A DNA stretch of 64,000 bases, taken from the IMG/VR virus record IMGVR_UViG_3300024324_000425, positions 1 to 64,000 of that record; one strand, written 5' to 3'. Both the position numbers and the translations under genes were made by a program. This document shows, in pieces, positions 1-64,000 of this stretch. How positions within the stretch are numbered: the first letter of the stretch is position 1; each line of letters begins with the position of its first letter. The notes under the pieces are model-generated. The model saw only the letters and a list, made by a program, of their open reading frames with translations. It did not search any database and was not told where the DNA came from. This DNA is from a virus.

Positions 1-2
1 CT

Positions 3-1622
3 AAGACAGATGCTTTAATAGCACAAACCGCTTCTGAAACTTCAAAGAATAATGCTGTAGCTGCACAAACTGCTGCTGAAAGTGCTGAAGGTTTATCTCA
101 ACAATGGGCAACTAAGACCGATGGTGCTGTTGATGGTGGAGAATACTCTGCTAAGTATCACGCAAGTAATGCTAGTACCGATGCAGGTACAGCGAGTACT
201 AAGGCTACTTCAGCTACTGCTTCTGCTACAACTGCCACAACTCAAGCTGGCATATCAACTACTAAAGCTGGTGAGGCTTATTATTCTTATGCAGCTGCTA
301 CAACAAAAGCTTCAGAGGCTAATACCTCTAAGTTAGCTGCGGCAACTTCTGCTACAGCAGCATCAACATCTGCTAGCGATGCCGCGGATAGTGCATCTGA
401 AGCCACTGATAAAGCTGGTAACACTGCAGCGGATGCGATGGATTCTGCTGATTCGGCGGCAGAAGCTTTAAGTTCTGCTTCGGCAGCTGCAGCATCTGCA
501 AGTGCTGCTGCTTCTACATTGGCTGATAGATACACTAAGGCTGAGACTGATGCTAAGGTTGTAGAATTAAGTCCTCCAGCTACTAAAGCTCACGTTGATT
601 CTTTAGGTATCAATGCTGCTACATTAACTGGTTCTTTGCCTGCTATCTCTGGTGCTGCTCTAACAGATATAGATGCTGCTACAGTATCTACAACAGACCC
701 TAGTAGTCCTGCTCAAGGTGATATGTGGTTTGATACTACTACTGGTGTTAACTCTATGAAAGTATGGTCAGGCTCAGGTTGGGACCAAATGAGTAATAAG
801 TTTTCAGCTACAGGTGGTACAGAGACAACATACTCATCAGGTGGTGTTACTTATAAAGTTCATACATTTACATCATCAGGTACGTTCACTGCTGAATCTT
901 CAGGCACTGTTGACTATCTTGTAGTTGCAGGCGGTGGCGCGGGTGGTAACTTCGGTGGAGGTGGTGGTGCAGGTGGTATGCGTGTTATTACCAATACATC
1001 GGTATCAGCACAAGACTATTCAATAGTAGTTGGTGCTGGTGGTTCAGGAACTAGCGGACAAGGGCTTAATGGTAATAATTCTGTAGCACTAGGTAACACT
1101 TCTGCTGGCGGCGGTGGTGGTGGTTATCGTGGCGTTGGTGGTGGCGCCGGCACGGGTTCTGTTGGCTCTTCAGGTGGCTCAGGAGGTGGCGGTGGAAACG
1201 GTAACACCACAGGTGCTGCTGGTGGTTCAGGAACTAGCGGACAAGGCTTTAGTGGTTCTGCTGGTAGGAGTGGTACAGATGGAAGCAACCCTAATCATCT
1301 AGGTGGTGCTGGTGGTGGTGCTGGTGAAGTTGGCAACCTTTGGGTTGTTGGTGTAAAGGGTGCTGATGGTGGTGATGGTCTTAATAATAACTACAAGACA
1401 GGGTCAAATATTACATACGCTGGTGGCGGTGGTGGAACGACATACAATGCAACAGGTACTCGTGGTGCTGGTGGTGCTGGTGGTGGTGGTGCTGGTGGCT
1501 ACGGTACTTCTAATGGTATTAATGGTGTAACCAACCTTGGTGGCGGCGGTGGCTCTTCAGGTCATCAAGCTGCAAGTGGTTCTGGTGGCTCTGGTATTGT
1601 AATCATTCGTTACGCAGTTTAA
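3..1622 (+). CDS. Tail fibre / Gly-rich virion fibre protein (5' truncated by window)
   Basis: The frame of ORF 438..1622 is open back to nt 3. It has an Ala/Ser/Thr-rich stalk, a PSSPAQGDMWFDT motif and a C-terminal Gly-rich domain (YKVHTFTSSGTF...GGSGIVIIRY) typical of marine phage fibres. Confidence 0.8.
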   Translation, partial: KTDALIAQTASETSKNNAVAAQTAAESAEGLSQQWATKTDGAVDGGEYSAKYHASNASTDAGTASTKATSATASATTATTQAGISTTKAGEAYYSYAAATTKASEANTSKLAAATSATAASTSASDAADSASEATDKAGNTAADAMDSADSAAEALSSASAAAASASAAASTLADRYTKAETDAKVVELSPPATKAHVDSLGINAATLTGSLPAISGAALTDIDAATVSTTDPSSPAQGDMWFDTTTGVNSMKVWSGSGWDQMSNKFSATGGTETTYSSGGVTYKVHTFTSSGTFTAESSGTVDYLVVAGGGAGGNFGGGGGAGGMRVITNTSVSAQDYSIVVGAGGSGTSGQGLNGNNSVALGNTSAGGGGGGYRGVGGGAGTGSVGSSGGSGGGGGNGNTTGAAGGSGTSGQGFSGSAGRSGTDGSNPNHLGGAGGGAGEVGNLWVVGVKGADGGDGLNNNYKTGSNITYAGGGGGTTYNATGTRGAGGAGGGGAGGYGTSNGINGVTNLGGGGGSSGHQAASGSGGSGIVIIRYAV

Positions 1623-1635
1623 TAGGAGAACAAAT

Positions 1636-1989
1636 ATGGCACATTATGCAAAAGTAAGTAATAGTTTAGTAACAGAAGTAATAGTTGCAGAAGCTGAGTT
1701 CTTCGATACATTCGTAGATTCAAGTCCAGGCGAGTGGGTACAAACATCATACAACACATCAGGTGGAGTTCACTCAGAAGGTAACACACCTCTAAGAAAG
1801 AACTACGCAGGAGTAGGTTATACCTATGACTCAGTTCGTGACGCTTTCATTCCACCTCAACCATTCCCTAGCTGGACTCTTAACGAAGATACTTGTCAAT
1901 ATGAAGCTCCAGTAGCATACCCAGATGATGATAAGATGTATAATTGGGATGAAGACACTACCTCTTGGGTAGAAACAACAGAAGAATAA
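1636..1989 (+). CDS. Conserved phage protein accompanying Gly-rich fibres (putative fibre assembly/tip protein)
   Basis: AGGAGA RBS; WVQTSYN...RKNYAGVGYTYD...FIPPQPFPSW motif; directly downstream of the fibre gene. Confidence 0.6.
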   Translation: MAHYAKVSNSLVTEVIVAEAEFFDTFVDSSPGEWVQTSYNTSGGVHSEGNTPLRKNYAGVGYTYDSVRDAFIPPQPFPSWTLNEDTCQYEAPVAYPDDDKMYNWDEDTTSWVETTEE

Positions 1990-1995
1990 AACCAT

Positions 1996-2427
1996 ATGCT
2001 AACCCTATTAACAAGTATACTACCAATTGCCTTAGGATTCTTTGCTAAGTTAACAGCATTGAATATGCAGGCAAAGCAAGAATCACAGAAGATGCAAATG
2101 GAAGTACTACTCGCAAGAGAATCTTCTATATCTGATGCTAGAGATGCAGCAAATAAAGAAAGTCCAATAGCAGCTCTTAACAGGCGCTTAATCATTTGGG
2201 TAATGTTATTCTTAATAGTAATATATGTAATGGCTCCGTTATTCATGGATATCCCTACAGCAATTCCAATTGTTCAAGAGGGCTTTAGTTTTCTTGGGTT
2301 TCAAATAACACCAGATGTTATTGAGTATGAGATGGTAAGAGGTTTAATCAAATACGATGAAGTGTTTGCATGGACTTCGCTTATTGTAGAAATGTATTTT
2401 GGTGCTTCAATAGCAAAAGGTAAGTAA
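1996..2427 (+). CDS. Holin-like membrane protein (3 TM)
   Basis: Three hydrophobic segments and a C-terminal YFG motif, as in GTA-type 3TM holins. Confidence 0.5.
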   Translation: MLTLLTSILPIALGFFAKLTALNMQAKQESQKMQMEVLLARESSISDARDAANKESPIAALNRRLIIWVMLFLIVIYVMAPLFMDIPTAIPIVQEGFSFLGFQITPDVIEYEMVRGLIKYDEVFAWTSLIVEMYFGASIAKGK

Positions 2428-2430
2428 TGT

Positions 2431-2541
2431 TTGATTACTGGATTAGATATTGTAATGCCAGTGACTGTTCAAGATTGGATGAAACATTCAGTCCTTGCAA
2501 TCATTTCATTCTACTTCGGTACAGGAGCTGCTAAAGCTTAG
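2431..2541 (+). pseudogene. In-frame fragment resembling a second holin C-terminus (LITGLDIVMPVTVQDWMKHSVLAIISFYFGTGAAKA)
   Basis: Same frame as the holin, starting one codon after its TAA; ends FYFGTGAAKA versus MYFGASIAKGK in the holin. Confidence 0.45.
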
Positions 2542-2542
2542 A

Positions 2543-2550
2543 TATAAATA
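2543..2550 (+). promoter_or_regulatory. T4-type late promoter TATAAATA heading the accessory island
   Basis: Exact consensus, intergenic, 5 nt before ATG 2556. Confidence 0.75.
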
Positions 2551-2555
2551 GTAGT

Positions 2556-3290
2556 ATGATTGGAATTATTGGTTATGGAATGGTGGGAAAGGCTGTCGAA
2601 CACGGCTTTCCTAATACAACTCACATTATATCGGACCCTGCGTATAACAAGGTAAGTATAGCTGACGTTTGCAATGCAAATCCCGATGCTATCTTTGTCG
2701 CAGTACCCACGCCTGATGATAACTCAAACTACGAAATACTTAAGACAGTATTAGATGTCATATTTGACTCTGAATATACAGGATTAGTAGTTGTTAAGTC
2801 AACCATATTACCCCACCACTTAATACCATACGATGTATTATATAACCCAGAGTTCTTATCGGAAAAAACAAACCTCGAAGACTTTATTAATCCTCCAATG
2901 TTAATTATTGGCGGAGATAAAGCACAAGAATTAGCCGACATATATACTAAGTACTCTATTGTAAAAACTGATAAAGTATTCCTTACCTCTATTGAAAATG
3001 CAAGTCATATTAAATATATGATGAATACGTTTTATGCAATGAAGGTAACCTTTATGAATGAGATGTATGATGTTGTAGGTAAGGACAATTGGAAAGAAGT
3101 AACAGGGATATTAAAGCAACACCCTTGGATGGGAACACATCACTTTGATGTTCCAGGCCATGATGGTAAGAGAGGCTTTGGTGGTGCATGTTTTCCAAAG
3201 GATACTAAAGCCTTAGCAAATGAATATGATATTAAATTATTAAAGACAACGCTTGAATTAAATGAAAACTTTATTAGTCGTCCTATCTGA
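2556..3290 (+). CDS. UDP-glucose/GDP-mannose 6-dehydrogenase family (short; lacks the C-terminal domain)
   Basis: GxGxxG (GYGMVG), AVPTP, KST, NPEFL and catalytic GFGGACFPKD. Confidence 0.85.
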   Translation: MIGIIGYGMVGKAVEHGFPNTTHIISDPAYNKVSIADVCNANPDAIFVAVPTPDDNSNYEILKTVLDVIFDSEYTGLVVVKSTILPHHLIPYDVLYNPEFLSEKTNLEDFINPPMLIIGGDKAQELADIYTKYSIVKTDKVFLTSIENASHIKYMMNTFYAMKVTFMNEMYDVVGKDNWKEVTGILKQHPWMGTHHFDVPGHDGKRGFGGACFPKDTKALANEYDIKLLKTTLELNENFISRPI

Positions 3291-4254
3291 ATTATGTAAC
3301 TTAGACTGCTCATATTGTGATATGGAGAAGACATCTAATAAGTCGATCGATGTTGATTTATTCTTAAAAGAGTTTGAGTTATTAAGAGAAACATATCCTG
3401 AAGAGATCATTAAAGTAGACTTCTTTGGGGGTGAGCCTCTTCTCCAATTAGACAAAGTCAAATATATTATTAATCATATCAATGATGATAATATCAAATA
3501 CTTTATGCCGACCAACGGTTTAAAGATGACTAAAAAATCCAAGCAGTATCTTCTTGATAATAATGTAGAGTTGTCATTAAGCTTTGACGGGCTATGGCAG
3601 GACCTCAATAGGAAGCAGTTAACCGGTAAAGGAACCTTACAGCATTACTTAGAAAAGAAAGACCTGTTTAAAGGCATGAAGTGCCATACAATGATTAGCA
3701 CAGGCAACTATAATTTATTAGAAAATCATCTGTTTATTCTAAATGAATTTGGTATCGTGCCAGACATGACCCTCGTTAGGGATAGAGGTATATGGGACAT
3801 AGAATCTGTAACTGCTTTGAATAAAGGAATACAAGAGTTATTCGACTGGTACAGAGAAAATCCAAGTGAACCAATGCCATTCCTAATTCTATTCTATCTT
3901 AGACATTTCTTATTATATGAAAGTAAGAAGTATGTAGTTGAATCATGCGGTGCGGGCGTAGATCTGTTCTCATTCTCTGAAGATAAGGTTGTCCCTTGTA
4001 ATAGATTTAAAGATGACTTGGTTGCCACTAACAATATAACATCATATGTACACACGAGTGCGTGTAACACATGCTCTGTAAAGAACTATTGCAAGAAGGG
4101 TTGTTTATATGAGCAGATAAAGAATGAAGGTCCAATAGTCGACATATGTACCATATATAAATATATCTATAAAGCAATAGCGATTCTCGTAAAAGACTTA
4201 CGCGACAACAAAGACTTTAAAATGATTATAATGGAAGAGTTGAATAATGAATAG
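3262..4254 (+). CDS. Radical SAM/SPASM maturase 1
   Basis: CNLDCSYC, FFGGEP, SFDG; C-terminal C...PC...CxxCx5Cx3C...C SPASM motif. Confidence 0.9.
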   Translation: MKTLLVVLSELCNLDCSYCDMEKTSNKSIDVDLFLKEFELLRETYPEEIIKVDFFGGEPLLQLDKVKYIINHINDDNIKYFMPTNGLKMTKKSKQYLLDNNVELSLSFDGLWQDLNRKQLTGKGTLQHYLEKKDLFKGMKCHTMISTGNYNLLENHLFILNEFGIVPDMTLVRDRGIWDIESVTALNKGIQELFDWYRENPSEPMPFLILFYLRHFLLYESKKYVVESCGAGVDLFSFSEDKVVPCNRFKDDLVATNNITSYVHTSACNTCSVKNYCKKGCLYEQIKNEGPIVDICTIYKYIYKAIAILVKDLRDNKDFKMIIMEELNNE

Positions 4255-4465
4255 TATTGAAAATATAAATCAATCGATGTATAAGGCAAGCACTCATTTG
4301 ATTGAAGCCGCAAAGTACCTATCAGACACAGGATTCAAAGATGAAAGCATTTCTTTAATGTCTTTAGCCGATAAGCTATTAGATGTTATTGTACCTGAAC
4401 CAGAGAAGATTACTGAAGAGAAGATGAATAATATTATGGATGAGATTATAAATTATGGCAATTAA
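4247..4465 (+). CDS. Small helical hypothetical protein
   Basis: 72-aa ORF overlapping both flanking rSAM genes. Confidence 0.6.
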   Translation: MNSIENINQSMYKASTHLIEAAKYLSDTGFKDESISLMSLADKLLDVIVPEPEKITEEKMNNIMDEIINYGN

Positions 4466-5570
4466 AAACCAGTTTACACTTGAGATAACAACTACAGCTT
4501 TATGTAACCTTGATTGCACGTATTGCTTCGAAGGATTAAAGACCGATAAACAAAAGTTAGATGAAAAGGTTGATGTACTAAAATTAAGGATTCAAGAGTT
4601 GCTTGATTCCGAATGGTTTAATGACAAATATGACGAGCTTAACTTATCATTTTGGGGTGGTGAACCTACATTAAACTTTAAACTTGTTACAGAGATTATC
4701 CAAGCATATCAAGATAATCCAAAGGTAAGTTACCATATATACACTAATGCTTATGATCGTAATAGATTAAATAAGATTATTGATAATGTCGATACATCTA
4801 ACTTGCATATTCAAGTGTCGTACGACGGCAAAGATATTAATGATGTATTCCGTGTACTTAAAACCGGTAAAACAACCTCTGATAAAGTTGTAGAGAATAT
4901 TAAATACTTAAGCGATCGAGGTATATCAACATCGATGAAAGCTACTATGCCATTAACAGCAATGGGATCTTTATATTCATCTTGGAAAGACCATGAAAGG
5001 TTATATAAAGAATTGCCTAATGTTCGTGTAGCATACGCCCCGACCATTGACTATGTATCGGATATTGATATTAATGGATTGCCAGATCTAATAGATAGCT
5101 TTAAGCATGGTATGATGAAGATTGCTAAAGAAGAGATTGAATTCCATAAAGAACACAGTCACTTCTTATGTACTTGGTTTACGGAGAACGATGCAAAGAC
5201 CCATTGCTCATCTGGTGTAAACATGCACGCTATAGACGTTGATGGTAATTCTTATGCATGTCACGGGTCATTATATTCTCCTAACAAAGATGAGATGAAA
5301 GGTGGACATATAGACGATGATAGTTTTATAAATAATATTATAAAAATGAGTGATTCTTTAAGAGAACCAATCCAAGAGGTATCAGATATATGTAATGGTT
5401 GCGTAGCAACTACATGTATGATATGTCCGGTAATTTCTCTAGATAACTCGAAGAAAGATAATTTTAACGATAAGTGGACTGATCGTTGGGTCAACAACAT
5501 GTGTGGATTCTTTAAAGCATTTGGTGAGATTGATAGATCTGTTCAGTATTATATAAACAAGAGGAATTAG
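4455..5570 (+). CDS. Radical SAM/SPASM maturase 2
   Basis: CNLDCTYC, FWGGEP, SYDG; C-terminal CSSG...DGNSYAC...CNGCVATTCMIC...C. Confidence 0.9.
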   Translation: MAIKNQFTLEITTTALCNLDCTYCFEGLKTDKQKLDEKVDVLKLRIQELLDSEWFNDKYDELNLSFWGGEPTLNFKLVTEIIQAYQDNPKVSYHIYTNAYDRNRLNKIIDNVDTSNLHIQVSYDGKDINDVFRVLKTGKTTSDKVVENIKYLSDRGISTSMKATMPLTAMGSLYSSWKDHERLYKELPNVRVAYAPTIDYVSDIDINGLPDLIDSFKHGMMKIAKEEIEFHKEHSHFLCTWFTENDAKTHCSSGVNMHAIDVDGNSYACHGSLYSPNKDEMKGGHIDDDSFINNIIKMSDSLREPIQEVSDICNGCVATTCMICPVISLDNSKKDNFNDKWTDRWVNNMCGFFKAFGEIDRSVQYYINKRN

Positions 5571-5571
5571 T

Positions 5572-6240
5572 ATGGCCCAACCAGCAAATCATTGTTCAAA
5601 TCACGGCACCGGCACAAGCACGTGTTCTAATCATAGGTCATCATGTTCTACTAATCGAACACTATCTTTAAGTAGCGATTATGGCGTGCCTGGTCATGTC
5701 ATTAGAGCATCGGATATAGAGAACGTTAGAACTAGAATTAGAGATGAAATGTCTCGATGGAACTTACACTCAAATTACAATTATGCATTAAGATCGCCAA
5801 GCTCAATATCAAGTGGCTCATCAATCATTGATAATCACGCAGAAGACTTAGTACAAATGGTTAATGATATGAACGGCGGTGGAACATTTGGAGATCTTAA
5901 TGGTGATCTTATTGAAGATAGTCATTGGGATATTATCAGAGATCGATATAATGTAATTAGACAAAACTGTATCTGTAACTCGGATTGTGCATGTAATAAT
6001 GTTTGTGCTTGCCATAATGATTGTGCATGTAACTATTCAGATGAAAGATTGAAAAGAGATATCGAATTTATTGAAGAAAGAAATGGTCTTAACATATACA
6101 ACTTTAAATACTTATGGGATGATACTATTAAAACCGGTGTTATGGCACAAGAGATTCTTAAAAGTAAATGGAAAGATGCTGTACATCAAGATAGAAAGGG
6201 TTATTATATGGTAGACTATTCAATGCTACCTAAATTTTAA
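5572..6240 (+). CDS. Cys-repeat protein fused to a peptidase S74 intramolecular chaperone (putative rSAM substrate / virion fibre)
   Basis: AGAGG RBS; (CxC[NH]xx)x4 immediately before SDERLK (Ser156/Lys161); GVMAQE and VDYS S74 motifs. Confidence 0.85.
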   Translation: MAQPANHCSNHGTGTSTCSNHRSSCSTNRTLSLSSDYGVPGHVIRASDIENVRTRIRDEMSRWNLHSNYNYALRSPSSISSGSSIIDNHAEDLVQMVNDMNGGGTFGDLNGDLIEDSHWDIIRDRYNVIRQNCICNSDCACNNVCACHNDCACNYSDERLKRDIEFIEERNGLNIYNFKYLWDDTIKTGVMAQEILKSKWKDAVHQDRKGYYMVDYSMLPKF

Positions 6241-6254
6241 AACGGAGTTATATT

Positions 6255-6860
6255 ATGATATATGAATTAGCATTAGTGATTGATAAAGGTACTTTTTGGG
6301 AAGTAACCAATGTCACAAAGAATACATTAGACAACTTAGCAAATCGAAATGAGACGATGCTCAAGTTATCTTATATAGCTTATAAACAGATCAAAGCTGG
6401 ATTAAGTGAAAATAAGATAGTACAAATCACTAAGGAAATGATGACCGATGAGGTTATGCCTGGTGAAGTACGGTATATTACTATCGGTGAAGAAGATGAT
6501 ATAGTGGATCATCGTAATGCAGCCTTGGCTAAAGTAAGAATGCTAGCAAATCCAACATTAGCTTCTATTGCCGGTTTAACTATGTACGGATTCATTGTAC
6601 TTAACAATGATTTGGTTAATGCAGGATATGCTATTACCAACGACAATAGAGAAGAGAAATACTTATCTATTTTAGAGACCGGTGATGAAGAGCTTATTAA
6701 TAAATTAGAAGATTACTTAAACTATAAAGATGAGATTGAACGTGTGGCTCAACTAGAACGCAAGTTCTCGAAGTACGTAACTGAAATAAATAATGCACCA
6801 CTTGAGGATATAGAAGGTATTCAAAATAAATTCTTAGAAGACTTCTATGCGACATATTGA
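6255..6860 (+). CDS. Hypothetical protein
   Basis: GGAG RBS; 201-aa ORF coupled to the downstream gene. Confidence 0.7.
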   Translation: MIYELALVIDKGTFWEVTNVTKNTLDNLANRNETMLKLSYIAYKQIKAGLSENKIVQITKEMMTDEVMPGEVRYITIGEEDDIVDHRNAALAKVRMLANPTLASIAGLTMYGFIVLNNDLVNAGYAITNDNREEKYLSILETGDEELINKLEDYLNYKDEIERVAQLERKFSKYVTEINNAPLEDIEGIQNKFLEDFYATY

Positions 6861-7606
6861 TTGGTGTTGTCTATAAATGGCAGGTCCACAATAAACTAAA
6901 CGGATCGGTATTTTATGCATTCGAACATGCAGCATATCTAAACTGCCCTTTATACCTTGTTAATATTAATGATAAAGACTTAGCTCTTCTTAAGAGTATC
7001 TTTGACGCTAAATATAATATTCCTCTTGATATTATAACTCCTATAAGTTTAATCGATTTATATAAAATTAAACTTGATAAAACACTAATACTCGATATTA
7101 GAACTTTCACTGAGGTAAAAGAATTTCTATCTAATGATATCCATGTATTCTCAAACGAAGCACATGATATGTTCAGATATAAGAATGATCGAACAGTAAC
7201 ATACTACGGCTCATACAAATATCAGAACTATGATATATTTAACTATCTCAAATTAAACTTTAATATATTCCAAGAGTCTACTGGTGGAGAAGGTACATTC
7301 GTGTCAGGTCTAAGAGTGCCCAATTCAATGCCGAATCTTAATAAGCCATTACTTAAAAAACATGGTAGCGGGCAAGGGGATATATTTAACAAGATTGATA
7401 CTATACATTATATACATACACTACTTGATACGAACAATAGGATTATACCTGAAGCATTTTTCCACAATAAAAAAATTGTGATTGATGATCAGAACCCAAC
7501 ATTAATAGATTCAATAACATTTAGATATAATGATATAATGGAAAATGGTTTAGGTAACTATACATTAAGCAAGGAGGATAAACTTGTCAAAGCTATTACA
7601 ACTTGA
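6857..7606 (+). CDS. Putative divergent GT-B glycosyltransferase-like protein
   Basis: TTG start; C-terminal NRIIPEAFFHNKKIVI resembles the GT4 EA...GKPV motif; similar to the next ORF. Confidence 0.4.
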   Translation: MIGVVYKWQVHNKLNGSVFYAFEHAAYLNCPLYLVNINDKDLALLKSIFDAKYNIPLDIITPISLIDLYKIKLDKTLILDIRTFTEVKEFLSNDIHVFSNEAHDMFRYKNDRTVTYYGSYKYQNYDIFNYLKLNFNIFQESTGGEGTFVSGLRVPNSMPNLNKPLLKKHGSGQGDIFNKIDTIHYIHTLLDTNNRIIPEAFFHNKKIVIDDQNPTLIDSITFRYNDIMENGLGNYTLSKEDKLVKAITT

Positions 7607-8426
7607 TCCTAAGATAGACTTATGGTTGTCATATACATGGAGTAACAATGATCATGGTATTTGTGGTCATGTCTATGAGGTGATTGATTATTATATGATA
7701 CTCAAAGATCACTTCAACGTTGGTATATTATTCGCTGAGAAGTTTGAATTAGACCTATCTAAGTATGATTTTGAATTAGATGAAAGTGTTATTACGTACT
7801 GTGACAAACCTTCAGTAGTTAAAGGGACTAACATATTATTCGTTGATGGTGGTGTAAACAGTAATATGAATAAAACTCTGTTGTTTGATAATATATTCTA
7901 TTTTGCCTGTGGTAATAAAGAAGTTAAAGATAATGATAAAGATAACGTATACATATTGCAAGATGATAGGGTGTATGATCCAGTTAAAAAGAATGGTATT
8001 AACTATAAGAAAAGAATTTTGCTTGATAGACTAAATCCGGTTGTCGTACATGATGATAGACCGATGGTATATACCACCACTAACTGTAGAGAAACAGACT
8101 TAACAGGATTACCAAGTAACACATTAGTTGTATCTGATAAAGAGTATGAAGAATTCGAATGTGTTAAACCACCGGTTAAAGATATATTCGAAAAGTTTCA
8201 TACATTCATATATACACCCGTTGCGCGCAAGTGGGACTGCTCGCCAAGATTTATCGTAGAGTGCGAACACCACGGCAAAGAAGTTGAGTACCATAACATC
8301 GATTATTGGGAAGAAGATAAAGGGTTATACTGGAGAAAGTGGGATATTGATAACGATTTTGATTCGCTGTATTTAAAAGAAGATGATGAAATAATATGTA
8401 TAATCAAGCAAGTACTTTCAAATTAA
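7584..8426 (+). CDS. Putative divergent GT-B glycosyltransferase-like protein (paralog of 6857)
   Basis: AAGGAGG RBS and TTG start; DCSPRFIVECEHHGKEV aligns with the upstream paralog motif. Confidence 0.4.
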   Translation: MSKLLQLDPKIDLWLSYTWSNNDHGICGHVYEVIDYYMILKDHFNVGILFAEKFELDLSKYDFELDESVITYCDKPSVVKGTNILFVDGGVNSNMNKTLLFDNIFYFACGNKEVKDNDKDNVYILQDDRVYDPVKKNGINYKKRILLDRLNPVVVHDDRPMVYTTTNCRETDLTGLPSNTLVVSDKEYEEFECVKPPVKDIFEKFHTFIYTPVARKWDCSPRFIVECEHHGKEVEYHNIDYWEEDKGLYWRKWDIDNDFDSLYLKEDDEIICIIKQVLSN

Positions 8427-9367
8427 TACCTAGAGATGCGCCTATTAATAATAGGGCTAAGTTGGACACTGGTACCCATTGCAACTATAAATGTGACTTC
8501 TGTTATTATAAGACTCAATTAGATGTAGTAACAAATTTAGATGTAATCAAAGAACGAATCGATTACTTAGTTGAATGTGGTATAACTGAAGTGGATCTTA
8601 GTGGTGGTGAATCATCTATTCATAAAGAATGGTTTGATATATTAGACTATTGTACTGATAAAGGATTGTACATATCATGTTTAAGTAATGGATTTAAGTT
8701 CGCTAAGAAGGAATTCATTCAGAAGAGCTATAACCATGGATTAAGAGAGATTCTATTCTCTGTACACGGGTATGACACCACATCTCATGACATGTTGGTG
8801 GGTCGCAAGCATGCATATAAGAATATCATTAAAGCTATTGGGAATGCACAAGAGCTTGGTATGGTTGTCCGAGTTAATTGTACAATAACAGAATCCAATT
8901 ATAAACACTTAGATGAGTTCGTTCTAATGATGAATGAGCTTAAACCATTACAAGTAAACTTTCTCCCTTTAAACTATTGGGACGATGCTAAACAACAAAG
9001 TGCATTGAACTATAAAGAGGTCTCTCCGTATATCCATAAGGCTATTGATACATTAAACATTGAAGAGATTAACGTACGGTATATTCCATTCTGTTTTATG
9101 AAGGGATATGAGAAGCATGTTGTCGGATACTTCCAACATATATATGATGTTAAAGACTGGAACATTGCAGTGTATGATCATAGTATTAATCCTGAGGAAT
9201 ATAAGAAAGATAGAGTTAAAGCGATGTTTGATGCGGCCAAAAGAAACAGAATAAATACATATATTAAAAAGAAAGAGTGCTTGCAATGTAAGTACTACTT
9301 CGTATGTGATGGTATAGAGCATGATCAAGAAGTATTTCCAGAAGATGGCGAGAAGGTGTTATTATGA
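8396..9367 (+). CDS. Radical SAM enzyme 3
   Basis: CNYKCDFC, LSGGE, SVHG; C-terminal CLQCKYYFVCDG. Confidence 0.9.
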   Translation: MYNQASTFKLIPRDAPINNRAKLDTGTHCNYKCDFCYYKTQLDVVTNLDVIKERIDYLVECGITEVDLSGGESSIHKEWFDILDYCTDKGLYISCLSNGFKFAKKEFIQKSYNHGLREILFSVHGYDTTSHDMLVGRKHAYKNIIKAIGNAQELGMVVRVNCTITESNYKHLDEFVLMMNELKPLQVNFLPLNYWDDAKQQSALNYKEVSPYIHKAIDTLNIEEINVRYIPFCFMKGYEKHVVGYFQHIYDVKDWNIAVYDHSINPEEYKKDRVKAMFDAAKRNRINTYIKKKECLQCKYYFVCDGIEHDQEVFPEDGEKVLL

Positions 9368-10371
9368 ATAACATAAAACAGGTATTGAATCCTACAGACA
9401 TTGAATCTATAGAGCTAGGTTTAATTAATAAATGTGTGTTAGACTGTAGACTATGTTTAAGACAAGAGGCTATAACAGACAATTTGGAAAAAGATGTAGC
9501 AATTGACTTAGGTACTTTATCGAAATTTATGGATCAACTGCCTAATCTCAAACAGGTAGATTTAGTAGGTTCTATATCAGAACCAACCTTGCATAAACAA
9601 TTTTATGGTATCATAAAGTATATCAAGGGACGTAACTTAAAGATTAGACTATCAACTAACGGCAATACATTTTCGTTAAATTGGTGGGCTAATCTAGGTA
9701 AGTTAATGGATGAACGTGATATAGTAAGGTTTGCTGTTGATGGATCTACACAAGAAATACATGCTAAATACAGAGTCAATGGTAAACTGTCTAAGGTGTT
9801 AGCTTGTCACACCGCGTTTAAAAGTACATCACGGAGTATTACCGTGTTACAAAATATACTATTCGCATATAATATAGATGATCAAGATAATGTGCGGGCG
9901 TTATTTATGAAAGAAAACTTTGATATATGTGAATTTACACATACAGGTGGATTTGATTTCACAGGAACACCCGCCTTGATAAAGGATAATATACTCCCGG
10001 TTAAAGACTTATTATCAAGTTATAATAAACTCACCCGAGATCATACAGTTAATATGAAATTAAACTGCGCGGCCTTTATGGGGAAGTATGTATATCTAAA
10101 TCACTTGGGTTGTGTTCTACCATGTGATGATATGGAAGAGACTACATTCATCTCGCCCAGTAATAACATAACTATATATAATAATACTATAGATGAATGC
10201 TTCGCTCATGTAAATTCCATAATATCTAAAAGGTTTTTCTGCAACACATGTTCTGAGTGTTGTGGCCAGCTCCATCATGATATACGTAAAGAATACCCAA
10301 TTATACAATATAATAGAAATGGCGATTCAGAATCTTTGTATAAATTTAGAGAAGTGATGAATATAATATGA
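9364..10371 (+). CDS. Radical SAM enzyme 4 (twitch-type)
   Basis: CVLDCRLC, SEPTL, STNG, VDG; C-terminal C...GCVLPC...CNTCSECC. Confidence 0.85.
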   Translation: MNNIKQVLNPTDIESIELGLINKCVLDCRLCLRQEAITDNLEKDVAIDLGTLSKFMDQLPNLKQVDLVGSISEPTLHKQFYGIIKYIKGRNLKIRLSTNGNTFSLNWWANLGKLMDERDIVRFAVDGSTQEIHAKYRVNGKLSKVLACHTAFKSTSRSITVLQNILFAYNIDDQDNVRALFMKENFDICEFTHTGGFDFTGTPALIKDNILPVKDLLSSYNKLTRDHTVNMKLNCAAFMGKYVYLNHLGCVLPCDDMEETTFISPSNNITIYNNTIDECFAHVNSIISKRFFCNTCSECCGQLHHDIRKEYPIIQYNRNGDSESLYKFREVMNII

Positions 10372-11354
10372 ATATAAATGAAATACACACATTAGAGATC
10401 GGACTAATTAATAAATGTACTTTATCGTGCCCGTTGTGTTTGCGCAATGATAAAGTGTTAATGGGTAGGTTAAAAAAGAATGAAAGCTTGGATTGGCAAG
10501 TTTTAAGAAACTTCTTAGATACTCTAGTGAACTTAGAGAGGGTAGTACTTATGGGGGCAGTATCAGAACCAACGTTATATCCTGAGTTCTTTGAGTTGAT
10601 AAAATACCTAAAATGTCGTAACTTAAAAGTCAGATTATGTACGTCTGGGTCTACACATGACGAAGCTTGGTGGGCTAAGCTTGGACCGATGCTGGATGAA
10701 AATGATATCACAAGATTCCCGGTAGATGGGTCTACACAAGAGCTTCATTCTAAATATCGGAGAGGGTCTGTATTAAATGATGTATTAAAGTACCACGCTG
10801 CATTTAAATCAGCTAGTGCTTGTACTACTATTTTACAGCATATTATATTTCAATATAACGAACATGATAAAGATAATATAAGGGACATATACTTTAAAGA
10901 AAACTTTGATCTTTTAGAGATGAGTCCATGCTATGAACCCAATCTTAATATGAAAAACGTAGAAAAAGATGGGATCATTCCAATTAAAACCCTATTCAAT
11001 TATCAGCGATTGAAAAACCAAGCTGTTAATAATAAACCAAAAATATGGAAGGGATGTCCGGAAGCTAGAGATAATGCAGCATACTTAGGTCATAGGGGAT
11101 TACTAGTCCCATGCAATGAGCAGGAAGATGCACATTTCAAGATGGATACATTTGTAAATATATATGACAATAGTATTGATGAGGTTATTGAATATCTAAA
11201 CGTTATATTAAATGGTATAAACACGGATGATACATGTTTGAGGTCATGTACTGAAATGGGACAAAGAGAATGTTTCATTTTTCCAATAACCCAATATAAT
11301 AAAGTCGGTGATAAGTATGAGTTAATAGACTTTAGAGAGTGTATGAAACGATGA
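10368..11354 (+). CDS. Radical SAM enzyme 5 (tandem paralog of enzyme 4)
   Basis: CTLSCPLC; shares E-G-L-I-N-K-C, SEPTL, VDGSTQE and KENFD blocks with 9364. Confidence 0.85.
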   Translation: MNINEIHTLEIGLINKCTLSCPLCLRNDKVLMGRLKKNESLDWQVLRNFLDTLVNLERVVLMGAVSEPTLYPEFFELIKYLKCRNLKVRLCTSGSTHDEAWWAKLGPMLDENDITRFPVDGSTQELHSKYRRGSVLNDVLKYHAAFKSASACTTILQHIIFQYNEHDKDNIRDIYFKENFDLLEMSPCYEPNLNMKNVEKDGIIPIKTLFNYQRLKNQAVNNKPKIWKGCPEARDNAAYLGHRGLLVPCNEQEDAHFKMDTFVNIYDNSIDEVIEYLNVILNGINTDDTCLRSCTEMGQRECFIFPITQYNKVGDKYELIDFRECMKR

Positions 11355-12436
11355 TACATACACACACAGAATGGGGCAAACTTAAAGAAGTAATTGTAGG
11401 TAGAGAATTGGAGTTACCTATGAGAATGATGGACATTACATTTAAAATATTTTATAACAGCAACTTACAACATACACAATTCACTGCATACAACGATTAT
11501 AGAATCTCTCCAAAACTAATACAAGAAAGAATAGATGATTTAGATGGTTTAGCCAAAGCGTTAGAGGATGAGGGGATCGTAGTTAAACGTCCTAATGTTG
11601 TAGATAAGTCAGTATTAATCAATACCCCTAACTTTAAATCTGTGTTGAGTTCTGCTTCAAATGTGAGGGATTTAACATTAACGTATAAGAATAAAATTAT
11701 TGAGACCCCACCTTTAGTTAGAGGTAGGTACTTCGAAAATAACAACTTGATTAATATATTTAAGGAACACTTCATGAGTGGTTCTGAATGGGTTCGAGCT
11801 CCTAATGTACTATTATCGGATGAAACATTCGATAGCGATGAATGGGATAATGATAGAGACTTGATTAACGTATCATCTAAATGGGATCTTGGTATTGATG
11901 CCGCTCAATATTTAAAGTTAGGTACGGATGTATTTTGCAACATATCTACATATAATCATGCGCTTGGCTCAAAATGGGTTAACCAGATGTTGGGAGAAGG
12001 CGTTACGGTTCATATGATAGATTCGATGATAGATAATCATTTAGATGGAACGATACTACCATTACGGCCAGGAGTATTTTTGGTTAATGAAAGTACATTA
12101 TCTAAACCTATTAAGGAATACCTCCCGGATAAATTTAAAGATTGGAAGTTCATTAGTGTAAACGAAGGTGTGAAGCATCAGAAAAATTACGACACATATA
12201 ATACACCATTTGTTCAATTGAGCAGTTATCGTGGTATGGATATGAATGTATTAAGTATTGACGAAAATACAGTGCTGGTTAATTCTGATGCCACGAGTAC
12301 AATTAGTTTATTAAAAGAAGAAAGTTTTAGAGTGATCCCTATACAATTAAGACATTGTGAATTGTTTGGTGGTGGCATTCATTGTAGCACATTAGATACA
12401 ATACGAGAGGATGAGTTTAAAGATTATACATTATGA
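11351..12436 (+). CDS. Amidinotransferase (GAT/StrB1/CyrA family)
   Basis: HTEWGKLKEVIVGR, RD, DAA, HLDGT, LRPG and catalytic GGGIHCSTLD. Confidence 0.85.
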   Translation: MIHTHTEWGKLKEVIVGRELELPMRMMDITFKIFYNSNLQHTQFTAYNDYRISPKLIQERIDDLDGLAKALEDEGIVVKRPNVVDKSVLINTPNFKSVLSSASNVRDLTLTYKNKIIETPPLVRGRYFENNNLINIFKEHFMSGSEWVRAPNVLLSDETFDSDEWDNDRDLINVSSKWDLGIDAAQYLKLGTDVFCNISTYNHALGSKWVNQMLGEGVTVHMIDSMIDNHLDGTILPLRPGVFLVNESTLSKPIKEYLPDKFKDWKFISVNEGVKHQKNYDTYNTPFVQLSSYRGMDMNVLSIDENTVLVNSDATSTISLLKEESFRVIPIQLRHCELFGGGIHCSTLDTIREDEFKDYTL

Positions 12437-12873
12437 TATATTTAATATCGCGTATCGATGAGCAAGCACATTCCCATAATATTGCTATAGCTAACATAGT
12501 ATCGGAGGTGTATAATCATAAAGTGTTCGTGCCGCATTTGCATAACCCATATAATATACCCCACAATAAGATGGAATATAAGACGTTTAAAACTGACCTC
12601 ACTAAGATGAAAGAATCATCTATGGGCGTTATAGCATTGCCTGTAGGCAACGATTGTTCCGGAGAAATTGGATGGTTCGCTGGAAATAATAAAGCGGTTA
12701 TTGCTATTATCAAGAGCACCGAGTATATGTCTAGTGCTGACCAGATAGAATCACTTTCATCTATGTGGATGATAAAGGGATTTATTGATGAGGTTGTGGT
12801 ATTTAACGAACATGACCAATTGGTATTACTCAATGATCCTATACTTAAGGATAAGGTAACATTATGGTTATAG
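12433..12873 (+). CDS. Nucleoside 2-deoxyribosyltransferase / MilB-like nucleotide N-glycosidase
   Basis: IYL...FVPH...D...GEIGW...K motif pattern of the NDT/Rcl fold. Confidence 0.6.
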   Translation: MIYLISRIDEQAHSHNIAIANIVSEVYNHKVFVPHLHNPYNIPHNKMEYKTFKTDLTKMKESSMGVIALPVGNDCSGEIGWFAGNNKAVIAIIKSTEYMSSADQIESLSSMWMIKGFIDEVVVFNEHDQLVLLNDPILKDKVTLWL

Positions 12874-13571
12874 AGGTCAATGAGTATTTACTAAACCGCT
12901 TAAGCGAAGTAAACGTATTAGATATAGAAATAGAGGGGGATTTGGTTGAACCCACTTACTTTTTTTATATATCATCAACTACGTATAATAAGCTTGTTGA
13001 TGAATTCTTTCCAAGTGCTGATTTATTACAAGGCTTGGTTAAAACCTATAATGGGTGCTTATTTAAAATTGAACTAAAAGACAATAAAGTTGAAATCTTA
13101 ATTGGGTTTGAATTAGGAGATCATACTTTAACTATGGTATTTGATGATGAGTATAAATTAGTTGATATTAAATTTTATACATTGGTTGAAGAAGTGGGTA
13201 TATACAAGGTATGTTATAAGATAAAGCTTTCAAGTATTAGTTCGTTATACTACAATTATGAAGTCAATGGTATATGGACGAGTTATGCACCACCTATTAG
13301 TATGTACACCGAGGTATTTTCGGCAACAAAGTATACTATAGCCGATAAATTAAGACACCTGCGTAAAGAGTATACTAAACATAAGGACGTACCAAGTGTA
13401 CACTTTGATGATGTTATGGTTATATCAAACATTAAAGATTACCAAGATGTGTTAACATATGCTGGATCAAATTTAAACATTAAGCCAACTATAAATAAAT
13501 TACTACAGCTGTTAATTATAGAGGAGTATAATGAGTTTATCAAACAACATAGCATTAATAACAACTATTGA
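12864..13571 (+). CDS. Hypothetical protein
   Basis: 235-aa ORF overlapping both neighbours. Confidence 0.6.
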   Translation: MVIEVNEYLLNRLSEVNVLDIEIEGDLVEPTYFFYISSTTYNKLVDEFFPSADLLQGLVKTYNGCLFKIELKDNKVEILIGFELGDHTLTMVFDDEYKLVDIKFYTLVEEVGIYKVCYKIKLSSISSLYYNYEVNGIWTSYAPPISMYTEVFSATKYTIADKLRHLRKEYTKHKDVPSVHFDDVMVISNIKDYQDVLTYAGSNLNIKPTINKLLQLLIIEEYNEFIKQHSINNNY

Positions 13572-14412
13572 AGGTGACCTTAAGGATATCAATACCTTAA
13601 AGCAGGGATATATTAGATGTTACGAACAAGAGGCAGTTCAGTGTTTTACTGAGTGGCGAAAGAATGCTGGCTGGTTGAAAGATGTTCCTATATATTGTAT
13701 TGCGTTAACCAAGAACACGATATCACAAGAAACAAAAGATATCTTTAAAGAACTTAATGTTAATTACATTGAAAAATTCTATCCTGAAACTGAACTTTAT
13801 CAAAACGGATATTGGAATATACCACTATCTGGTAAATATTTTGAAGAAGAACTTAAAGAAGACATCTTAATTAAAATTGATTTAGACATGTATCTTATTA
13901 AAGAACTGTCTAAAGAGATGTTTAATATTGAGAGAGGCACAACAACAGTTGGTAGGTATGACCCATTGTCGGCAAAACATAATACCAATAAGTTAACGTT
14001 TCCAGAAAGATATGGTCAACCATGGGATACTGGTTTAGTGATTACACACAGGGCCACTGGTTTTTTTGGAAAGTTTTATAACAAATTAAAACAAATTACA
14101 TCTGAATTTGAAGATGGCACCTTTGAGAGTTTATACGGATTACATATTAAAGAACATGACAACGATCATGGTGTTGATTATGGTGCTATCGAAGAGTTTG
14201 CGGTGTCTATCATGTACACGGATGAAGATGCCAAATTAATTCCACAATTTAAATACAACTTAGGCGAGTTTTACGCACCGATAGACATATACACAGATGA
14301 AGAAGTTCAAGAGATATACTTCTTCCATGAACATATACCACTTCAGGAGATTGGCTATGATAAATTCAAGACACGTATTGAATACTTCCATCGCATTAAT
14401 CACGGTAATTGA
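13531..14412 (+). CDS. GT-A (GT8-like) glycosyltransferase
   Basis: GAGGAG RBS; KIDLDM DxD motif, DTGLV, FFHEH; TATAAATA at 13490. Confidence 0.55.
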   Translation: MSLSNNIALITTIEGDLKDINTLKQGYIRCYEQEAVQCFTEWRKNAGWLKDVPIYCIALTKNTISQETKDIFKELNVNYIEKFYPETELYQNGYWNIPLSGKYFEEELKEDILIKIDLDMYLIKELSKEMFNIERGTTTVGRYDPLSAKHNTNKLTFPERYGQPWDTGLVITHRATGFFGKFYNKLKQITSEFEDGTFESLYGLHIKEHDNDHGVDYGAIEEFAVSIMYTDEDAKLIPQFKYNLGEFYAPIDIYTDEEVQEIYFFHEHIPLQEIGYDKFKTRIEYFHRINHGN

Positions 14413-15190
14413 ATCTGATCTAATTAATATAGATTCTAATAATACACATAACACTAGGCTATTTGAAAGAGAAGCTATATTGTCGTTTAGTCATTGGCGT
14501 AACAATGCTGGAATATATAAAGATATTCCCATATATGCAGTGTGTATTACAAAAAATACTATATCAAAAGATACTAAAGATAAGTTTAAAGAATTAAATG
14601 TAACTTATATTGAAAGTTATCAAGCGGTCACAGAGTCGTTTGATTGTGGGTTTTATAATAAACCACTAGGATGTAAGGTGCTTGAAGAGACCTTAACAGA
14701 AGATATATTAATTCATATAGACTTGGACATGTATTTAATGAGAGAGCCTACCATACCTTTCAAAAATGCATGCATGGTATATGATACACACCAACTACAT
14801 AAAGAACGTATACATAAAAACGGTGAGGTGATAGACACATATAACACATGTTATATGGTTACTAAACGCAAAGATAAGATATTTTCTAAGTGGTGGGATA
14901 AACTAAAACAACTTGATGAGGATTACATATTAGATCGTAGTGAGTTTGATAAACTATATGATAACCTAGAGTATAGAAAATTAGAAGAGTTGTCGTTTGA
15001 TTTATTATCATTAGACATAGAGATTTACAATATACCAAACTCTTTGTTTGGGGAGACATATACCCCATTAGCTAGTATGAATAAATTAGAATTGAATAAT
15101 ATCACCTTTCACCACTATCACATATATACATCATTAGTTGAGTACAACTGGTTTGCTGGATATAGGGAATACACAAAATGTTTTCTTTAA
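14357..15190 (+). CDS. GT-A glycosyltransferase, tandem paralog of 13531
   Basis: AGGAGA before ATG 14357; shares IALIT.IE.D, WR.NAG..KD.PIY, TKNTIS and IDLDMYL with 13531. Confidence 0.55.
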   Translation: MINSRHVLNTSIALITVIESDLINIDSNNTHNTRLFEREAILSFSHWRNNAGIYKDIPIYAVCITKNTISKDTKDKFKELNVTYIESYQAVTESFDCGFYNKPLGCKVLEETLTEDILIHIDLDMYLMREPTIPFKNACMVYDTHQLHKERIHKNGEVIDTYNTCYMVTKRKDKIFSKWWDKLKQLDEDYILDRSEFDKLYDNLEYRKLEELSFDLLSLDIEIYNIPNSLFGETYTPLASMNKLELNNITFHHYHIYTSLVEYNWFAGYREYTKCFL

Positions 15191-15942
15191 AAATCCCTAA
15201 AATGATGTGTGTGCCAATAACAGACAAGTGTCATTTGCGATGTGGGTTCTGTTATAATAGTAATGATTATTTCAAAACAGCTAAGCACATGGATATTGAT
15301 GAGTTTAAGGATATTGTTGATTGGCTCATATCAGAAGGAATATCTTATATTGATATAACCCCTGCGGTGGGAGAAGCTTTGTTAATCCCAAACCTTCATG
15401 AATTTCTGGACTATTTAGATAACTCGAGTATTGATAAGTATTTATTAATTACATCACTGGCTGTTAAAGATATATCAGTATTAAAGGATCGTCATAAAAT
15501 AGATATAGAGGTTAGTTTATATGGGGAAAACGCAGAACAATATATAAAAACCACTGGGAGGGATGTGTTTGATTTGGTCTTACCCAACATTAAAGAATTG
15601 ACTAAAGATGGTATTACTATATTAAAACGCTTTAAAGAGCCTATAACATCAACAGATCTTCGACTAATAACGAAATTCGATAATGTGAAGTTAGTTGATT
15701 ATAGTGATGATCGCGGATTAGAGTATGCATCAAAAACTGGGGAAGTACGAGAGTGTGTGTTCATGAAAGAACCTTTGGTTACTAAGCGGGGAATTAGTTT
15801 GTGTTGTAAGGATCATAAGATTGAGGACTTGGTTATTGGTCAGGTTGGTGAAAGTCTAAAAGATATATATAATAACATATCAATAGATGATGTCAAGTGT
15901 TCTATTGAATGTGATTGGTTTATAGATGCATCCACAGATTGA
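15178..15942 (+). CDS. Radical SAM enzyme 6 (short, twitch-like)
   Basis: CHLRCGFC, GEA, SLYG; C-terminal C...LCC...C..C. Confidence 0.8.
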   Translation: MFSLKIPKMMCVPITDKCHLRCGFCYNSNDYFKTAKHMDIDEFKDIVDWLISEGISYIDITPAVGEALLIPNLHEFLDYLDNSSIDKYLLITSLAVKDISVLKDRHKIDIEVSLYGENAEQYIKTTGRDVFDLVLPNIKELTKDGITILKRFKEPITSTDLRLITKFDNVKLVDYSDDRGLEYASKTGEVRECVFMKEPLVTKRGISLCCKDHKIEDLVIGQVGESLKDIYNNISIDDVKCSIECDWFIDASTD

Positions 15943-16384
15943 TCCAACTGAACATGATCTTATAATAAGATTCTTTGGAATTGATCCAACCTCCAATATA
16001 CTTTCTGGAAATCTTAATCTGGGAACAAGCGATTTTAGAAATATAATAGACTTCTATAGGTTTGAATATAAAGATAGAGAAGCTGCGTTTTGGGATGTTG
16101 TATATCCAAAATCGTTGTTATATCCTAATATAGAAATACCTATTACAATGACACGTGTGGCATTAGATTGGGTTGATTATGTTACAAAGGTTGATGTATC
16201 ATATACTATTGATGATAATAAACTTATAATGAATACCTCCCCACAAGGTGATCGGTATAATAAAATGTTACAACTGATATGTTGTATGATATTTGTATCA
16301 GATTTTAATAATATGAGTGATGATAAAAAATATATAGACACGAGTGCGGCTTGGCTGATTATAATGAAGATAGCAAATGAATAA
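15926..16384 (+). CDS. Hypothetical protein
   Basis: 152-aa ORF coupled to both neighbours. Confidence 0.6.
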   Translation: MHPQIDPTEHDLIIRFFGIDPTSNILSGNLNLGTSDFRNIIDFYRFEYKDREAAFWDVVYPKSLLYPNIEIPITMTRVALDWVDYVTKVDVSYTIDDNKLIMNTSPQGDRYNKMLQLICCMIFVSDFNNMSDDKKYIDTSAAWLIIMKIANE

Positions 16385-16982
16385 CCATGAATTTATAAAG
16401 ATGTTTGAGGATGAGTTGAGTACCTACACCGGTGCACCTTATGTAGTCCTTACAGACTCATGTACTAATGCGGTGTTCTTAATGTTAAAGTATCTAGATA
16501 TACAAACCACTATTAGTATTCCAAATCATACGTACATCTCTATCCCCCAACAGATTATACATGCTGGAGGTTGCGTCGAGTGGAATACTGAAGAATGGAT
16601 AGGTTCTTATAATTTAAAGAATACTCCTATCTGGGATAGTGCTGTCGGGTTCCATAAAGATATGTACATTAAAGATCAATTCATGTGTTTATCATTTCAA
16701 CAAAAGAAAGCATTACCCATTGGAAAAGGAGGAGCTATTCTATTATCCAAAAAAGAAGATTATGAAATTCTTAAACGAATGGCATGGGATGGAAGAGACG
16801 CTTCTGTATCTGTTGAAAGGGATATAAATAATATTATACTAGGATATCATATGAACATGACCCCTAATGATGCGGTTAATGGATTATTACTACTTAATCA
16901 ATTTACCGCGGTAAAGGATAATCAGGGATGTTGGTTAGACTACCCTAACTTAGACGTAACAAAAGTAAATGGAGAAACATAA
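16377..16982 (+). CDS. DegT/DnrJ/EryC1/StrS PLP aminotransferase (short form)
   Basis: FEDEL, SCTNA, DSA, SFQQKKALPIGKGG (PLP Lys), GYHMNM. Confidence 0.85.
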   Translation: MNNHEFIKMFEDELSTYTGAPYVVLTDSCTNAVFLMLKYLDIQTTISIPNHTYISIPQQIIHAGGCVEWNTEEWIGSYNLKNTPIWDSAVGFHKDMYIKDQFMCLSFQQKKALPIGKGGAILLSKKEDYEILKRMAWDGRDASVSVERDINNIILGYHMNMTPNDAVNGLLLLNQFTAVKDNQGCWLDYPNLDVTKVNGET

Positions 16983-17648
16983 ATGGATAAAAATCCAAAT
17001 CGAACGTGTTGTGATGATGGCAAGTGCTATCGCCATGATGTAATTAATAAGCTGGAGAGTGAATTTAATATTATTGAAGCACTTGATGAACTAGAATGGG
17101 GATATACTCACACGTTTGTATTCATCGAAGATAAGCTATACTATTACAAACCTGAACTTATATCACAAATCGCGGCGGATGCTGCTATATGGGATGAGTC
17201 TTATACAGGAGACTTTAAAGCTTCGGTTGATGAGATATCATCATTGTTAAATCAAGAAGTAATATTGACTGATGTTTATAGTAAATTAGATGAGTATATT
17301 AGAAGTGGTATTAACGGGATGCCAACATTCATTGAAGAGACTGAGAGTTTCTTAGTATTTGCGGATCCGAAGGCTGAGGTGATGCCTGTTGATGAGTGGA
17401 AAAATAATCTATTGAATATTAAAAATAGTTTCAGTGATGATATTAATCCATTGTTAGAAGTGTTTGGTGATAATGAGCTTTATATAAAGGGTAACCAAGT
17501 ATATTGCTATGATATACTAGCCTTTGAAAATAACACTAATGGTAAGTTAGGAGTATTTAGTGAGGCTGATGATAAAATAGTGTTTAGTGCATTTGGCGAG
17601 TTAGATCCAACACAAGCTAAAGTCGTGGATCTGCTTAAAGAGTTATAA
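16983..17648 (+). CDS. Hypothetical acidic protein with N-terminal CCxxxxC
   Basis: GGAGA RBS; 221-aa ORF. Confidence 0.6.
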   Translation: MDKNPNRTCCDDGKCYRHDVINKLESEFNIIEALDELEWGYTHTFVFIEDKLYYYKPELISQIAADAAIWDESYTGDFKASVDEISSLLNQEVILTDVYSKLDEYIRSGINGMPTFIEETESFLVFADPKAEVMPVDEWKNNLLNIKNSFSDDINPLLEVFGDNELYIKGNQVYCYDILAFENNTNGKLGVFSEADDKIVFSAFGELDPTQAKVVDLLKEL

Positions 17649-18533
17649 ATGAATATATTATTATTAGGCGGTGCCGGTTTTATTGGTACCCATTTAGCCA
17701 AACGGTTAAAAGGTGAAGGACATAACATAACAATCATTGATTCGTTGAGCACATCAGTATCTCCGGATTATGGTGTTAACTTTATTAAAGGCGATGTGGC
17801 TACAATGGATTTAGATATCCAATTAATGGAAGCTGACTTAGTATATTACTTGGCAGGATCTGTTGGAGTAGAATACATTGATAAGAATCCATCAAGCACT
17901 CTATTCAATAACATTGACTTAATGACTAAGTTAATCCCTGCCTTTGAAAGAGCACAAACAAAAGTAATATTCTCATCCACTTCTGAAGTATATGGTGAAG
18001 GACCTTTCAACGAAGACAACGCATTAAGTATTGGTTCCCCTAATAAATTAAGATGGGGTTATGCTTGTGCTAAGTTAATGACTGAGTTCATGATAAAGGC
18101 TTCTACATTCCCATCGGTTATTGTAAGATTCTTTAATGTAGTGGGACCTGGTCAATCCGCTGATTATGGTATGGTCCTACCTAGAATGGTAGCGGCGGCA
18201 AAGACCGGACAAAACTTAATTATATATGGCGATGGCAAACAAGTTAGATCATTCTGTCACATCAAAGATGCTATTGATGCTCTTATATTATTACAAGATG
18301 CTGAGGGTATATACAATGTTGGTAATGATACCCCCTCAACAATGAATGAGTTAGCAACGGCTGTATTAAGAGAAATAGCCACAACATCTAATATGAAGTA
18401 TCGACCTTATGAGAAAGATTTCTCTAAAGAACATGGTGATATATACTATAGGGTACCTGATATTACTAAGCTTAAAGAGCTCGGGTATGAACCTAAATAT
18501 GATTTGAAAGATATTATAAGAGATATGTTATGA
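17649..18533 (+). CDS. NAD-dependent nucleotide-sugar epimerase/dehydratase (SDR)
   Basis: GGAGFIG, SSTSEVYG, YACAK, RFFNVVGP, GDGKQVRSF. Confidence 0.9.
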   Translation: MNILLLGGAGFIGTHLAKRLKGEGHNITIIDSLSTSVSPDYGVNFIKGDVATMDLDIQLMEADLVYYLAGSVGVEYIDKNPSSTLFNNIDLMTKLIPAFERAQTKVIFSSTSEVYGEGPFNEDNALSIGSPNKLRWGYACAKLMTEFMIKASTFPSVIVRFFNVVGPGQSADYGMVLPRMVAAAKTGQNLIIYGDGKQVRSFCHIKDAIDALILLQDAEGIYNVGNDTPSTMNELATAVLREIATTSNMKYRPYEKDFSKEHGDIYYRVPDITKLKELGYEPKYDLKDIIRDML

Positions 18534-19177
18534 AGATAGTTTTTATATTTGCTCATCCAGATGATGAAGCGTATGGACCTGCTGGTACTATACACAAGTT
18601 AGCTAACGCTGGCCATAGTGTATCGGTGGTTGTTATGTGTAAAGGTAATAGGCCTGGTGCTGAAGAAGTATGTGATGATAGAATGGAAGCCTTTAAAAAG
18701 AGTTGTAGTTCATTAGGGGCTACAGGAACTATGTTCTTAAACAACGATTGTAAGTTAAAGTATGGAGAAACTCTTAAACAAATAGAAGGAGTTATTAACG
18801 ATCTTCAACCAGAAGTAGTGTATACTCATAATATATCTGACATTCATAAAGATCATAGGTTAGTTGCAGAGTGTGTAATAGTAGCTACTAGGCCGAAGCC
18901 TGAGTCATCTATTAAAGAATTATATATGTGCGAGATCCCAGCATCTACTGATTGGGCATTTGGTCAATTAGGTGAGGCATTCCAACCTAATGTTTATAAA
19001 GATGTATCAATGGAAATATATAAGAAGCAACAGGTGATGGGATATTATGCAACAGAAGTATATGAATATCCAGATGCTAGATCAATTGAAAGTATGGAAA
19101 CTTTAGCGATGTATAGAGGTAAGACTGTTGGCATGCATAGAGCTGAAGCGTTTAAGCAGGTATATCGACTCGACTAG
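18530..19177 (+). CDS. PIG-L/LmbE family N-deacetylase
   Basis: AHPDDE, DIHKDH, AEAF. Confidence 0.9.
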   Translation: MKIVFIFAHPDDEAYGPAGTIHKLANAGHSVSVVVMCKGNRPGAEEVCDDRMEAFKKSCSSLGATGTMFLNNDCKLKYGETLKQIEGVINDLQPEVVYTHNISDIHKDHRLVAECVIVATRPKPESSIKELYMCEIPASTDWAFGQLGEAFQPNVYKDVSMEIYKKQQVMGYYATEVYEYPDARSIESMETLAMYRGKTVGMHRAEAFKQVYRLD

Positions 19178-19664
19178 ATCCATAGAAGTCAGTGAAACCA
19201 TAAGGCTTTAAAAGACCTGCATATAAACCATCTAGTTCTTCGTTGTAAGGAAAACAAAATGATGTTGGTATATAATCTAATTCTTTCTTAAACCACGCTA
19301 GCATAAGTTCTGTATCTTCTTTGATATGTTTAACCTTATCAACTAACTTAGGGATTTTAGATACATCTTTATGATAATGGGAATGGCCACCTATCTCTAT
19401 ACCCATATTGATTATCTCTTTGATTTGATCAATAGTCATATAGTTTTCAGTATTACCTTTAAACGCCTTTACATGAGCACTACGACAATCAATAAACTCT
19501 TCTGATTGTTTACCCCTACATATTATATTAGACGAGATAAAGAATATCTTATCATTAGGTAAGTCTTTACCGTATAGATACTGAGAGTATAGACCATCAT
19601 CAAAGGTACACAATCCCTTTGGTATATTAGTGTCTTCTTTCATTTCGTGTATCATTAATACCAT
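19152..19664 (-). CDS. Polysaccharide deacetylase (NodB/CE4-like)
   Basis: TFDDG, EIGGHSHYH, FCFPY; the only credible minus-strand gene in the window. Confidence 0.8.
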   Translation of the reverse strand: MVLMIHEMKEDTNIPKGLCTFDDGLYSQYLYGKDLPNDKIFFISSNIICRGKQSEEFIDCRSAHVKAFKGNTENYMTIDQIKEIINMGIEIGGHSHYHKDVSKIPKLVDKVKHIKEDTELMLAWFKKELDYIPTSFCFPYNEELDGLYAGLLKPYGFTDFYGSSRVDIPA

Positions 19665-19729
19665 AATCTATCTATATCCTACCTTTCAGGCCATTCTTAT
19701 ATTATACACCATATATCATTTGTAATATG

Positions 19730-19737
19730 TATAAATA
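19730..19737 (+). promoter_or_regulatory. Late promoter TATAAATA
   Basis: Intergenic, upstream of phoH. Confidence 0.7.
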
Positions 19738-19765
19738 AGTAATATAGTTTAATTTAAGGGTATCC

Positions 19766-20467
19766 TTGAGCAAAAAGAAAGTAGCCCCCAGTGCATTAGC
19801 ACTGATGAACAAGCAACACTTTGAACTACAGGATGCAGAACCACTTAACGGTAAGCAACATGAATTCTTTGCTAATTACGCCGGAGGTAAGTCCCAAGTC
19901 CTAGCAGGTTCTGCTGGTACTGGTAAAACCTTTATGACATTGTTTAAAGCATTTGAAGAGATATTAAAGGCTAAGGTTAATTACCGAAGGATAGTTATTA
20001 TTCGTTCGGCGGTTGCCACTAGAGACATTGGTCATCTCCCAGGAACCTTAGAGGAGAAGCAGGCCATTTATGAAATACCTTATGTTGGTATTTGTAATGA
20101 GTTGTTTGGACGTGGTGATGCGTATGCTTTAATGAAGAAGAATGGTATCATCGATTTTATGCTTACTTCTTATGTTCGTGGTATAACTCTTGATGAGACT
20201 ATTGTTATTGTTGATGAGTTTCAAAACTTAACAGCACACGAAGCAGATTCAATCATTACTCGTTTAGGTAAGGGTTCAAAGATTATATTTTGTGGTGATA
20301 CATGTCAAACAGACTTCACCAGAAACAACGAAAAGGATATTGATAAGTTCCTTGCTGTAGTAAATAGAATGCCACAATGGTTTGATATTAACGAATTTGA
20401 ATCAGGTGATATTGTACGAAGTGGTATTGTTAAGGAATACATTAAGACAAAGGAGAGAATGGGATGA
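19766..20467 (+). CDS. phoH: PhoH-like ATPase
   Basis: GSAGTGKT, GHLPG, RGITL, DEFQN, GDTCQTD, IVRS. Confidence 0.92.
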   Translation: MSKKKVAPSALALMNKQHFELQDAEPLNGKQHEFFANYAGGKSQVLAGSAGTGKTFMTLFKAFEEILKAKVNYRRIVIIRSAVATRDIGHLPGTLEEKQAIYEIPYVGICNELFGRGDAYALMKKNGIIDFMLTSYVRGITLDETIVIVDEFQNLTAHEADSIITRLGKGSKIIFCGDTCQTDFTRNNEKDIDKFLAVVNRMPQWFDINEFESGDIVRSGIVKEYIKTKERMG

Positions 20468-20676
20468 TTAATTTTAAAGAATTAAGAGAAGCCAAAGGCA
20501 AATCTAAGAAAGAAATTAAAGAGGTCGCTCAAGACGAGTTGATGCATAGTTTAGCTAATGCATTTTATGGTGATGAGGCTAAAGATAAAGCTGTATTTGC
20601 TGAAATGGATAAACAAATGAAACGTATTGAAAAGCTATTTGGGTATAAGCCTGGGTCTTGGCGTAGAGGTGGTTAA
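20464..20676 (+). CDS. Putative head internal protein
   Basis: N-terminal MINFKELREA resembles a T4 capsid-targeting sequence. Confidence 0.5.
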   Translation: MINFKELREAKGKSKKEIKEVAQDELMHSLANAFYGDEAKDKAVFAEMDKQMKRIEKLFGYKPGSWRRGG

Positions 20677-20677
20677 T

Positions 20678-20764
20678 ATGGAAGTTGTTACATTGTTACC
20701 ATATATTAATGGCGCACTAATGATGGCAACGTGTGATTGGTCTCCTTGGATGTATTGCGTTTGA
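20678..20764 (+). CDS. Small hypothetical peptide (28 aa)
   Basis: GAGG RBS; MEVVTLLPYINGALMMATCDWSPWMYCV. Confidence 0.35.
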   Translation: MEVVTLLPYINGALMMATCDWSPWMYCV

Positions 20765-20780
20765 TCCAAAACATAAAAGA

Positions 20781-20788
20781 TATAAATA
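20781..20788 (+). promoter_or_regulatory. Late promoter TATAAATA
   Basis: Intergenic consensus. Confidence 0.7.
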
Positions 20789-20814
20789 ACTATAACATAT
20801 AAAGGGATTGCCCT

Positions 20815-21195
20815 ATGAAAGAGAAGGTAGCATCACTAGAGACTAAAATGGCTCTATTACAAAGTGATATAAATACTATTAAGAACAGGGAACCTCAATT
20901 ACCAGAGTGGCTTAGAAATTCTGCAATTATAGTTCTTATGGCTATGTTTGGTCAGATTGTTACTGCGGTTTGGTGGGCGTCAAGTATGACCGCTAATTTA
21001 GAGCACATTAACAATGATGTGGGAATGAACACCGAGTTTAGAATATCATATCCAAAGATGCATGCAGAAACTATGGTAAGTTTACACGGGCTAAAGAAGG
21101 ACGCAGAGCATACCGGGGCTATGGTTAAAGACATTAAAAGCAAGTTAAAATTTATTGATATAAAGGATCAAAGGGATCAAAGGAACACAAAATGA
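20815..21195 (+). CDS. Hypothetical membrane protein (coiled coil + 1 TM)
   Basis: TM segment SAIIVLMAMFGQIVTAVWWA. Confidence 0.6.
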   Translation: MKEKVASLETKMALLQSDINTIKNREPQLPEWLRNSAIIVLMAMFGQIVTAVWWASSMTANLEHINNDVGMNTEFRISYPKMHAETMVSLHGLKKDAEHTGAMVKDIKSKLKFIDIKDQRDQRNTK

Positions 21196-21419
21196 AAACA
21201 CTACAACAAATAAGAGAAGCATCAGGCGACAAAGAAGCATACCAAAAGTTCTTTCAAGGGTTATTAAAGAAGTTCGGCGTTAAATCACCTGCAGAATTAG
21301 ATGATGCAAAGAAGAAGGAATTCTTTAATGCTATTGAAAAGGGTTGGGAAGGTAAATCTGAAGAGCTTGAAACATATAAGAAAACTTTAGAGGCTTGTGA
21401 TCACGAGGAAGAGGAGTAA
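21192..21419 (+). CDS. Putative head internal protein
   Basis: N-terminus MKTLQQIREA is CTS-like. Confidence 0.55.
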   Translation: MKTLQQIREASGDKEAYQKFFQGLLKKFGVKSPAELDDAKKKEFFNAIEKGWEGKSEELETYKKTLEACDHEEEE

Positions 21420-21422
21420 GTA

Positions 21423-23189
21423 ATGATTAATTTTAGTGCGTTAAGAGAGGCATTTAATGCTTCTTTAATAAAAAAAGCTTGTGCCATTGCTAACTCAAAG
21501 AAGTTTAAAGATGGTGATTATGACCATGCTTATGCTGCTATTGAGAAGTTAAAGAAAGGTTTAGCTGATGAGCCTAAAGTTGCAGCATGTTTAAAGAAAG
21601 CTAATGAATCAATAGCCTTAGCAGAAGATGACCTTGAGGAAGGTGTAGCAGTTGATATGCGAACTAAAGGTTATAAAGAAGCTATCGCAAGAGGCCTAAG
21701 TAAAGAAGCTAAAAAGAAATTAAAAGCTGAGAATTCTAAGACTTTACAAGATGCTAATAACGCTTTACTAGGTAAGAACGAAAATATGACTGCTGGTGGG
21801 AATGATTCAACTGGTCCTATCGCAGGCCATGATAAACCATTAAGTAAGAAAAAGAAAATCATGAAGCGCAAAGGATTTAAAGAATCCATTGAACTTGAAG
21901 AAGTGTTCAACCAAGCTCAAATGAAAAAAGCTATTGGTATTGCACGCAAATCAAGAGGTAACTATGACAAAGCCTATGCTGAAATCGAAAAGATTAAGAA
22001 AGGTTTAGGTGATGAAGATATTATTGCTCATGTATTAAAGAAAGCCAATGAGTCAGTTGAAATTGAAGAAGGTTCAAATGGACTTGAAATTCAAGAAAGT
22101 GTAAACTTTAAGGCAATGTCTGATAAAAAATTATTAGACTGGATTAAAAAGAATGATACTGAAGACAGAGTAACACCTGTATTTGCTCGAATGATTTTAA
22201 CTGCTTATAAAGAAAAGAGACGCAGAAAACTGAAGACTGAAGAAGCATACGACAGAGGTTCTATTCGTGATTTTAAAGTTGGTGATAAAGTAAAATTCGT
22301 AGATGATAAATCTAGTCACCATGGGCAAACGGGAAAAATAACTAAATTGATTGGTGGTATTGGCGCAAGACAAAAAGCTCATGTTAAATTAGATAAAACA
22401 AAGAAAACAGTAATTGATATTTTAACATCAACTGATTTAATTAAAGAATCAGTTGAAGAAGCAGTTTCAATGAAAAATGCAAAAGGTATTGGTTTTGGTA
22501 AGAAAGGTGGATACGATAAGTATGTAACACTTGCTAAGAAGAAAAATGCTAAATCATATAAAGATGTATTGAAAGTATTATCACGTGAAGGTTTAGGTAA
22601 AGAAGAACTTGACAATGTTGCCGATTATGTAATGAATGCTTTAGGTGAGTCTGTTGACTTCTCATTAGAAGATGATTCTGGTTTACGAGATATGATTACA
22701 TATACACAATTAATGGAAGGCGCTAATGTTAAATCAACTATGTCTGATTTAAACAAAAAGATGTCTTTACTAAAGACCGATGTTAAGGGTGGAAACATTA
22801 ACGATATTATCACAAGATTGACGTCAATTGAAATCTTCATGGGCAAGGCAATAAAAGATTTAAACAAACTTGTTAAAGAATCAGTTGAACTTGAAGAAGC
22901 AAAAGGCAGTGATTGTACTATTCAGAATGATGGTAGAAATAACATCGCTGTATGTATTGATGGTCTTTCATTTGCTGATGCTCGTAAGGGTACACGTGGC
23001 GCTATGATGAATATTGATGGCTTTAAAAAGAAAGCTAAAGTTGCTTATGCAGATTCTAAAGGTAAACCTACTATCCCAGCTGTTAAGAAAGAAATCAAAG
23101 CATTAGGGGCTAAGAACTTCTATGCTAAATGGCAAGCGGATTCATCATCTTATAAAGACGATTCGGTAAAGATCTGGTTCACTAAGTAA
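21423..23189 (+). CDS. Large Lys-rich multi-module putative internal head (poly)protein
   Basis: CTS-like N-terminus; duplicated ~50-aa module; recurring ES(V/I)ELEE linkers. Confidence 0.55.
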   Translation: MINFSALREAFNASLIKKACAIANSKKFKDGDYDHAYAAIEKLKKGLADEPKVAACLKKANESIALAEDDLEEGVAVDMRTKGYKEAIARGLSKEAKKKLKAENSKTLQDANNALLGKNENMTAGGNDSTGPIAGHDKPLSKKKKIMKRKGFKESIELEEVFNQAQMKKAIGIARKSRGNYDKAYAEIEKIKKGLGDEDIIAHVLKKANESVEIEEGSNGLEIQESVNFKAMSDKKLLDWIKKNDTEDRVTPVFARMILTAYKEKRRRKLKTEEAYDRGSIRDFKVGDKVKFVDDKSSHHGQTGKITKLIGGIGARQKAHVKLDKTKKTVIDILTSTDLIKESVEEAVSMKNAKGIGFGKKGGYDKYVTLAKKKNAKSYKDVLKVLSREGLGKEELDNVADYVMNALGESVDFSLEDDSGLRDMITYTQLMEGANVKSTMSDLNKKMSLLKTDVKGGNINDIITRLTSIEIFMGKAIKDLNKLVKESVELEEAKGSDCTIQNDGRNNIAVCIDGLSFADARKGTRGAMMNIDGFKKKAKVAYADSKGKPTIPAVKKEIKALGAKNFYAKWQADSSSYKDDSVKIWFTK

Positions 23190-23998
23190 TGGCAAAGGTA
23201 ACCAGCAGGCCTGAATTAATCGATCATTGCATGAGGGCATTAGGTGCCCCTGTGCTTGAGATTAATGTTGACGAGGATCAAGTAGAAGATAGAATTGATG
23301 ATGCCTTACAGTATTATCAAGAGTATCATTCTGATGCTGTTGTTCGCGCTTACTTTAAACACCAGTTAACTGCTGATGATATAACTAATAGCTATATTGC
23401 TATACCTGATTCTATCACTTCAGTCACTAAGATATTAGATATGAAGAGTGGTGAGTCTGAAGCTATGTTTAACGCTGAATATCAAATGCGTTTAGCCGAT
23501 ATGAATACTTGGGGAATGCAAAGTTCTATCCAAGTGTTTGGCCAGAAGATGCAACACCTTGCTTTATTAGATCATCAACTGAATAGCTCTGAGCTACTTA
23601 GATTCAATCGTCATATGAATAGACTATATGTTGATGAAGGCTTTGGTAGTCTTCAAGCGGGTAGTTGTTCTATTATTGCTCATACCACTAAAACTGCTTG
23701 TGAAGCGGCAAGTGGTATATGGACAGAAGCGGGTTTCATAATCATTGAAGGTTTTGAAATTGTTGATCCACAAACATACTCCGATGTATATAACGATATG
23801 TTCTTAAAGAAATATTGTACAGCTCTTATTAAAAGACAATGGGGTGCTAACATGAGTAAGTTCGAAGGTATGCAATTACCTGGTGGAGTTACTATGAATG
23901 GTCTTCAAATCTTTCAAGATGCTGTTGAAGAAATTAATAAATTAGAAGAAGAAATGGCTTTGGCTTGGCAGATGCCGGACGACTTTATTATGGGTTAA
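23189..23998 (+). CDS. gp13: Neck protein gp13
   Basis: LGAPVLEINV, KRQWGANMSKFEGMQLPGGVT. Confidence 0.92.
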   Translation: MAKVTSRPELIDHCMRALGAPVLEINVDEDQVEDRIDDALQYYQEYHSDAVVRAYFKHQLTADDITNSYIAIPDSITSVTKILDMKSGESEAMFNAEYQMRLADMNTWGMQSSIQVFGQKMQHLALLDHQLNSSELLRFNRHMNRLYVDEGFGSLQAGSCSIIAHTTKTACEAASGIWTEAGFIIIEGFEIVDPQTYSDVYNDMFLKKYCTALIKRQWGANMSKFEGMQLPGGVTMNGLQIFQDAVEEINKLEEEMALAWQMPDDFIMG

Positions 23999-24003
23999 AC
24001 ACT

Positions 24004-24933
24004 ATGGCAACTTCAGTATATTTTTCAGGCTCGGTAAAAACTGAACAAGAACTCTATGAGGATTTGATCACCGAGTCTATGCAGATTTATGGACAAGATA
24101 TTGTTTATATACCCCGCCAAGAAATTAGTAAGGACGAGATCCTTAATGAATCCTATTCAAGATTTACAGACTCTTATGTAGTTGAAATGTACATAGAGAA
24201 TGCTGATGGATTTGAAGGTGATGGAGATCTATTAGCTAAGTTTGGTTTAGAGATTAGAGATCAAGCAACATTTATTGTTGCTAAACGCAGATGGCAAAAG
24301 CAGGTTGGCAAATGGTTATCAACAGCTCAAGGTGAATCGGATTCATTTAGACCTATGGAAGGAGATTTGTTATATCTTCCAATGTCTAAGAGTATCTTTG
24401 AAATCAAGTTTGTTGAACATGAAATGCCTTTCTATCAATTACAGAACTTACCTGTATATAAATTACAAGCTGAATTGTTCGAGTACTCAGATGAAGAGTT
24501 TGATACTGATATAGATACTATTGATCAAATAGAAACCCTTAATGCTACTTCATATACATACACACTAACTACTGGTACAGGTACATATAAGATTGGTGAA
24601 ACTGTTACACAATGGACCGGTGTTAATGATGCTGGTGGTTTACCTATTAATATCGAAGGTGAAGTTGCTGCTTGGGAAGATTTAGGTTTGTCTACCGGTA
24701 ACCTAACCGTGGTATCACTTAGCACTACCGATGGCGCCTTTAGACAATTATATGTTGATGCTGATATAACTAAACAGGTTATTGGTACAGAATCAGGAGC
24801 TACATACAATGTGTTAATTGCTGATACTGCCACTAATTACAACAGAGACGAATATGCTGCTAATGATATATTCGAAACAGAAGCTGATGGTATTATAGAC
24901 TTCTCTGAAACTAACCCATTTGGAATGCCATAA
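24004..24933 (+). CDS. gp14: Neck protein gp14
   Basis: YGQDIVYIPR, KFGLEIRD, PMEGDLLY, DFSETNPFG; start set at ATG 24004. Confidence 0.92.
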   Translation: MATSVYFSGSVKTEQELYEDLITESMQIYGQDIVYIPRQEISKDEILNESYSRFTDSYVVEMYIENADGFEGDGDLLAKFGLEIRDQATFIVAKRRWQKQVGKWLSTAQGESDSFRPMEGDLLYLPMSKSIFEIKFVEHEMPFYQLQNLPVYKLQAELFEYSDEEFDTDIDTIDQIETLNATSYTYTLTTGTGTYKIGETVTQWTGVNDAGGLPINIEGEVAAWEDLGLSTGNLTVVSLSTTDGAFRQLYVDADITKQVIGTESGATYNVLIADTATNYNRDEYAANDIFETEADGIIDFSETNPFGMP

Positions 24934-25661
24934 TGTTTTCTGATCATTTCTACAATTCAAGCACAAGACGGATGGTATCCGTGTTCGGATCAATGTTCAA
25001 TAACATATCTGTTGAAAAGACTGATAGTGCTGGTAAAGTGTTACAACATATTAAAGTACCATTAGCCTATGGCCCGAGACAGAAGTTCTTATCAAGAGCT
25101 AAAGACTTAGATGACACTAAGATTGCTATTAAGTTACCACGTCTTTCATTTGAAATAACTGATATGACATATGATGGTCAATCAAGAATTAATAAGAGTA
25201 ATAAATATGTTAAGGTTGATCCATTAGATAAGAAGAACGTTACTGCATTGGGTGCACCCGCTGTATATAAAGTGGGGTTTGAGTTAAACATTATGACTAA
25301 GACTCAAGATGAAGCATTACAAATCTTAGAGCAAATCTTACCTATGTTCCAACCAGACTATACTGTTACGATTACAGATATACCTGCGATGGAAATCAAG
25401 TCAGACGTTCCTATTGTATTAACTGGTGTAGGGCTTAATGATGAATATGAAGGTGACTTCTTAAGCAGAAGAACTATTGTATATACTTTGTCATTTGAAA
25501 CACGTATACGTTACTATAAAGGTATTCAGAAACGCGGTATTATTGATAAGACAGAAGTATACTATAAAGATACAGATTCAAGAGAGAACATGGAAGTACA
25601 AAAGGTTGATGGAACAACCCTACCATATACGGAGACAATCGACTTTTTTAATGAACCGTAG
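24933..25661 (+). CDS. gp15: Tail sheath stabilizer gp15
   Basis: KVPLAYGPRQKF, LPRLSFE, EQILPMFQP. Confidence 0.92.
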   Translation: MFSDHFYNSSTRRMVSVFGSMFNNISVEKTDSAGKVLQHIKVPLAYGPRQKFLSRAKDLDDTKIAIKLPRLSFEITDMTYDGQSRINKSNKYVKVDPLDKKNVTALGAPAVYKVGFELNIMTKTQDEALQILEQILPMFQPDYTVTITDIPAMEIKSDVPIVLTGVGLNDEYEGDFLSRRTIVYTLSFETRIRYYKGIQKRGIIDKTEVYYKDTDSRENMEVQKVDGTTLPYTETIDFFNEP

Positions 25662-25673
25662 GACATATATTAT

Positions 25674-26018
25674 ATGAGTGATAAAGATTTAAATAATGAT
25701 TATGAAAAGATAAGAAAGTCTCTTTATGATTTAACCGATCAAGGTGATGAAGCTATTGAGCTCATGATGGAGCTTGCTAGGGAATCTGAACATCCACGCG
25801 CATTTGAAGTGCTCGGCCAACTAATCAAACAAAATGCAGAGATCAGTGAAAAGATCTTAAAGATGCATAAGACCAAAAAAGAAGTAGAGAAGGTAGATAC
25901 TCCAGCCTTAGATGCTGCCGGGTCAATAACTAATAACAATGTGTTTATTGGATCTACTGCTGACCTACAGAAAATGCTACATGATGAGAAAGTGATTGAT
26001 GTCGAACCAAGCCAGTAA
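25674..26018 (+). CDS. gp16: Terminase small subunit
   Basis: ESEHPRAFEV, NNNVFIGSTADLQ. Confidence 0.9.
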   Translation: MSDKDLNNDYEKIRKSLYDLTDQGDEAIELMMELARESEHPRAFEVLGQLIKQNAEISEKILKMHKTKKEVEKVDTPALDAAGSITNNNVFIGSTADLQKMLHDEKVIDVEPSQ

Positions 26019-27567
26019 TACTTATTTAGGTAACCCGCGGGTACGTGGGGCTGATACTGCGCACCCCTGGACCAAAGAAGAACTGGTCGAATATGCACGT
26101 TGTGCAAAAGATCCTGTGTACTTCGCTAAAAAGTATTGTAAGGTAATTCATGTTGACCACGGGCTAGTACCATTTGAGTTGTATGATTATCAAGAGAAGA
26201 TGTTTGAGCACTTTAATAGTAATCGATTCTCTATCGTATTAGCATGTAGACAATCAGGTAAATCAATATCAACTGTTGCTTATCTATTATGGTATATCCT
26301 ATTTAAAGGAGAACAGGTTGTAGGTATCCTTGCTAACAAAGGTGCTACGGCTCGTGAAATGCTGGGTCGTATTACGTTGATGCTTGAAAATGTCCCATTC
26401 TTTCTCCAACCTGGGTGTAAAGCTTTAAACAAAGGTTCAATTGAATTTTCAAATAACTCTAGAATCATAGCCGCGGCTACTTCATCAAGTTCAGTTCGTG
26501 GTATGTCTATGAACCTAGTGTATCTTGATGAGTTTGCATTCGTTGAAAGAGATGTTGAGTTCTATACATCAACCTATCCTGTTATCTCCTCTGGTACTTC
26601 AACCAAAATTATTATTACATCGACACGTAATGGTGTTAATAACATGTTTAATAAGATATATGAAGGAGCCGTCCAAGGTACTAATGAATTCAAATCATTT
26701 AGAGTAGACTGGTGGGACGTACCTGGTAGAGATGAAGCGTGGAAGCAGATGACTATTGCTAATACGTCAGAGCTTCAATTCAAACAAGAATTTGGTAACG
26801 AAGTCATTGGGGCAGGTAATACTCTAATCAATGCTGAAACCCTAATATCAATGCAATCAATAGATCCTATTGCTATTAAAGAATCTGGCTCCCTTAACAT
26901 GTACAAGGAACCTATCTTAGGGCATAACTATATCATGGCAGTTGACGTAGCACGCGGTAGAGGTATGGACTATTCAACCTTTAATATCATTGATGTATCA
27001 TCAAGCCCTATGGAACAAGTGTGTGCGTATAGGGATAATATGATCTCCCCGCTACTATTACCTGACGTTATATATAAGTATGCTAATCACTACAATGAAG
27101 CCTATGTTATTGTTGAAAGTAATGACCAAGGAGCGGTGGTATGTAATGGATTATATTACGACTTAGAATATGAATTTGTCCATGTAGAATCATTAGTTAA
27201 AGCTAATTCTATTGGTGTTACTATGAATAAAAAGATTAAACGAATTGGTTGCTCTAACATTAAAGACATCATCGAACAAGGTAAATTAAAAATTAATGAT
27301 AATGAAACCATTATTGAAGCATCATCATTTGTATCTAAAGGGTCATCTTATGAAGCAGATAAAAATGGTCATGATGACCTAATGATGAACCTAGTTATGT
27401 TCGGCTGGTTCTCAACAACCCCATTCTTTCAAGAGGCAACAGACATCGATATGAAAGCTATGTTGTATCATGAAAAGACCAAACAGATTGAAGATGATTT
27501 AATACCAGTAGGAATATTTAGCGAGCAAGAAGAGATCGATAATCCATGGGTAATATGGAAAGGCTAG
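25996..27567 (+). CDS. gp17: Terminase large subunit
   Basis: RQSGKS, YLDEFAF, DVARGRG, HDDLMM. Confidence 0.95.
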   Translation: MMSNQASNTYLGNPRVRGADTAHPWTKEELVEYARCAKDPVYFAKKYCKVIHVDHGLVPFELYDYQEKMFEHFNSNRFSIVLACRQSGKSISTVAYLLWYILFKGEQVVGILANKGATAREMLGRITLMLENVPFFLQPGCKALNKGSIEFSNNSRIIAAATSSSSVRGMSMNLVYLDEFAFVERDVEFYTSTYPVISSGTSTKIIITSTRNGVNNMFNKIYEGAVQGTNEFKSFRVDWWDVPGRDEAWKQMTIANTSELQFKQEFGNEVIGAGNTLINAETLISMQSIDPIAIKESGSLNMYKEPILGHNYIMAVDVARGRGMDYSTFNIIDVSSSPMEQVCAYRDNMISPLLLPDVIYKYANHYNEAYVIVESNDQGAVVCNGLYYDLEYEFVHVESLVKANSIGVTMNKKIKRIGCSNIKDIIEQGKLKINDNETIIEASSFVSKGSSYEADKNGHDDLMMNLVMFGWFSTTPFFQEATDIDMKAMLYHEKTKQIEDDLIPVGIFSEQEEIDNPWVIWKG

Positions 27568-27571
27568 GTAT

Positions 27572-27579
27572 TATAAATA
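27572..27579 (+). promoter_or_regulatory. Late promoter TATAAATA
   Basis: Intergenic, upstream of gp18. Confidence 0.75.
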
Positions 27580-27643
27580 ACTATATTGAATATAAACGTA
27601 TTATGAATAAACTTATTACATCTTTGATTAGGAGAAGAAAACA

Positions 27644-29329
27644 ATGGCATTTCTAGTATCACCTGGAGTACAGGTAAAAGAAATCGATTTGACTAATGTT
27701 ATCCCTGCAACGTCTGCATCAATTGGAGCAATCGCTGGTTCATTCCAGTGGGGCCCAGCCGATACGATTATTACAGTAGGATCAGAAAAACAATTAGTAC
27801 AAATCTTTGGTCAACCGAATAATGACACATATAATACTGTGTTATCGGCTGCTCAATTTTTAAGCTACGCAAACTCATTAAGAGTAGTGCGAGCAGTAGG
27901 CGCAACAGCGTTAAACGCAACATCATCAGGCACAGGTACACTACTGAAGAATGCTGATGCGGTAGAATCATACAGCGGTTCAGAAGAATTTGCCGCTAAA
28001 TACCCAGGTGTTATTGGTAACAATATTGGTATTCATATATGTACAGATTCAGTCGGCTTTAATACATGGATATATAAAGATGCATTCAATTCAGCTCCAG
28101 GAACTTCAGCAGGAACTCTTGCTTTAGGCGGATCTAATGACGAAATACATATTGCAATTATTGATACTACAGGCGCTATTACAGGCACCGCAAATAGTGT
28201 ATTAGAAACATATTCATATGTTTCACAGGCTTCTAATGCTAAATCTGCTGATGGTACATCAAACTACTGGGTGGATGTTATTAATAGTCAATCGGCTTGG
28301 TTAAATGTATTAAATGCTCCTATTGAATTAGCAGATTCAGGTGCAGTTATGGCTGGAACAACTTTTGATACAACAATTGATGGTGCAGCAGATAATATTT
28401 TTCATGAAACATTATCCGGTGCAGCCGATGATAATACATTAACAACTGGTGAGCTTATTGCTGGTTACGATATGTTTGCAGATGCTGAAACTGTTGAAGT
28501 TTCATTAATCATGAATGGTGATGTTAAAGCTGGTGCTGATGCAACAACTGTTGCTAATCATATTATTGCTTTAGCTGAATCACGTAAAGATTGTGTTGCG
28601 TTTGTTTCGCCTCCAATTGCTGCTTCTGTTAATAATACAACTCCTGTTACAGATATTAAGACTTGGAGAGATTCACTTACTTCATCATCTTATGCGTTTG
28701 CTGACTCAGGTGCTTTATATGTGTACGACAAGTACAATGATAAGTATCGTTGGTTAGCTGCTTCTGGTTCTATGGCTGGTTTATCTGCTAATGCTGATAT
28801 GGTTGCTGATGCTTGGTTTAGTCCTGCTGGTTTCACACGTGGTAACCTACGTAATGTAACTAAGCTTGCATTCAATCCTAAGCAAGTACAAAGAGATGAT
28901 TTATACAAAGTAGGTATTAACCCTATCGTTGCATTCCCTGGTGCTGGTACATTGTTATACGGTGATAAGACATTACAGTATAAAGCTTCTGCATTTGATA
29001 GAATCAACGTACGTAGATTATTCATTACTCTTGAAAAGGCTATTTCAAAAGCTTCTAAAGCGTCTTTATTCGAATTCAATGATGAATTCACTAGAGCTCA
29101 ATTTAGAAACATGACTGAACCATTCTTAAGGGATATCAAGGGACGTAGAGGAATTACAGACTTTAAAGTAGTTTGTGATGATACTAATAATACTGGTAAC
29201 GTAATCGATACTAATCGATTTGTTGCAGATATTTATATCAAACCTGCACGTTCAATTAATTTTATTACATTAAACTTCATCGCTACAAGAACTGGTGTTG
29301 AATTTAGTGAAATCGCTGGAGGTAATTAA
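27644..29329 (+). CDS. gp18: Tail sheath protein
   Basis: SPGVQVKEIDLT, WFSPAG, FDRINVRRLF. Confidence 0.95.
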   Translation: MAFLVSPGVQVKEIDLTNVIPATSASIGAIAGSFQWGPADTIITVGSEKQLVQIFGQPNNDTYNTVLSAAQFLSYANSLRVVRAVGATALNATSSGTGTLLKNADAVESYSGSEEFAAKYPGVIGNNIGIHICTDSVGFNTWIYKDAFNSAPGTSAGTLALGGSNDEIHIAIIDTTGAITGTANSVLETYSYVSQASNAKSADGTSNYWVDVINSQSAWLNVLNAPIELADSGAVMAGTTFDTTIDGAADNIFHETLSGAADDNTLTTGELIAGYDMFADAETVEVSLIMNGDVKAGADATTVANHIIALAESRKDCVAFVSPPIAASVNNTTPVTDIKTWRDSLTSSSYAFADSGALYVYDKYNDKYRWLAASGSMAGLSANADMVADAWFSPAGFTRGNLRNVTKLAFNPKQVQRDDLYKVGINPIVAFPGAGTLLYGDKTLQYKASAFDRINVRRLFITLEKAISKASKASLFEFNDEFTRAQFRNMTEPFLRDIKGRRGITDFKVVCDDTNNTGNVIDTNRFVADIYIKPARSINFITLNFIATRTGVEFSEIAGGN

Positions 29330-29331
29330 TC

Positions 29332-29859
29332 ATGGCTATTTTAGGTGTAGACGATTTTAAAGCAAAATTAACCGGTGGTGGCGCAAGAGCTAATTTATTC
29401 AAGGCAACTTTAGGTTTCCCTGCATATGTTACTTCTGATGTATCGCTAGCATCATTTATGGTTAAAGCAGCTCAACTTCCATCATCAGTAATTAGTCCAA
29501 TCATGGTTCCTTTCCGTGGTAGACAATTACAGATTGCTGGTGACAGAACTTTTGAACCTTGGACAATTACTATCATTAATGATACAAACTTCTCGGTTCG
29601 TGATTCTTTTGAACAATGGATGAATGGTATTAACCAACATAACAATAACACTGGTTTAACTAACCCTAATGATTACATGTCTGACATGATCATTGATCAG
29701 TTAGATAAAGATGGTACTGTTGTTAAAGGTTATAACATCAGAGGTTGTTTTCCAACTAATCTTGGAGCAATTGAAGTATCTTACGATACTGAAAATACGA
29801 TTGAAGAGTTCACTGTTGAACTACAAGTACAATATTGGGAAAGCAATAAAACTACTTAA
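29332..29859 (+). CDS. gp19: Tail tube protein
   Basis: GGARANLF, AGDRTFEPW, IEEFTVEL. Confidence 0.95.
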   Translation: MAILGVDDFKAKLTGGGARANLFKATLGFPAYVTSDVSLASFMVKAAQLPSSVISPIMVPFRGRQLQIAGDRTFEPWTITIINDTNFSVRDSFEQWMNGINQHNNNTGLTNPNDYMSDMIIDQLDKDGTVVKGYNIRGCFPTNLGAIEVSYDTENTIEEFTVELQVQYWESNKTT

Positions 29860-29870
29860 TCAATAAACTA

Positions 29871-29897
29871 AAGGGGTCTTCTTCGGAAGGCTCTTTT
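29871..29897 (+). terminator. Putative intrinsic terminator after gp19
   Basis: Stem around a CTTCGG tetraloop followed by a T-tract. Confidence 0.55.
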
Positions 29898-29905
29898 ATA
29901 AAGGT

Positions 29906-29913
29906 TATAAATA
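29906..29913 (+). promoter_or_regulatory. Late promoter TATAAATA
   Basis: Upstream of gp20. Confidence 0.75.
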
Positions 29914-29949
29914 ATTATAGTCTTTATAAAAGAGCACAACAATATAATT

Positions 29950-31440
29950 ATGGCAGAAGAGAACAAATTATTCGGATTTTCTTTCAAAAGAAAGAAATCA
30001 GTAGAAAAAGTTAAAGCAAAATCATTCGTTCAAGATAACGAGGATGGTGCGTATCAAATATCTCCATCAGGTGGTTACTTTGGTCAGTACATTGATATTT
30101 CAGGTGATCAATTCCAGAATGATGCAGATCTTATATACAAGTATAGACAGATCTCGGTTTACCCTGAGATTGATGCTGCTGTTGAAGATATTACTAATGA
30201 AGCTATTACGGTATCGGATGATAACAAAATAGTATCATTAAACCTTGATGACTTAGAACAACCAGATAACATTAAGAAATTAATACATGAAGAGTTTGAA
30301 GCGGTTCTTAGAATCCTTGATTTTTCATCTAATGGTTATGACTTATTCAGGCGTTGGTATATTGATGGTCGTTTATTCTATCATGTGGTGATTGGTGATA
30401 AAGAAGGTACTGGTATTGTAGACCTTAAGCTCATTGACCCTACTAAAATCCGCAAGATTAAAGAGATTGAAAAGGTTATTGATCCTCAAACTAAAGCAGA
30501 ATTAGTTAGAGAGGTTGGTGAATACTACCTATACCAAGAGCAAGAACATGTTACAAACTCTGAAGGTCTTAAAATATCAACAGATGCTATCATTCAAATC
30601 AACTCAGGTTTATTAAATGATACACGTGATAAGGTAATTGGTTACCTCCACAAAGCTTTAAAGCCAATGAATCAGTTATCTATGATGGAAGATTCATTAG
30701 TTATTTACAGAGTAAGTAGAGCACCTGAACGCCGTATATTCTATATTGATGTTGGTAATTTACCTAAGGGTAAAGCCGAAGAGTACTTGAATAATACAAT
30801 GAATAAGTATCGTAATAAAGTTGTATACGATGCGGAGACTGGTGCTATTAAAGATGAGAAGGCTCATCGTTCAGTCATGGAAGACTTTTGGTTACCTCGT
30901 CGTGAAGGCGGTAGAGGTACAGAGATTGATACTCTTCCTGGTGGTCAAAACCTAGGTGAGATTGATGATATTATGTACTTCCAAAAGAAATTATATAAAG
31001 CATTAAATGTACCGGCCTCTAGATTAGAAGCTGACACTACATTTAATATTGGTAGATCATCTGAAGTTACTAGAGACGAGCTTAAGTTCCAGAAGTTTAT
31101 TGATCGTGTTCGTACTAGATTTGCTGGCTTATTCTTAGAGGTTCTTAAGAGACAATTGATTCTTAAGAAGATTATTGTACCAAGCGATTGGAGAACTATT
31201 AAGCATGAGATAGCCGTTGAATATGAACGTGATAACTATTATGCTGAACTTAAAGAATCAGAGATACTTAAAGAAAGATTAGATAGTCTATCAATGATGG
31301 ACGAATATGTCGGTGTTTACTTCTCCCAAGAATGGGTTAAGAAGAAGATTCTTAATATGAATGATAAAGACATTGAAGAGATGCAGAAGCAAATGGATTC
31401 AGAAGGCGATCAAGATATTGATGCCGATTTAATGGATTAG
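29950..31440 (+). CDS. gp20: Portal protein
   Basis: RAPERRIFYIDVGNLPK, EDFWLPRREGGRGTEI. Confidence 0.96.
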   Translation: MAEENKLFGFSFKRKKSVEKVKAKSFVQDNEDGAYQISPSGGYFGQYIDISGDQFQNDADLIYKYRQISVYPEIDAAVEDITNEAITVSDDNKIVSLNLDDLEQPDNIKKLIHEEFEAVLRILDFSSNGYDLFRRWYIDGRLFYHVVIGDKEGTGIVDLKLIDPTKIRKIKEIEKVIDPQTKAELVREVGEYYLYQEQEHVTNSEGLKISTDAIIQINSGLLNDTRDKVIGYLHKALKPMNQLSMMEDSLVIYRVSRAPERRIFYIDVGNLPKGKAEEYLNNTMNKYRNKVVYDAETGAIKDEKAHRSVMEDFWLPRREGGRGTEIDTLPGGQNLGEIDDIMYFQKKLYKALNVPASRLEADTTFNIGRSSEVTRDELKFQKFIDRVRTRFAGLFLEVLKRQLILKKIIVPSDWRTIKHEIAVEYERDNYYAELKESEILKERLDSLSMMDEYVGVYFSQEWVKKKILNMNDKDIEEMQKQMDSEGDQDIDADLMD

Positions 31441-31453
31441 AAACATAAATTTA

Positions 31454-31461
31454 TATAAATA
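31454..31461 (+). promoter_or_regulatory. Late promoter TATAAATA
   Basis: Upstream of the prohead core genes. Confidence 0.7.
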
Positions 31462-31483
31462 TATTATACAAGAGGAATAAATA

Positions 31484-31675
31484 ATGGATATTAAAGATTT
31501 AATTGATGACATTGGTAAAGGTGATGCCCAAGCATCTAATAACACATTTAATAGTATTGTGTTAAGCAAGATGAATGTGGCTTTAGATGCTCGTAAAGAG
31601 GTAATCGCTAATGACATGTATGGTTCTAATGAGCCAATTAACACAGAGGAACCTAAGGCAGATGCTAACATTTAA
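31484..31675 (+). CDS. gp67: Prohead core protein (gp67-like)
   Basis: Position after the portal gene; small acidic helical protein. Confidence 0.65.
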   Translation: MDIKDLIDDIGKGDAQASNNTFNSIVLSKMNVALDARKEVIANDMYGSNEPINTEEPKADANI

Positions 31676-31901
31676 ACAATCATTTAATACTTTATTAGAA
31701 AGTAAAATGAAATTGCCTAAGGGCGAGACTATAGTAAAGGAGATTAGCAAGCTTGGCAAGAGCAAAGATGTTAATGCTCTTATTACTGGTAAGGCCAACA
31801 AGTTTATTCTATACGTAGATGAAACTAAACTAGATACTTTTAAATCAGTTAAAGATGCTGAAAAAGGTCTTAAAGAATTTTTAAAGGTAATGGGAGTATA
31901 A
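31662..31901 (+). CDS. Prohead core/internal protein
   Basis: Start at ATG 31662; MLTFKQSFNTLLES is CTS-like. Confidence 0.55.
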   Translation: MLTFKQSFNTLLESKMKLPKGETIVKEISKLGKSKDVNALITGKANKFILYVDETKLDTFKSVKDAEKGLKEFLKVMGV

Positions 31902-31902
31902 C

Positions 31903-32121
31903 ATGAATTTACATGAAGCTAGTATAGATCTATTAGAAGGTAAAGCAGAAGGTCAAATAATTAGTAAAATGCTTACTATGACTAAGGCTTTAATGAAAGA
32001 AGTAGATAAGTTATCTAAAATTGATAATGGTGATTTGCATGATCAAATTACTAATATGGATCATTTTACTACAAAATTACGTGATACAATTTTAAGAGCA
32101 AATAAGGTAAACCCTAAGTAA
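31903..32121 (+). CDS. Small putative internal head protein
   Basis: GGAG RBS; N-terminus MNLHEA...LLEG. Confidence 0.5.
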   Translation: MNLHEASIDLLEGKAEGQIISKMLTMTKALMKEVDKLSKIDNGDLHDQITNMDHFTTKLRDTILRANKVNPK

Positions 32122-32357
32122 TGAATATTAACGAAGCATACACCAGTATTAATGCTGTTGTGTTAAACGAGAAGTTTGACGAGAGGAAAGCTGAGGTAAC
32201 ACTTAAAGACTTGAAAATGGTATATGGTCAAGCTAAAATGATTGGTGCTAGTAAGGCTGCACAAGACGAATTAAAGAGAGTTTACTCAAGATTAGTGAGT
32301 GATTGGTTTGGTCATAATGAAGCTGGGAAACGTAAAATACCAACGGAGTTAAAATAA
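32121..32357 (+). CDS. Small putative internal head protein
   Basis: N-terminus MNINEAY...LNEK; coupled to the upstream ORF. Confidence 0.5.
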   Translation: MNINEAYTSINAVVLNEKFDERKAEVTLKDLKMVYGQAKMIGASKAAQDELKRVYSRLVSDWFGHNEAGKRKIPTELK

Positions 32358-32358
32358 T

Positions 32359-33015
32359 ATGAAGTTAATAGCAGAATATACAAATGAAGGTTTAGGTTAC
32401 TCGATTACTGAAGGAAAGAATGGTAAGAAAGAAACTTATATCGAAGGAATTTTTATGCAAGCGGAAGGCAAGAATAGAAATGGACGAGTTTATACTCGCG
32501 AAGTCCTTACTGCTGCAGTGGATAGATACAACAATGAACAAGTAATGACCGGTAGAGCCGTAGGTGAATTAAATCACCCAGAAGGCCCTTCGATCAACTT
32601 AGATAAAGTTAGTCACAGAATTACAGAACTTAAATGGAACGGTAATAATGTGATTGGTAAAGCACTAGTGTTAGATACTCCAATGGGTCAGATCGTAAAA
32701 GGTTTGGTCGAAGGTGGTGTTCAACTTGGTGTTTCAAGTCGTGGTATGGGAAGTTTGGAAAATAGAAATGGTGTTAGCTATGTGAAAGATGATTTTATGC
32801 TTTCAACTGTTGACATCGTGCAGGATCCATCAGCACCTAATGCATTTGTAAATGGCATTATGGAAGGTGTTGATTGGAAAATGGATGGCACAGGTCATTA
32901 TATCCAAACAATTGAAGAAGGTGAGACTGAAATGATGGAAACAGTAACAGAAGAAGTGGTGGATAACACTGCATCTGAAGTTACTGGATTTGAGCATTTC
33001 CTCTCTAAACTATAA
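32359..33015 (+). CDS. gp21: Prohead protease
   Basis: NRNGRVY, GELNHP, GVSSRGMGS, DPSAPNA. Confidence 0.95.
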   Translation: MKLIAEYTNEGLGYSITEGKNGKKETYIEGIFMQAEGKNRNGRVYTREVLTAAVDRYNNEQVMTGRAVGELNHPEGPSINLDKVSHRITELKWNGNNVIGKALVLDTPMGQIVKGLVEGGVQLGVSSRGMGSLENRNGVSYVKDDFMLSTVDIVQDPSAPNAFVNGIMEGVDWKMDGTGHYIQTIEEGETEMMETVTEEVVDNTASEVTGFEHFLSKL

Positions 33016-33035
33016 CTCTAACAGGAGTAAATAAT

Positions 33036-34055
33036 ATGTCAGAAGAAATTAAAGACATCGCTGAAGAGGTTATTGTTGAGGAAACTAATACAGAAGTAGA
33101 AGCTCCCTTAACAGAAGCTCGTACGATATCTGCAATTAATGCATCTTTACAAGAAATGAATAAAGATGAATTGGATGCAATCTTTGAAGCTGCTGAGAAA
33201 GCTAAAGCGAAAGCTAAAGTTGAATCGGAAGATGAAGATGAAGATGAAGATGAAGACGGTGATGACGAAGAAGGTGAAGTAGAAAACGAGAAGAAAGAAG
33301 CTAAAGCTAAAACTAAGAAGGAGTCTAAAAAGGACAAATTCAAAGAAGATATTGATGCACTTGCCAATGGCGAAGATTCATTATCAGAAGGTTTTAAGGA
33401 TAAAGCATCTATAATCTTTGAAGCTGCGTTACAATCAAAAGTGGCTACGACAGTTGTTGAATTAGAAGAGCGTTATGCATCTGATTTAACTGAAGAAGTA
33501 GAAGCTATTAAAGAAGACTTAGTTGATAAGGTAGATGGTTACCTTAACTACGTTGTTGAGAATTGGATGACCGAGAATGAAGTTGCTATTGAGCACTCTC
33601 TTAAGTCTGAAATCACAGAGTCATTTATCAACGCATTACATGGCGTGTTTGTTGAACACCACATCAATGTACCAGAAGATAAGGTTGAAATTGTTGATGC
33701 CTTAACTGAAGAAGTAACTGATGCTAAAGATCAATTGAATGCAAGTCAAGAAGCTAACATGGAATTATCAGAGAAAGTTAAAGCTTTCGAACGTAAGTCT
33801 ATCGTTGCTGAAGCATGCGAGGGTTTAGCTGCTACTGAAGCTGCAAAATTAACTGAATTATCAGAAGCTATTGAAGCTGAAGACAATTCTGATTTTGCTT
33901 CTAAAGTCGCGACAATCAAAGAGTCTTACCTTAACAAAGACGAAACACAAGTTGATGTATCGGAAATCGATGCAATCAGCGAAGAAAGTGAAAAAGCAAC
34001 GGTATTAAGTGATTCAATGCAATCATACTTATCAGCTATTTCATCTACTAAATAA
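33036..34055 (+). CDS. gp22: Prohead scaffolding protein
   Basis: Acidic coiled coil; IFEAA, YLNYVVENWM. Confidence 0.9.
   Translation: MSEEIKDIAEEVIVEETNTEVEAPLTEARTISAINASLQEMNKDELDAIFEAAEKAKAKAKVESEDEDEDEDEDGDDEEGEVENEKKEAKAKTKKESKKDKFKEDIDALANGEDSLSEGFKDKASIIFEAALQSKVATTVVELEERYASDLTEEVEAIKEDLVDKVDGYLNYVVENWMTENEVAIEHSLKSEITESFINALHGVFVEHHINVPEDKVEIVDALTEEVTDAKDQLNASQEANMELSEKVKAFERKSIVAEACEGLAATEAAKLTELSEAIEAEDNSDFASKVATIKESYLNKDETQVDVSEIDAISEESEKATVLSDSMQSYLSAISSTK
33228..33257 (+). repeat. (GAAGAT)n microsatellite encoding poly-ED in gp22
   Basis: Four GAAGAT units plus GAAGAC. Confidence 0.7.
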
Positions 34056-34074
34056 TTCTAATAGGAGAAAACAC

Positions 34075-35259
34075 ATGGAATTAAACGCAACACAACTACA
34101 AGAAAAATGGAACCCAGTATTAGAAGCTTCTGATGCAGGTACTATTACAGACGCATACAAACGTTCAGTAACAGCAATCGTTCTTGAAAACCAAGAGAAA
34201 GCCCTTAACGAAACTCGTATGGCTGCTGGCGGTACTGACGCAACTGGCGCGATTAACAACTGGGATCCAGTAATGATCTCACTAGTTCGTCGTTCTACAC
34301 CTAACTTACTAGCATTTGATATTGCTGGTGTTCAACCAATGACTGGTCCTACTGGCTTGATCTTCGCTATGAAGTCAAACTACTCAGACGGTACTGCTGG
34401 AGCAGACGGTATTTCAGGTAATGCTGATGACGTTGCACCTACAGAAGCACTATTTAACGAACCTAATACTTCGTTCTCTGGTAAAGCTGGTGGCGCAAGA
34501 ATGACTACGCTAGAAGCTGAAGGTAACAACTACAACGAAATGGGTTTCTCTATCGAGAAGCAAGTTGTTGAAGCTGAATCTCGTCAATTACGTGCTCAGT
34601 ACACAATGGAATTAGCTCAAGACCTTAAAGCTGTACACGGTCTTAATGCTGAAACTGAATTGGCTAACATCCTTTCTTCTGAAATCTTAGGTGAAATTAA
34701 CCGTGAGATGATTAAGAAAATCAATGCACAAGCTGTTGCATTTACTGCATTTGATGCTACTCCAGTTACTGGTACTTCTAAAGGTCGTTGGGAAGTTGAA
34801 GTATTCAAATCACTTATTACACATTTTGAAAAGGCTGCAAACGCAATTGCAATCGCTACAAGACGTGGTAAGGGTAACTTTGCTATCATCTCTTCTGGTG
34901 TAGCTGCTGCATTAAATGCAACAGGTTCAGTTCAGTATGGTAACGTTGCAACAACTGGTCTTGCTGATGTAAATGGTAACTTATTTATTGGTACACTTAA
35001 CGGTGGCATCAAGTTATATGTTGATCCATTTGCTGCAACTGACTATGTAACTGTTGGTTATAAAGGTACTAACGCTTATGATGCTGGTATGTTCTACTGC
35101 CCATACGTTCCTTTATCAATGATGAAGACAATTGGTGAGAATGACTTCCAACCTAAGATTGGTTTCAAGACTCGTTACGGCGTAACTCATAACCCATTTA
35201 CTTCGGGTGTTGACGGTGCTAACACGTACTACCAAACGTTTGCTGTAACTAACCTATAA
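34075..35259 (+). CDS. gp23: Major capsid protein
   Basis: AGGAGA RBS; GVQPMTGPTGLIFAM, ELAQDLKAVHG, FQPKIGFKTRYG. Confidence 0.96.
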   Translation: MELNATQLQEKWNPVLEASDAGTITDAYKRSVTAIVLENQEKALNETRMAAGGTDATGAINNWDPVMISLVRRSTPNLLAFDIAGVQPMTGPTGLIFAMKSNYSDGTAGADGISGNADDVAPTEALFNEPNTSFSGKAGGARMTTLEAEGNNYNEMGFSIEKQVVEAESRQLRAQYTMELAQDLKAVHGLNAETELANILSSEILGEINREMIKKINAQAVAFTAFDATPVTGTSKGRWEVEVFKSLITHFEKAANAIAIATRRGKGNFAIISSGVAAALNATGSVQYGNVATTGLADVNGNLFIGTLNGGIKLYVDPFAATDYVTVGYKGTNAYDAGMFYCPYVPLSMMKTIGENDFQPKIGFKTRYGVTHNPFTSGVDGANTYYQTFAVTNL

Positions 35260-35284
35260 TAGGTAAGTAACAACTTAACGTGAG

Positions 35285-35307
35285 AGCCCCTTAATTGGGG
35301 CTTTTTT
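35285..35307 (+). terminator. Intrinsic terminator after gp23
   Basis: AGCCCC-TTAATT-GGGGCT followed by TTTTT. Confidence 0.85.
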
Positions 35308-35321
35308 GTGCCTGAAATACG

Positions 35322-35329
35322 TATAAATA
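35322..35329 (+). promoter_or_regulatory. Late promoter TATAAATA (leaderless gp3)
   Basis: 5 nt before ATG 35335. Confidence 0.75.
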
Positions 35330-35334
35330 ATAAC

Positions 35335-35787
35335 ATGCCAAATTACTTAAATCCAACCTCATTCGTATTACAGTTAGATACTGTAGTTTACCCAACAGCT
35401 GAATTTACTGTTCAAACTATGATTCTCCCAGACGTTACAGTCGACGGAGCACAATATCATACTCCATCTAGGTCTATTGCAATTGCAGCAGATAAGATAA
35501 CGTATGGTGCTTTTGAATGTTCATTCTTAGTTGATGAGAACCTAATCAATTATAAAGAGATTTATGATTGGTTATATAATCAAGTGAATAACAATAACAG
35601 CGCTGCTAACGTAAGAGACTTAACTCTTAATATTCTATCGAGCTCCAATCTCCTAACTAAACAGATTAGATTTATTGATGCTTACCCTACAAACCTTTCA
35701 TCATTACCTTTTGATATAACAACAACAGACGTGGAATACTTAACTGCGGTTGTTTCATTTAATTACTCATATTTCGAAATAGTATAA
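35335..35787 (+). CDS. gp3: Tail completion / tube terminator protein
   Basis: NYLNPTSF, FLVDENLINYKEIYDW, F.DAYPT.LS. Confidence 0.8.
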   Translation: MPNYLNPTSFVLQLDTVVYPTAEFTVQTMILPDVTVDGAQYHTPSRSIAIAADKITYGAFECSFLVDENLINYKEIYDWLYNQVNNNNSAANVRDLTLNILSSSNLLTKQIRFIDAYPTNLSSLPFDITTTDVEYLTAVVSFNYSYFEIV

Positions 35788-35788
35788 C

Positions 35789-36160
35789 ATGTCATGTCAC
35801 TCTAAGTGGTGTTTATGGATAACAGCTATGTCTCAACTAACAGTGGCTTCTGTTATTGTATATGCAGGTCTTGTAGTTGGTTCTCACATGGAATCTTGGA
35901 CCAAATCATTTAAACAAGGCTCTGACGATTTACATTCAATTAGAATTAATATGAATTCAATGACTTATTCAATGGAGTCTATCAATACAGATATGACAAC
36001 GATGAATAATACAACTCTAGCAATGGAGAAACATATCCACGAGTTAAATGATAACATCACGGTGATCAACAAACAAATGTATTTAATGAATGGATCGGTT
36101 AGCAACATGGCCAACAAATTCTCACCGAGAGGTATGGCAAGAAGTTTTATGCCTTTTTAA
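35789..36160 (+). CDS. Met-rich membrane-anchored coiled-coil protein
   Basis: N-terminal TM, heptad Met repeats, C-terminal SFMPF. Confidence 0.6.
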   Translation: MSCHSKWCLWITAMSQLTVASVIVYAGLVVGSHMESWTKSFKQGSDDLHSIRINMNSMTYSMESINTDMTTMNNTTLAMEKHIHELNDNITVINKQMYLMNGSVSNMANKFSPRGMARSFMPF

Positions 36161-36164
36161 GTGA

Positions 36165-36172
36165 TATAAATA
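36165..36172 (+). promoter_or_regulatory. Late promoter TATAAATA
   Basis: Upstream of uvsY. Confidence 0.7.
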
Positions 36173-36196
36173 AAACTATATTATGAAGGTTATATT

Positions 36197-36643
36197 ATGG
36201 ACATACAAGAAATACTTGACATGTGGGAAAAAGATGGAGTCATCGACCAGTTTAAATTAGACGACACAACAATCAAAAACGCTACATTGCACTCAAAATA
36301 CTTGAGTCTTATTACCGTAGCCAAACTCAAAAAGAAAACAATACAGCAATCATATGATAACCTACTTAAAGATAAGTGGTTGTATTATAATGGGAAGATG
36401 TCGCAATCTGAAATGGATATTAGAAAATGGGATTACGACCCGTTCAATGGACTTAACAAACCACTCAAAGGTGATCTAAATCATTGGTATAATTCAGATA
36501 AGGATATACAAAAGAGCCAGGCTGAACTAGAGTACTATAAAGTTATTATAGAAACACTAAAAGAGATATTAGATGCTATAAAATGGAGACATTCTCAAAT
36601 AAAGAATATCATTGAATGGCGGAAGTTTGAGGCGGGCGTGTGA
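36197..36643 (+). CDS. uvsY: Recombination mediator UvsY
   Basis: LHSKYL, KWLYYNGK, IKNIIEWRKF. Confidence 0.88.
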   Translation: MDIQEILDMWEKDGVIDQFKLDDTTIKNATLHSKYLSLITVAKLKKKTIQQSYDNLLKDKWLYYNGKMSQSEMDIRKWDYDPFNGLNKPLKGDLNHWYNSDKDIQKSQAELEYYKVIIETLKEILDAIKWRHSQIKNIIEWRKFEAGV

Positions 36644-38106
36644 TTGATATAAAGTTAGAAAAGATTGACGAAGCATATTTAAGAGTTATCTCTGATGATA
36701 GGGGTATCATGATGGAGCTGTCTGAGTTCTTTACCTTCTTCGTTCCCGGTTACAAACATATGCCGGCATTTAAGAATAAGATGTGGGACGGCAAGTTACG
36801 CTTACTTGATTTAAGAACTAATAAGATATACAGCGGACTACAAAAGTATATAGAACAATTCTGTATTGAACGTAACTATTCAATTGAAGTACCGTACCAA
36901 GAACCATTTGATGATAATATAGATTGGGTGGATCTATTACCGCTAGGTAATATTAAACCTAGAGATTACCAGAAAGATGCAGTCAAATATGGATTGAGTA
37001 ATCGTAAAGGACTGTTGGTAAGTCCTACAGCTTCAGGCAAATCTTTAATCATATACCTGTTAATTCGATACTTCATGGAATATAATAAGAGTAAGAAGAT
37101 ATTGCTTATTGTACCTACAACATCACTTGTTAAACAAATGTATGGTGACTTTGCTGATTATTCCAAGGATGACGAAACGTTTAATCCTAATGTATGTCAC
37201 CAAATCATGGCTGGTATTGACAAGAATGCAGATACACAAATCTATATCAGTACGTGGCAATCCATATACAAGATGCCTAAAGAATATTTTCAACAATTTG
37301 GTATGGTGATAGGAGATGAAGCACATAACTTTAAAGCTAAATCACTAACATCTATTCTTACGAAGTGTTCTAATGCTGAGTATAGATTCGGTTTAACCGG
37401 TACACTTGATGGTACACAAACGCATAAGCTAGTATTAGAAGGTTTGTTCGGGCCTGTATATAATGTTACAAGTACCAAAGCATTGATTGATGACAATCAC
37501 TTATCAGATTTAGATATTGAAGTGGTGCTCTTGAAGCATCCTGAGGAAATGTGTAAGGTAATATCCAAGTTAAAATATCCTGATGAAATCTCGCACATTG
37601 TCTCTTATGATCCTCGCAATAAATTTATTAAGAATCTAGCATTAGATCAGAAGGGTAATACATTAGTTCTATTTCAATTTGTAGAGAAGCATGGCATACC
37701 ATTACATAAGATGATTGCTGATGCAGCACATAAAGATAGAAGAATATTCTTTGTAGCAGGCATGACAGACGCAGACACACGCGAGGATATAAGAGCTATT
37801 ACAGAAACTCAGAATGATGCTATTATCGTAGCAAGTTTAGGCACATTCTCCACAGGTATTAACATTAAGAATCTCCATAACATTATCTTTGCATCTCCAA
37901 GTAAGTCTCAGATCAAAGTATTACAGAGTATTGGACGTGTTCTTCGTAAATCTGCTACAGGCCAACCAGCAAAAGTATATGATATTGCTGATGATCTCCA
38001 TTGGAAAAGCCGTAAAAATTATACTCTTAACCATAGTGCTGAACGGATTAAGATATATGCTAAACAGAAATTTAGATTTAAAATACACGAGGTGGAGCTA
38101 TTATAA
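36640..38106 (+). CDS. uvsW: UvsW helicase
   Basis: PTASGKS, DEAH, GLTGT, QSIGR. Confidence 0.95.
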   Translation: MIDIKLEKIDEAYLRVISDDRGIMMELSEFFTFFVPGYKHMPAFKNKMWDGKLRLLDLRTNKIYSGLQKYIEQFCIERNYSIEVPYQEPFDDNIDWVDLLPLGNIKPRDYQKDAVKYGLSNRKGLLVSPTASGKSLIIYLLIRYFMEYNKSKKILLIVPTTSLVKQMYGDFADYSKDDETFNPNVCHQIMAGIDKNADTQIYISTWQSIYKMPKEYFQQFGMVIGDEAHNFKAKSLTSILTKCSNAEYRFGLTGTLDGTQTHKLVLEGLFGPVYNVTSTKALIDDNHLSDLDIEVVLLKHPEEMCKVISKLKYPDEISHIVSYDPRNKFIKNLALDQKGNTLVLFQFVEKHGIPLHKMIADAAHKDRRIFFVAGMTDADTREDIRAITETQNDAIIVASLGTFSTGINIKNLHNIIFASPSKSQIKVLQSIGRVLRKSATGQPAKVYDIADDLHWKSRKNYTLNHSAERIKIYAKQKFRFKIHEVELL

Positions 38107-38109
38107 ATA
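38102..38109 (+). promoter_or_regulatory. Late promoter TATAAATA (leaderless)
   Basis: 5 nt before ATG 38115. Confidence 0.7.
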
Positions 38110-38114
38110 CATAT

Positions 38115-38453
38115 ATGGAAGAAGATAATAAACTACCAACCACATTAGAAGAACTACCAATCAAGTTCTTTAAATTAATGAGTGGTGAATCAATTATATC
38201 ATACACACATGATGTTGATAATGAGTATTGTATCGGGTTAGAAGAACCTATGACAGTATCTACTAATACAGAACATGACTATGTTTTAACTCCTTGGATA
38301 CCATTTGCCGATGGTAGAGTACATATATTAGAAGCTATGAATGTTGTTATTGAATCTCCTGTAGATACTCATATGAAGGCTCAGTATATGAAAATAGTAC
38401 TTAATACTATAATAGAAGATAATATCAAACCTGAATCTAAAGTACTTCATTAA
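38115..38453 (+). CDS. Conserved T4-like hypothetical protein (Sm-like fold candidate)
   Basis: KLMSGESII...LEEP...PW. Confidence 0.55.
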   Translation: MEEDNKLPTTLEELPIKFFKLMSGESIISYTHDVDNEYCIGLEEPMTVSTNTEHDYVLTPWIPFADGRVHILEAMNVVIESPVDTHMKAQYMKIVLNTIIEDNIKPESKVLH

Positions 38454-38486
38454 ATATATAGTACTATCCTGGCTCGACTACTTAGT

Positions 38487-38518
38487 CTATTATATCACAC
38501 TTTACGGTAAATGTACAC
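38487..38518 (-). promoter_or_regulatory. Early-type promoter on the minus strand with no downstream ORF
   Basis: Reverse complement reads GTGTACA-17nt-TATAATAG, matching the phage early-promoter consensus. Confidence 0.7.
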
Positions 38519-38563
38519 CCTTTTATCACTTATTTTTAAAATAAAAAATAAACAGCTATTTAG

Positions 38564-38592
38564 TGTACTTTTAGTAAGAAATATGTTATAAT
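38564..38592 (+). promoter_or_regulatory. Early sigma70-type promoter
   Basis: TGTACT-17-TATAAT with extended TG. Confidence 0.8.
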
Positions 38593-38628
38593 AGATCTAT
38601 AAACTTTATAATTAATGAGACTTATATC

Positions 38629-39207
38629 ATGACTGAAAAGATCAAACCAAGAGACAAACCCCATTACGTAAACAACAGAGACTTCTCTTATGCAGTAGTT
38701 GATTACGTCACCGCTTATAAGAAAGCTCAAGAAGACACTCCCGATAAACTCCCACAAGTAACAGATTATATTGCTACATGTTTTATGAAAATATGTGAAG
38801 GATTAAGTCATAAACCTAACTTTGTAAGATACACTTATAGAGATGAAATGGTAATGGACGGGGTAGAGAATTGTCTTAAAGCAGTATACAACTATAATAT
38901 TGAAGCTGCTACAAGAACTGGTAAGCCCAATGCATTCTCTTACTTCACTCAAATCGCTTACTTTGCATTTGTTAGACGTATCATTAAAGAAAAGAAACAA
39001 GCCGACATTAAGTATAGATTCATGGAACAAGCAGATGTAGAACAATTCATGGTTGGCATTGATGTTAATAACCCTGTTGATAGCGCATTCATTAATACAT
39101 TAAGAGAGAAGATATCTAAGATCCGTATTAAGGATGAGGCTATCAAAGAGTTTGCTAAAGAAGAAAAGGAAGTTAAGAAAAAGGGTTTGGAGTTGTTTAC
39201 AGTATGA
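38629..39207 (+). CDS. gp55: Late transcription sigma factor
   Basis: HYVNN, PNFVRYTYRDEMVMDG, NAFSYFTQI. Confidence 0.95.
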   Translation: MTEKIKPRDKPHYVNNRDFSYAVVDYVTAYKKAQEDTPDKLPQVTDYIATCFMKICEGLSHKPNFVRYTYRDEMVMDGVENCLKAVYNYNIEAATRTGKPNAFSYFTQIAYFAFVRRIIKEKKQADIKYRFMEQADVEQFMVGIDVNNPVDSAFINTLREKISKIRIKDEAIKEFAKEEKEVKKKGLELFTV

Positions 39208-40256
39208 AAATTGCTGTAATATCGGATACACATTGTGGTGTAAGAAACTCATCAGAAATCTTTATGCAATACCAAGAGGAATTTTATAGAGATATATTCT
39301 TCCCATATTTAAAAGAACATGATATTACTAACATCTTTCATTTAGGTGATTACTATGATCATCGTAAGAATATTAACTTTAAAGCACTTAATCATAATAG
39401 AAAAGTATTCCTTGAACCTTTAAAGGATAATGGTATTCATATGGATATCATTCCAGGTAATCATGATGTCTTCCATAAGAATACAAACGATCTCACCTCT
39501 TTAAAAGAGTTGTTAGGTTACTATACTGCTAATGTAAGTATTATACAAAATCCCACTGAATTACATGGCGTACATCTTATACCGTGGATCAACCAAGAGA
39601 ACTACGTTGAGTTTGTTGATTATATTAAAAAGAATAGTGGTATACTCATGGGTCATCTAGAACTTAAAGGATTCGATGTTCTTAAAGGATTTGCTGCACC
39701 ACATGGCATGGATGGGACATTATTTAAACATTACGACAGTGTCTATTCAGGTCATTATCATACACAATCTGAACACGGTAATATTAAATACCTTGGTGCT
39801 CAAATGGAGTTTACTTGGAATGATGCACATGATCCTAAATACTTTCATGTATATGATACTGAAACACATGAGATGACAGCAGTTCTTAACCCTATCACAA
39901 TGTTTGAGAAGGTTTATTATGATGATACAGATATGTTCTATACCAACGGTGGATATGATGTATCATCGTTAAAGGACAAGTTTGTTAAAGTTATTGTTGA
40001 GAACAAGTGTAACCCGTATGAGTTTGACAAATTCATTGATGAGCTAGCTACAATTAATACTCATGAGTTAAAGATCATTGAAAATTTTAAAGAGTTCCTT
40101 GGTGATAACGTTGAAACATCTCTTGAAGATGTAGAGAACACACAAGAATTAATGGAAGACTATATCCAATCAGTTAATACAGATTTAGATAAAGGTAAAC
40201 TAAAATCACTCATGAATAGCCTATATTCCGAAGCTGTAGATATGGAGATCCAATGA
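39204..40256 (+). CDS. gp47: Recombination endonuclease subunit (Mre11-like)
   Basis: DTH, GD, GNHD, GHYH. Confidence 0.95.
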   Translation: MKIAVISDTHCGVRNSSEIFMQYQEEFYRDIFFPYLKEHDITNIFHLGDYYDHRKNINFKALNHNRKVFLEPLKDNGIHMDIIPGNHDVFHKNTNDLTSLKELLGYYTANVSIIQNPTELHGVHLIPWINQENYVEFVDYIKKNSGILMGHLELKGFDVLKGFAAPHGMDGTLFKHYDSVYSGHYHTQSEHGNIKYLGAQMEFTWNDAHDPKYFHVYDTETHEMTAVLNPITMFEKVYYDDTDMFYTNGGYDVSSLKDKFVKVIVENKCNPYEFDKFIDELATINTHELKIIENFKEFLGDNVETSLEDVENTQELMEDYIQSVNTDLDKGKLKSLMNSLYSEAVDMEIQ

Positions 40257-41962
40257 TAGCATTTAAGAATATTACATGGAAGAATTTTTTATCAACAGGT
40301 GCTAATGAGATATCAATTGATTTGAATAGACATAAATCTACGTTAATCGTAGGACATAACGGTGCTGGTAAATCTACTATGTTAGATGCATTATCATTTG
40401 CTTTGTTTGGTAAACCCCATAGGAATGTTAAGAAGAACCAATTGATTAACTCGGTTAACGGTAAAGGTGCTTTGGTTGAGGTAGAGTTTGAAACATCTGG
40501 TCACAAGTTTAAAATCGCAAGAGGTATTAAACCAAACATCTTTGAGATATATCAAAACGATAAGATCATAGACCAGAGTGCTAACACTAGAGATTATCAG
40601 AAGTTCTTAGAACAAAATATCTTAAAGCTTAATCATAAGTCATTCCATCAGATTGTTGTTCTTGGGTCAAGTTCATTTGTGCCATTCATGCAATTACCAC
40701 AACACCATAGGCGTGAAGTCATCGAGGACTTACTTGACGTTAATATTTTTTCTAAGATGAAGAGCATCTTAAAGGATCGTGCAACAGATACGAAAAGTCA
40801 TTTTAAAGACACTAAGCTGCTATTAGATGCTGAAAAGAGTAAGATAATATATCAGCAGAATCATGTTAATAAATTAGATAGTTTGAATAAAGCAGCTATG
40901 GCATCTAAGGCTGATGATCTATTAGATCTTGAGAAAGACTTAAAGGATTGTGCGAATGACTTGCAGGCGAAGACAGAAGAGATGTTAGCCTTTGGTGATC
41001 TAGCAAAGATACAAAGTGACTTAAATACAAGCAATTCTGAAAAGACTAGTTTAACCCTGAACATGGGCGAGATCAAAAGTGGCATAAAGGCCTTAGTTAC
41101 GAAGAGCAGGTTCTTTGAGGCAAATAATGAGTGTCCAACGTGCAAACAAAAGATCACAAAAGATCTTAAAATGCAACAAATGGAAGGCGTAAAGGATGCT
41201 GCAAAGGCTCTAGAAGACAGTCGTGTCCTGTGTTCACATAATATTGGCGATGTGGATAGTAACATTAGTGAGTTACACAGGTGCATCCAGGAGATCACTA
41301 GTGTAGGGTCAGAGATCAAGACTATCCAGATTAATATGCAAATGATTAATAACATGATAACAGAACATAACAATAAGAGTTATGAGATCACTGATGTTGC
41401 TGATGATCTTGCTGAGTTAAATAGATTAAAGAAGAGTGCTGATGAGTTACGAGATACCTTCGATGAGTTATCAGATAAGATGTTATATAATGATATAGCC
41501 AGTGAGATGCTTAAAGATACTGGTATTCGTACTAAGGTTATTAAAGAGTACTTACCTGCAATGAATATGTTAATCAATCAATATTTGCAAACACTAGACT
41601 TCTTTGTATCATTTAACTTAGATGAGAATTTCTCTGAAACTATTAAGAGTCGTCATCGAGATTCATTTGTATATGCTAACTTCTCTGAAGGTGAGAAGCA
41701 GCGTATAGATTTAGCATTATTATTTGCATGGCGTAAGATAGCTCAAATGAAGAATTCAACTAACACCAATTTATTAATACTTGATGAAACATTTGACTCA
41801 AGCCTAGATACAGATGGTGTCGACAATCTCATGAAAATTCTATATTCTTTAGATGAGAATACTAATACGTTTGTTATATCTCACAAGCCAGACTTATTAG
41901 AGTCTAAGCTTAAGTCAAAGATTGAGTTTAAAAAGCTTAATAACTTCTCTGCACTAGTGTAA
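40253..41962 (+). CDS. gp46: Recombination ATPase subunit (Rad50-like)
   Basis: NGAGKST, CPTC hook, SEGEKQR, LDETFD. Confidence 0.95.
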   Translation: MIAFKNITWKNFLSTGANEISIDLNRHKSTLIVGHNGAGKSTMLDALSFALFGKPHRNVKKNQLINSVNGKGALVEVEFETSGHKFKIARGIKPNIFEIYQNDKIIDQSANTRDYQKFLEQNILKLNHKSFHQIVVLGSSSFVPFMQLPQHHRREVIEDLLDVNIFSKMKSILKDRATDTKSHFKDTKLLLDAEKSKIIYQQNHVNKLDSLNKAAMASKADDLLDLEKDLKDCANDLQAKTEEMLAFGDLAKIQSDLNTSNSEKTSLTLNMGEIKSGIKALVTKSRFFEANNECPTCKQKITKDLKMQQMEGVKDAAKALEDSRVLCSHNIGDVDSNISELHRCIQEITSVGSEIKTIQINMQMINNMITEHNNKSYEITDVADDLAELNRLKKSADELRDTFDELSDKMLYNDIASEMLKDTGIRTKVIKEYLPAMNMLINQYLQTLDFFVSFNLDENFSETIKSRHRDSFVYANFSEGEKQRIDLALLFAWRKIAQMKNSTNTNLLILDETFDSSLDTDGVDNLMKILYSLDENTNTFVISHKPDLLESKLKSKIEFKKLNNFSALV

Positions 41963-41966
41963 TTCC

Positions 41967-42008
41967 ATATCTCTTTGGAGATATAGATGTATATCTCTTT
42001 GGAGATAT
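41967..42008. repeat. Tandem pair of the 18-bp palindromic box ATATCTCTTTGGAGATAT
   Basis: Copies at 41967-41984 and 41991-42008; an inverted variant at 44286-44303. Confidence 0.8.
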
Positions 42009-42095
42009 AAAACCATATCCCTTTTTATTTCGCATTTAGTCAACATATTTTCTCCAGCTATGGTATAATAGAACTATAAACAATAAAAAAGGAAG
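42004..42095 (+). promoter_or_regulatory. Promoter/leader cassette, copy 1
   Basis: TGGTATAAT at 42061-42069; ~90-bp sequence shared with 44299-44390. Confidence 0.75.
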
Positions 42096-42100
42096 TAGTT

Positions 42101-44239
42101 ATGAATTTACAATCACAGGATTATTTAGCTAAGTTACTCGCTAAAGAAAATCTCACAGTTCAACATGGTAACTATCAGACAGCATCGTTCGATGTAATTA
42201 ATCGTGTATTAAATCTTCCACTTTGGGCAGACAAAGGTAAAGCAGTTCATGACTTACTTGTAGGACATGAAGTAGGACACGCCTTATATACACCTTCAGA
42301 CGGGTGGCATGACTCTGAAAAAGAGATTCCGGGTGTACCAAGAGATATGATTAATATCATTGAAGATATTAGAATTGAAAAGAAAATACAAGAGACTTAT
42401 CCTGGTATCACTAGAGCATTCAGGCAAGGTTATAAAGTTTTGTTTGATGATAACTTATTTGGCACTGTTGGTAAAGATCTTACATCATATAACTTTATGG
42501 ATAAATTAAATATTCATTCAAAGGGTAGAGGATATCACACAGTTAAATTTAATGAAACTGAACAGATGTTTGTTGATTTAGCTATGTCAGTTGATACTTG
42601 GGAAGACGTTTTAAATGCTTGTCAAGAGATTAATGATTGGTTAGCTAATAGAGAAGATTATGCTGAAGATGAAGAACAACCAACTACAGTAGTTGCACAA
42701 GATACAAATGAACAAAGTAACTCTACTGCGGGTAGTGATAGCGAAGATCAAACTGAAGAAGACGATGAGGACAGCACAAGTCAAAGTGGCAACAAGGAAA
42801 AAAGTGTAACAGATCAAACTGAAGAAGACGATGAGGACAGCACAAGTCAAAGTGGCAACAAGGAAAAAAGTGGCAACAAGGAAAAAAGTGTAACAGATCA
42901 AGCCCAAAGAGACAATGAAAGCGAATTGCTTGATACGAACGAAGATGGTAAACAACCTTTATATTCTTCTGGCATCTCTTATGACAATATTAAAAGATTA
43001 GTTGTTTCTTACCCACAGTTAAGAAAAGCCCGTAATGAATATGCTCCTAATTATGGTGTTTCATCATATACATGTAATGAGCTTGAACCAGAATTTGAAA
43101 AATTTCTAAAGGGTGGAATTAACAAGACTGTTAATTTGATGGCTAAAGAGTTTGAACGCAAGAAGGCTGCTTGGGAATACTCAAGAAGTACTGAAGCTAA
43201 GAAAGGTTCATTGAATATGAATAAGCTTCACCAATATCAATACTCAGAAGATATCTTTCTTACTGTTGATAGATTAGCACAAGCTAAATCACATGGCATT
43301 TTTATGTTACTTGATTTTTCAGGTTCTATGAATGGCATTTTAAGTGATGTTATTTCACAGACAATTACTATTGCTTTGTTTTGTAAAAAGGTTAATATTC
43401 CCTTTGAAGCTTATTCATTCACAACAGGTTATAATGATAGCATTACTGATGACCATATAGGTGATAATGATATTGAAAATATTCAAGGATTGAAGTTAGT
43501 TCAAATACTTTCATCATCATTAAATAGAGTTCAATTCAAAGAGAGTATTAAACATCTCTTTGCGGTTAAATTGGCGAGATCACATGGATACTCCACCCAA
43601 TCATCAACATGTCCATTAGATAGCATGGGTGGTACTCCTCTTATTCAAAGTCTTATTGCATGTGAACCATTAATCAACGAGCTAAAAGCTAAGACTGGAA
43701 TTCAGAACATGAATGTAATGATCTTAACTGACGGCATTGCAGATAGACTTAGAGTAGCTAATCAATATCATATTGATTCTAATGATATTGATATTGATGA
43801 TGTAAGAATTAAATTTGGATCTAAAATTATTTCTGGCAAGTCTCGTGCAGAGCTTACTGCAAGCACTATTAAGATTCTTGGTGAGCTCACTAAATCAACT
43901 ATGATTGGATTCTTCTTAGCCACAAATAGACACGATTTTTATTATGGTTATAATACTCTTAGTGATGATCCTAGAGCTTTCCATCCTGATGGATTTAATG
44001 GACTAGTTAAAGAATTTAATAGTGTTGGTGTTATGAACTTTAAAAAGTGTGGTGGTTATGATGATTATTTCATTGTTAAAGTTGGTAAAAAGGCTGATGA
44101 TGAATTTGAAGTTAAACCTAATAAAAATGGTAATGATATTAAGATTAACGATGTTAAACGACAGTTCAGAAGTTTTTCAAAGTCTAACAAACAATCTAAG
44201 CAATTAGTTAATAAAATCACTGATGCTGTGGCTGCATAG
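42101..44239 (+). CDS. CobT-like metallopeptidase + VWA domain protein
   Basis: HEVGH, EDIRIE, DFSGSM MIDAS, GGTPL, LTDG. Confidence 0.85.
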   Translation: MNLQSQDYLAKLLAKENLTVQHGNYQTASFDVINRVLNLPLWADKGKAVHDLLVGHEVGHALYTPSDGWHDSEKEIPGVPRDMINIIEDIRIEKKIQETYPGITRAFRQGYKVLFDDNLFGTVGKDLTSYNFMDKLNIHSKGRGYHTVKFNETEQMFVDLAMSVDTWEDVLNACQEINDWLANREDYAEDEEQPTTVVAQDTNEQSNSTAGSDSEDQTEEDDEDSTSQSGNKEKSVTDQTEEDDEDSTSQSGNKEKSGNKEKSVTDQAQRDNESELLDTNEDGKQPLYSSGISYDNIKRLVVSYPQLRKARNEYAPNYGVSSYTCNELEPEFEKFLKGGINKTVNLMAKEFERKKAAWEYSRSTEAKKGSLNMNKLHQYQYSEDIFLTVDRLAQAKSHGIFMLLDFSGSMNGILSDVISQTITIALFCKKVNIPFEAYSFTTGYNDSITDDHIGDNDIENIQGLKLVQILSSSLNRVQFKESIKHLFAVKLARSHGYSTQSSTCPLDSMGGTPLIQSLIACEPLINELKAKTGIQNMNVMILTDGIADRLRVANQYHIDSNDIDIDDVRIKFGSKIISGKSRAELTASTIKILGELTKSTMIGFFLATNRHDFYYGYNTLSDDPRAFHPDGFNGLVKEFNSVGVMNFKKCGGYDDYFIVKVGKKADDEFEVKPNKNGNDIKINDVKRQFRSFSKSNKQSKQLVNKITDAVAA
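42745..42901 (+). repeat. Perfect 66-bp tandem duplication plus a nested 18-bp duplication in the acidic linker
   Basis: DQTEEDDEDSTSQSGNKEKSVT x2 and an extra SGNKEK. Confidence 0.9.
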
Positions 44240-44298
44240 TGTGTATAACCACCAACATCAATATATTATGTGTACACAGGACACGCTATCTCCAAAGG

Positions 44299-44390
44299 GA
44301 TATAAAACCATATCTCTTTTTATTTCGCATTTAGTCTGACATCACTGTGAAACTATGGTATAATAGAACTATAAACAATAAAAAAGGAAG
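44299..44390 (+). promoter_or_regulatory. Promoter/leader cassette, copy 2
   Basis: CTGACA-17-TATAAT (44336-44364); flanks nearly identical to copy 1. Confidence 0.75.
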
Positions 44391-44396
44391 CAAAAA

Positions 44397-45539
44397 ATGA
44401 ATAAAAAATTAATAGAAAAACTACAAGAGAACTTCGCTGATCAGACTGAATTATCTCCTAAGCAAGTGATTGCTGCTGGTGCTGATGTTGGTATGACTCC
44501 AGGTGAAGTGTATAAAGAACTTAACGAATTTCCAAAGATTAGACGTGGTATATACGACATGGCTGGTGTAATGGTACCTTTCAAGACATCACAAAAGACT
44601 GCACCGGTTAAGAACATTGGTGTTTCATCAGTAAGCAACAATGAAGTATTTGTTCCAGAACGAGATAAAACCTTCGTTCAATGGGGTAACTTTTCAGATG
44701 TATTTAAAATTATTAAATCACAAATGTTCTATCCAACATTCATTACTGGTTTGTCTGGTAATGGTAAAACCTTCATGGTTGAACAAGCATGTGCTAAAGC
44801 TAACAGAGAATATGTAAGGGTTCAGATATCACCTGAGACTGATGAAGACGATTTGATTGGTGGCTTCAGATTGCTTAACGGTGAGACGGTGTTCCAAAAA
44901 GGTCCAGTGTTAAAAGCTATGGAAGCAGGTGCAATCCTTCTTATAGACGAGATTGATCGAGGTACTAACAAGATCATGTGCTTACAAGGTGTGTTAGAAG
45001 GCAAACCAATTCTTGTTAAAAAGACCGGTGAGGTTGTAACACCTAAAGAAGGATTCAATGTATTAGCTACGGCAAACACTAAAGGTAAAGGTTCTGATGA
45101 TGGAAGATTCACAGCAGCTACAATTCTGGATGAAGCATTCTTAGAACGATTCACTATCACTGTTGAACAGAGTTACCCAGCTCCTGCAGTTGAAAAGAAA
45201 ATCATTGCAAAACACATGGAAAAATTCGAAAAGATTGATAATGAATTCAATGATTTACTTGTAGGTTGGGCAGACACGATCAGAAAGACTTTCGAAGATG
45301 GCGGTGTTGATGAGATTATCTCTACTCGCAGACTATGTCACATTGTTCAGACATTTTCAATCTTCGGAAAAAGAGACAAGGCAATTGCTTTATGTGTTAA
45401 TCGATTTGATAATGATACTAAAGAAGCTTTCCTTGATCTTTACACAAAGGTTGATGCTACTGTGTCTGGTGTTGGTGAATATCCAAATGATACTTCAACC
45501 AGTGAGTTTGATGTTCCTTATGCTGAGTACAAAATTTAA
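44397..45539 (+). CDS. cobS: CobS-like MoxR AAA+ ATPase
   Basis: GLSGNGKT, LLIDEID, TANTKG, AFLERF, STRRL. Confidence 0.88.
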   Translation: MNKKLIEKLQENFADQTELSPKQVIAAGADVGMTPGEVYKELNEFPKIRRGIYDMAGVMVPFKTSQKTAPVKNIGVSSVSNNEVFVPERDKTFVQWGNFSDVFKIIKSQMFYPTFITGLSGNGKTFMVEQACAKANREYVRVQISPETDEDDLIGGFRLLNGETVFQKGPVLKAMEAGAILLIDEIDRGTNKIMCLQGVLEGKPILVKKTGEVVTPKEGFNVLATANTKGKGSDDGRFTAATILDEAFLERFTITVEQSYPAPAVEKKIIAKHMEKFEKIDNEFNDLLVGWADTIRKTFEDGGVDEIISTRRLCHIVQTFSIFGKRDKAIALCVNRFDNDTKEAFLDLYTKVDATVSGVGEYPNDTSTSEFDVPYAEYKI

Positions 45540-45561
45540 TTAAAAATAAACAGCAAAACGG

Positions 45562-45590
45562 TGTACTTTTGCAGCGTTTTGTGTTATAAT
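45562..45590 (+). promoter_or_regulatory. Early promoter
   Basis: TGTACT-17-TATAAT. Confidence 0.8.
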
Positions 45591-45597
45591 AGAATCT

Positions 45598-45885
45598 ATG
45601 GAAAATAAAATAAACTACAAATATCATGAAGATAAACTTTTAAACGAGTTTATTCTTTATATAAATAAAACGTATGATCAACACTATTCTAGTGACGATG
45701 GTACACAGTCAATGGATCTTATATCTGCGACTGGAAAAGGCCTAGACTTTTGTTTAGGTAACGTTATTAAATATGCTGCAAGGTATGGTAAAAAGGCTGG
45801 AGCTAATCGAGCTGACCTTATCAAGATCATGCATTATAGTTTATTAGCATTGAATGAGCACGATTTAAATAATGAAAAGGAGTAA
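45598..45885 (+). CDS. DUF3310-like conserved phage protein
   Basis: HY...FCLGNVIKYAARYGKK...DLIK. Confidence 0.7.
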   Translation: MENKINYKYHEDKLLNEFILYINKTYDQHYSSDDGTQSMDLISATGKGLDFCLGNVIKYAARYGKKAGANRADLIKIMHYSLLALNEHDLNNEKE

Positions 45886-45888
45886 GAA

Positions 45889-46065
45889 ATGAAAAAAGAA
45901 ACATATACAACAACAACCGGCCTCACTGGGGTTTTAATTAGAAATAGAGATGCATTCGTTAATGGTTATGCCGTAAAGAGATTTGGTGAAAACTGGAAAA
46001 ATGCTATCTTAAATTCAGCTAGCGATATTAAAACATATACAACAGAACAGTTGGAGACACTATGA
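45889..46065 (+). CDS. Small hypothetical protein (58 aa)
   Basis: AAGGAG RBS; ATGA overlap with gp45. Confidence 0.55.
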   Translation: MKKETYTTTTGLTGVLIRNRDAFVNGYAVKRFGENWKNAILNSASDIKTYTTEQLETL

Positions 46066-46748
46066 AATTAAATAATAGCACGGTCGAAGTCTTAAAGAAC
46101 TTCGCCGCAATCAATAGCAATATTGTTATTGGCACAGAAGGATTTGTTAGAAGTGTTGCGATCGCTAAGAACGTAATGGCTAAAGCAAATATCACAGATG
46201 CATTCCCGTATAAGTTTGGTGTATATGATTTGCCAGAATTTTTAAGCTGTTATAGCTTATTCGATGATGCTGAATTGACATTCTCTGATACTCAGAAGTT
46301 TGTGACATTCTCAGATGGTATTCAATCAATTAAATACTTCTTCTCTGATGTAGAGAATTTAGTTACATCAGACAAAGATATTACTATGCCTGAGAGTGCA
46401 CTCACTTTCACCATTACAGATAGCCAACTTGCTTCTATACGTAAAGCATCTGGTGCACTGAAAGCTAATGACATGGTAATCACCAAGAATACTGAAGGTG
46501 GTTTATGGACAAAGTTAACTGTAACTGATCGTGATAATCCAACTTCAAACGAATTTAGTATCAATATTGCCAATTGCTCTATTGATACTGAAGAGAACTT
46601 TGAGTTTGTTTTTAATATAAACAACTTTAAGTTTAATCAAGCCGATGAATATAAATTCGAAGTAGCTTCGAAAATGATATCAAAGGTAACTACAGACAAT
46701 GTTGACTATTGGTTAGCATTAGAAAAATCATCTAAAATCGGAGTATAA
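46062..46748 (+). CDS. gp45: Sliding clamp
   Basis: LKNFAAINSNI, FGVYDLPEFL, YWLALE. Confidence 0.92.
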   Translation: MKLNNSTVEVLKNFAAINSNIVIGTEGFVRSVAIAKNVMAKANITDAFPYKFGVYDLPEFLSCYSLFDDAELTFSDTQKFVTFSDGIQSIKYFFSDVENLVTSDKDITMPESALTFTITDSQLASIRKASGALKANDMVITKNTEGGLWTKLTVTDRDNPTSNEFSINIANCSIDTEENFEFVFNINNFKFNQADEYKFEVASKMISKVTTDNVDYWLALEKSSKIGV

Positions 46749-46749
46749 T

Positions 46750-46980
46750 ATGACAGATAAAGTAGAAGAAGCACAAGTAGAGGCAGAAGCACCAGGTATT
46801 GGTTTACAAGATATCGCGGCATGCGTACAAATCATTGATATTGTGACTAAACGAGGTGCCTTTGAAGGTGCTGAATTAGCCGATGTTGGTACTGTACGTA
46901 ATCGTTTAACAGCATTCCTTGATGCTAATAAGCCAGCAGAACCAGATGCTGATGAAGATGCTGATAAAGAAGGCATGTAG
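46750..46980 (+). CDS. Conserved small hypothetical protein
   Basis: IIDIVTKRGAF...ELADVG. Confidence 0.65.
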   Translation: MTDKVEEAQVEAEAPGIGLQDIAACVQIIDIVTKRGAFEGAELADVGTVRNRLTAFLDANKPAEPDADEDADKEGM

Positions 46981-46988
46981 TAAGACCC

Positions 46989-47065
46989 GCCCCTTTAGCT
47001 TAGTTGGTTAGAGCGTCCGACTCATAATCGGCAGGTCCACTGTTCAAGTCAGTGAAGGGGCACCA
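46989..47065 (+). tRNA. tRNA with CAU anticodon, most likely Ile2 (lysidine; reads AUA) rather than Met
   Basis: Cloverleaf with GCCCCTT/AAGGGGC acceptor stem, CGA-CTCATAA-TCG anticodon arm, TTCAAGT T-loop and encoded CCA; C4:G69 and C5:G68 as in ileX. Confidence 0.85.
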
Positions 47066-47088
47066 AATTATATTATAGGAATTATATT

Positions 47089-47328
47089 ATGTTAGAGAGT
47101 GATAAGCAAGACGTGAAGAAAGTGATGGGTGATGTTATTGACTCAATGATTCGTATTGATAGTGAACGTGAATTCATTAAAGAGACAGTGAACGTACTAT
47201 CTGAGAAACATGACATCAATAAAGCAGTACTTAAAAAAGTTGCTAATATTATGCATAAAGCCAATATGGCAGAAGTGCAAGCAACTAACAATGACATTGA
47301 AGATTTGTTCGAAGATTTGTCCAAATAA
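47089..47328 (+). CDS. dsbA: dsDNA-binding protein (T4 DsbA-like)
   Basis: Size, helical pattern (IKE...K.LKKVA...HK) and position near gp45/gp44. Confidence 0.6.
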   Translation: MLESDKQDVKKVMGDVIDSMIRIDSEREFIKETVNVLSEKHDINKAVLKKVANIMHKANMAEVQATNNDIEDLFEDLSK

Positions 47329-47331
47329 CGG

Positions 47332-47360
47332 TGTACTTTTAGTACGCATTATGTTATAAT
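47332..47360 (+). promoter_or_regulatory. Early promoter
   Basis: TGTACT-17-TATAAT. Confidence 0.8.
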
Positions 47361-47467
47361 AGATATAAGTTAACGCAAAGGTTTAAAGCTTAATAGCTCC
47401 TTTCCTTGTTTCCATTTTGGTTGTAATGGGCGTGAAACAACCACCTAATTATACTATGGAGATGTGA

Positions 47468-48400
47468 ATGAGAAATGATTTTTTATGGGTTGAGAAATAT
47501 CGCCCAGCCACTGTTGATGAATGTATTTTAGATAAGTCTTTAAAGACTACATTTAAACAAATAATCAAGAGTGGTGAGCTTCCAAACATGATGTTTACTG
47601 GTTCAGCTGGTATTGGTAAGACCACTGTAGCCAGAGCGCTTTGTAATGAAATGGGGCTTGATCATATAATCATTAACGGTTCGGAAGATGGAAACATCGA
47701 TACTCTTCGTGGTAAAATCAAACAGTTCGCTTCAACTGTTTCATTACAGGGAGGATATAAAGTAGTCATTTTAGATGAGGCTGATTACCTAAACCCCCAA
47801 TCTACTCAACCGGCTCTTCGTGGATTCATTGAAGAGTTCTCTAACAACTGTCGATTCATTCTAACTTGTAACTTCAAGAATAGAATTATTGAACCATTGC
47901 ACTCACGGTGTTCTGTGTATGAATTCAATACTGGTTCAAAGGCTATCATGGCCGGTCAATTCATGGAACGTCTTAAGACTATCTTAACAACTGAACATAT
48001 CAAGTTTGAAGATAGAGTTGTTGCTGAACTAATCATGAAACATATGCCTGACTGGAGGCGTGTCCTGAATGAATGTCAACGGTACAGTGTTGGTGGTACT
48101 ATTGATGCAGGCATTCTAGTGACATTATCAGAAACGTCTATTAAAGAACTTATGGTTGACCTTAAGAAAAAGAACTTTAAAGGTATGCGTAAATGGGTTG
48201 TGGATAACATTGATATGGAGAGTGCTAAGTTATTCAGAATGATATATGATAACATGCTAGAGTATGTTGATCCTTCTTATATACCTCAATTGGTTATGAC
48301 ACTTGCCGACTACTCATATAAAGATGCATTCGTTGCAGATCATGAATTGAATACTGTTGCTTGTCTCACCGAGATCATGTCACAAGGTCAATTTAAATGA
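47468..48400 (+). CDS. gp44: Clamp loader large subunit
   Basis: LWVEKYRP, GIGKTT, DEAD, PLHSRC. Confidence 0.95.
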   Translation: MRNDFLWVEKYRPATVDECILDKSLKTTFKQIIKSGELPNMMFTGSAGIGKTTVARALCNEMGLDHIIINGSEDGNIDTLRGKIKQFASTVSLQGGYKVVILDEADYLNPQSTQPALRGFIEEFSNNCRFILTCNFKNRIIEPLHSRCSVYEFNTGSKAIMAGQFMERLKTILTTEHIKFEDRVVAELIMKHMPDWRRVLNECQRYSVGGTIDAGILVTLSETSIKELMVDLKKKNFKGMRKWVVDNIDMESAKLFRMIYDNMLEYVDPSYIPQLVMTLADYSYKDAFVADHELNTVACLTEIMSQGQFK

Positions 48401-48810
48401 CACTAAATCATAACACCAATGCCTTAGATAAGAATCCGTTCTCTTATTTAAATGCTATTAATAAAAATGTATGGTATCATTTTAAAGATACTGTAATAGA
48501 TAACAAAGACTATCCGGCCTTTATGGTTAACCGCGGTCTTTCTTATTTTCCTGACACTGTGTTATACGCTAATGAGATGAATATGAAAGCACATGTCGAT
48601 GGACAATTGCAATTCGCGTTTTATATAAATATTATCAGGAAACGCAAACGTTTCTCGAAGTGGAATAAAGCTTCTGAGTCTGATGATATAAAATGTATTA
48701 AAGAATACTACGGGTATTCGAATGAAAAGGCCAGAGACGTTCTTCCGCTTTTAACTAATAATCAGTTGAAAATTATAAAGGAACGTATAGATCATGGTGG
48801 AACTAAATGA
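48397..48810 (+). CDS. gp62: Clamp loader small subunit
   Basis: YPAFMVNRGLS, ANEMN, YYGYSNEKA. Confidence 0.9.
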   Translation: MTLNHNTNALDKNPFSYLNAINKNVWYHFKDTVIDNKDYPAFMVNRGLSYFPDTVLYANEMNMKAHVDGQLQFAFYINIIRKRKRFSKWNKASESDDIKCIKEYYGYSNEKARDVLPLLTNNQLKIIKERIDHGGTK

Positions 48811-49204
48811 TGAGATAGCAAATTGGAATCCCGATATGATGTTGGAAGTGACACTAGCACAACCAGATGACTTCTTAAAAATAAGAGAGACCCTAACTAG
48901 AATGGGAGTTGCTTCAAAGAAGGACTCAAAATTATATCAGTCATGTCACATCCTTCATAAGCAAGGACGATATTTCATTACCCACTTTAAAGAGTTATTC
49001 TTACTAGATGGTAAGCCATCTAACCTAACAGAAAATGACATTGGTCGACGTAATACCATTGTTACCTTAATGTCTGATTGGGGTTTATTAGAAACAGTAG
49101 AGGTTATTGGTGCCACCGCCCCTCTTAACCAAATTAAAATTATTTCCCATAAGGATAAGTCCGAATGGGAATTATGCCCTAAGTACAACATAGGCATAAA
49201 ATAG
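48794..49204 (+). CDS. regA: Translational repressor RegA
   Basis: FLKIRETLTRMG, CHILHKQGRYFITHFKELF. Confidence 0.95.
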   Translation: MVELNDEIANWNPDMMLEVTLAQPDDFLKIRETLTRMGVASKKDSKLYQSCHILHKQGRYFITHFKELFLLDGKPSNLTENDIGRRNTIVTLMSDWGLLETVEVIGATAPLNQIKIISHKDKSEWELCPKYNIGIK

Positions 49205-49209
49205 AATTT

Positions 49210-49230
49210 AAGGCATGCTTCGGGTGCCTT
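49210..49230 (+). terminator. Hairpin after regA
   Basis: AAGGCAT-GCTTCGG-GTGCCTT; weak T-tract. Confidence 0.45.
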
Positions 49231-49289
49231 AATGTAGCAGTGATCCAAGAGGGTCACTATAATTAAAACTCGCTTAACAGGAGAAATGT

Positions 49290-49721
49290 ATGACAAACTA
49301 TCAAAGAGATCTATTCTTTGGATTCGACGACTTATTCAATTCGTTGAACAACCCTAAACAACAACAATCGTACCCGCCATATAATGTGGTAAAGAAAGAT
49401 GATAATCATTACTTGATTGAAATCGCAGTGGCTGGATTCAAATTAAATGAAATCGATGTGGTCTTAAAGAAGGGAATCTTAACCGTTACAGGTACTAAAG
49501 ATAAATTCGCAAATGGCGATGAATATATCCATAAGGGTATTTCAACGAGAGACTTTACAAGATCATTTACTTTAGCTGAGACTATTAAAGTGGTTGGTGC
49601 TGATATTGTTGATGGGGTGTTACTAATTGGATTAGAGAACACAACCCCAGAGGAAGACAAACCCCAAACTATTAAGTTAGGTGAATTCACCGCTAAAGCT
49701 AAAGAATTGCTTTTAGGCTAA
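49290..49721 (+). CDS. hsp20: Small heat-shock protein (Hsp20/IbpA-like)
   Basis: YPPYNV, IAVAGF, HKGIS.R.F.RSF.L. Confidence 0.92.
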   Translation: MTNYQRDLFFGFDDLFNSLNNPKQQQSYPPYNVVKKDDNHYLIEIAVAGFKLNEIDVVLKKGILTVTGTKDKFANGDEYIHKGISTRDFTRSFTLAETIKVVGADIVDGVLLIGLENTTPEEDKPQTIKLGEFTAKAKELLLG

Positions 49722-49730
49722 TAGTACATT

Positions 49731-49756
49731 ACAGTATACATTAAGCTGTATACTGT
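49731..49756. other. Inverted repeat ACAGTATACA-N6-TGTATACTGT
   Basis: Perfect 10-bp arms, intergenic. Confidence 0.55.
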
Positions 49757-49787
49757 ATACTATATTATACATAATGGAGAAACACTA

Positions 49788-50072
49788 ATGAGTGACCCAA
49801 AAATCGTAAGACTAGTAACAGGCGAAGAGCTTTTATGCAAGATAACAGACTCTAACGAAAACCATGTAACTATCGAAAACCCTCTAATTATTATCCCTAC
49901 AGCCGATGCCAAGATTCAGTTCTTGCCTTATATGGCCTATGCGGATTTTAAAACTCTGCCACTGAGAACACAGGATATCATGTTTGTGGTTAATCCTTCA
50001 TCTCGAATGGCTGATAAATTCTTAGAAGCTACTTCAGGTATTATAACAAATGATACAAAAATAGTTACATAA
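49788..50072 (+). CDS. Conserved T4-like hypothetical protein (Sm-like fold candidate)
   Basis: RLVTGEELLC...IENP...PY. Confidence 0.6.
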   Translation: MSDPKIVRLVTGEELLCKITDSNENHVTIENPLIIIPTADAKIQFLPYMAYADFKTLPLRTQDIMFVVNPSSRMADKFLEATSGIITNDTKIVT

Positions 50073-50076
50073 AAGG

Positions 50077-50105
50077 TGTACATTTGCTGTTAATTGTGTT
50101 ATAAT
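50077..50105 (+). promoter_or_regulatory. Early promoter (leaderless gp43)
   Basis: TGTACA-17-TATAAT; 6 nt separate it from ATG 50112. Confidence 0.8.
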
Positions 50106-50111
50106 AGATAC

Positions 50112-52619
50112 ATGATTAACAAAAAACTATATACTAACGCATATCGATATGGCAGTAAAATTCGCTATATCGGCTATGAAGACGGAAAGCGTGTCCAACG
50201 CGCTGTCCCTTTCAAACCTACTCTTTACGTAACATCACAAGATACTTCTTCTAAATGGAAATCTCTTGACGGGAGTAACATTGAACCTATCAACTTTAGT
50301 TCAATGAGAGAAGCTTCAGACTTTGTCAAGCAATATTCTGGAGTCGACAAGTTTAACATATATGGTAATACCAATTATGCTATTCAATATCTGAATCAAG
50401 AATTCCCTGGCCAGATCGAATGGGATCCTAAACATATCAACATAACCTCTATCGATATTGAAACAAAATTCGAAGACGGTTTCCCTCACCCTGATATAGC
50501 AGATCAAGAAGTGACTGCAATCACATGCAAGAATAACATTGATGATATCTATTATGTCTTTGGTTGTGGTGAATATGATGTTGAGAAGTCATATATGCAA
50601 ACCAACCAAGTGATATACACTAAATGTAATGATGAGAAAGAATTGCTTATGCGATATGTTATTCATATGCAAGATGTAGATATCATCACCGGTTGGAATG
50701 TACGTTTCTTTGATATACCATATCTTGTAAATAGAATTGCATCGGTATGTGGTGAAACTATAATGAAGAAGTTATCGCCTTGGGGTGATATTGCAGAACG
50801 AAAGATTGAAACCTTTGGTCATGCACGACAAACCTTTGAGTTAAAGGGTGTAACTATTCTTGACTATCTTGAAATATATAAGAAGTTTACGCATGTACCA
50901 AGAGAATCGTATAAACTAGATCATATTGCTCATGTTGAATTAGGTGAGAAGAAGTTATCCTATGAAGAGTTCGGTGATCTTAACATACTATATGCAAAGA
51001 ACTATCAAAAGTTTATTGACTATAATATTAAAGACGTTGAGTTGATCGATCGCCTTGAGGATAAGCTAGGTCTTATTACGCTTGCAATGACAATGGCATA
51101 CAAAGGTGGTGTTAACTATAACGATGTTATGGGTACTGTTGCTATTTGGGATTCAATTATTTATCGTGATCTAGACATGATCGGTATAGCTATTCCTCAA
51201 CCAAAATCTCATAAGAAAGAATCTTATCCGGGTGGATATGTTAAAGATCCTATAGTTGGCAAGCATGACTGGGTTGTATCGTTTGACTTGAACTCACTTT
51301 ATCCTTCGATCATTATGCAGTATAACATGAGTCCTGAAACTATCATTGTGGGTAAAGACTTGCAAGTGACAGTGGATAGTATATTAGATAATAAAGTTAA
51401 GAACTCAAGGCCTGATACGGCACTAGCCGCTAATGGTGTACGATTCGATACTTCTAAGCAAGGTGTACTCCCTCGTATTATTGAAGAGATGTACGAAGAG
51501 CGTGTATTAATTAAACAAAAAATGTTAAAAGCACAACAGGATTTAGAGAATTGTGATAAGTCAAATAAGACTGCAATTTATGAAGCTGAGAAAAGAATTG
51601 CTATTGCTAAGAATAATCAGTTAGCGATCAAGCTTCTTTTAAACTCGTTGTATGGTGCTATGGGTAATATATGGTTCAGATACTTTGATATACGTATTGC
51701 TACTGCCGTAACATTATCTGGACAAGCCACGATCAAATGGGCAGAGAAACATCTTAATGAATATTTAAACAAACTAATGGAGACAAATGGAAACACTGAT
51801 TATGTTATTGCTATTGACACTGATAGTGTTTACGTCAACCTGGGTCCTCTTGTACATAAGCTTAACCCTCCTAACCCTGTTGACTTCCTTGATCAAGTTT
51901 GTGGCGGTAAATTGGAGAATGTCCTTGTTAACGCTTATAATGATTTATACTCTAGGTTGGGTGGTATCACTAATAAAATGGTCATGGGTCGAGAAGTTAT
52001 TGCTGATCGAGGTATTTGGACAGCTAAGAAACGTTACATCTTAAATGTACATGATAACGAAGGTGTTCGATATACTAAGCCCAAGTTAAAGATTATGGGT
52101 ATTGAAGCTATTAAGAGTTCTACCCCTGAGATATGTCGTGATGAATTAAAGAGTTTATTCACGACGATTATGACTAAGGACGAAGAAAGTGTTCAAAAAC
52201 AAATTGCAGACTTTAAACAAGTATTCGTGTCAGCATCACCAGAGCAAGTAGCATTCCCTCGTGGTGTTAACGAGCTTGATAAATGGAAGGATAGCGAAAC
52301 TGTATATTCGAAAGGTACACCTATTCATGTTCGTGGTGCACTCCTTCATAACAATTTTATTACAGAGAATAGACTTAAACGTCGTGTGAATCTAATTACA
52401 CCAGGCGACAAGATTAAATTCACATATCTTAAGAAGCCTAATCCAATAAAGGAGAATGTAATCTCTTTCATTGATTATCTACCAAAGCAACTTAAGTTAG
52501 AATCATATATAGATTATGATATGCAATTTGATAAGACATATATGAGTGTGATAACACCGATTTTAGATTCGATCGGATGGAAAGCAGAACCAGAATTCAC
52601 TTTAGAAAACTTTTTTTAA
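50112..52619 (+). CDS. gp43: Family B DNA polymerase
   Basis: DIET exonuclease, SFDLNSLYPSII, KLLLNSLYG, DTDS. Confidence 0.97.
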   Translation: MINKKLYTNAYRYGSKIRYIGYEDGKRVQRAVPFKPTLYVTSQDTSSKWKSLDGSNIEPINFSSMREASDFVKQYSGVDKFNIYGNTNYAIQYLNQEFPGQIEWDPKHINITSIDIETKFEDGFPHPDIADQEVTAITCKNNIDDIYYVFGCGEYDVEKSYMQTNQVIYTKCNDEKELLMRYVIHMQDVDIITGWNVRFFDIPYLVNRIASVCGETIMKKLSPWGDIAERKIETFGHARQTFELKGVTILDYLEIYKKFTHVPRESYKLDHIAHVELGEKKLSYEEFGDLNILYAKNYQKFIDYNIKDVELIDRLEDKLGLITLAMTMAYKGGVNYNDVMGTVAIWDSIIYRDLDMIGIAIPQPKSHKKESYPGGYVKDPIVGKHDWVVSFDLNSLYPSIIMQYNMSPETIIVGKDLQVTVDSILDNKVKNSRPDTALAANGVRFDTSKQGVLPRIIEEMYEERVLIKQKMLKAQQDLENCDKSNKTAIYEAEKRIAIAKNNQLAIKLLLNSLYGAMGNIWFRYFDIRIATAVTLSGQATIKWAEKHLNEYLNKLMETNGNTDYVIAIDTDSVYVNLGPLVHKLNPPNPVDFLDQVCGGKLENVLVNAYNDLYSRLGGITNKMVMGREVIADRGIWTAKKRYILNVHDNEGVRYTKPKLKIMGIEAIKSSTPEICRDELKSLFTTIMTKDEESVQKQIADFKQVFVSASPEQVAFPRGVNELDKWKDSETVYSKGTPIHVRGALLHNNFITENRLKRRVNLITPGDKIKFTYLKKPNPIKENVISFIDYLPKQLKLESYIDYDMQFDKTYMSVITPILDSIGWKAEPEFTLENFF

Positions 52620-52622
52620 GGG

Positions 52623-52651
52623 TGTACTTTTACTGAGAACTATGGTATAAT
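52623..52651 (+). promoter_or_regulatory. Early promoter
   Basis: TGTACT-17-TATAAT. Confidence 0.8.
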
Positions 52652-52674
52652 AGATATATAACGGAGAAAATATA

Positions 52675-53082
52675 ATGAGTATAAATTGGCCACTAGACAT
52701 GCACAAGATGCATGACAAATATGGAATTAACACACTAGTAAAGGGGATGGATGTAAGTACACTATCATCGTTTATTAGATTTAGAGCTGAATGCGTCCAA
52801 GAAGAAGTGGATGAGTTTAAAGATGCTATTAAAGCAAATGATGCTGAGGAGATGGTAGATGCACTAATCGATATGTGTGTATTTGCTATTGGAACATTAG
52901 ACTTAATGGAAGTTGATGCTAACGAAGCATGGAATAAAGTTCTTAAAGCTAACATGGATAAGAGCGTTGGTATTAAAGAAGGAAGACCCAATCCTTTAGG
53001 ACTACCAGATCTTATTAAACCTGAAGACTGGACAGCGCCGGATCATTTAGGCAATCATGGTGGATTCATTTACGTAGTATAA
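52675..53082 (+). CDS. MazG/PRA-PH-like NTP pyrophosphohydrolase (candidate dCTPase/dUTPase)
   Basis: EEVDE...EMVDALID...V.KANM.K...KPEDWTAP. Confidence 0.75.
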   Translation: MSINWPLDMHKMHDKYGINTLVKGMDVSTLSSFIRFRAECVQEEVDEFKDAIKANDAEEMVDALIDMCVFAIGTLDLMEVDANEAWNKVLKANMDKSVGIKEGRPNPLGLPDLIKPEDWTAPDHLGNHGGFIYVV

Positions 53083-54011
53083 TGACCGAGTTAACTCTTT
53101 ACAAATCGATATACGATAATAAAACCCATAAGCGAATGAGCTTCGATTCATTTGCAAAGTTTGAAGACATGTTATATACACTGTCTAAGAAACCATTGCC
53201 CGACAAGCAATCAGCAATGTTAATGACACCTGCTATCTATTTACCTGACACGACCAGAGCAAATGATAACGTTGTATCGTGGGCTGGTTGGGCCGCGGTA
53301 GATGTTGATGTTGATGCTGAACAGATTTTAAAGGAGTTAACTAAAGAGTATTATTATGTATGTTATTCGACGGCATCGTCTACTAAAGAGAAACCTAAGT
53401 TTAGATTGGTATTCCCCTTAAGTAATGATGTTCCAGCTGATAAGATCAAACACTTTTGGTATGCTCTCAATAAAGAATTAAATGATATTGGTGATCCCCA
53501 AACAAAGGATCTATCGCGCATGTACTACATACCCGCTACGTACGCAGGCGCAGACAACTTCATCTTTACAAATAAAGGTGATGTAATGAACCCTAATGCT
53601 ATTATGCTAAAGCACGATTATGTAGAGAAGACCGGTGGCAGCTTCATAGATAAGTTACCACCTGCGATCAGGGAACAAATGTTAGCACATCGTAGGAGCG
53701 TACTAACAAACACAAACATACACTGGACAAGTTATCATGATTGCCCATTTGTAAATAAAAAACTGGTAAATGAATATAGACTTATCAGTGAAACTGGATG
53801 GTATTCTAAGATGTATGGCATTATGCTAAACATTGCCGGGAATGCACTTCGCAAAAAATATCCAATAACGGCGTTGGAGATAACAACACTATGTAAGGAG
53901 ATCGACAATGAGACAGGACAATGGTACAAAAATCGAGCATTTGTCAAAGAAGCTGAACGGGCTATTGAGTATGCCACAGCAGACAGTCCCGCTAGCGTTT
54001 ATTCATTTTAG
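53082..54011 (+). CDS. Primase-polymerase (AEP)-like protein
   Basis: DVD, YSTAS...KFRLVFPL, D...KDLSRMYY. Confidence 0.65.
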   Translation: MTELTLYKSIYDNKTHKRMSFDSFAKFEDMLYTLSKKPLPDKQSAMLMTPAIYLPDTTRANDNVVSWAGWAAVDVDVDAEQILKELTKEYYYVCYSTASSTKEKPKFRLVFPLSNDVPADKIKHFWYALNKELNDIGDPQTKDLSRMYYIPATYAGADNFIFTNKGDVMNPNAIMLKHDYVEKTGGSFIDKLPPAIREQMLAHRRSVLTNTNIHWTSYHDCPFVNKKLVNEYRLISETGWYSKMYGIMLNIAGNALRKKYPITALEITTLCKEIDNETGQWYKNRAFVKEAERAIEYATADSPASVYSF

Positions 54012-54450
54012 AAATAGAGAATGGGCAAAGGGAACATATAAGAATGAACTGGGAATGGATTCACTATTCCTTGAATGGTTATTACTTAAGCATGACCAGA
54101 TTGAAGATGCTACAAGCTTAGGTCAAGGCTGGGAAAGTGATGGGATATTAGATGGATTTAAATTAGATTTTAAAGAAATTCAAAATCAGCATAGAACCTT
54201 TGGCATTCATACAAAAGAGAAATTTGATCAATACAAAAACAATTATGATAATGAATTGCTAGACCTCGTAGTGTTTTACTCAACACGCCGTAATTATAAA
54301 AATCCTAGATTATTAAAGGCTGGTGATAACGTTAAATTTTATTACCGAGGTCTTATTGATGTACAGGATATGCTTAATGAATCTAAGCCTAGTCAATACC
54401 CTAGGGGTTATAAATTCATTTCTTTAAACAATCAATTAATCACTAAATAG
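53971..54450 (+). CDS. Hypothetical protein, possible PD-(D/E)xK nuclease
   Basis: E...SDGILDGFKLDFK; start uncertain. Confidence 0.4.
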   Translation: MPQQTVPLAFIHFRNREWAKGTYKNELGMDSLFLEWLLLKHDQIEDATSLGQGWESDGILDGFKLDFKEIQNQHRTFGIHTKEKFDQYKNNYDNELLDLVVFYSTRRNYKNPRLLKAGDNVKFYYRGLIDVQDMLNESKPSQYPRGYKFISLNNQLITK

Positions 54451-54453
54451 CTA

Positions 54454-54482
54454 TGTACTTTTACCGAGAACTATGGTATAAT
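54454..54482 (+). promoter_or_regulatory. Early promoter
   Basis: TGTACT-17-TATAAT. Confidence 0.8.
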
Positions 54483-54504
54483 AGATCTATAGACAGGAGT
54501 AAAA

Positions 54505-54813
54505 ATGAAATTAGATAATGGTAAACCAAACATAGCACTTATCCCGCCAGAAGTGTTATTACAAATGGCTGAAGTCTTTGGCTTTGGTGCAGAGAAATAT
54601 GGTATGAACGATTGGCGGAAAGATTATAGTGAATGGTCAAGAACATATTCATCTATTCAACGACACCTCAATGCATTTTGGATGGGAGAAGATCTTGATC
54701 CTGAATCAGGCAAACCCCACTTAACACATGCATTAACACAAATGGCAATACTATTAATGTATTACCATGAACATAAAGATATGGATGACAGATATAAAGG
54801 AGAAGAAAAATAA
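54505..54813 (+). CDS. dATP/dGTP diphosphohydrolase-like (DUF5664)
   Basis: K.D.GKP...LIP...FGAEKYG...W...RHL...GEDLDPESG.PHL.HA. Confidence 0.8.
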   Translation: MKLDNGKPNIALIPPEVLLQMAEVFGFGAEKYGMNDWRKDYSEWSRTYSSIQRHLNAFWMGEDLDPESGKPHLTHALTQMAILLMYYHEHKDMDDRYKGEEK

Positions 54814-55097
54814 TGTTTGTAGTACAAAATATAAAGTTTCCAACAGTCTATACACATGTAGACAGCACACAAAAGATTGCTATTTATCATAATAATAAAG
54901 ATGGCAAATACACCACCCGGTTTTATGTTAACAATTATCAACCTAAAGATAAGCGATATCCACAACGAAGCTTCGGCAAGTCTTTCAAAACAATGGGTGA
55001 ATCTTTAGATTTTGGTGAAAAGATATGTAGTCACTTATCTAAATTTGACGCGAATGATGAACGTGCACTTAAACGAATTTATGAGGAAACAAAATGA
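54813..55097 (+). CDS. Hypothetical protein
   Basis: Coupled ORF, 94 aa. Confidence 0.6.
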   Translation: MFVVQNIKFPTVYTHVDSTQKIAIYHNNKDGKYTTRFYVNNYQPKDKRYPQRSFGKSFKTMGESLDFGEKICSHLSKFDANDERALKRIYEETK

Positions 55098-55780
55098 AGA
55101 AAATGAACGTAAGTGATATAAGAGAACATTTCAAACAGGCCTTAGCTAAAGAGGAATTCACCATTGATAAGACTGGAGCTAAGACTATTGAATTAATCGG
55201 AGCTTCTTTTATTGCTGATGAGAATGCTATCTTCGGCAAACCAGTTGATGGTTATATTGCTAAAGAGATTGAATGGTATGAGAGTATGTCAACTAATATC
55301 AATGACATTTATGGTGACGAACGTGATGCTCCTGCAGCTTGGAAATATGCTGCGGATAAGCATGGCAATATCAATTCAAACTATGGTAAGTTAATATTCT
55401 CTAAAGAATATCATAACCAATATTTTAATGTTAGAAATGAATTAGTTAACAACCCTGATGGACGAAGAGCTGAAATGGTTTACAATCGCCCATCGGTTTG
55501 GACCGAATTTGATAAAGGTGGTATGTCAGACTTCATCTGTACTAATGCAGTTACATATTATATCAGAAACAAGCAAATCCACTGTGTTGTTCAAATGAGA
55601 TCTAATGATGTAGTCTTTGGATATAAGAATGATTACGCTTGGCAAAAGTATGTATTAGACTCTTTAGTTAAATACATTAACTTACATGAAGATCATCCGG
55701 ACGAGTTATCAACTGGTGATATCCATTGGCAAGTACAGAATCTCCACGTATATGAAAAACATTTTGATTTGGTGGTATAA
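55094..55780 (+). CDS. gp42: dCMP hydroxymethylase-like (thymidylate synthase fold)
   Basis: NSNYG, DFICTN, MRSNDVVFGYKNDYAW (Asp specificity residue for cytosine), NLHVYE. Confidence 0.85.
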   Translation: MKKMNVSDIREHFKQALAKEEFTIDKTGAKTIELIGASFIADENAIFGKPVDGYIAKEIEWYESMSTNINDIYGDERDAPAAWKYAADKHGNINSNYGKLIFSKEYHNQYFNVRNELVNNPDGRRAEMVYNRPSVWTEFDKGGMSDFICTNAVTYYIRNKQIHCVVQMRSNDVVFGYKNDYAWQKYVLDSLVKYINLHEDHPDELSTGDIHWQVQNLHVYEKHFDLVV

Positions 55781-56952
55781 TGAAAAAGATAATACATTTA
55801 ATGGGAAGAGGTATTGAAGGATGTGGTGTAACAAAGTTCACGATTGAATTTGATAATTGGTTAAACAATAATGGGTATGATTCACAGATCATAGCACTCA
55901 CCGACAAAAAGTGGAGTCGCAACAAGTCACATGTATTCAATGTTTCTGAAGTTAAATTCAAAAAGGATGATGAAGCTGCAGTAGTACTGAATCGTTGCAA
56001 TGATGCCGATCTTGTTATTATTGAATCACTTCCATCTATAGCACATGATGAAAATGCAATCCTGAACTTTAAACGAGTTATTAATAGTACTACCACTGAT
56101 ATTATGTTAATACAACATGATCATTCAGCATTGTCTATTAGACGTAACGCTTGTCAGGAAGATGCTATCGACGCTTCTAAATATATTTACGCTCATGCAT
56201 TAAGCAATGACTTTGCTAAGATCGTAGATGAATATACTAATACGTTGTGGAGTGACTCTAAAGAAGTAAGAACATTCCAACCTGCGATGGACTTTGATTT
56301 GGTGCGTGCTAAGTATTGGAAAGATATTGAAGAACAAGATCCACTTCACCATAAATGGATTGGTAGAACTACATCTTGGAAAGGATACAAAGAGATGTTT
56401 AAGTTTACAGAGTTACTTAAGAAAGAAGGTCATTTAGTTACTATGGAAGGCATTGAAAGATCACCTGCATTTATTGACTTTAAGAATTTAGGTGAGTTTC
56501 ATTCACATGTAGCAGAAAATATTGAAGACATTGATTTAAAATATGGCTCAGATGCTTATGTATTTGGTCCTTATATCAATGATGACTTGTTACATCGTAT
56601 GTCAAGAGTAGGTTTTGGTTATCAATTGTCTAGAATGAAAGAGAAATATATCTATCGTTCTATTGAATATACACATTGTGAGGTTGTATGTACCGGAACT
56701 ATTCCAGTGTTTAACGCTGAGTACGGTAGATTAGTCACCCATAGATCTACTGATAACCGCATGATTAATGACAAGAACACCGGAACAATCTGGTTTGATC
56801 AACATAATATGGATGAATCACTAGCGTTAATAAATAAACTAGCCAGTGATAATGTAATGAGAAATGAGTGGAGAGAAATGGCCTTTGAATATTACAAAGA
56901 TCACCAAGACTCAAATAATGTATTTAAGGAGATTATGAATGAAGTATGCTAG
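55780..56952 (+). CDS. agt: DNA alpha-glucosyltransferase-like
   Basis: GRGIEGCGVTKF matches the T4 alpha-gt N-terminus; HDH, WIGR...WKG, EYTHCE. Confidence 0.8.
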   Translation: MKKIIHLMGRGIEGCGVTKFTIEFDNWLNNNGYDSQIIALTDKKWSRNKSHVFNVSEVKFKKDDEAAVVLNRCNDADLVIIESLPSIAHDENAILNFKRVINSTTTDIMLIQHDHSALSIRRNACQEDAIDASKYIYAHALSNDFAKIVDEYTNTLWSDSKEVRTFQPAMDFDLVRAKYWKDIEEQDPLHHKWIGRTTSWKGYKEMFKFTELLKKEGHLVTMEGIERSPAFIDFKNLGEFHSHVAENIEDIDLKYGSDAYVFGPYINDDLLHRMSRVGFGYQLSRMKEKYIYRSIEYTHCEVVCTGTIPVFNAEYGRLVTHRSTDNRMINDKNTGTIWFDQHNMDESLALINKLASDNVMRNEWREMAFEYYKDHQDSNNVFKEIMNEVC

Positions 56953-58141
56953 TATTGTCCCATTGATCGGCGGTGAAACTCTCGGAATGGAAAGCGCTTT
57001 TGGTAAACGACCAGAGTATATTTTATCTTATGATGTGTTTGCTAGTAACGATAAACACTTATTAGAATATTATAATTATGAAGTACCGTATCATGTTTTA
57101 GATAAAGATGATATGTCAAAGGTTAACCTTGAACAGGTGGACGTAGTTAATACTGTATGTCCTTGTGCTGGGTTAAGTTCGTTGAGTGTTTCTGCTAGTG
57201 CTGACTCATCTGTTAATGATTGGATGATTAATACTACTAAACATGTATTAGAGAATATGCAACCAAAGGTTTTTTGGGGTGAGAATGCGCCACGTCTTGC
57301 AACTAAATTGGGTTCACCGGTTGTCGAGAAGATACGTAAGATTGGAAAGGAGTATGGTTATACCTTTTCGATATACAAAACAAAGAGTCTATTGCATGGC
57401 TTAAGTCAGGTAAGAGATAGAACTTTCTACTTCTTTTGGAAAGGTGATGAAATCCCATTGTTTGAATATTATAATAGACCTAATCAAAACATGTGTGAAA
57501 TGATTAGGTCAGTGCCGAGTGATCCAGCTGATCCAATGAATGTTCTTACATCTAATAAAGTTCCTTCACAAGATGATCATTACTATAAATTTATTCTTGA
57601 AGAGATTTGTGGTGGTATTACCCATAAAGAATTTGTGGCCAGTCTTGAGCCAGGTCGAAGTGTTAATGCCCAATGGTATATAGAGAAACACAGTGATTAT
57701 ACTAAAGTTGCTGATTGGTTAAGGAAGAATGGTAATCCAAAGGCTGCAGATAAAGCATTGAGAAATGCAGAGAAAATTGCTGGTGGTGGTAACCTTATGA
57801 GACGTACTAGTGAAATCCCATCTGATTATACAGGTGCCTTTGTTGGACATCTTCCTATGAACGTAACACACCCTGATGAAGATCGATACTTAACATATCG
57901 TGAAGCTATGGAGTTTATGAAGTTGCCTAGAGACTTTAATATTATTAGCCCTAAAAAGAACCTTAATCATATCTGTCAGAATGTACCTCTCACGACAGCA
58001 GCTGATATGGCAACTAATATTAAACGGTATTTAGAAGGGACATGTGAAATGATTAGAGATGATTATCTTATTCAAGACAATAAATCTAAGAAGCTAGTTA
58101 TGACAAATAGGTCAAGTTCTTTAGAAGAATTTTTAAAATAA
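56939..58141 (+). CDS. C5-cytosine DNA methyltransferase-like protein
   Basis: PCAGLS (motif IV), ENAP (VI), QVRDR (VIII); atypical motif I PLIGG and motif X QNVP. Confidence 0.7.
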   Translation: MKYASIVPLIGGETLGMESAFGKRPEYILSYDVFASNDKHLLEYYNYEVPYHVLDKDDMSKVNLEQVDVVNTVCPCAGLSSLSVSASADSSVNDWMINTTKHVLENMQPKVFWGENAPRLATKLGSPVVEKIRKIGKEYGYTFSIYKTKSLLHGLSQVRDRTFYFFWKGDEIPLFEYYNRPNQNMCEMIRSVPSDPADPMNVLTSNKVPSQDDHYYKFILEEICGGITHKEFVASLEPGRSVNAQWYIEKHSDYTKVADWLRKNGNPKAADKALRNAEKIAGGGNLMRRTSEIPSDYTGAFVGHLPMNVTHPDEDRYLTYREAMEFMKLPRDFNIISPKKNLNHICQNVPLTTAADMATNIKRYLEGTCEMIRDDYLIQDNKSKKLVMTNRSSSLEEFLK

Positions 58142-58144
58142 CGG

Positions 58145-58173
58145 TGTACATTTACCGCGTTTTGTGTTATAAT
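58145..58173 (+). promoter_or_regulatory. Early promoter
   Basis: TGTACA-17-TATAAT. Confidence 0.8.
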
Positions 58174-58204
58174 AGATCTATCAAGTAGAAAAAAGGAGAA
58201 ATAT

Positions 58205-59242
58205 ATGAGTATAATGGATAAACTCAAGAAGAATAGTAGAATTAAGGAATCGGCAATCCTTAACAAATCTAAGCTATTCACTAATCAGGATATGGTACCT
58301 ACATCAGTTCCGATGATTAACGTAGCATTGTCTGGTGATCCCGATGGTGGATTAACATCAGGCCTAACTGTACTTGCCGGACCATCGAAGCACTTCAAAA
58401 CTTCGTTTGGTTTGTTAATGGCTGCAGCTTATCTTAAGAAACATGATGATGCTATTATGTTATTCTATGATTCAGAGTTCGGCTCACCACAATCATACTT
58501 TGAAAGTTTCGGTATTGACACTAGTAGAGTATTACATACACCAATCACTGACGTTGAAGAGCTAAAGTTTGATGTGGTAAATCAGTTAGAAGCTATCGAG
58601 AAAGAAGATAAAGTTATTATTGTTATTGACTCTATTGGTAACCTTGCATCTAAGAAAGAAATGGAAGATGCTAAGAATGAGAAGAGTGTTGCTGACATGT
58701 CACGTGCTAAAGCCTTGAAAGGTTTGTTTAGAATGTGTACACCATATCTTTCAATGAGAGATATTCCAATGCTTGCAATCAATCATACCTACCAAACAAT
58801 GGAGATGTTCTCTAAAGCTGTTGTGTCTGGTGGAACTGGAATTTACTATAGTGCTGATAACATTTGGATCATTGGTAGACAACAAGAGAAAGAAGGTAAG
58901 GACATTAAAGGTTATAACTTTATTGTTAATATTGAAAAGTCTCGTTTCGTTAAAGAGAAGAGCAAGATTCCTATTGGTGTAACTTGGGAAGGTGGTATTG
59001 ATCGATACACTGGTTTATTAGATGCTGCTATTGAAGGTGGATTTGTTGTTAAGCCTACGATGGGTTGGTATTCAAAAGTGAACACCGCAACCGGTGAAGT
59101 CTCCGAAGATAAGTTAAGAGCTAAAGCATTAGATGGCGAGTTCTGGGAACCTATCCTTAAAGATCAAGCCTTCAAAGACTTCTTAAAGAATAAGTATGAA
59201 ATCGGTCATGCCACTATGATTAAAGGTGATATCTCTGAATGA
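58205..59242 (+). CDS. uvsX: RecA-like recombinase UvsX
   Basis: AGPSKHFKT, YDSEFG, DSIGNLAS. Confidence 0.95.
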   Translation: MSIMDKLKKNSRIKESAILNKSKLFTNQDMVPTSVPMINVALSGDPDGGLTSGLTVLAGPSKHFKTSFGLLMAAAYLKKHDDAIMLFYDSEFGSPQSYFESFGIDTSRVLHTPITDVEELKFDVVNQLEAIEKEDKVIIVIDSIGNLASKKEMEDAKNEKSVADMSRAKALKGLFRMCTPYLSMRDIPMLAINHTYQTMEMFSKAVVSGGTGIYYSADNIWIIGRQQEKEGKDIKGYNFIVNIEKSRFVKEKSKIPIGVTWEGGIDRYTGLLDAAIEGGFVVKPTMGWYSKVNTATGEVSEDKLRAKALDGEFWEPILKDQAFKDFLKNKYEIGHATMIKGDISE

Positions 59243-60594
59243 ATTTAGAAACATTAATATTACGTAACTTAATTCAAGATGAAAATTATACTAGAACAGT
59301 AATACCTCATATCAAGCCAAAATACTTTAATGGTCCTCATAAGATTTTATTCAATGAGATTGTTAAGTTTGTTACTGAATATGGTAAAATGCCTAACGTT
59401 GAAGCACTTAATGTTGAGCTTCAGAAGAATGGTAATATCCATCAAGATGAAATCGGTGAAGTGTTTGCTATCGCTAATGATTTGGATAAAGTGATTGAAG
59501 ATACTAATGCAGAATGGTTAACGAAACAAACTGAGAAGTGGTGTCAAGATAGATCTATTTACCTTGCCATTATGGAATCTATTGATATTATTGATGGTAA
59601 GCATGACACACTTCAAAACAATGCATTGCCTGAATTATTAAGTGATGCATTAGGTGTTTCATTTGATACTAACATTGGCCATGACTATATTGATAACTCC
59701 GATGATCGCTATGAGTTTTATCATAGAGAGGAAGAACATTTACCGTTTGACTTAGAGATGTTTAACAAGATCACTAAAGGTGGACTTGTTAACAAGAGTT
59801 TGAATATTGCCCTTGCAGGCACAGGTGTAGGTAAGTCTTTGTTTATGTGTCATGTAGCTGCAGGTGCTTTAACACAGATGAAAAATGTGTTATACATATC
59901 TATGGAAATGTCCGAAGAAAGAGTTGCTGAACGTATTGATGCTAATCTGATGAATGTACCTATTGACCAGTTAGAGAACTTAAGTAAAGATATGTTCGAT
60001 AAGAAGTTACATAAGATTGCTAACGGTGGTATTGGTAAGTTGATTGTTAAAGAATATCCTACAGGTGCTGCTAATGCTTCTCACTTCAGAGCCTTACTTA
60101 ATGAGTTGAAGTTAAAGAAGGACTTCATACCAGATTTGATTTGTGTTGATTATCTAAACATTTGTTCTAGTAGTAGAATGAAAGCTGACGGTGCTGGTGG
60201 GTCATATCAATATGTTAAAGCCATTGCTGAAGAGCTACGTGGCTTGGCTATTGAGAATAACCTACCTATACTATCCGCGACTCAAACAACACGCGGTGGT
60301 TATGGTAATTCAGATGTAGGACTTGAAGATACTTCGGAATCATTTGGTCTACCAGCAACGGCAGATCTAATGTTTGCTTTAATCTCTACTGAAGAGTTGG
60401 AGAATCTAAATCAAATAATGGTGAAGCAATTAAAGAATAGATATAACGATCCAACAGGAGCTACAAAGAAATTTGTCGTTGGAATTGATCGAGCTAAGAT
60501 GAGATTGTATGATGTCGAAGACTCTGCACAATCGTTAAATTTGGGTACTGTTCAAGCAAGTACCACTAACAACTTTGAAGGATTTACAGTATAA
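59239..60594 (+). CDS. gp41: Replicative helicase
   Basis: AGTGVGKS, DYLNIC, SESFGLPATAD, QLKNRY. Confidence 0.95.
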   Translation: MNLETLILRNLIQDENYTRTVIPHIKPKYFNGPHKILFNEIVKFVTEYGKMPNVEALNVELQKNGNIHQDEIGEVFAIANDLDKVIEDTNAEWLTKQTEKWCQDRSIYLAIMESIDIIDGKHDTLQNNALPELLSDALGVSFDTNIGHDYIDNSDDRYEFYHREEEHLPFDLEMFNKITKGGLVNKSLNIALAGTGVGKSLFMCHVAAGALTQMKNVLYISMEMSEERVAERIDANLMNVPIDQLENLSKDMFDKKLHKIANGGIGKLIVKEYPTGAANASHFRALLNELKLKKDFIPDLICVDYLNICSSSRMKADGAGGSYQYVKAIAEELRGLAIENNLPILSATQTTRGGYGNSDVGLEDTSESFGLPATADLMFALISTEELENLNQIMVKQLKNRYNDPTGATKKFVVGIDRAKMRLYDVEDSAQSLNLGTVQASTTNNFEGFTV

Positions 60595-61307
60595 TGAAAA
60601 GAACAAATAATATAAAAACAGTAGATAAGGTAGCAACACCAGTAACACACACCACAAGAACAAAAGCAACGTTAGTGAGTTATTCAACACCGTCAGAAGA
60701 GTTTAAAGAAGAAGGTTTGGATGATGTAAAAGACTTAGTTGCATACTGTGCTAGAGTAAGTAATCCATCCAACCAGCTTAATAAAGAGACCGCTGATAAG
60801 TTAATTGGGTACTTGATTAAACACCAACATTGGTCTCCATTAGAGATGGTAAGTGCTTGTATTGAAATTGAAACTACAAGAGATATTGCACGTCAAATCC
60901 TAAGACATAGATCATTTTCTTTCCAAGAGTTCTCTCAACGATATGCCGATCCTACTAAAGACCTATCATTTATGTTAAGAGAAGCTAGGTTACAAGATAC
61001 TAAGAATAGACAGAACTCTATTGAAAATAACAATGAAGTATTAAGTGCTATGTGGAGAATCAAACAAGAGAACGTTATTAAAAATGCACTTAGCGCTTAT
61101 AATTGGGCTATTGAGAATGGTATTGCTAAAGAACAAGCCAGAGCAGTATTGCCTGAAGGTAACACTATGAGTAGGATGTATATGAATGGAACTATTAGAA
61201 GTTGGATTCATTACATCGACCTACGATCTAAGAATGGAACTCAAAAAGAACATATTGAAGTTGCATTAGCGTGTGCTCAAGCTATTGATAAAATCTTTAA
61301 ATTATGA
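60594..61307 (+). CDS. thyX: Flavin-dependent thymidylate synthase
   Basis: HWSPLE, RHRSFSFQEFSQRY, QARAVLP. Confidence 0.93.
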   Translation: MKRTNNIKTVDKVATPVTHTTRTKATLVSYSTPSEEFKEEGLDDVKDLVAYCARVSNPSNQLNKETADKLIGYLIKHQHWSPLEMVSACIEIETTRDIARQILRHRSFSFQEFSQRYADPTKDLSFMLREARLQDTKNRQNSIENNNEVLSAMWRIKQENVIKNALSAYNWAIENGIAKEQARAVLPEGNTMSRMYMNGTIRSWIHYIDLRSKNGTQKEHIEVALACAQAIDKIFKL

Positions 61308-61756
61308 TACATACTAAGAAATGGGCTGATCGATACTTAAGCATTTGTAATGAAGTTGCTAGTTGGAGTAGAGACCCATCAACTCAGGTCGGTGCGGTAG
61401 TTGTAGGTGATAAAGGACAAATATTATCACAAGGTTATAACGGCTTTCCGCGAAACATCAGAGATAACGCTAATAGATATAATGATAAAAAGCGTAAGTA
61501 TGAGTTAATAGTTCATGCTGAAATGAATGCTATTTACAATGCTACATTAAATGGCCAATCATTGCAAGGATCTACAATGTATATATCTGGTTTAGGTGTA
61601 TGTCATGAATGTGCTAAAGCAATTATTCAAGTTGGTATTACACAAGTGGTTGCCCAATGTAAAGAGATAAAACCAGGTTGGGAAGATAGTTGTAATTTAA
61701 CTAAAAAATTATTTGAAGAAGCTGGTATTGATTATTTATTAGAGGAGAAAAAATGA
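61304..61756 (+). CDS. cd: dCMP deaminase
   Basis: GYNG, HAEMNA, CHEC. Confidence 0.9.
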   Translation: MIHTKKWADRYLSICNEVASWSRDPSTQVGAVVVGDKGQILSQGYNGFPRNIRDNANRYNDKKRKYELIVHAEMNAIYNATLNGQSLQGSTMYISGLGVCHECAKAIIQVGITQVVAQCKEIKPGWEDSCNLTKKLFEEAGIDYLLEEKK

Positions 61757-61914
61757 TAGCAAATTATAAAGAAAGGGTAAAGAACTTATTTACTAAAAAG
61801 CCTAACTACAAAGAGCTGTATGAAGAAGAAAGAAAAACGGCAGAAGTCTTTGAATTTAAATACAATAAGTTAAGAAGACAGTTAAAGTCTATTATAAAAG
61901 AGTGTGATCAATAA
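61753..61914 (+). CDS. Small hypothetical protein (53 aa)
   Basis: GAGGAG RBS; overlapping starts and stops. Confidence 0.55.
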   Translation: MIANYKERVKNLFTKKPNYKELYEEERKTAEVFEFKYNKLRRQLKSIIKECDQ

Positions 61915-62066
61915 TGCCTGTAATGACAAAATGGGCGGTGATATTCCATAATGGTGTTCATAAATCATTATTGGGATTTGACAAAGCCCATATTAGACAA
62001 AAATACCCTAATGTAAAATCAGTATTTAAAATGGGAATTAAACACAACACAGGAGAAATAAAATGA
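61914..62066 (+). CDS. Small hypothetical protein (50 aa)
   Basis: TAATG coupling to the upstream ORF. Confidence 0.45.
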   Translation: MPVMTKWAVIFHNGVHKSLLGFDKAHIRQKYPNVKSVFKMGIKHNTGEIK

Positions 62067-62194
62067 GTAAGACAGCAATTGATGGCGTAAAGATACGCAA
62101 AGATAACAACGGCAATAGACTAAGTAAGAAGACTTATAGCCACGGCAGCTATAGATGCAAACGTAAGCCACAGTCAAAGAGATGCAAGAAGTAG
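62063..62194 (+). CDS. Small basic protein (43 aa)
   Basis: AGGAGA RBS; Lys/Arg-rich. Confidence 0.5.
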   Translation: MSKTAIDGVKIRKDNNGNRLSKKTYSHGSYRCKRKPQSKRCKK

Positions 62195-62337
62195 TTGATT
62201 GGTTGAACATAGCGATAATCCTAATATTAGCTGGTATAGTAATGGGGATTGCGTTAATATCAGCATTGATATGGACACCGTTTTTATTATTAGGGATAGC
62301 ATTAGATTATTATGAAAGCAGAAAAAGATTACGATAA
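62182..62337 (+). CDS. Small membrane protein (51 aa)
   Basis: Long hydrophobic stretch and a basic tail. Confidence 0.45.
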   Translation: MQEVVDWLNIAIILILAGIVMGIALISALIWTPFLLLGIALDYYESRKRLR

Positions 62338-62629
62338 GTGGTCCTTCGTTGAGAAGGATTTAGATCAAGAGCAATGGTTTATTAAGTTAGAAGGTGGGTT
62401 ATATCATGGTGTTGTATATAGTTACGATGCTATTAAGTTGAATGAAGATGATGAATCCATTTCATTTGATTATGAGGTGGTTGATTATTTAGATGAAGAT
62501 CCTCATGGCACTCCAAGATTCAACGAATGTGTTGGTGAAATTCTAAAGCTTGTGTTAGATGATGCTATGAAAGCAGGTGATTATGTTATAGGTAAGAAAG
62601 ATGAACGAAGCCCTAATAATCCTAGCTGA
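62312..62629 (+). CDS. Conserved T4-like hypothetical protein
   Basis: IKL..G.Y.GVVY.Y...FDYEV. Confidence 0.6.
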   Translation: MKAEKDYDKWSFVEKDLDQEQWFIKLEGGLYHGVVYSYDAIKLNEDDESISFDYEVVDYLDEDPHGTPRFNECVGEILKLVLDDAMKAGDYVIGKKDERSPNNPS

Positions 62630-62864
62630 AGAATGTGCCGAGGTCCAAGTTGAGGTGTCCAAGATACTTCGTTTTGGTGCTGAAGAAGGTAATTTAAAGA
62701 ACCTTGAAAAAGAGATAGGTGATGTTATTGCAATGATGGCTATCTTAGCACATCAAGGTATTATTAATGAAGACGTGATAATGCGTAGAGTCCCATCTAA
62801 ACTACGAAAGTTAAAGAAGTATAGCGATATTAAAGATTTAGATATTATTATTAAAAGTTTATAA
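62601..62864 (+). CDS. MazG-like NTP pyrophosphohydrolase
   Basis: EECAEV...SKILRFG...EIGDV. Confidence 0.7.
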   Translation: MNEALIILAEECAEVQVEVSKILRFGAEEGNLKNLEKEIGDVIAMMAILAHQGIINEDVIMRRVPSKLRKLKKYSDIKDLDIIIKSL

Positions 62865-62867
62865 ATA
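62860..62867 (+). promoter_or_regulatory. Late promoter TATAAATA (leaderless)
   Basis: 5 nt before ATG 62873. Confidence 0.7.
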
Positions 62868-62872
62868 GACTT

Positions 62873-64000
62873 ATGAAACTAGTAATACTAACCAAAGACG
62901 TTAAGTCTGAAACTGTTGAGCGTCTATCCGCTGAAATGACTAAAACCGGTGGTGAAGTTTATGCGGTAAACCTTGAAGGTGCCTACCTTAAAGACAATAA
63001 GATATTCAACATCGATGATAAGAAGGGATTTGAAATATCCCCTCAAGATACAGTCGTTGCTGTTCGCGGGTCAATCACCCTTAAAGACTCTTATTTAGAC
63101 CTACTATCTCAAATAGAAAAACGAAAAATCATGACGGTCAACAACCGCTTGTGTAATGAGATATGTGCTGATAAATTCAGAACTTCAATTATCCTCGATG
63201 AGGCTGGTATAGCTCAACCTAAGACCGCCTTAATTGCTATTGGTGATAATATCAAAACCAATTACCCTGAGCAAGCATTTAACAAACTAGATACTAAATT
63301 CCCAGTTATTCTTAAAACCCTACGTGGTGCTAAAGGTGTCGGTGTATTGCTTATTGAGAGTATGCAAGCTTTAGAATCTATTACCCAATTATTATATAAG
63401 CTTGATGAAAGCTCTGATTTGTTATTACAAGAATATATTAAATCAGACTTTGATATTAGAGTGCATGTATTAAATGGTGAAATCATTGGGGTTATGCAAC
63501 GCAACGTGCCAGATGATGATTTTAGATCAAATTACGCGCAAGGTGCAACCACTGAAAAATATAAGCTATCTAAGAAAGAAGAGGAAGTTGCACTAGCAGC
63601 TGCTAACGCCGTTAGTGGTTATTGGGTTGGGGTAGATTTTATTCCTAATAAGGGTAATCCATTAGTACTTGAAGTGAATTCATCAGCAGGCACTGAGGGC
63701 ATCGAGCAGACTATTGGATCATCTATTAATAGAAAAGTAATTAAAACCATAACTAACTCAGATAATTGGATTAAAGCTAAAACTGCGATTGGTGTTAGAG
63801 AAATATTTGAATTTGATTTGTTTGGTAAGATGAAGGCCAAATTAGATACTGGCAATTCTGTTAAGACTCTTGTTATGCATGCCGACGATCTTGTAGTTAA
63901 AAATGATAAAGTAACCTTTACATCCCACGGCCGTGAATATACAATGAAGCTGTATGGTATTAAAAAGATTAGATTAAATGGCGACAATGGATTAGAAGAG
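62873..64000 (+). CDS. RimK-family ATP-grasp ligase fused to a retropepsin-like (RimB-type) protease domain (3' truncated)
   Basis: Not in the ORF track; my translation gives DKFRT, PKT, FPVILKTLRGAKGVGV, QEYI, DIRV, FRSNYAQG, GVD, LEVNSSAG, then KAKLDTGN. Confidence 0.85.
   Translation, partial: MKLVILTKDVKSETVERLSAEMTKTGGEVYAVNLEGAYLKDNKIFNIDDKKGFEISPQDTVVAVRGSITLKDSYLDLLSQIEKRKIMTVNNRLCNEICADKFRTSIILDEAGIAQPKTALIAIGDNIKTNYPEQAFNKLDTKFPVILKTLRGAKGVGVLLIESMQALESITQLLYKLDESSDLLLQEYIKSDFDIRVHVLNGEIIGVMQRNVPDDDFRSNYAQGATTEKYKLSKKEEEVALAAANAVSGYWVGVDFIPNKGNPLVLEVNSSAGTEGIEQTIGSSINRKVIKTITNSDNWIKAKTAIGVREIFEFDLFGKMKAKLDTGNSVKTLVMHADDLVVKNDKVTFTSHGREYTMKLYGIKKIRLNGDNGLEE

Follow-up and report, generated by a model that had tools for sequence, protein, structure and literature searches.

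What does a marine T4-like phage make with a 17-kb island of radical SAM (rSAM), glycosyltransferase (GT), and sugar-tailoring genes that surround a cysteine-repeat protein? The window analyzed here is the 64,000-nucleotide stretch at positions 1 to 64,000 of IMG/VR record IMGVR_UViG_3300024324_000425, and the island within it consists of 22 abutting plus-strand genes (g01 to g22) and one convergent gene (g23). A preliminary description had given 21 plus-strand genes; the arrangement was as described, in that each open reading frame (ORF) between 2556 and 19177 overlaps the next one or is followed closely by it, with a widest gap of 14 nucleotides (nt; 6240/6255), and the count was revised to 22. 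The convergent CE4 polysaccharide deacetylase-like gene thought to close the island was found as g23 at 19152 to 19664 on the minus strand (Pfam, 25.1 bits against a cut-off of 23.1), and the SDR, PIG-L, and PhoH calls also exceeded their Pfam cut-offs. For the other flanking gene, the holin call at 1996 to 2427 is weak (PHROG E value, 0.0016). The product of 1996 to 2427 has a strong hydrophobic segment. Three layers can be distinguished in the island: a core pair, constant sugar enzymes (g01, g06 to g09, and g21 to g23), and a swappable cassette (g10 to g20).

The island had also been called late expressed on account of a TATAAATA late promoter at its start. The motif is present at 2543 to 2550 on the plus strand, but it lies 5 nt before the ATG of g01 at 2556, compared with about 27 to 29 nt in clear cases such as phoH. 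Furthermore, 18 copies occur in the window against 13.2 +/- 3.9 expected, which is no enrichment. Because of this spacing and count, promoter function is doubtful and the late-expression claim is unsupported. Nearly all of the island is represented in contigs of four RNA libraries (three studies), which hints weakly that it is expressed, given that DNA carry-over is possible. No membrane segment was found in any island protein, and therefore the island's chemistry would be cytoplasmic.

At the center of the island, g05 (5572 to 6240) encodes a 222-amino-acid Cys-repeat protein with a C-terminal S74 intramolecular-chaperone domain (Pfam Peptidase_S74, 25.7 bits against a cut-off of 22). It has 85 metagenomic homologues, and g05 itself was found in no cultured phage. 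The most conserved part of the protein is its Cys arrays. An N-terminal Cys/His motif, MACSGxHCxNHGTGTTTCxxHRxSCxTNR (5572 to 5658), is nearly invariant across 23 aligned homologues. A (CxCNxx)x4 array at residues 133 to 155 (5968 to 6036), encoded by DNA with an 18-nt period, terminates in the invariant Tyr155; C133, C135, C139, C141, C145, C147, C151, C153, N136, D138, and N142 are likewise invariant. The S74 domain (6037 to 6237; pLDDT, 80 to 93) begins at S156-DERL-K161, with a Pfam match spanning residues 156 to 197, and SDxRLK is nearly invariant among the homologues. By analogy with the S74 family, autocleavage before Ser156 is presumed. The g05 family includes short forms that lack the S74 body, and self-cleavage is therefore inessential to the family. 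In the AF2 model, the helical core (residues 30 to 130) and the S74 domain are confident, and both Cys regions have pLDDT values below 50.

Six proteins carry the CxxxCxxC motif that had been reported for the island (gene starts: g02, 3262; g04, 4455; g09, 8396; g10, 9364; g11, 10368; g17, 15178), and all except g10 pass the Pfam Radical_SAM gathering score. The assignment of g10 comes solely from PHROG 21308 (5e-84), NCBIfam rSAM families (up to 4e-14), and paralogy to g11. For two of the six, g02 and g04, the matches to SPASM maturase families span the whole protein; the preliminary description had likewise counted two SPASM enzymes. The g02 gene (3262 to 4254; Pfam Radical_SAM, 3.7e-11) encodes CNLDCSYC and CNTCSVKNYCKKGC (CX2CX5CX3C), and its top NCBIfam match is PapB (5.7e-24). 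Immediately 5' of g05, g04 (4455 to 5570; Pfam, 8.5e-12) matches PapB (2.9e-26), QhpD (3.4e-21), TIGR04463 (2.8e-16), anSME (8e-16), and the CXXX-repeat family (4.4e-14) in NCBIfam, all below the family cut-offs, and CteB (9e-10) in the PDB. It has 10 invariant cysteines: C17, C21, C24, and 7 more. Taken together, the two enzymes match these maturases best, and for each named maturase family the scores are far under the curated cut-off. BtrN and NirJ-type families also appear among the matches, and because SPASM/twitch rSAMs act on sugars and cofactors as well, non-peptide substrates are conceivable. Between the two enzymes lies g03 (4247 to 4465), a 72-residue acidic protein without cysteine that gave no match in Pfam or PHROG searches and is kept in 10 of 12 relatives.

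The preliminary description tied these enzymes to a Cys-rich virion protein, and comparative linkage is the evidence that bears most directly on that claim. In 12 of 12 IMG/VR loci with a g05 homologue, the pair is syntenic: g02 and g04 lie 5' and g06, g08, and g09 lie 3' of that homologue. A second repeat subtype has (CxCxCNY)n heptads in 2 to 28 copies, with or without S74, and g02/g04-like rSAMs (25 to 34% identity) lie within 8 kb in 33 of 40 such loci. In the reverse search, which started from 41 near-full-length g04 relatives, a strict CxC-array ORF was found within 8 kb in 31, mostly directly after the rSAM gene; of the 10 without one, 8 have an ORF for a variant Cys-rich protein immediately after g04. 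In the other phage DNA scanned, about 180 kb, the strict pattern never occurred, and it stood beside 1 of 27 loci that match only part of g04. The same pairing was seen in five of six metagenome-assembled genome (MAG) contigs. Thus, the pairing is conserved whichever partner the search starts from, with about 80 distinct viral contigs and several MAG contigs showing it, and it survives 25 to 35% enzyme identity and a change of repeat type (hexads, heptads, or CHSN tetrads). The lack of conserved linkage that the preliminary description would have taken as refutation is clearly not what the relatives show. Proximity by itself does not establish that these enzymes and the Cys-repeat protein are enzyme and substrate.

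The link to the virion comes through Campylobacter phages. CP220 has a g04 homologue, gp136 (30% identity; E value, 4e-49), and 2.2 kb upstream of it a heptad protein, gp140. The syntenic, equally long orthologue of gp140 in phage IBB_35, gene 3-9, is listed in the virion proteome published for that phage (PMC3322345, Table S2); the virion link consists of this one distant orthologue at 2.6% coverage. The IBB_35 homologue of g06 is absent from that proteome (PMC3322345). Together, the linkage and this orthologue strongly support the part of the earlier claim in which SPASM rSAMs act on a Cys-repeat virion protein. There are also precedents for the enzyme-substrate relationship. The SPASM rSAM CrpC installs ranthionine cross-links in CrpA, a 29-kDa Cys-rich protein (PMC13692751); CrpC has an RRE domain, whereas g02 and g04 have no recognizable one. 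In Erwinia phage phiEaH2, a 68-amino-acid peptide with a CxxxC-repeat core is encoded just before two rSAMs, one of which is a g04 relative.

A rival reading needs no rSAM cross-linking. The Cys arrays would instead form a structural metal-thiolate or iron-sulfur ladder on the three-fold axis of a trimeric fiber, in the manner of the His-x-His metal sites of the T4 gp37 tip, and the rSAMs would work on sugars or receive metal or Fe-S from g05. Plant metallothioneins have metal-thiolate motifs with a similar CxCxxxCxC spacing, and the role of the cysteines might therefore be metal binding alone. In addition, the repeats directly precede the trimerizing S74 domain, the disorder of both Cys regions in the AF2 monomer is expected if folding needs metal or the trimer, and the island encodes six Fe-S enzymes. 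CrpA is itself a suspected metal binder (PMC13692751). However, metal binding alone leaves unexplained why a PapB/CteB-like SPASM enzyme stays immediately upstream in roughly 80 divergent loci whose repeat periods differ, and many members of the Cys-repeat family lack the S74 domain. We regard this reading as improbable, and metal binding and stapling are in any case compatible with each other.

By analogy with CrpC and CrpA, rSAM thioether stapling of a virion protein is our best reading. The first layer would consist of g02, g03, g04, g05, and probably g06 (6255 to 6860; PHROG 25260), a conserved 201-residue protein that is the most constant partner after the rSAMs (12 of 12 g05-type and 27 of 40 heptad-type loci), matches CP220 gp015 (HMM E value, 1.5e-23), and had no match in the PDB or Atlas. 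We infer that g02 and g04 would treat g05 as RiPP maturases treat Cys-rich precursors, probably forming thioether links of the ranthionine or sactionine type between the CxC cysteines and nearby Asn/Asp/Tyr-type acceptors in the (CxCNxx)4 array; the N-terminal three-Cys motif is perhaps cross-linked too. The S74 domain would trimerize g05 and then excise itself before Ser156, and the product would be a stapled, 155-residue, trimeric fiber-type protein destined for the virion.

The second layer would comprise g01, g07, g08, g09, g21, g22, and g23. The dehydrogenase call for g01 (2556 to 3290) is weaker than first described: the protein is UDP-glucose/GDP-mannose dehydrogenase-like (Pfam UDPG_MGDP_dh central domain, 5e-13, and N-terminal domain, 6e-10; NCBIfam NDP-sugDHase, 7.6e-31, under cut-off; GFGGACFPKD Cys motif), but at 244 residues it is short and lacks the C-terminal UDP-binding domain. 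Its homologues are 48 to 71% identical in related loci, and CP220 gp019 is 30% identical. The AF2 model of g08 (7584 to 8426; pLDDT, 88) is that of a compact GT-B-fold glycosyltransferase-like protein and aligns to PimA (VIA Z score, 15.2 over 251 residues); its top 50 structure matches are all GT-B, including BshA and MshA, and it matches CP220 gp184 (HMM E value, 4e-46). Its distant paralogue g07 (6857 to 7606; hhalign probability, 95%; E value, 3e-8) had no direct family match and is GT-B-like by inference. The two tandem GT-like pairs reported earlier were thus recovered, g07/g08 as GT-B and g15/g16 as GT-A-like. The rSAM g09 (8396 to 9367; Pfam, 9.4e-18; PHROG 27238, 8e-92) is 49% identical to CP220 gp163, and its best PDB match, BlsE (1.3e-11), is non-specific. 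Three further genes are present in seven of seven extended relatives: the SDR nucleotide-sugar epimerase/dehydratase g21 (17649 to 18533; Pfam Epimerase, 3.3e-45; CP220 homologue, gp158), the PIG-L/LmbE-family de-N-acetylase g22 (18530 to 19177; Pfam, 7e-21; nearest NCBIfam BshB1, 5e-14, under cut-off), and g23 (40% identical to CP220 gp156). In these seven relatives, g01, g02, g04, g05, g06, g08, and g09 are constant as well. The layer, which always accompanies the first in this lineage, would transfer an N-acetyl-hexosamine and then de-N-acetylate it, a GT-B and PIG-L pairing like BshA/BshB, MshA/MshB, and BtrM/BtrD. Its target would most likely be the g05 protein, or else another cytoplasmic target.

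A further rival reading has DNA as the target: the GTs and sugar-tailoring enzymes would elaborate glucosyl-hydroxymethylcytosine, and the Cys protein would be unrelated. The phage does encode a T4-type dCMP hydroxymethylase and DNA alpha-glucosyltransferase at 55094 to 56952, T4 AGT is among the structures that align to the g08 model (Z score, 12.3), and the island proteins are all cytoplasmic. Against this, g08 is closer to small-molecule and lipid GT4 enzymes than to AGT, and the whole-island relatives G002 and G003 encode a canonical ThyA, with a hydroxymethylase missing from the sequence examined. CP220 shares at least 14 island families, yet its DNA is reportedly modified only by 7-amido-7-deazaguanine (PMC10516641). 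QueC/TGT was not found in G000 or four relatives, and therefore the island set tracks no single DNA modification. We consider hypermodification of DNA highly improbable.

The cassette g10 to g20, whose homologue in CP220 is the "interchangeable" rSAM/amidinotransferase module, encodes an amidinotransferase and a DegT-like protein in addition to three rSAMs and a GT-A pair. The rSAM g10 (9364 to 10371) has CVLDCRLC and is 36 to 41% identical to CP220 gp080/083/084; its paralogue g11 (10368 to 11354; Pfam, 2.6e-10) is 50% identical to gp084, and the third, g17 (15178 to 15942; Pfam, 4.5e-9), is 35% identical to gp087. The proposed amidinotransferase, g12 (11339 to 12436; GGGIHCSTLD), is a true family member, with PDB matches to HsvA (2.9e-48), StrB1 (7.4e-44), AGAT, and SxtG and 57% identity to CP220 gp086. 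For g13 (12433 to 12873), the match to nucleoside 2-deoxyribosyltransferase exists but is below threshold (Pfam, 19.1 against 28.8 bits; PHROG 12607, 1.8e-5), and no homologue was found in relatives. Similarly, g14 (12864 to 13571) has no family match and no homologue in relatives and is specific to this phage. The GT-A-like g15 (13531 to 14412; DLDMY motif; PHROG 23758, 1.4e-65) is 41% identical to CP220 gp088, and its paralogue g16 (14297 to 15190; PHROG 23758, 1e-56), whose true start is probably downstream of 14297, is 35 to 36% identical to gp088/089; these CP220 homologues are annotated as nucleotide-diphospho-sugar transferases. The DegT/DnrJ/EryC1-like aminotransferase g19 (16377 to 16982) exceeds the Pfam cut-off (4.7e-15), but its 201 residues (199 to 204 in relatives) cover only part of the 360-position profile. 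Neither g18 (15926 to 16384; 36% identical to CP220 gp090) nor g20 (16983 to 17648; 22 to 32% identical in some relatives) has a family match. This third layer would convert the sugar into a range of amino or guanidino derivatives.

The earlier claim that all of these genes form one pathway on the Cys protein goes beyond what the relatives show: G004 and G011 keep g05 and lack g10 to g20, and the CP220 cassette lies about 85 kb from gp140, with no adjoining Cys protein. Furthermore, CP220 has its homologues of g01/g02, g06, g08, g09, the cassette, and SDR/PIG-L/CE4 at seven or more separate sites, mostly far from gp140, and so the sugar enzymes could well have a substrate other than the Cys protein. 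The rSAM/Cys-repeat pair and the sugar, amidino, and extra-rSAM enzymes could then be two juxtaposed functions, with the product of the latter (a soluble amino- or guanidino-glycoside, a small molecule of aminocyclitol or peptidyl-nucleoside type, or an unusual nucleotide sugar) being used elsewhere, for example on different virion proteins or on molecules of the host. The enzyme set does recall aminoglycoside and peptidyl-nucleoside clusters (StrB1/HsvA-like amidinotransferase, BtrD/BshB-like PIG-L, BshA/MshA-like GT-B, DegT-like, UGDH-like, and weak NDT-like proteins, and an rSAM with BlsE as its best PDB match), and a small DegT/rSAM/amidinotransferase set in cyanophage S-SCSM2R was called antibiotic-synthesis genes by its authors (PMC12801897). 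However, the matches to antibiotic enzymes are family level only, under equivalog cut-offs, and the island has no exporter, resistance gene, or membrane protein. In addition, g01, g08, g09, SDR, PIG-L, and CE4 never part from g05 in this lineage, and many loci of the heptad subtype likewise contain g01, g06, g08, and g09, with low identity. We regard two separate functions as unlikely.

Taken together, we put at about even the chance that the island is a layered phage-protein modification system built around g05. No published description of a phage that staples or glycosylates its own particle protein in this way was found in the literature. The conserved gene pairing suggests that phages probably staple one of their own particle proteins, and that protein may plausibly be glycosylated as well.

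In the window's island, two SPASM radical SAM (rSAM) genes, g02 and g04, precede g05, whose product carries a Cys-repeat array and a C-terminal S74 domain. When IMG/VR was searched with 23 aligned g05 homologues, 12 loci came up, and in all 12, g02 and g04 lay before the g05 homologue and g06, g08, and g09 lay after it. Genes g01, g03, and g07 were present in 11, 10, and 10 of these loci, respectively. Seven of the loci, when extended, shared a constant set consisting of g01, g02, g04, g05, g06, g08, g09, and the SDR, PIG-L, and CE4 genes. The middle of the extended loci (g10/g11, g12, g15/g16, g17, g19, and g20) was variable; four relatives have it, and G004 and G011 lack it. Across the relatives, the island thus has three layers, namely the rSAM/Cys-repeat core, a constant group of sugar enzymes, and a swappable cassette. 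Compared with the window, the relative G001 has island proteins at 42 to 59% identity, core genes at 60 to 78%, and unrelated upstream fibre genes. In G011 (L016, IMGVR_UViG_3300024258_000612), the fibre/holin flanks are 86 to 96% identical to those of the window and PIG-L is 80% identical, but g02, g04, and g05 reach only 30 to 38%. Near-identical flanks around divergent genes are evidence of recent cassette replacement and indicate, from gene comparison, that cassettes are exchanged. G011 also has a CE4-like gene where g07 stands in the window.

The weak matches of the g05 search were S74 proteins with a second type of Cys array, built from heptads, (CxCxCNY)n, where g05 has hexads. An alignment of six of these heptad proteins retrieved 40 IMG/VR loci, with arrays of 2 to 28 heptads and an S74 domain that was present or absent. 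At 33 of the 40, a g02- or g04-like rSAM (25 to 34% identity) was encoded within 8 kb, and g01, g06, g08, and g09 were also there in many. The reverse test began with near-full-length g04 relatives at 41 IMG/VR loci. A strict CxC-array open reading frame (ORF) lay within 8 kb in 31 of them, its start usually right after the rSAM gene, and in 8 of the 10 remaining loci the next ORF encoded a variant Cys-rich protein. The strict CxC pattern was found at 1 of 27 loci that matched g04 only in part and did not occur in some 180 kb of further phage DNA. Five of six metagenome-assembled contigs with a heptad protein showed the same rSAMs. The rSAM/Cys-repeat linkage put forward for checking in the preliminary description is thus conserved in IMG/VR and, by these gene counts, appears far beyond chance among loci that are not phylogenetically independent.

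The arrays themselves vary in several ways. Tandem 21-nt repeats in the DNA underlie the heptads, and their copy number runs from 2 to 28 across loci (L033 to L072 and CP220 gp140, L019 3161-4765), so that the length of the Cys array may be quickly variable. The variant partner of a g04-like rSAM at L102 (9136-9636, 167 amino acids) carries a long array of CHS[ND] tetrads (CHSNCHSNCHSDCHSN...), by its sequence a third repeat period at the same genomic position. At L089 (9077-10059), the Cys-repeat ORF stops soon after SDERLKRNIRSI and a separate 91-amino-acid ORF that comes next resembles the remaining S74-type domain; this Cys-repeat gene may be split or frameshifted.

Three of the heptad loci belong to the Campylobacter phages CP21, CPt10, and CP220. 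Timms et al. (2010, PMC2853527) regarded the CP220 cluster gp080-gp090, part of the rSAM/amidinotransferase module of the Firehammervirus phages CP220 and CPt10, as interchangeable, and their guess at its function was a boost to host metabolism. Like the window, CP220 encodes g10/g11, g12, g15/g16, g17, and g18 homologues (35 to 57% identity to gp080-gp090) in the same type of order, with the amidinotransferase at 57% and the rSAMs and GT-A-like proteins at 35 to 50%. Further CP220 homologues are gp019 for g01, gp023 for g02, gp136 for g04, gp015 for g06, gp184 and two weaker copies for g08, gp163 for g09, and gp158, gp157, and gp156 for the SDR (g21), PIG-L (g22), and CE4 (g23) proteins. In CP220 these homologues are scattered, whereas the window gathers them into a single island next to the Cys-repeat gene. 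The hidden Markov model (HMM) of the g05 hexad family had no match in CP220, which spoke against the model of the preliminary description until the heptad family was found. Only through that family did gp140 come to light, a 534-amino-acid protein with annotated 21-nt repeats, seven heptads, and additional units of the form CxC[ND]xx. Its gene precedes that of the g04 homologue gp136 by 2.2 kb. The separability of the cassette from the Cys protein, seen in CP220 and in G004 and G011, makes a separate small-molecule or nucleotide-sugar pathway the main rival to modification of the Cys-repeat protein.

In the Campylobacter phage IBB_35, gene 3-9 has the length and position of CP220 gp140, and its product, with 2.6% coverage, was among the 38 virion proteins that mass spectrometry detected (PMC3322345, Table S2 and annotation table). 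Homologues of g06, the UDP-glucose dehydrogenase, and the rSAMs are not listed in that virion proteome, which is weak negative evidence. In the window, fibre-type genes immediately precede g05, whose C-terminal part is a fibre-chaperone domain. Together with the IBB_35 orthologue, these features lend support, short of proof, to a virion location for the Cys-repeat protein.

The S74 assignment of g05 held up, with 25.7 bits for Peptidase_S74 (PF13884) against a cut-off of 22. Residues S156 and K161 are nearly invariant, with a Ser-x4-Lys spacing like that of Ser911/Lys916 in endoNF, and the domain is modelled at pLDDT 80 to 93. Conservation is highest in the (CxCNxx)4 array and an N-terminal Cys triad; both are disordered in the AlphaFold2 monomer model, which matched no fold in the PDB. 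No Pfam family covers the CxC repeats, and g05 itself was found in no cultured phage. With the S74 fibres and spikes (K1F/endoNF endosialidase, T5 pb1, and the GA-1 appendage), g05 shares the C-terminal domain and the adjoining tail-fibre genes, but its presumed mature part is only 155 amino acids and many members of its family lack S74. This part has at its end an invariant eight-Cys array that is, to our knowledge, in no described S74 protein. The same thiols could form a metal-thiolate ladder without stapling, a possible alternative to rSAM cross-linking. The small g03 protein (72 amino acids) was rejected as a precursor because it contains no Cys; it has no similarity to CP220 gp022, a small protein in a similar position.

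As had been proposed, g02 and g04 appear to be SPASM rSAMs, judged by the C-terminal seven-Cys signature of that subfamily (CX9-15GX4C ... CX2CX5CX3C ... C, for two auxiliary 4Fe-4S clusters). In g04 it reads C251-x12-G-x4-C269, C313-x2-C316-x4-C321-x2-C324, and C350, slightly off the canonical spacing yet invariant in 10 homologues, among which ten Cys in all are invariant; in g02, CNTCSVKNYCKKGC is an exact CX2CX5CX3C. Along their whole length, both proteins match SPASM enzymes that mature peptides or proteins (PapB, QhpD, anSME, the CXXX-repeat family, TIGR04463, and the CteB structure). Against the PapB equivalog (NF047865, cut-off 340 bits), g04 scored 92.5 and g02 84.9 bits, so that they would be PapB-like in working at best and lie outside the PapB family. 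For anSME, g04 scored 58 bits (TIGR03942, cut-off 349) in a full-length alignment (13-351 against 7-344 of 363), with an E value of 0.002 to anSME in the PDB, and for the CrpC-type family TIGR04463 (cut-off 525), it scored 59.3 bits (2.8e-16) over profile positions 81-250 only. Because all scores are far under the curated cut-offs, g02 and g04 belong to no named maturase family. No RRE domain was detected in either protein, and g04 has no space for an N-terminal one because its rSAM motif begins at residue 17.

The closest tested precedent comes from Methanococcus voltae, where the SPASM rSAM CrpC introduces ranthionine cross-links into CrpA, a Cys-rich protein of 29 kDa (Dieter et al. 2026, PMC13692751). 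In both systems, the SPASM rSAM gene lies beside a gene for a full-size Cys-rich protein, rather than a short peptide, with its Cys in repeated short motifs. Unlike CrpC, g04 is no member of TIGR04463 and lacks an RRE; the island has two maturase paralogues and a sugar-enzyme set, and its candidate substrate would be a fibre-type phage protein with a presumably self-cleaving S74 domain. The families that score best with g02 and g04, full-length, are those of the ranthipeptide and sactipeptide systems (PapB/PapA freyrasin, CteB/CteA SCIFF, and the TIGR04115 CXXX-repeat maturases), with g04 reaching 2.9e-26 to PapB and 9e-10 to the CteB structure. There, too, the maturase gene adjoins a gene with periodic Cys motifs and Asp, Asn, or Thr acceptors. 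The differences are scores below every curated cut-off, a candidate "precursor" of 150 to 540 amino acids with a folded helical domain, and a C-terminal intramolecular chaperone-protease in place of leader/RRE logic, exporter, and protease. A set that looks like a classical RiPP precursor and its maturases was seen, by its sequence, in the Erwinia jumbo phage phiEaH2 (L073 4937-5143), where a 68-amino-acid ORF with a CxxxC-repeat core and the ending CGGSCSWTCSGGCSHGAGNR lies directly before the first of an rSAM pair and two genes upstream of the g04 relative.

The rest of the island bore out the preliminary description in part. The abutting or overlapping plus-strand arrangement stands, although with 22 ORFs (2556-19177) in place of 21, and the convergent ORF at 19152-19664 (g23) matches CE4 deacetylases and closes the island. 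The CxxxCxxC motif is present in all six claimed rSAMs (g02, g04, g09, g10, g11, and g17); five (g02, g04, g09, g11, and g17) pass the Radical_SAM (PF04055) gathering threshold of 29.5 bits, and g10 was assigned only through PHROG 21308 (5e-84), NCBIfam rSAM families, and its paralogy to g11. The amidinotransferase g12 aligned over residues 4-363 to HsvA (2.9e-48) and StrB1 (7.4e-44), and belongs, with the motif GGGIHCSTLD near its C-terminus, to the AGAT/StrB1/HsvA/SxtG family; a single-sequence IMG/VR scan with it gave no match. The SDR (g21), PIG-L (g22), and CE4 (g23) calls hold, and PhoH lies downstream. Three other enzyme calls fared less well. The putative UDP-glucose dehydrogenase, g01, keeps the catalytic Cys motif but not the C-terminal UDP-binding domain; of the three domains of UDP-glucose 6-dehydrogenase, its 244 amino acids comprise the central one and part of the N-terminal one, and it scored 107 bits against the TIGR03026 cut-off of 189.8. 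The g19 protein is DegT-like, but at 201 amino acids it is a weaker case than was claimed. The hydrolase call for g13 was not upheld (19.1 bits against a PF05014 gathering threshold of 28.8), its sole likeness to nucleoside 2-deoxyribosyltransferases being PHROG 12607 (1.8e-5).

Both proposed pairs of glycosyltransferase (GT)-like paralogues were recovered, g07/g08 (hhalign, 95%) and g15/g16 (both PHROG 23758; CP220 homologues annotated as nucleotide-diphospho-sugar transferases). The g08 model (pLDDT 88) has a GT-B fold, with PimA (2gej) at Z 15.2 and a root mean square deviation of 3.4 A over 251 aligned residues, and all of its top 50 structure matches were GT-B transferases; g07, a distant paralogue, is included in GT-B solely through the hhalign match. 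Profiles of g06, g07, and g08 matched no PDB sequence, the ESM Atlas gave no usable match for g06 and a GT lead alone for g08 (score 0.90), and NCBIfam had no match for g05, g06, g07, g13, g14, g18, or g20. The g22 protein scored 75.5 bits for PIG-L/LmbE (PF02585, gathering threshold 28.2) and 52.5 bits against the 182.5 of the BshB1 equivalog, which is still its nearest NCBIfam family. These proteins recall the pairing of GT4 and PIG-L/LmbE enzymes in bacillithiol (BshA/BshB), mycothiol (MshA/MshB), and aminoglycoside (BtrM/BtrD) pathways, as g08 matches BshA, MshA, and PimA at Z 12.5 to 15.2. The resemblance is at the fold and family level only; g08 has 280 amino acids against about 370, and the island has no Cys-ligase or inositol enzymes. 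No membrane segment was predicted in any island protein, which argues for a cytoplasmic target and makes a surface-polysaccharide pathway unlikely.

The window makes up the opening 64 kb of an IMG/VR virus record that is 79.6 kb long (44% complete by CheckV), and its source is a T4-like myovirus. The large terminase shares 65% identity with that of Kyanoviridae phage C48C1 and about 46% with those of Prochlorococcus and Methylophilales myophages, and PhoH is at most 54% identical to that of any cultured phage. Megablast of the island against cultured phages gave no match; the island recurs near-verbatim in seawater metagenomes of 2016, 2018, 2020, and 2025, and the phage is abundant in seawater metagenomes over 2016 to 2025. 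At 55094-56952, a gene for a T4-type dCMP hydroxymethylase (PDB 1b49, E 1.6e-70) adjoins one for a DNA alpha-glucosyltransferase (PDB 1xv5, E 2.8e-86), and because of them this marine Kyanoviridae-like phage probably has glucosyl-hydroxymethylcytosine DNA. These two genes would suit hypermodification of DNA by the island enzymes, but that reading does not fit, because in the available sequence of G002 and G003, two relatives that bear the island, a canonical ThyA takes the place of the hydroxymethylase; the DNA of CP220, moreover, is reported to contain 7-amido-7-deazaguanine only (PMC10516641). A 7-deazaguanine pathway was likewise rejected, as neither QueC nor TGT was found in the window's own phage or four relatives.

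The late promoter placed at the head of the island is doubtful: TATAAATA at 2543 lies only 5 nt before the ATG, and its 18 copies in the window compare with 13.2 +/- 3.9 expected. A promoter and terminator scan inside the island found nothing over the shuffled expectation. Three studies supplied four RNA libraries whose contigs span almost all of the island, which fits transcription, with DNA carry-over possible; such contigs give no gene ranking, timing, or transcript 5' ends, and uncovered bins in single runs are meaningless. Contig depth in the RNA libraries was tens or less in the island and by far highest, up to about 1800 at position 1974, in a 117-amino-acid ORF (1636-1989, PHROG 7759) that may encode a very highly expressed small protein. 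Another small ORF (2431-2541), between the holin-like gene and g01, has a hydrophobic tail (...VLAIISFYFGTGAAKA) and may belong to the lysis cluster as the gene of a small membrane protein.

By analogy with CrpC, g02 and g04 would introduce staples into the (CxCNxx)4 array of g05, and perhaps its N-terminal Cys triad too, and the S74 domain would trimerise g05 and cut before Ser156. On fold and family logic only, the GT-B and PIG-L enzymes would supply a glycan part in the style of BshA/BshB. Taken together, we propose, tentatively and as a reading we think rather unlikely to hold in full, that in several lineages of tailed phages (the aquatic Kyanoviridae-like ones, Campylobacter Firehammervirus, and others) the tip of a virion fibre or whisker is a ladder of enzymatic thioether staples, coated with a variable amino- or guanidino-sugar from the swappable rSAM cassette. 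This would be a RiPP-plus-glycan "serotype" system with cassette exchange as in O-antigen loci. In the literature searched, neither the heptad string nor S74 paired with radical SAM was found, and papers on Campylobacter phages (PMC2853527) and cyanophages do no more than list the genes. CP220 or IBB_35 (gp140 and gp136) offers a cultured, tractable stand-in. If the stapling reading is right, a virus structural protein would for the first time be a target of RiPP-type radical chemistry, a step beyond the very recent discovery that SPASM enzymes can staple whole proteins. That reading would also define a large unannotated CxC-repeat family, with no Pfam model and in no paper found, and give a function to many unexplained rSAM genes, noted since 2010, of Campylobacter phages, which are used in biocontrol.

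What the first reader, a model, noticed from the sequence alone, without database searches (positions are those of the whole stretch)
5572..6240. (CxC[NH]xx)x4 core placed exactly at an S74 autocleavage site: candidate precursor with a self-removing follower domain
Seen: residues 133-155 are CICNSD-CACNNV-CACHND-CACNY, followed directly by S156-DERL-K161. The N-terminus has CSNH twice plus CSTN, and the middle has three G-x-x-I-x-[AD]-x-[DH] helical repeats. The gene follows two SPASM rSAMs. Established: S74/ICA domains (e.g. endosialidase endoNF Ser911/Lys916) trimerise their partner and cleave off at the Ser. Inference: maturation gives a ~155-aa trimer ending in 8 Cys per chain (24 per trimer). 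These could be thioether cross-linked by the rSAMs, or they could bind a stack of metal ions or Fe-S clusters, like the HxH iron sites in the T4 gp37 needle. The protein is much smaller than typical S74-bearing tailspikes.
Basis: partly seen in the sequence, partly recalled or inferred. Interest (0 to 1): 0.9.

Follow-up and report, generated by a model that had tools for sequence, protein, structure and literature searches.

The report
Phage cysteine-array protein with radical-SAM maturases
A marine T4-like phage encodes a small protein that ends in four invariant Cys-x-Cys repeats followed by a self-removing folding domain; proteins of this kind nearly always sit just after a peptide-cross-linking type of radical-SAM enzyme, so the phage probably staples one of its own (likely particle) proteins chemically, though nobody has tested this.

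Summary
ORF 5572-6240 encodes 222 aa. It has an N-terminal Cys/His motif, a confidently folded three-helix middle domain, the array CICNSD-CACNNV-CACHND-CACNY (aa 133-155) and a genuine Peptidase_S74 domain that starts at S156 (with K161).

Seven Cys and Y155 are invariant in 149 homologues. Of 163 family members, 41 end naturally at ...CNY.

The main new result is comparative. A SPASM radical-SAM gene orthologous to 4455-5570 lies directly upstream in all 24 loci that have enough flank. These include 716-aa long forms and a Halobacteriovorax chromosome. In the reverse direction, 41 of 45 viral loci found with the enzyme carry a Cys-repeat protein next door.

A heptad-repeat relative, Campylobacter phage IBB_35 gene 3-9, was detected in virions by published MS.

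Most likely the array is a substrate for ranthionine-type thioether cross-linking of a protein, as shown for CrpC/CrpA in 2026. A metal-binding array remains a live rival.

This scan has already noted the same system on other DNA.

The parts
2543..2550 (+). TATAAATA, a T4-type late-promoter-like box in the intergenic gap before the first cassette gene
   Evidence: The genome-wide count of this motif is near chance (18 observed, 13 expected). Only its position, 6 nt before the ATG at 2556 and matching the boxes before the sheath and portal genes, is suggestive.
2556..3290 (+). UDP-glucose dehydrogenase-like gene, the first gene of the syntenic cassette
   Evidence: PHROG 9148, E 1e-36. It is syntenic in 10 of 12 IMG/VR loci.
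3262..4254 (+). Radical SAM/SPASM enzyme 1 (330 aa). CxxxCxxC lies at aa 12-19 and there is no N-terminal extension.
   Evidence: PF04055 and Fer4_12. The best NCBIfam hit is PapB ranthipeptide maturase NF047865 at 84.9 bits, below the cut-off of 340. A SPASM CxxCx5Cx3C motif is visible in the translation.
4247..4465 (+). Conserved 72-aa helical ORF between the two radical-SAM genes. It may be a helper; its function is unknown.
   Evidence: There is no family hit. A homologue or a 60-100-aa ORF sits in the same slot in most loci.
4455..5570 (+). Radical SAM/SPASM enzyme 2 (371 aa), the gene most tightly linked to the Cys-array gene. Its stop codon lies 1 nt before the ATG at 5572.
   Evidence: PF04055. 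NCBIfam hits: PapB 92.5 bits over the full length, QhpD 75 bits, anSME 58 bits, TIGR04463 59 bits, all below their cut-offs. C17, C21 and C24 (the last two invariant, C17 in at least 90%) plus seven invariant SPASM Cys across 10 orthologues.
5572..5658 (+). N-terminal Cys/His motif, aa 1-29 (C8xxH11, C18xxH21, C25xxN28)
   Evidence: C18 is present in 141 of 142 and H21 in 128 of 149 sequences. pLDDT is 50-61 for residues 1-20. The model shows a beta-bridge between residues 22 and 134.
5659..5967 (+). Middle domain, aa 30-132: three G-x-x-I-x-[AD]-x-[DH] plus helix units
   Evidence: AF2 with a 149-sequence alignment gives pLDDT 87-98. No convincing known fold was found (Z at most 6).
5968..6036 (+). 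Cys array, aa 133-155: (C-x-C-[NH]-x-x) x4 ending in Y155
   Evidence: Invariant columns. pLDDT stays below 50 for residues 141-152 even with the deep alignment.
6037..6240 (+). Peptidase_S74 intramolecular chaperone / autocleavage domain, aa 156-222 plus the stop codon, with S156 and K161
   Evidence: Pfam and PHROG hits. BFVD ICA models match at rmsd 1.0-1.3 A over 65 columns. MyRF ICA 7dc3 gives Z 3.8 and 3gud gives Z 3.1.
6255..6860 (+). 201-aa protein of unknown function, the conserved downstream neighbour of the Cys-array gene
   Evidence: PHROG 25260, function unknown. Homologues follow the array gene in nearly all loci, including the long-form and bacterial loci.

Best explanation
The 222-aa protein is a protein-sized substrate of the adjacent SPASM radical-SAM enzyme(s). 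It is expressed from a late operon inside the tail-fibre / host-recognition region of a marine T4-like myovirus.

Inferred steps:
1. The newly made chain folds its helical middle domain.
2. Radical-SAM enzyme 2, perhaps with enzyme 1 and the 72-aa protein, abstracts hydrogen from residues near the array and joins Cys sulfur to side-chain carbons. These would be ranthionine-type thioethers, most simply Cys(i) to residue i+3, which is N, D or H at six of the eight array Cys. The N-terminal CxxH/CxxN units may be treated the same way.
3. The S74 domain trimerises the C-terminal segment and cuts itself off before S156.
4. This leaves a roughly 155-aa subunit whose C-terminus is a rigid, covalently stapled Cys array ending in Tyr.

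The product is most likely a minor virion or host-recognition component.

What is shown: the sequence anatomy, the S74 membership, the natural ...CNY termini of relatives, and the bidirectional enzyme-array gene linkage.

What is inferred: that modification happens at all, its chemistry and order, trimer formation, and virion location.
For: 1. Forward linkage. All 12 IMG/VR loci found with the protein have the enzyme-2 orthologue directly upstream. So do 6 metagenome loci with 500-716-aa long forms, where the enzyme is 30-33% identical. So do 4 further viral loci, with enzyme identity down to 29%, and 2 Halobacteriovorax chromosomes.
2. Reverse linkage. Of 45 IMG/VR loci retrieved with an enzyme-2 alignment (26-62% identity), 41 have a Cys-dense ORF next door. 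Most show the order rSAM - small ORF - rSAM - Cys protein - ~200-aa ORF. For background, the 64-kb window has one such ORF (itself) and 39 kb of bacterial flank has none.
3. Enzyme class. Both enzymes carry full SPASM cysteine sets. Their best NCBIfam match is the Cys-to-Asp thioether enzyme PapB, followed by QhpD and Cys-rich-peptide maturases.
4. Precedent. CrpC, a SPASM radical-SAM enzyme, installs ranthionine links on the Cys-repeat protein CrpA at C-x-x-X motifs (PMC13692751). PapB links Cys to an Asp/Glu C-terminal to it in CSANDA six-residue repeats (PMC12373016).
5. Structure prediction. The array and residues 1-20 are the low-confidence parts of an otherwise very confident AF2 model. 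This fits a segment whose structure depends on modification or oligomerisation.
6. Mature end. 41 of 163 relatives stop at ...CNY.
7. Virion location. The IBB_35 orthologue (94% identical) of the heptad-repeat relative CP220 gp140 was detected in purified virions (PMC3322345 Table S2). P0206 bridges the heptad and CxCNxD types at profile E 3e-13.
Against: - No chemistry was tested. Gene adjacency within a conserved multi-gene island (six radical-SAM genes plus sugar enzymes) could reflect operon inheritance rather than an enzyme-substrate pair.
- The enzymes score far below every NCBIfam cut-off, and no RiPP recognition element was seen.
- Non-Cys positions of the array (N136, D138, N142, V144, G152, N154, Y155) are almost invariant. 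This is unlike typical variable RiPP cores and fits a precise metal-binding or beta-helical structure equally well.
- N, H and D interchange at the i+3 positions, which is what metal ligands or hydrogen-bond donors would do.
- The same island sits in a bacterial chromosome with no phage structural genes nearby, so a virion role is not obligatory.
- The virion MS evidence is 2.6% coverage of a distant relative.
- Direct profile comparison of CP220 gp140 with this family was not significant.
Confidence: 0.5

Rival explanations
1. The array is a metal- or Fe-S-binding module. After S74-driven trimerisation the CxC pairs, with the i+3 Asn/His/Asp and perhaps the N-terminal C18/H21, coordinate a stack of metal ions or a metal-thiolate cluster. 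This would rigidify the tip in the way HxH iron sites do in the T4 gp37 needle. Under this reading the neighbouring radical-SAM enzymes act on something else in the island, such as sugars or nucleotides, or only need the protein indirectly.
For: - The CxC-x3 periodicity is the spacing seen in plant type-1 metallothioneins (my own knowledge, not tested here).
- Flanking N, D, H, G and Y are nearly invariant, and N/H/D are interchangeable at the fourth position of each repeat.
- The AF2 model brings residue 22 next to residue 134, placing C18/H21 near C133/C135.
- S74 domains normally follow trimeric stalks (Pfam PF13884 description).
- C141 is the only dispensable Cys, which a cluster would tolerate.
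Against: - The SPASM enzyme stays immediately adjacent across 26-62% identity, across different array types (CxCNxD, CGxN, heptad CTCDCNY) and across different host lineages. This is hard to explain if the enzyme has no business with the array.
- AF2 usually models conserved Zn sites confidently, yet the array stays below pLDDT 50.
- Six-thiolate octahedral sites are not a known fibre motif.
Confidence: 0.22
2. The array is a disulfide zipper. The Cys stay free in the reducing host cytoplasm. After lysis into oxic seawater they oxidise into intra- or inter-chain disulfides that lock the trimer. This would resemble Cys-stacked beta-helices or collagen cystine knots.
For: - The Cys count is even (8), the spacing is regular, and the protein would end up in an extracellular, oxic marine setting.
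- A beta-helix is the AF3-predicted shape of the CrpA repeat region (PMC13692751).
Against: - This does not explain the conserved SPASM enzyme partner.
- It does not explain the 7-Cys variants.
- It does not explain the invariant Asn/Asp positions.
Confidence: 0.1
3. The protein is a scaffold or precursor for a diffusible product or cofactor, following PQQ/mycofactocin logic. The radical-SAM enzymes would modify the C-terminal ...C-N-Y. S74 or another protease would expose or excise it, and the island's glycosyltransferase-like and sugar enzymes would decorate it. The island's presence in a bacterium would then reflect a metabolic role rather than a virion role.
For: - The terminal Tyr is invariant.
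- The island of sugar-modifying and GT-like genes travels with the pair into a Halobacteriovorax chromosome that shows no phage structural genes within 20 kb.
- Enzyme 1 gives a weak hit to the mycofactocin maturase.
Against: - Family members reach 790 aa with large inserted domains.
- Many have 1-4 extra residues after Tyr.
- A relative was found in virions.
- No dedicated excision peptidase was identified.
Confidence: 0.08

Closest known systems
CrpC/CrpA of Methanococcus voltae (SPASM radical-SAM family TIGR04463; Dieter et al. 2026, PMC13692751)
   Same: A SPASM radical-SAM enzyme is encoded next to a protein-sized substrate with a conserved N-terminal part and a C-terminal Cys-repeat region. 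Ranthionine thioethers were shown experimentally at C-x-x-X (i to i+3) motifs. Enzyme 2 here hits TIGR04463 at E 3e-16.
   Different: - That hit is 59 bits against a cut-off of 525, so this enzyme is not a family member.
- CrpC has a fused RRE; none is seen here.
- The CrpA repeat is 17 residues long, not a CxC hexad.
- CrpA has no S74 domain and is not viral.
PapB/PapA (freyrasin) ranthipeptide system, NCBIfam NF047865
   Same: This is the best-scoring named family for both enzymes, over nearly their full length. The substrate is a six-residue Cys repeat (CSANDA) with an Asn and an Asp after each Cys. The Cys donor lies N-terminal to the acidic acceptor (PMC12373016).
   Different: - Scores of 85-92 bits fall far below the cut-off of 340.
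- PapA is a short leader-core peptide recognised through an RRE.
- Here the substrate is a folded 222-790-aa protein with two Cys per repeat and a self-cleaving follower.
Peptidase_S74 / intramolecular chaperone autocleavage domains of phage fibres and spikes (endosialidase, T5 pb1, phi29/GA-1 appendages, MyRF ICA)
   Same: It is a Pfam member above the cut-off. The Ser-x4-Lys motif sits at the domain start. The predicted fold matches ICA models. The domain is C-terminal.
   Different: - The part it would chaperone is only about 23 residues of Cys array following a small helical domain, not a long beta-helical stalk.
- Many orthologues dispense with S74 or keep only its first 12 residues.
Metal-stabilised trimeric fibre tips (HxH iron sites of the T4 gp37 needle; P2 gpV / phi92 gp138 spike apex)
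   Same: There is a periodic X-x-X ligand motif near the C-terminal end of a phage fibre-region protein. This is a resemblance recalled from knowledge and was not tested here.
   Different: Cys replaces His, the spacing differs, there is no sequence or fold match, and those proteins have no radical-SAM partner.

Membership tests
Peptidase_S74 (PF13884) intramolecular chaperone/autocleavage domain | Matches the Pfam model above its gathering score | tested here: met
   25.7 bits against 22 for aa 156-197; 28.3 bits in the own-genome search.
Peptidase_S74 (PF13884) intramolecular chaperone/autocleavage domain | Ser and Lys five residues apart at the very start of the domain (the catalytic dyad, as in endoNF S911/K916) | tested here: met
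   S156 aligns to model position 1 and K161 to position 6. S is present in 123 of 132 and K in 121 of 122 homologues that have a tail.
Peptidase_S74 (PF13884) intramolecular chaperone/autocleavage domain | ICA fold | tested here: met
   The AF2 model has pLDDT above 90 over residues 161-222. BFVD ICA proteins match at rmsd 1.0-1.3 A over 65 columns, probability 1.00. Matches to solved ICA structures are weaker: 7dc3 Z 3.8 and 3gud Z 3.1.
Peptidase_S74 (PF13884) intramolecular chaperone/autocleavage domain | Trimerisation-dependent self-cleavage that releases the domain | not testable with these tools
   The complex predictor was unavailable. The only evidence is indirect: 41 of 163 relatives end exactly at the predicted cleavage point.
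Radical SAM/SPASM peptide or protein maturases | CxxxCxxC radical-SAM cluster motif plus a seven-Cys SPASM auxiliary-cluster pattern | tested here: met
   PF04055 and Fer4_12 match both genes. In enzyme 2, C21 and C24 are invariant and C17 is in at least 90% of sequences; C251, C269, C313, C316, C321, C324 and C350 are invariant in 10 orthologues. Enzyme 1 shows CxxCx5Cx3C in its translation.
PapB-family ranthipeptide maturase (NF047865, equivalog) | Score at or above the curated cut-off (340 bits) | tested here: not met
   84.9 and 92.5 bits. The enzymes are of the same broad kind but are not members.
TIGR04463 (CrpC family) | Score at or above the curated cut-off (525 bits), plus a fused RRE | tested here: not met
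   59.3 bits, covering only aa 6-174. The radical-SAM motif starts at residue 17, which leaves no room for an N-terminal RRE.
RiPP (ranthipeptide) precursor | Short leader-core peptide with a variable core, encoded next to its maturase | tested here: not met
   Adjacency is met. However, the product is 222 aa (up to 790 aa in relatives) with a folded domain, and the core is almost invariant. It works like a RiPP substrate but is not a typical one.
RiPP (ranthipeptide) precursor | Enzymatic thioether formation on the Cys | not testable with these tools
   This needs mass spectrometry of co-expressed protein.
Metallothionein-like / metal-binding fibre tip | Bound metal ions coordinated by the CxC pairs | not testable with these tools
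   Only the spacing resemblance and the conservation pattern are available. No metal-aware model could be run.

The most novel reading that the evidence does not exclude
Many tailed phages, and at least one predatory bacterium, use RiPP-type SPASM radical-SAM enzymes to install thioether staples in a Cys-array cap on their own host-recognition or virion proteins. In this lineage a self-removing S74 domain acts as a built-in follower that trimerises and then exposes the stapled tip. This would be a new class of enzymatic post-translational maturation of virus particles.
Probability: 0.42. Interest if true: 0.85.

Novelty: new variant of a known kind. Interest (0 to 1): 0.72.

Why it matters
Radical-SAM thioether stapling is known for small peptide natural products. 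Since 2026 it has also been shown for one archaeal protein.

If phages use the same chemistry on structural or host-recognition proteins, this would add a covalent, enzyme-installed modification to virion assembly. It would explain the puzzling radical-SAM gene cassettes seen in pelagimyophage host-recognition clusters and in Campylobacter phages. It would also offer compact, self-processing, hyper-stable trimer caps for protein engineering.

The system can be tested in a cultured phage. Campylobacter phages of the CP220/IBB_35 group carry the heptad-repeat variant, and that protein has already been seen in virions.

Tried and rejected
I used the search for related loci instead.
The VIA wide search gave only weak helical matches for the middle domain (Z at most 6), so I do not name a fold.
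- A profile search of solved structures by sequence gave only chance-level hits.
- A DNA search of isolate phages found no relative of the region. A protein search of isolate phages matched only the S74 part.
- The long forms were not found in IMG/VR. Pfam and PHROGs name no domain in them.
- The protein atlas returned only unnamed viral clusters.
- I looked for a correlation between loss of enzyme 1 and loss of the N-terminal Cys motif. Locus L010, the only one without a detectable enzyme 1, still has the motif, so there is no support.
- hhalign of CP220 gp140 against the family profile was not significant (probability 1.6%). The homology claim rests only on the shared repeat type, bridged by P0206, and on the shared enzyme neighbour.
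- The idea that the Cys protein is an Fe-S donor for the many radical-SAM enzymes was rejected as unlikely, because of the S74 domain and the 500-790-aa long forms.
- Paper searches for phage, S74 and radical-SAM combinations found no description of this system.

Full report
**What is there**

Window 5572-6240(+) encodes a 222-aa protein. A good ribosome-binding site (AAGAGGA) lies upstream, and the ATG sits one base after the stop codon of the preceding gene.

- CSNH (aa 8-11 and 18-21) and CSTN (aa 25-28) at the N-terminus.
- Three G-x-x-I-x-[AD]-x-[DH] units at residues 41, 82 and 110.
- The array C133-I-C-N-S-D / C-A-C-N-N-V / C-A-C-H-N-D / C-A-C-N-Y155.
- S156-D-E-R-L-K161 directly after the array.

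The window comes from a 79.6-kb viral record of a marine T4-like myovirus. It carries terminase, sheath, portal, major head protein and DNA polymerase genes. The major head protein is about 50% identical to those of Pelagibacter phage HTVC008M and Methylophilales phage Melnitz.

The gene lies in the fibre-rich variable region. [quoted passage not shown] A TATAAATA box sits just before the first cassette gene.

**The S74 domain**

- Pfam PF13884 matches aa 156-197 above its cut-off, and PHROG 6121 matches aa 152-220.
- The AF2 model of residues 161-222 is confident. It superposes on predicted ICA domains of many phage proteins at about 1 A. It matches the solved MyRF and phage ICA domains more weakly.
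- S156 and K161 have the Ser-x4-Lys spacing of the catalytic dyad and are conserved wherever a tail exists.
- It is the only S74 domain in this record.

**The family**

A word-indexed search found 85 relatives. An exhaustive profile search, using forms that naturally lack S74, found 297 cluster representatives. All are environmental or viral and none is named.

In a 149-sequence alignment, C133, C135, C139, C145, C147, C151, C153 and Y155 are identical in every sequence. Conservation at other positions:

| Position | Sequences conserved | Substitutions |
|---|---|---|
| D138 | 142 | |
| N142 | 146 | |
| C141 | 137 | |
| N136 | 129 | otherwise H or D |
| H148 | 98 | otherwise mostly N or Y |
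| D150 | 112 | otherwise almost all N |
| N154 | 130 | otherwise mostly H |
| C18 | 141 of 142 | |
| H21 | 128 | |

Six of the eight array Cys have N, D or H three residues downstream. The exceptions are C141 (V144) and C153 (S156). The N-terminal Cys show the same pattern (C8xxH, C18xxH, C25xxN).

**The mature end**

Among 163 stored relatives that have the four-repeat array:
- 41 stop at ...C-x-C-[NH]-Y plus 0-2 residues.
- 43 carry exactly twelve more residues (SDxRLKxxIxYC).
- 79 carry an S74 or a larger ICA-type tail.

The predicted post-cleavage terminus is therefore the natural terminus of a quarter of the family.

Proteins of 460-830 aa share three elements with this protein. These are the N-terminal C-x-x-H...N-R element, the first helix, and the last helix plus array. 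They have a large insertion in between. The array is thus a portable C-terminal cap, not a feature of small proteins only.

**Structure prediction**

With 149 sequences AF2 gives a mean pLDDT of 86.
- Residues 26-132 form a compact three-helix domain at pLDDT 87-98. I could match it to no known fold.
- Residues 141-152 stay below pLDDT 50, and residues 1-20 are at 50-61.
- A beta-bridge between residues 22 and 134 places the N-terminal C18/H21 next to the start of the array.

The two Cys-rich segments are therefore the parts whose structure is not determined by the single unmodified chain.

**Gene neighbourhood, the main result**

Both upstream genes are SPASM radical-SAM enzymes. Their best named relative is PapB, followed by QhpD, Cys-rich-peptide maturases and anSME. 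All scores fall far below the curated cut-offs.

Forward search, starting from the Cys protein. The order is enzyme 1 - small ORF - enzyme 2 - Cys protein - 201-aa ORF:
- 12 IMG/VR loci carry enzyme 2 directly upstream, and all but L010 show the full order.
- 4 more-divergent viral loci.
- 6 metagenome loci whose Cys protein is a long form, with enzyme 2 at 30-33% identity and directly abutting.
- Every locus with enough upstream sequence has the enzyme, 24 of 24.

Reverse search, starting from an alignment of enzyme-2 orthologues:
- 41 of 45 viral loci (26-62% identity) have a Cys-dense ORF beside the enzyme.
- The arrays vary: CxCNxD hexads, 7-Cys CGxN variants, and heptads of the CTC[DN]CNY type.
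- The tails fall into the same three classes as above.

The background rate of such Cys-dense ORFs is one in this 64-kb window (the gene itself) and none in 39 kb of bacterial flank. This linkage holds in both directions, across lineages and across array types. I take it as strong evidence that enzyme and array belong together.

**Outside phages**

The whole island is present in two Halobacteriovorax assemblies, inside a 2.2-Mb contig. It comprises both SPASM enzymes, the small ORF, the Cys protein (ending ...CGCHY), the 201-aa ORF, four or five more radical-SAM genes, an amidinotransferase-like gene and GT-like and sugar-modifying genes. It is flanked by ordinary cellular-looking genes (ORFs I read by eye as chorismate synthase, MutY and a LysR-type regulator), and no phage structural genes lie within 20 kb. 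The module is therefore portable and does not strictly need a virion.

**Virion evidence**

Campylobacter phage CP220 has an enzyme-2 homologue, gp136, at 30% identity over 98% of its length. About 2.2 kb upstream lies gp140, whose annotated 21-bp repeats encode CNYCTCD x6. Its IBB_35 orthologue is gene 3-9 (94% identical). Gene 3-9 is listed among proteins detected by MS/MS in purified virions, at 2.6% coverage (PMC3322345).

A family member, P0206, combines heptad repeats with the SDxxLK tail and matches the family profile at E 3e-13. It bridges the two array types. Direct profile comparison with gp140 is not significant.

**Interpretation**

The closest experimental precedent is CrpC/CrpA. 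There a SPASM enzyme installs ranthionine thioethers at C-x-x-X motifs of a Cys-repeat protein (PMC13692751). PapB links Cys to a downstream Asp in CSANDA hexads (PMC12373016).

The array here has the same six-residue period, with Asn at position 4 and Asp at position 6. Each Cys has an i+3 partner.

My preferred reading (confidence about 0.5) has three steps:
1. The SPASM enzyme or enzymes staple the array, and possibly the N-terminal motif.
2. S74 trimerises and removes itself.
3. The product is a minor virion or host-recognition component.

The metal-binding reading (about 0.2) is not excluded. It is favoured by the near-invariance of non-Cys positions and by N/H/D interchange. The two readings could also coexist. 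Disulfide locking and a cofactor-precursor role are less likely.

**Relation to earlier notes of this scan**

Look-ups made after my own analysis show that the same enzyme-array pairing has been reported by this scan on other genomes, with the same reading. One of those notes supplied the CrpC/CrpA reference, which I then read myself.

**Limits**

Noticed in passing
L037/L038 (Halobacteriovorax sp. contigs) with flanks L041/L042: The complete phage island is chromosomal in a marine predatory bacterium. It includes the SPASM pair, the Cys protein, the 201-aa ORF, GT-like genes, rSAM paralogues expanded to four in tandem, an amidinotransferase-like gene and SDR, PIG-L, DegT and ugd genes. The flanking ORFs look like ordinary cellular genes (read by eye as chorismate synthase, MutY and a LysR-type regulator). 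A 526-aa ORF with a prepilin-like N-terminus lies in the same cluster (L041 12387-13967).
   Followed up: partly
relatives P0044-P0077, P0087-P0134: 43 family members end in a fixed 12-residue tail, SDxRLKxxIxYC. This is the first strand of S74 without the rest of the domain, usually ending in Cys. It is conserved across diverged sequences, so it is probably functional. Its role is unexplained; it could be a recognition tag, provide acceptor Asp/Glu, or allow trans-cleavage.
   Followed up: no
window 6255-6860: A 201-aa protein with no known family (only PHROG 25260, function unknown) follows the Cys-array gene in almost every locus, including long-form, heptad-type and bacterial loci. It is a likely partner of unknown role.
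   Followed up: partly
L013 161-1765 (Campylobacter phage CP220 gp140) and L123 4999-6603: The only intragenic repeat reported for CP220/CPt10 (21 bp x6; PMC2853527) encodes CNYCTCD heptads, followed by further xCxC[ND] motifs. The gene lies near an rSAM2 homologue and the RnlA 'tail fibre attachment catalyst'. Its IBB_35 orthologue was found in virions.
   Followed up: partly
window 9364-10371 and 10368-11354: These are tandem paralogous radical-SAM genes (best NCBIfam hit: tungsten-cofactor maturase type, weak). The same paralogue is present in 3-4 tandem copies in L014, L036 and Halobacteriovorax.
   Followed up: no
window 6857-7606 and 7584-8426: Two ORFs with no Pfam family lie here. Only the second, 7584-8426, has PHROG hits (24441 and 14526, function unknown). 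They are syntenic with the cassette in most of the viral and bacterial loci examined. The homologue of the first is duplicated in L011 and L031.
   Followed up: no
window 3-1622: This is a Gly-rich fibre-like ORF that is open at the window start (PHROG 2295, E 1e-55, with a weak tail-fibre-assembly hit). It is followed by a small conserved ORF (1636-1989) and a holin-like membrane protein (1996-2427), immediately before the cassette.
   Followed up: no
L034 8124-8414: A second small ORF lies directly after the Cys-array gene. It repeats only the N-terminal Cys/His motif of the family (…CSPFCYSYSPCESSHRSARP…) and has no array.
   Followed up: no

Follow-up and report, generated by a model that had tools for sequence, protein, structure and literature searches.

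At 11351-19177, the 64,000-nucleotide stretch of viral DNA analysed here (the window) carries a run of genes that an initial annotation had likened to aminoglycoside and peptidyl-nucleoside antibiotic clusters, and we asked whether these genes form a genuine set and what they would make. The source is an uncultured marine T4-like phage whose capsid protein shares ~50% identity with its counterparts in Pelagibacter phage HTVC008M and Methylophilales phage Melnitz. Every open reading frame (ORF) named by the annotation was present on the plus strand at its given place. These genes are the 3' part of a single co-directional, operon-like island (2556-19664) in the host-recognition region, flanked by a tail-fibre-like gene on one side and neck genes on the other. 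Five further radical SAM genes upstream (starting at 3262, 4455, 8396, 9364 and 10368) and a CE4 deacetylase gene had gone without mention; only the latter lies on the minus strand, and all other island genes are on the plus strand. The octamer TATAAATA occurs at 2543-2550, immediately 5' of the first island gene; its frequency in the window is not above chance (18 found vs 13.2 expected, with at least 18 in 14 of 100 shuffles).

An intact amidinotransferase and a pair of glycosyltransferases

The gene at 11351-12436, whose ORF starts with a GTG at 11339, encodes an L-arginine-type amidinotransferase of the pentein fold, as the annotation had proposed. When compared with the PDB, the protein matched HsvA (2.9e-48), StrB1 (7.4e-44), AGAT (7e-36) and SxtG (2e-34) across residues 4/6-363, and its catalytic Cys, His and Asp were intact; all 36 aligned homologues keep these columns unchanged. 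In a tree it grouped with the Campylobacter phage enzymes (support 95/90), which are 57% identical to it, and the phage and predator amidinotransferases formed a clade of their own, separate from 14 other cellular homologues. Given that HsvA, the best solved match, is presumably a polyamine-directed enzyme, the amine acceptor could be something other than a sugar.

The annotation had also named a GT-A pair, and both members bear this out. GTa (13531-14412; phrog_23758) is a GT8/GT24-like glycosyltransferase of the GT-A fold, and GTb (14297-15190) is its paralogue by PHROG assignment and alignment; the first ~25 residues of GTb align with nothing, so its translation probably begins at an ATG further inside the ORF. 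An AlphaFold model of the GT-A protein (pLDDT 88.8) matched the UGGT catalytic domain, glycogenin and LARGE1 (E 5e-9 to 5e-8, TMq 0.5-0.56), suggesting a likeness to retaining transferases directed at protein or glycan. In the I-D-x-D motif, the D117 and D119 columns kept Asp in every one of 18 sequences.

The gene set recurs in phages and predatory bacteria

The annotation had named a lack of co-conservation as one ground for rejecting it, and this does not apply: we observed the block in 19 IMG/VR loci and in Campylobacter phages CP220 and F379. When counted by tblastn across 20 related loci, GTa was found in 19, rS4 and rS5 in 18 each, rS3 and the half-size DegT-fold gene in 14 each, the SDR gene in 13, and the PIG-L and CE4 genes in 12 each. 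The gene order is identical in two Halobacteriovorax genomes and one Peredibacter chromosome, where the island has housekeeping genes as flanks and contains a full-length DegT gene (6e-124). Because the set recurs in synteny across many other records, its assembly is more than chance. The Campylobacter phages carry the radical SAM, amidinotransferase and GT-A core without SDR, PIG-L, CE4 or DegT, which makes the sugar-editing enzymes accessory to this core.

The proposed NDT/MilB-like hydrolase (12433-12873) stood as a nucleoside 2-deoxyribosyltransferase superfamily member and fell as a member of the conserved cluster. Its own Pfam score is sub-threshold (19.1 bits, cut-off 28.8), 27 of 32 scanned relatives match NDT models at E<=0.001, and relatives carry a nucleotide pyrophosphatase domain as a fusion partner; the gene is lineage-specific and lies outside the conserved core, and tblastn found it in none of the 20 related loci. 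The adjoining gene (12864-13571) gave no Pfam, PHROG or NCBIfam match and likewise occurs in 0 of 20 loci, and that at 15926-16384 is common only to the Campylobacter phages (2 of 20). Further upstream lie three conserved genes: 6255-6860 (phrog_25260); 6857-7606, distantly alignable with the next gene (about 20% identity); and that gene itself, 7584-8426 (phrog_24441, 1.8e-27; 10 of 20 loci). A 16-sequence profile of the last found no match in PDB or Pfam, and the ESM atlas gave a weak glycosyltransferase-like lead (0.90).

Sugar-editing enzymes include two conserved half-size forms

Two further claims, an extended SDR and a PIG-L deacetylase, were borne out. The SDR (17649-18533; Pfam Epimerase 3.3e-45) is of the NDP-sugar epimerase/decarboxylase/dehydratase type and nearest to UDP-sugar 4-epimerases and UDP-glucuronate decarboxylase, and the PIG-L/LmbE-family N-deacetylase (18530-19177; Pfam 7e-21) contains AHPDDE and HKDH, which we take to be the motifs of its family. 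Convergent with the island, the minus-strand gene at 19152-19664 encodes a CE4 polysaccharide-deacetylase-family protein (Pfam 1.9e-5; phrog_26430, 3e-25) with TFDDG and HSHYH in its sequence, presumably the CE4 motifs.

The DegT aminotransferase and the upstream UDP-GlcA-forming dehydrogenase held in family and failed in size. The DegT-fold protein (16377-16982; Pfam 4.7e-15 in two pieces) consists of the PLP large domain only, at 201 aa, and this half-size form is itself conserved (196-274 aa across its loci), as are Lys111 and Asp87. Its model (pLDDT 88.6) led Foldseek to sugar aminotransferases at TMq 0.61-0.70 and TMt about 0.38. We considered the next ORF (16983-17648), which encodes a very acidic protein (net charge -26; 9 of 20 loci), as the C-terminal half and rejected it, as it has no family match in Pfam or NCBIfam. 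The dehydrogenase-like protein (2556-3290; 244 aa) resembles UDP-glucose/GDP-mannose dehydrogenases through PF00984 (5e-13) and PF03721 (6e-10) only: the Rossmann start and a GGACFPKD motif are present, the UDP-binding C-terminal domain is missing, and the score against the NCBIfam nucleotide-sugar dehydrogenase is 107 bits (cut-off 190). It is equally short, at 248-264 aa, in loci L007, L010, L015 and L019. Both nucleotide-sugar-type enzymes are therefore shortened in phages, and the missing parts are, we assume, those that hold the nucleotide in the canonical enzymes. Together with two families of glycoconjugate deacetylases, this shortening points to sugars being edited after transfer, although catalysis by the half-size proteins may be none at all.

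Radical SAM enzymes accompany a cysteine-array protein

The island opens, after the dehydrogenase-like gene, with two radical SAM/SPASM genes, rS1 (3262-4254; Pfam Radical_SAM 3.7e-11), of the peptide-maturase type, and rS2 (4455-5570; Pfam 8.5e-12). Their best NCBIfam matches are to PapB-type maturases, at 5.7e-24 for rS1 (PapB ranthipeptide maturase, far below cut-off) and 2.9e-26 for rS2 (below cut-off). Between them sits a conserved ORF for an acidic, helical 72-aa protein (4247-4465) that has no Pfam match; L019 and the Peredibacter locus L023 have look-alikes in the corresponding place.

The following gene (5572-6240; Pfam Peptidase_S74 1.4e-5) encodes what we call the Cys-array protein, in which an N-terminal Cys/His motif and a C-terminal (CxCxxx)x4 array precede a Peptidase_S74 self-cleaving chaperone domain. 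The array is kept in L007, L019, L021 and L024 and takes variant forms in L023 and L010. In 4 of 5 additional virus records it is found immediately ahead of the island, and of all 18 records examined for it, 13 have the protein inside the island or directly ahead of it. It was not found in 5 of 10 records searched, including CP220 (99% complete) and G009 (97%); both carry the core, which rules it out as an obligatory acceptor.

Of the remaining radical SAM proteins, rS3 (8396-9367; Pfam 9.4e-18; phrog_27238, 8e-92) has BlsE as its nearest solved chain, a weak match over the core region only (1.3e-11). The paralogues rS4 (9364-10371; phrog_21308, 5e-84) and rS5 (10368-11354; Pfam 2.6e-10; phrog_21308, 1e-95) follow; rS4 has CxxxCxxC despite having no Pfam match, and rS5 had no solved relative at E<=0.01. 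The short rS6 (15178-15942; 7 of 20 loci) had been labelled a twitch-type enzyme. Its radical SAM membership is clear (Pfam 4.5e-9), whereas no model shows a twitch domain, although its five C-terminal Cys would fit one. As a whole, then, the earlier observation was right about a real gene set and needed qualifying for the DegT, dehydrogenase, NDT-like and twitch labels.

The evidence leans towards a decorated macromolecule

An amino- or guanidino-sugar is the most economical chemistry for this enzyme set, and we consider a group of this type the reasonably probable product. On balance, decoration of a macromolecule within the cytoplasm is favoured over a diffusible antibiotic, and what the island makes is probably a sugar decoration that carries positive charge. 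From the enzyme families we infer substrates, step order, product and acceptor as follows. The two GT8-like GT-A transferases would put sugars on a macromolecular acceptor, the PIG-L and CE4 enzymes would take off N-acetyl groups, the SDR and half-size DegT-fold protein would oxidise and transaminate to introduce an amino group, and the amidinotransferase would move the amidino group of L-arginine to the sugar amine, with a guanidino sugar as the result. Further C-H chemistry, of a kind not nameable from sequence, may come from the radical SAM enzymes. The likeliest acceptor would be a phage particle or fibre protein, with the co-encoded Cys-array/S74 protein as one candidate. Taken as one scheme, cytoplasmic building and on-acceptor editing of an amino or guanidino sugar on a macromolecule, perhaps the Cys-array fibre protein, is plausible but short of probable, and it is somewhat doubtful that the group sits on a fibre or virion protein of the phage (in the predators, of the bacterium). 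In a crude hydropathy screen, 0 of 23 island proteins had a hydrophobic 19-residue window above 1.55, and all appear soluble; scans with Pfam, PHROG and NCBIfam found no polyprenyl-phosphate transferase, flippase or transporter among them. Lipid carriers and export could come from host enzymes.

A free guanidino-glycoside or nucleoside-like compound, made in the manner of aminoglycosides, blasticidin or tunicamycin and diffusing to act on the host or on competitors, appears unlikely. It would suit the StrB1-type amidinotransferase, the PIG-L protein, the DegT fold (with BtrR among its matches), the SDR (with TunA among its better matches, 3.9e-27), the proximity of rS3 to BlsE, the seemingly soluble enzymes and the NDT-superfamily protein, and the authors describing cyanophage S-SCSM2R label related genes 'antibiotic synthesis genes' (PMC12801897). 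However, profile searches (Pfam, PHROG, NCBIfam) of the island proteins found no scaffold-forming enzyme, exporter or self-resistance gene, the NDT-like gene is missing from all related loci, the modelled GT-A proteins resemble transferases acting on proteins or glycans, and structural genes surround the island. Remodelling of the host envelope (LPS, capsule or another surface glycan, for instance to block superinfection) we regard as improbable: profile scans and hydropathy found no membrane protein, polyprenyl-phosphate glycosyltransferase, flippase or ligase in the island, and the block is also chromosomal in free-living predators, where superinfection exclusion has no obvious use. This is despite a combination of dehydrogenase, SDR, DegT and CE4 that recalls the Ugd-ArnA-ArnB-ArnD route to 4-amino-arabinose, the appearance of ArnB and ArnA among structural and sequence matches, and a PAP2-type phosphatase gene a few genes downstream of the module in F379. 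Modification of the host O-chain has moreover been proposed for a pelagimyophage and cyanomyophage host recognition cluster with GT8 transferases, UDP-glucose dehydrogenase and radical SAM cassettes, a region described there in general terms (Zaragoza-Solas et al. 2020, PMC7029224).

There is only a slim chance that the whole island serves RiPP-like maturation of a protein or peptide, in which the SPASM enzymes would cross-link the Cys-array protein, the amidinotransferase would turn Lys or ornithine side chains into homoarginine or arginine, and sugars would be secondary. The best scores of rS1 and rS2 are to thioether maturases, the two genes lie on either side of the small conserved ORF and ahead of the gene for the (CxCxxx)x4 protein, and cross-linking of a Cys-rich protein by a SPASM enzyme is documented for CrpC/CrpA (PMC13692751). 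Their NCBIfam scores are nonetheless all far below cut-offs, and in CP220 and G009, which have the radical SAM, amidinotransferase and GT-A core, no Cys-array protein was found. To our knowledge, the family of the island amidinotransferase has no peptide-acting member. Phage DNA hypermodification, with an amino- or guanidino-glycan on glucosyl-hydroxymethyl-pyrimidine, is very improbable. The window does encode a thymidylate-synthase-like protein, a T4-type DNA alpha-glucosyltransferase (PF11440, 3e-75) and a C5-methylase-like protein, the pyrophosphatase fusions of the NDT-like relatives would fit, and phage glycosyltransferases have a precedent in DNA glycan hypermodification (Pyle et al. 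2024, as cited in PMC12619734). These DNA-modification genes, however, lie 36 kb from the island, which sits among structural genes, and the block occurs both on the chromosome of predatory bacteria and in Campylobacter phages, whose known modification is 7-deazaguanine (PMC10516641).

Comparison with known systems

By gene composition, the blasticidin S/mildiomycin and butirosin/streptomycin clusters have in common with the island radical SAM, DegT-fold, PIG-L, amidinotransferase, NDT-superfamily and glucuronate-type dehydrogenase proteins, and BlsE of the blasticidin S cluster is the best solved match of rS3. The antibiotic-cluster likeness drawn at the outset therefore holds at family level (StrB1/HsvA-type amidinotransferase, DegT fold, PIG-L, SDR, radical SAM) but does not extend to pathway-defining enzymes: Pfam, PHROG and NCBIfam found neither scaffold-forming nor ligating enzymes in the island proteins, including 2-deoxy-scyllo-inosose synthase, inositol-phosphate synthase, cytosylglucuronate synthase, ATP-grasp ligase and arginine aminomutase. 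The island differs further in its half-size DegT and dehydrogenase, its GT8-like glycosyltransferases and its non-conserved NDT-like gene. StrB1 (inosamine-phosphate amidinotransferase, PDB 1bwd) and HsvA (PDB 5wpi) align over the full length of the phage enzyme (154 and 168 bits) with conserved catalytic Cys, His and Asp positions, whereas identity is about 30-35% by eye and the streptidine or polyamine pathway context is absent around the phage gene.

Among phages, ORF302-310 of the cultured cyanophage S-SCSM2R include a half-size DegT-fold protein (SSCSM2R_305; 195 aa, 41% identical, 5e-47), radical SAM and several glycosyltransferases; its amidinotransferase is 23% identical to the window's, 2OG oxygenases replace most radical SAM enzymes, and BLASTP finds no relationship between GTa and the glycosyltransferase adjoining the cyanophage amidinotransferase. 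Glycosyltransferases that a phage encodes and that act on its capsid and tail proteins in the cytoplasm have a precedent in the virion glycosylation of mycobacteriophages (Freeman et al. 2023, as cited in PMC12619734). The phages, hosts and enzymes of that system are other than those of the window. We know of no amidinotransferase or radical SAM enzymes reported from it. The pelagimyophage host recognition cluster occupies the same genome position as the island, past tail-fibre-type genes and ahead of neck genes, and the description of that region (PMC7029224) names neither an amidinotransferase, a conserved gene set nor occurrence in predatory bacteria. Islands of this type have been mentioned in papers without a function being given, and the account of Campylobacter phages CP220, CPt10 and F379 likewise notes a radical SAM and 'glycine amidinotransferase' module and, where it treats this module, assigns it no function (Timms et al. 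2010, PMC2853527). Although host and phage lineage differ from those of the window phage, and SDR, PIG-L, CE4, the half-size DegT and dehydrogenase and the Cys-array protein are missing, the Campylobacter module shares with the island rS4/rS5-type orthologues, rS6, the GT-A paralogues, the protein encoded at 15926-16384 and a gene like that at 7584-8426, all in a similar order.

An enzyme island between the tail-fibre-like and neck genes of a T4-like phage

Spanning the first 64 kb of a 79.6-kb virus contig, the window carries a T4-like myovirus gene set by PHROG (neck, sheath, tube, portal, prohead protease, scaffold, capsid, gp55-like sigma factor, clamp, clamp loader and DNA polymerase), with a capsid protein ~50% identical to the counterparts of Pelagibacter phage HTVC008M and Methylophilales phage Melnitz. 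The genes at 2556-19177 form a co-directional run whose starts and stops often overlap, closed by a convergent gene at 19152-19664, and megablast against 50,697 phage records returned no DNA-level match for the region. One flank of this island is a tail-fibre-like gene (3-1622; phrog_2295, Gly_rich_2) and the other consists of PhoH and neck genes, a position that matches the "host recognition cluster" described for pelagimyophages; that description (PMC7029224) places GT8 transferases, UDP-glucose dehydrogenase and radical SAM cassettes in the cluster and guesses at modification of the host O-chain. The initial annotation had likened the genes of 11351-19177 to aminoglycoside and peptidyl-nucleoside antibiotic clusters. 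Those genes are present, and the span splits one island in two: upstream of it lie five further radical SAM genes, three conserved proteins without family, a 72-aa ORF and a cysteine-array protein.

A T4-type late-promoter octamer, TATAAATA, sits at 2543-2550, immediately 5' of the first island gene, and several such octamers are close 5' of structural genes (2543, 19730, 20781, 27572, 29906, 36165 and 62860). Of the window's 18 octamers, 17 lie on the coding strand; because their total does not exceed the shuffled expectation, we treat this evidence as a hint only. Elsewhere in the window, at 55094-58141, three adjoining genes encode a divergent thymidylate-synthase-like protein, a T4-type DNA alpha-glucosyltransferase (PF11440, 3e-75) and a C5 cytosine methylase-like protein, a trio whose predicted products suggest that this pelagimyophage-like phage has DNA with glucosylated hydroxymethyl-pyrimidine.

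The island recurs in phages and in predatory bacteria

Related loci were retrieved with a 36-sequence alignment of the island amidinotransferase (11351-12436) as query; a single-sequence query had given 42 pattern matches with none confirmed. We compared 20 phage/viral loci (19 from IMG/VR plus phage F379) and 20 loci from cellular genomes. By tblastn, the first of two GT-A glycosyltransferases (GTa, 13531-14412) was detected in 19 of the 20 phage/viral loci, the radical SAM enzymes rS4 (from 9364) and rS5 (from 10368) in 18 each, the radical SAM enzyme rS3 (from 8396) and a short DegT-type protein (mini-DegT, 16377-16982) in 14 each, a short-chain dehydrogenase/reductase (SDR, 17649-18533) in 13, and the PIG-L (18530-19177) and CE4 (19152-19664, minus strand) deacetylases in 12 each. 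Two proteins without family, h7584 and h16983 (named by their start positions), followed in 10/20 and 9/20, the radical SAM enzyme rS6 in 7/20 and a short dehydrogenase (mini-dehydrogenase, 2556-3290) in 4/20, and h12864, likewise without family, was found in 0/20. These counts are lower bounds, since contig ends or the 10-kb flank cut many loci, and the independent lineages are fewer than the loci because the amidinotransferase is identical in L011-L014 and L001 and L005 are near-identical phages. Gene orders are similar across the related phage/viral loci.

The genes from rS1 to CE4 are also found in the window's order in two Halobacteriovorax genomes and in a complete Peredibacter chromosome, where the block's neighbours are cytochrome bc/c genes at one end and ftsK-rpsB-tsf-pyrH-frr-uppS at the other. 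These housekeeping flanks are better evidence on a prophage origin than a sheath-protein search, which matched 0/3 predator genomes and whose empty answer is uninformative. Just 3' of the Peredibacter island copy, at L023:17331-18401, lies a gene whose product pairs an N-terminal type IV pilin methylation motif with a Peptidase_S74 domain at its C terminus. The remaining 15 cellular amidinotransferase homologues show only 24-32% identity and have different neighbours. The initial annotation had allowed that its genes might not travel together in other genomes; the block as a whole is co-conserved in phage/viral loci and predators.

To place the amidinotransferases we used a maximum-likelihood tree with a midpoint root, in which the cellular homologues are all uncharacterised and no characterised enzyme is among the rows. 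The phage and predator sequences form one clade of 21 rows (96/81), within which the window's enzyme groups with those of Campylobacter phages and one viral contig (95/90), and the predator sequences (98/99) are placed among viral rows.

The amidinotransferase and two half-size sugar enzymes

The amidinotransferase aligns end to end (residues 4/6-363 of 365) with solved members of the AGAT/StrB1/HsvA group of the pentein fold, the best PDB relatives being HsvA (2.9e-48), StrB1 (7.4e-44), AGAT (7e-36) and SxtG (2e-34). C349, H234, D236, D187 and D111 are invariant in 36/36 sequences, and their columns align with GGGFHCATLD, THVDS, FDAA and PRD of StrB1; we take these Cys, His and Asp residues to be the catalytic ones of amidinotransferases. 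The family originally assigned to this gene is thereby confirmed. Homologues of the enzyme number 731 at E<=1e-10. The protein has no Pfam match at E<=0.01 and hence does not reach the PF02274 threshold; a precomputed PF02274 match is present on some homologues, the model being weak for this clade. The nearest database cluster, at 361 aa, makes the ATG at 11351 the probable start. Several viral and predator loci carry a conserved protein of ~215-243 aa, without assigned family and without counterpart in the window, beside the amidinotransferase or one gene past it (L006:11037-11681, L011:11049-11696, L002:5727-6371, L021:11937-12617 and L023:11928-12659); h12864 was considered as a counterpart of this ~215-aa protein and rejected at only 19% identity.

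The protein first described as a DegT aminotransferase retains the active-site residues and the fold of the large domain of that family and lacks its two-domain architecture, having 201 aa compared with ~360-400 aa and matching Pfam in two pieces only. K111 and D87, presumably the Lys that binds PLP and the Asp contacting the pyridine nitrogen, are invariant in 12/12 sequences, and in the alignment SFQQKK falls on SFHPRK of 8vr3. Foldseek places the fold with the large domain of sugar aminotransferases (TMq 0.61-0.70; TMt ~0.38, with ~38% of the targets covered), and both the C-terminal domain and one internal stretch are missing. This short form is the rule in phages, where 14/14 homologues have 196-274 aa; the Peredibacter island carries a full-length 382-aa DegT in its place. 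The adjoining ORF at 16983-17648 encodes an acidic protein unrelated to DegT, for which the ESM atlas gave no usable match; we rejected it as the missing DegT C-terminal half because it matches no family, belongs to its own conserved family in 9/20 loci, and the short DegT is conserved alone.

The mini-dehydrogenase is similarly reduced. Initially read as an enzyme forming UDP-glucuronate, it shows a partial match to PF03721 and a match to PF00984, corresponding to the NAD and central domains, and has neither the C-terminal UDP-binding domain nor the full architecture: it reaches 107 bits in NCBIfam, where the cut-off is 190, and it ends ~30 residues past the GGACFPKD Cys motif. Four other viral loci have a mini-dehydrogenase of the same short length.

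Glycosyltransferases, epimerase-like enzyme and deacetylases

The two GT-A genes (GTa, and GTb at 14297-15190) belong to no Pfam or NCBIfam family, and an 18-sequence profile found no PDB match; their annotation as a GT-A pair nonetheless holds at the level of fold and motif. An AlphaFold model (pLDDT 88.8, pTM 0.90) matched UGGT (5e-9), glycogenin (2.3e-8), LARGE1 (4.6e-8) and a GT8 protein (1.2e-7) in Foldseek, and I116, D117 and D119 of the I-D-x-D motif, the counterpart of the DxD motif for metal and nucleotide sugar, are invariant in 18/18 sequences. On the strength of this model, the transferases resemble retaining GT-A enzymes that act on proteins or protein-bound glycans.

The best solved relatives of the SDR are 4-epimerases, human UDP-glucuronate decarboxylase, TunA and MoeE5, with ArnA lower in the list, which identifies it at the family level as an extended NDP-sugar enzyme, in line with the SDR call of the initial annotation, without fixing the exact reaction. 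By sequence inspection the PIG-L and CE4 proteins both retain metal and catalytic motifs, as we take these to be defined for the two families, and the PIG-L assignment is upheld.

Radical SAM enzymes, proteins without family and the NDT-like protein

The radical SAM gene reported at 15178 (rS6, 15178-15942) is borne out by a CxxxCxxC motif, present as CHLRCGFC, and a Pfam match of 4.5e-9; its twitch-type label is putative, with five Cys in the last ~70 residues and neither a twitch nor a SPASM model among the 25 NCBIfam matches listed out of 34. The nearest solved relatives of rS3 are BlsE, SkfB, PqqE and viperin-like enzymes, with similarity confined to the radical SAM core. A PDB search found no solved relative of rS5, and longer fused forms, sought on account of the 735-position PHROG profile, did not appear at E<=1e-10. 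For the family of h7584 and h6857, a PDB profile search was not significant and Pfam on the 16 members gave chance-level matches only; the sole ESM atlas lead for h7584 (0.90) is to GT-B type transferases.

The protein at 12433-12873, initially called an NDT/MilB-like hydrolase, scores 19.1 bits against a Pfam cut-off of 28.8. Among 32 scanned relatives, 27 match one of the family models (PF05014, PF15891) at E<=0.001, and a cut-off is reached by 9, so that the protein, its own score being below the cut-off, probably belongs to the nucleoside 2-deoxyribosyltransferase superfamily by virtue of its relatives. It has three close homologues only, in all of which (3/3) a G-E-I-G motif, putatively catalytic, is invariant. 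As a member of the conserved cluster the gene drops out, with tblastn finding it in 0/20 related phage/viral loci. Relatives P0145, P0155 and P0136 are fused to NUDIX, dATP/dGTP diphosphohydrolase N-terminal and UbiA-type domains, which point to nucleotide metabolism and not to glycan synthesis.

A cysteine-array protein as candidate acceptor

The protein at 5572-6240 combines an N-terminal Cys/His motif with four CxCxxx repeats; a Peptidase_S74 chaperone domain with S-D-E-R-L-K at its start comes directly after the repeats. Peptidase_S74 domains self-cleave. The Halobacteriovorax and L019 versions terminate immediately past the array, consistent with loss of the S74 domain at this site. Two PapB-like SPASM enzymes, rS1 (from 3262) and rS2 (from 4455), precede the gene and flank the conserved 72-aa ORF at 4247-4465, the whole occupying 3262-6240; PMC13692751 describes a SPASM enzyme, CrpC, that cross-links the Cys-rich protein CrpA in vitro. 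We consider the Cys-array protein, encoded in the same block, a candidate acceptor.

It lies inside the island in the window and in L007, L019, L010, L021, L023 and L024. A genome search placed it just upstream of the island in 4/5 virus records, with a weak match in 1/5 further records, and did not find it in CP220 (99% complete), G009 (97% complete) or G013; two further records, in which the contig ends shortly upstream, likewise gave no match. From these absences it is a frequent, not obligatory, partner of the island.

Proposed function and alternatives

By hydropathy all island proteins look soluble, with a maximum of 1.55 over any 19 residues, and Pfam, PHROG and NCBIfam found no lipid-carrier transferase, flippase or exporter in the island, which together argue for cytoplasmic chemistry. 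The parts missing from the mini-DegT and the mini-dehydrogenase are, we assume, the nucleotide-binding parts of the canonical enzymes, and the PIG-L and CE4 deacetylase families typically act on glycoconjugates; the combination suggests that sugars are edited after transfer. The likeness of the GT-A pair to protein- and glycan-directed transferases, and the place of the block among structural genes, also shape our reading. Under this scheme sugars would be transferred to a macromolecule, and the attached sugars would be either de-N-acetylated or oxidised and transaminated, exposing an amine that would be amidinated from arginine, with the radical SAM enzymes contributing additional steps that cannot be named. 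The earlier idea of an amino or guanidino sugar is a reasonable hypothesis. A fuller reading, which we regard as a long shot, is a phage and predator system in which a glycan on a self-cleaving, Cys-stapled fibre protein is edited in place by half-size enzymes, deacetylases and radical SAM enzymes and ends in an arginine-derived guanidino group, giving a cationic "guanidino-glycan" for prey or host recognition.

A free antibiotic-like metabolite is a possible product, since the enzymes are soluble and have family-level parallels to antibiotic pathways, but no scaffold-forming, export or immunity gene accompanies them. Pfam, PHROG and NCBIfam detected no 2-deoxy-scyllo-inosose or inositol-phosphate synthase among the 25 proteins of 2556-23189, of which six island proteins are without family, and no cytosylglucuronate synthase, arginine 2,3-aminomutase or ATP-grasp ligase. 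The resemblance to antibiotic clusters is one of enzyme families only. Remodelling of the host envelope, the published guess for this genome region, would call for membrane steps, all of which are missing, and leaves the predators unexplained. A purely RiPP-type system would account for rS1, rS2 and the Cys array but not for the core where it occurs without them, and DNA hypermodification is suggested only by distant window genes and the relatives of the NDT-like protein.

If editing of a recognition glycan is true, then a widespread group of marine phages, Campylobacter phages and Bdellovibrio-type predators would carry, on part of the apparatus that recognises their host or prey, a cationic sugar made by enzymes without characterised relatives. 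Such a system would matter for how abundant ocean viruses come by their host range and for why phages hold many radical SAM genes, open for Campylobacter phages since 2010, and it would offer enzyme discovery in three areas: amidination of sugars beyond antibiotic pathways, "mini" enzymes for sugar editing, and novel radical SAM chemistry. Were the product a free metabolite instead, it would be a rare phage-made natural product. Cultured test systems exist in cyanophage S-SCSM2R, phages CP220 and F379, Halobacteriovorax and Peredibacter.

Comparison with known systems

Collectively, the observation behind the initial annotation is real and conserved, with several details corrected, and it concerns a kind of phage island that is already known yet uncharacterised. 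Our literature search, covering Campylobacter phages, phage glycosyltransferases and Bdellovibrio, found no functional study of islands combining an amidinotransferase with radical SAM enzymes. With regard to the blasticidin and mildiomycin pathways, the likeness of rS3 to BlsE is confined to the radical SAM core. In Timms et al. 2010 (PMC2853527), the radical SAM and amidinotransferase module of CP220 and CPt10 is an interchangeable, probably non-essential block to which no function is given. The paper on S-SCSM2R (PMC12801897) terms related genes "antibiotic synthesis genes" and calls their role unclear, and its virion proteome includes a different glycine amidinotransferase, ORF266. The locus of this cultured phage (L050:2995-9748) combines several glycosyltransferases, a radical SAM enzyme, 2OG oxygenases and an amidinotransferase with a half-size DegT of 195 aa that is 41% identical to the mini-DegT of the window.
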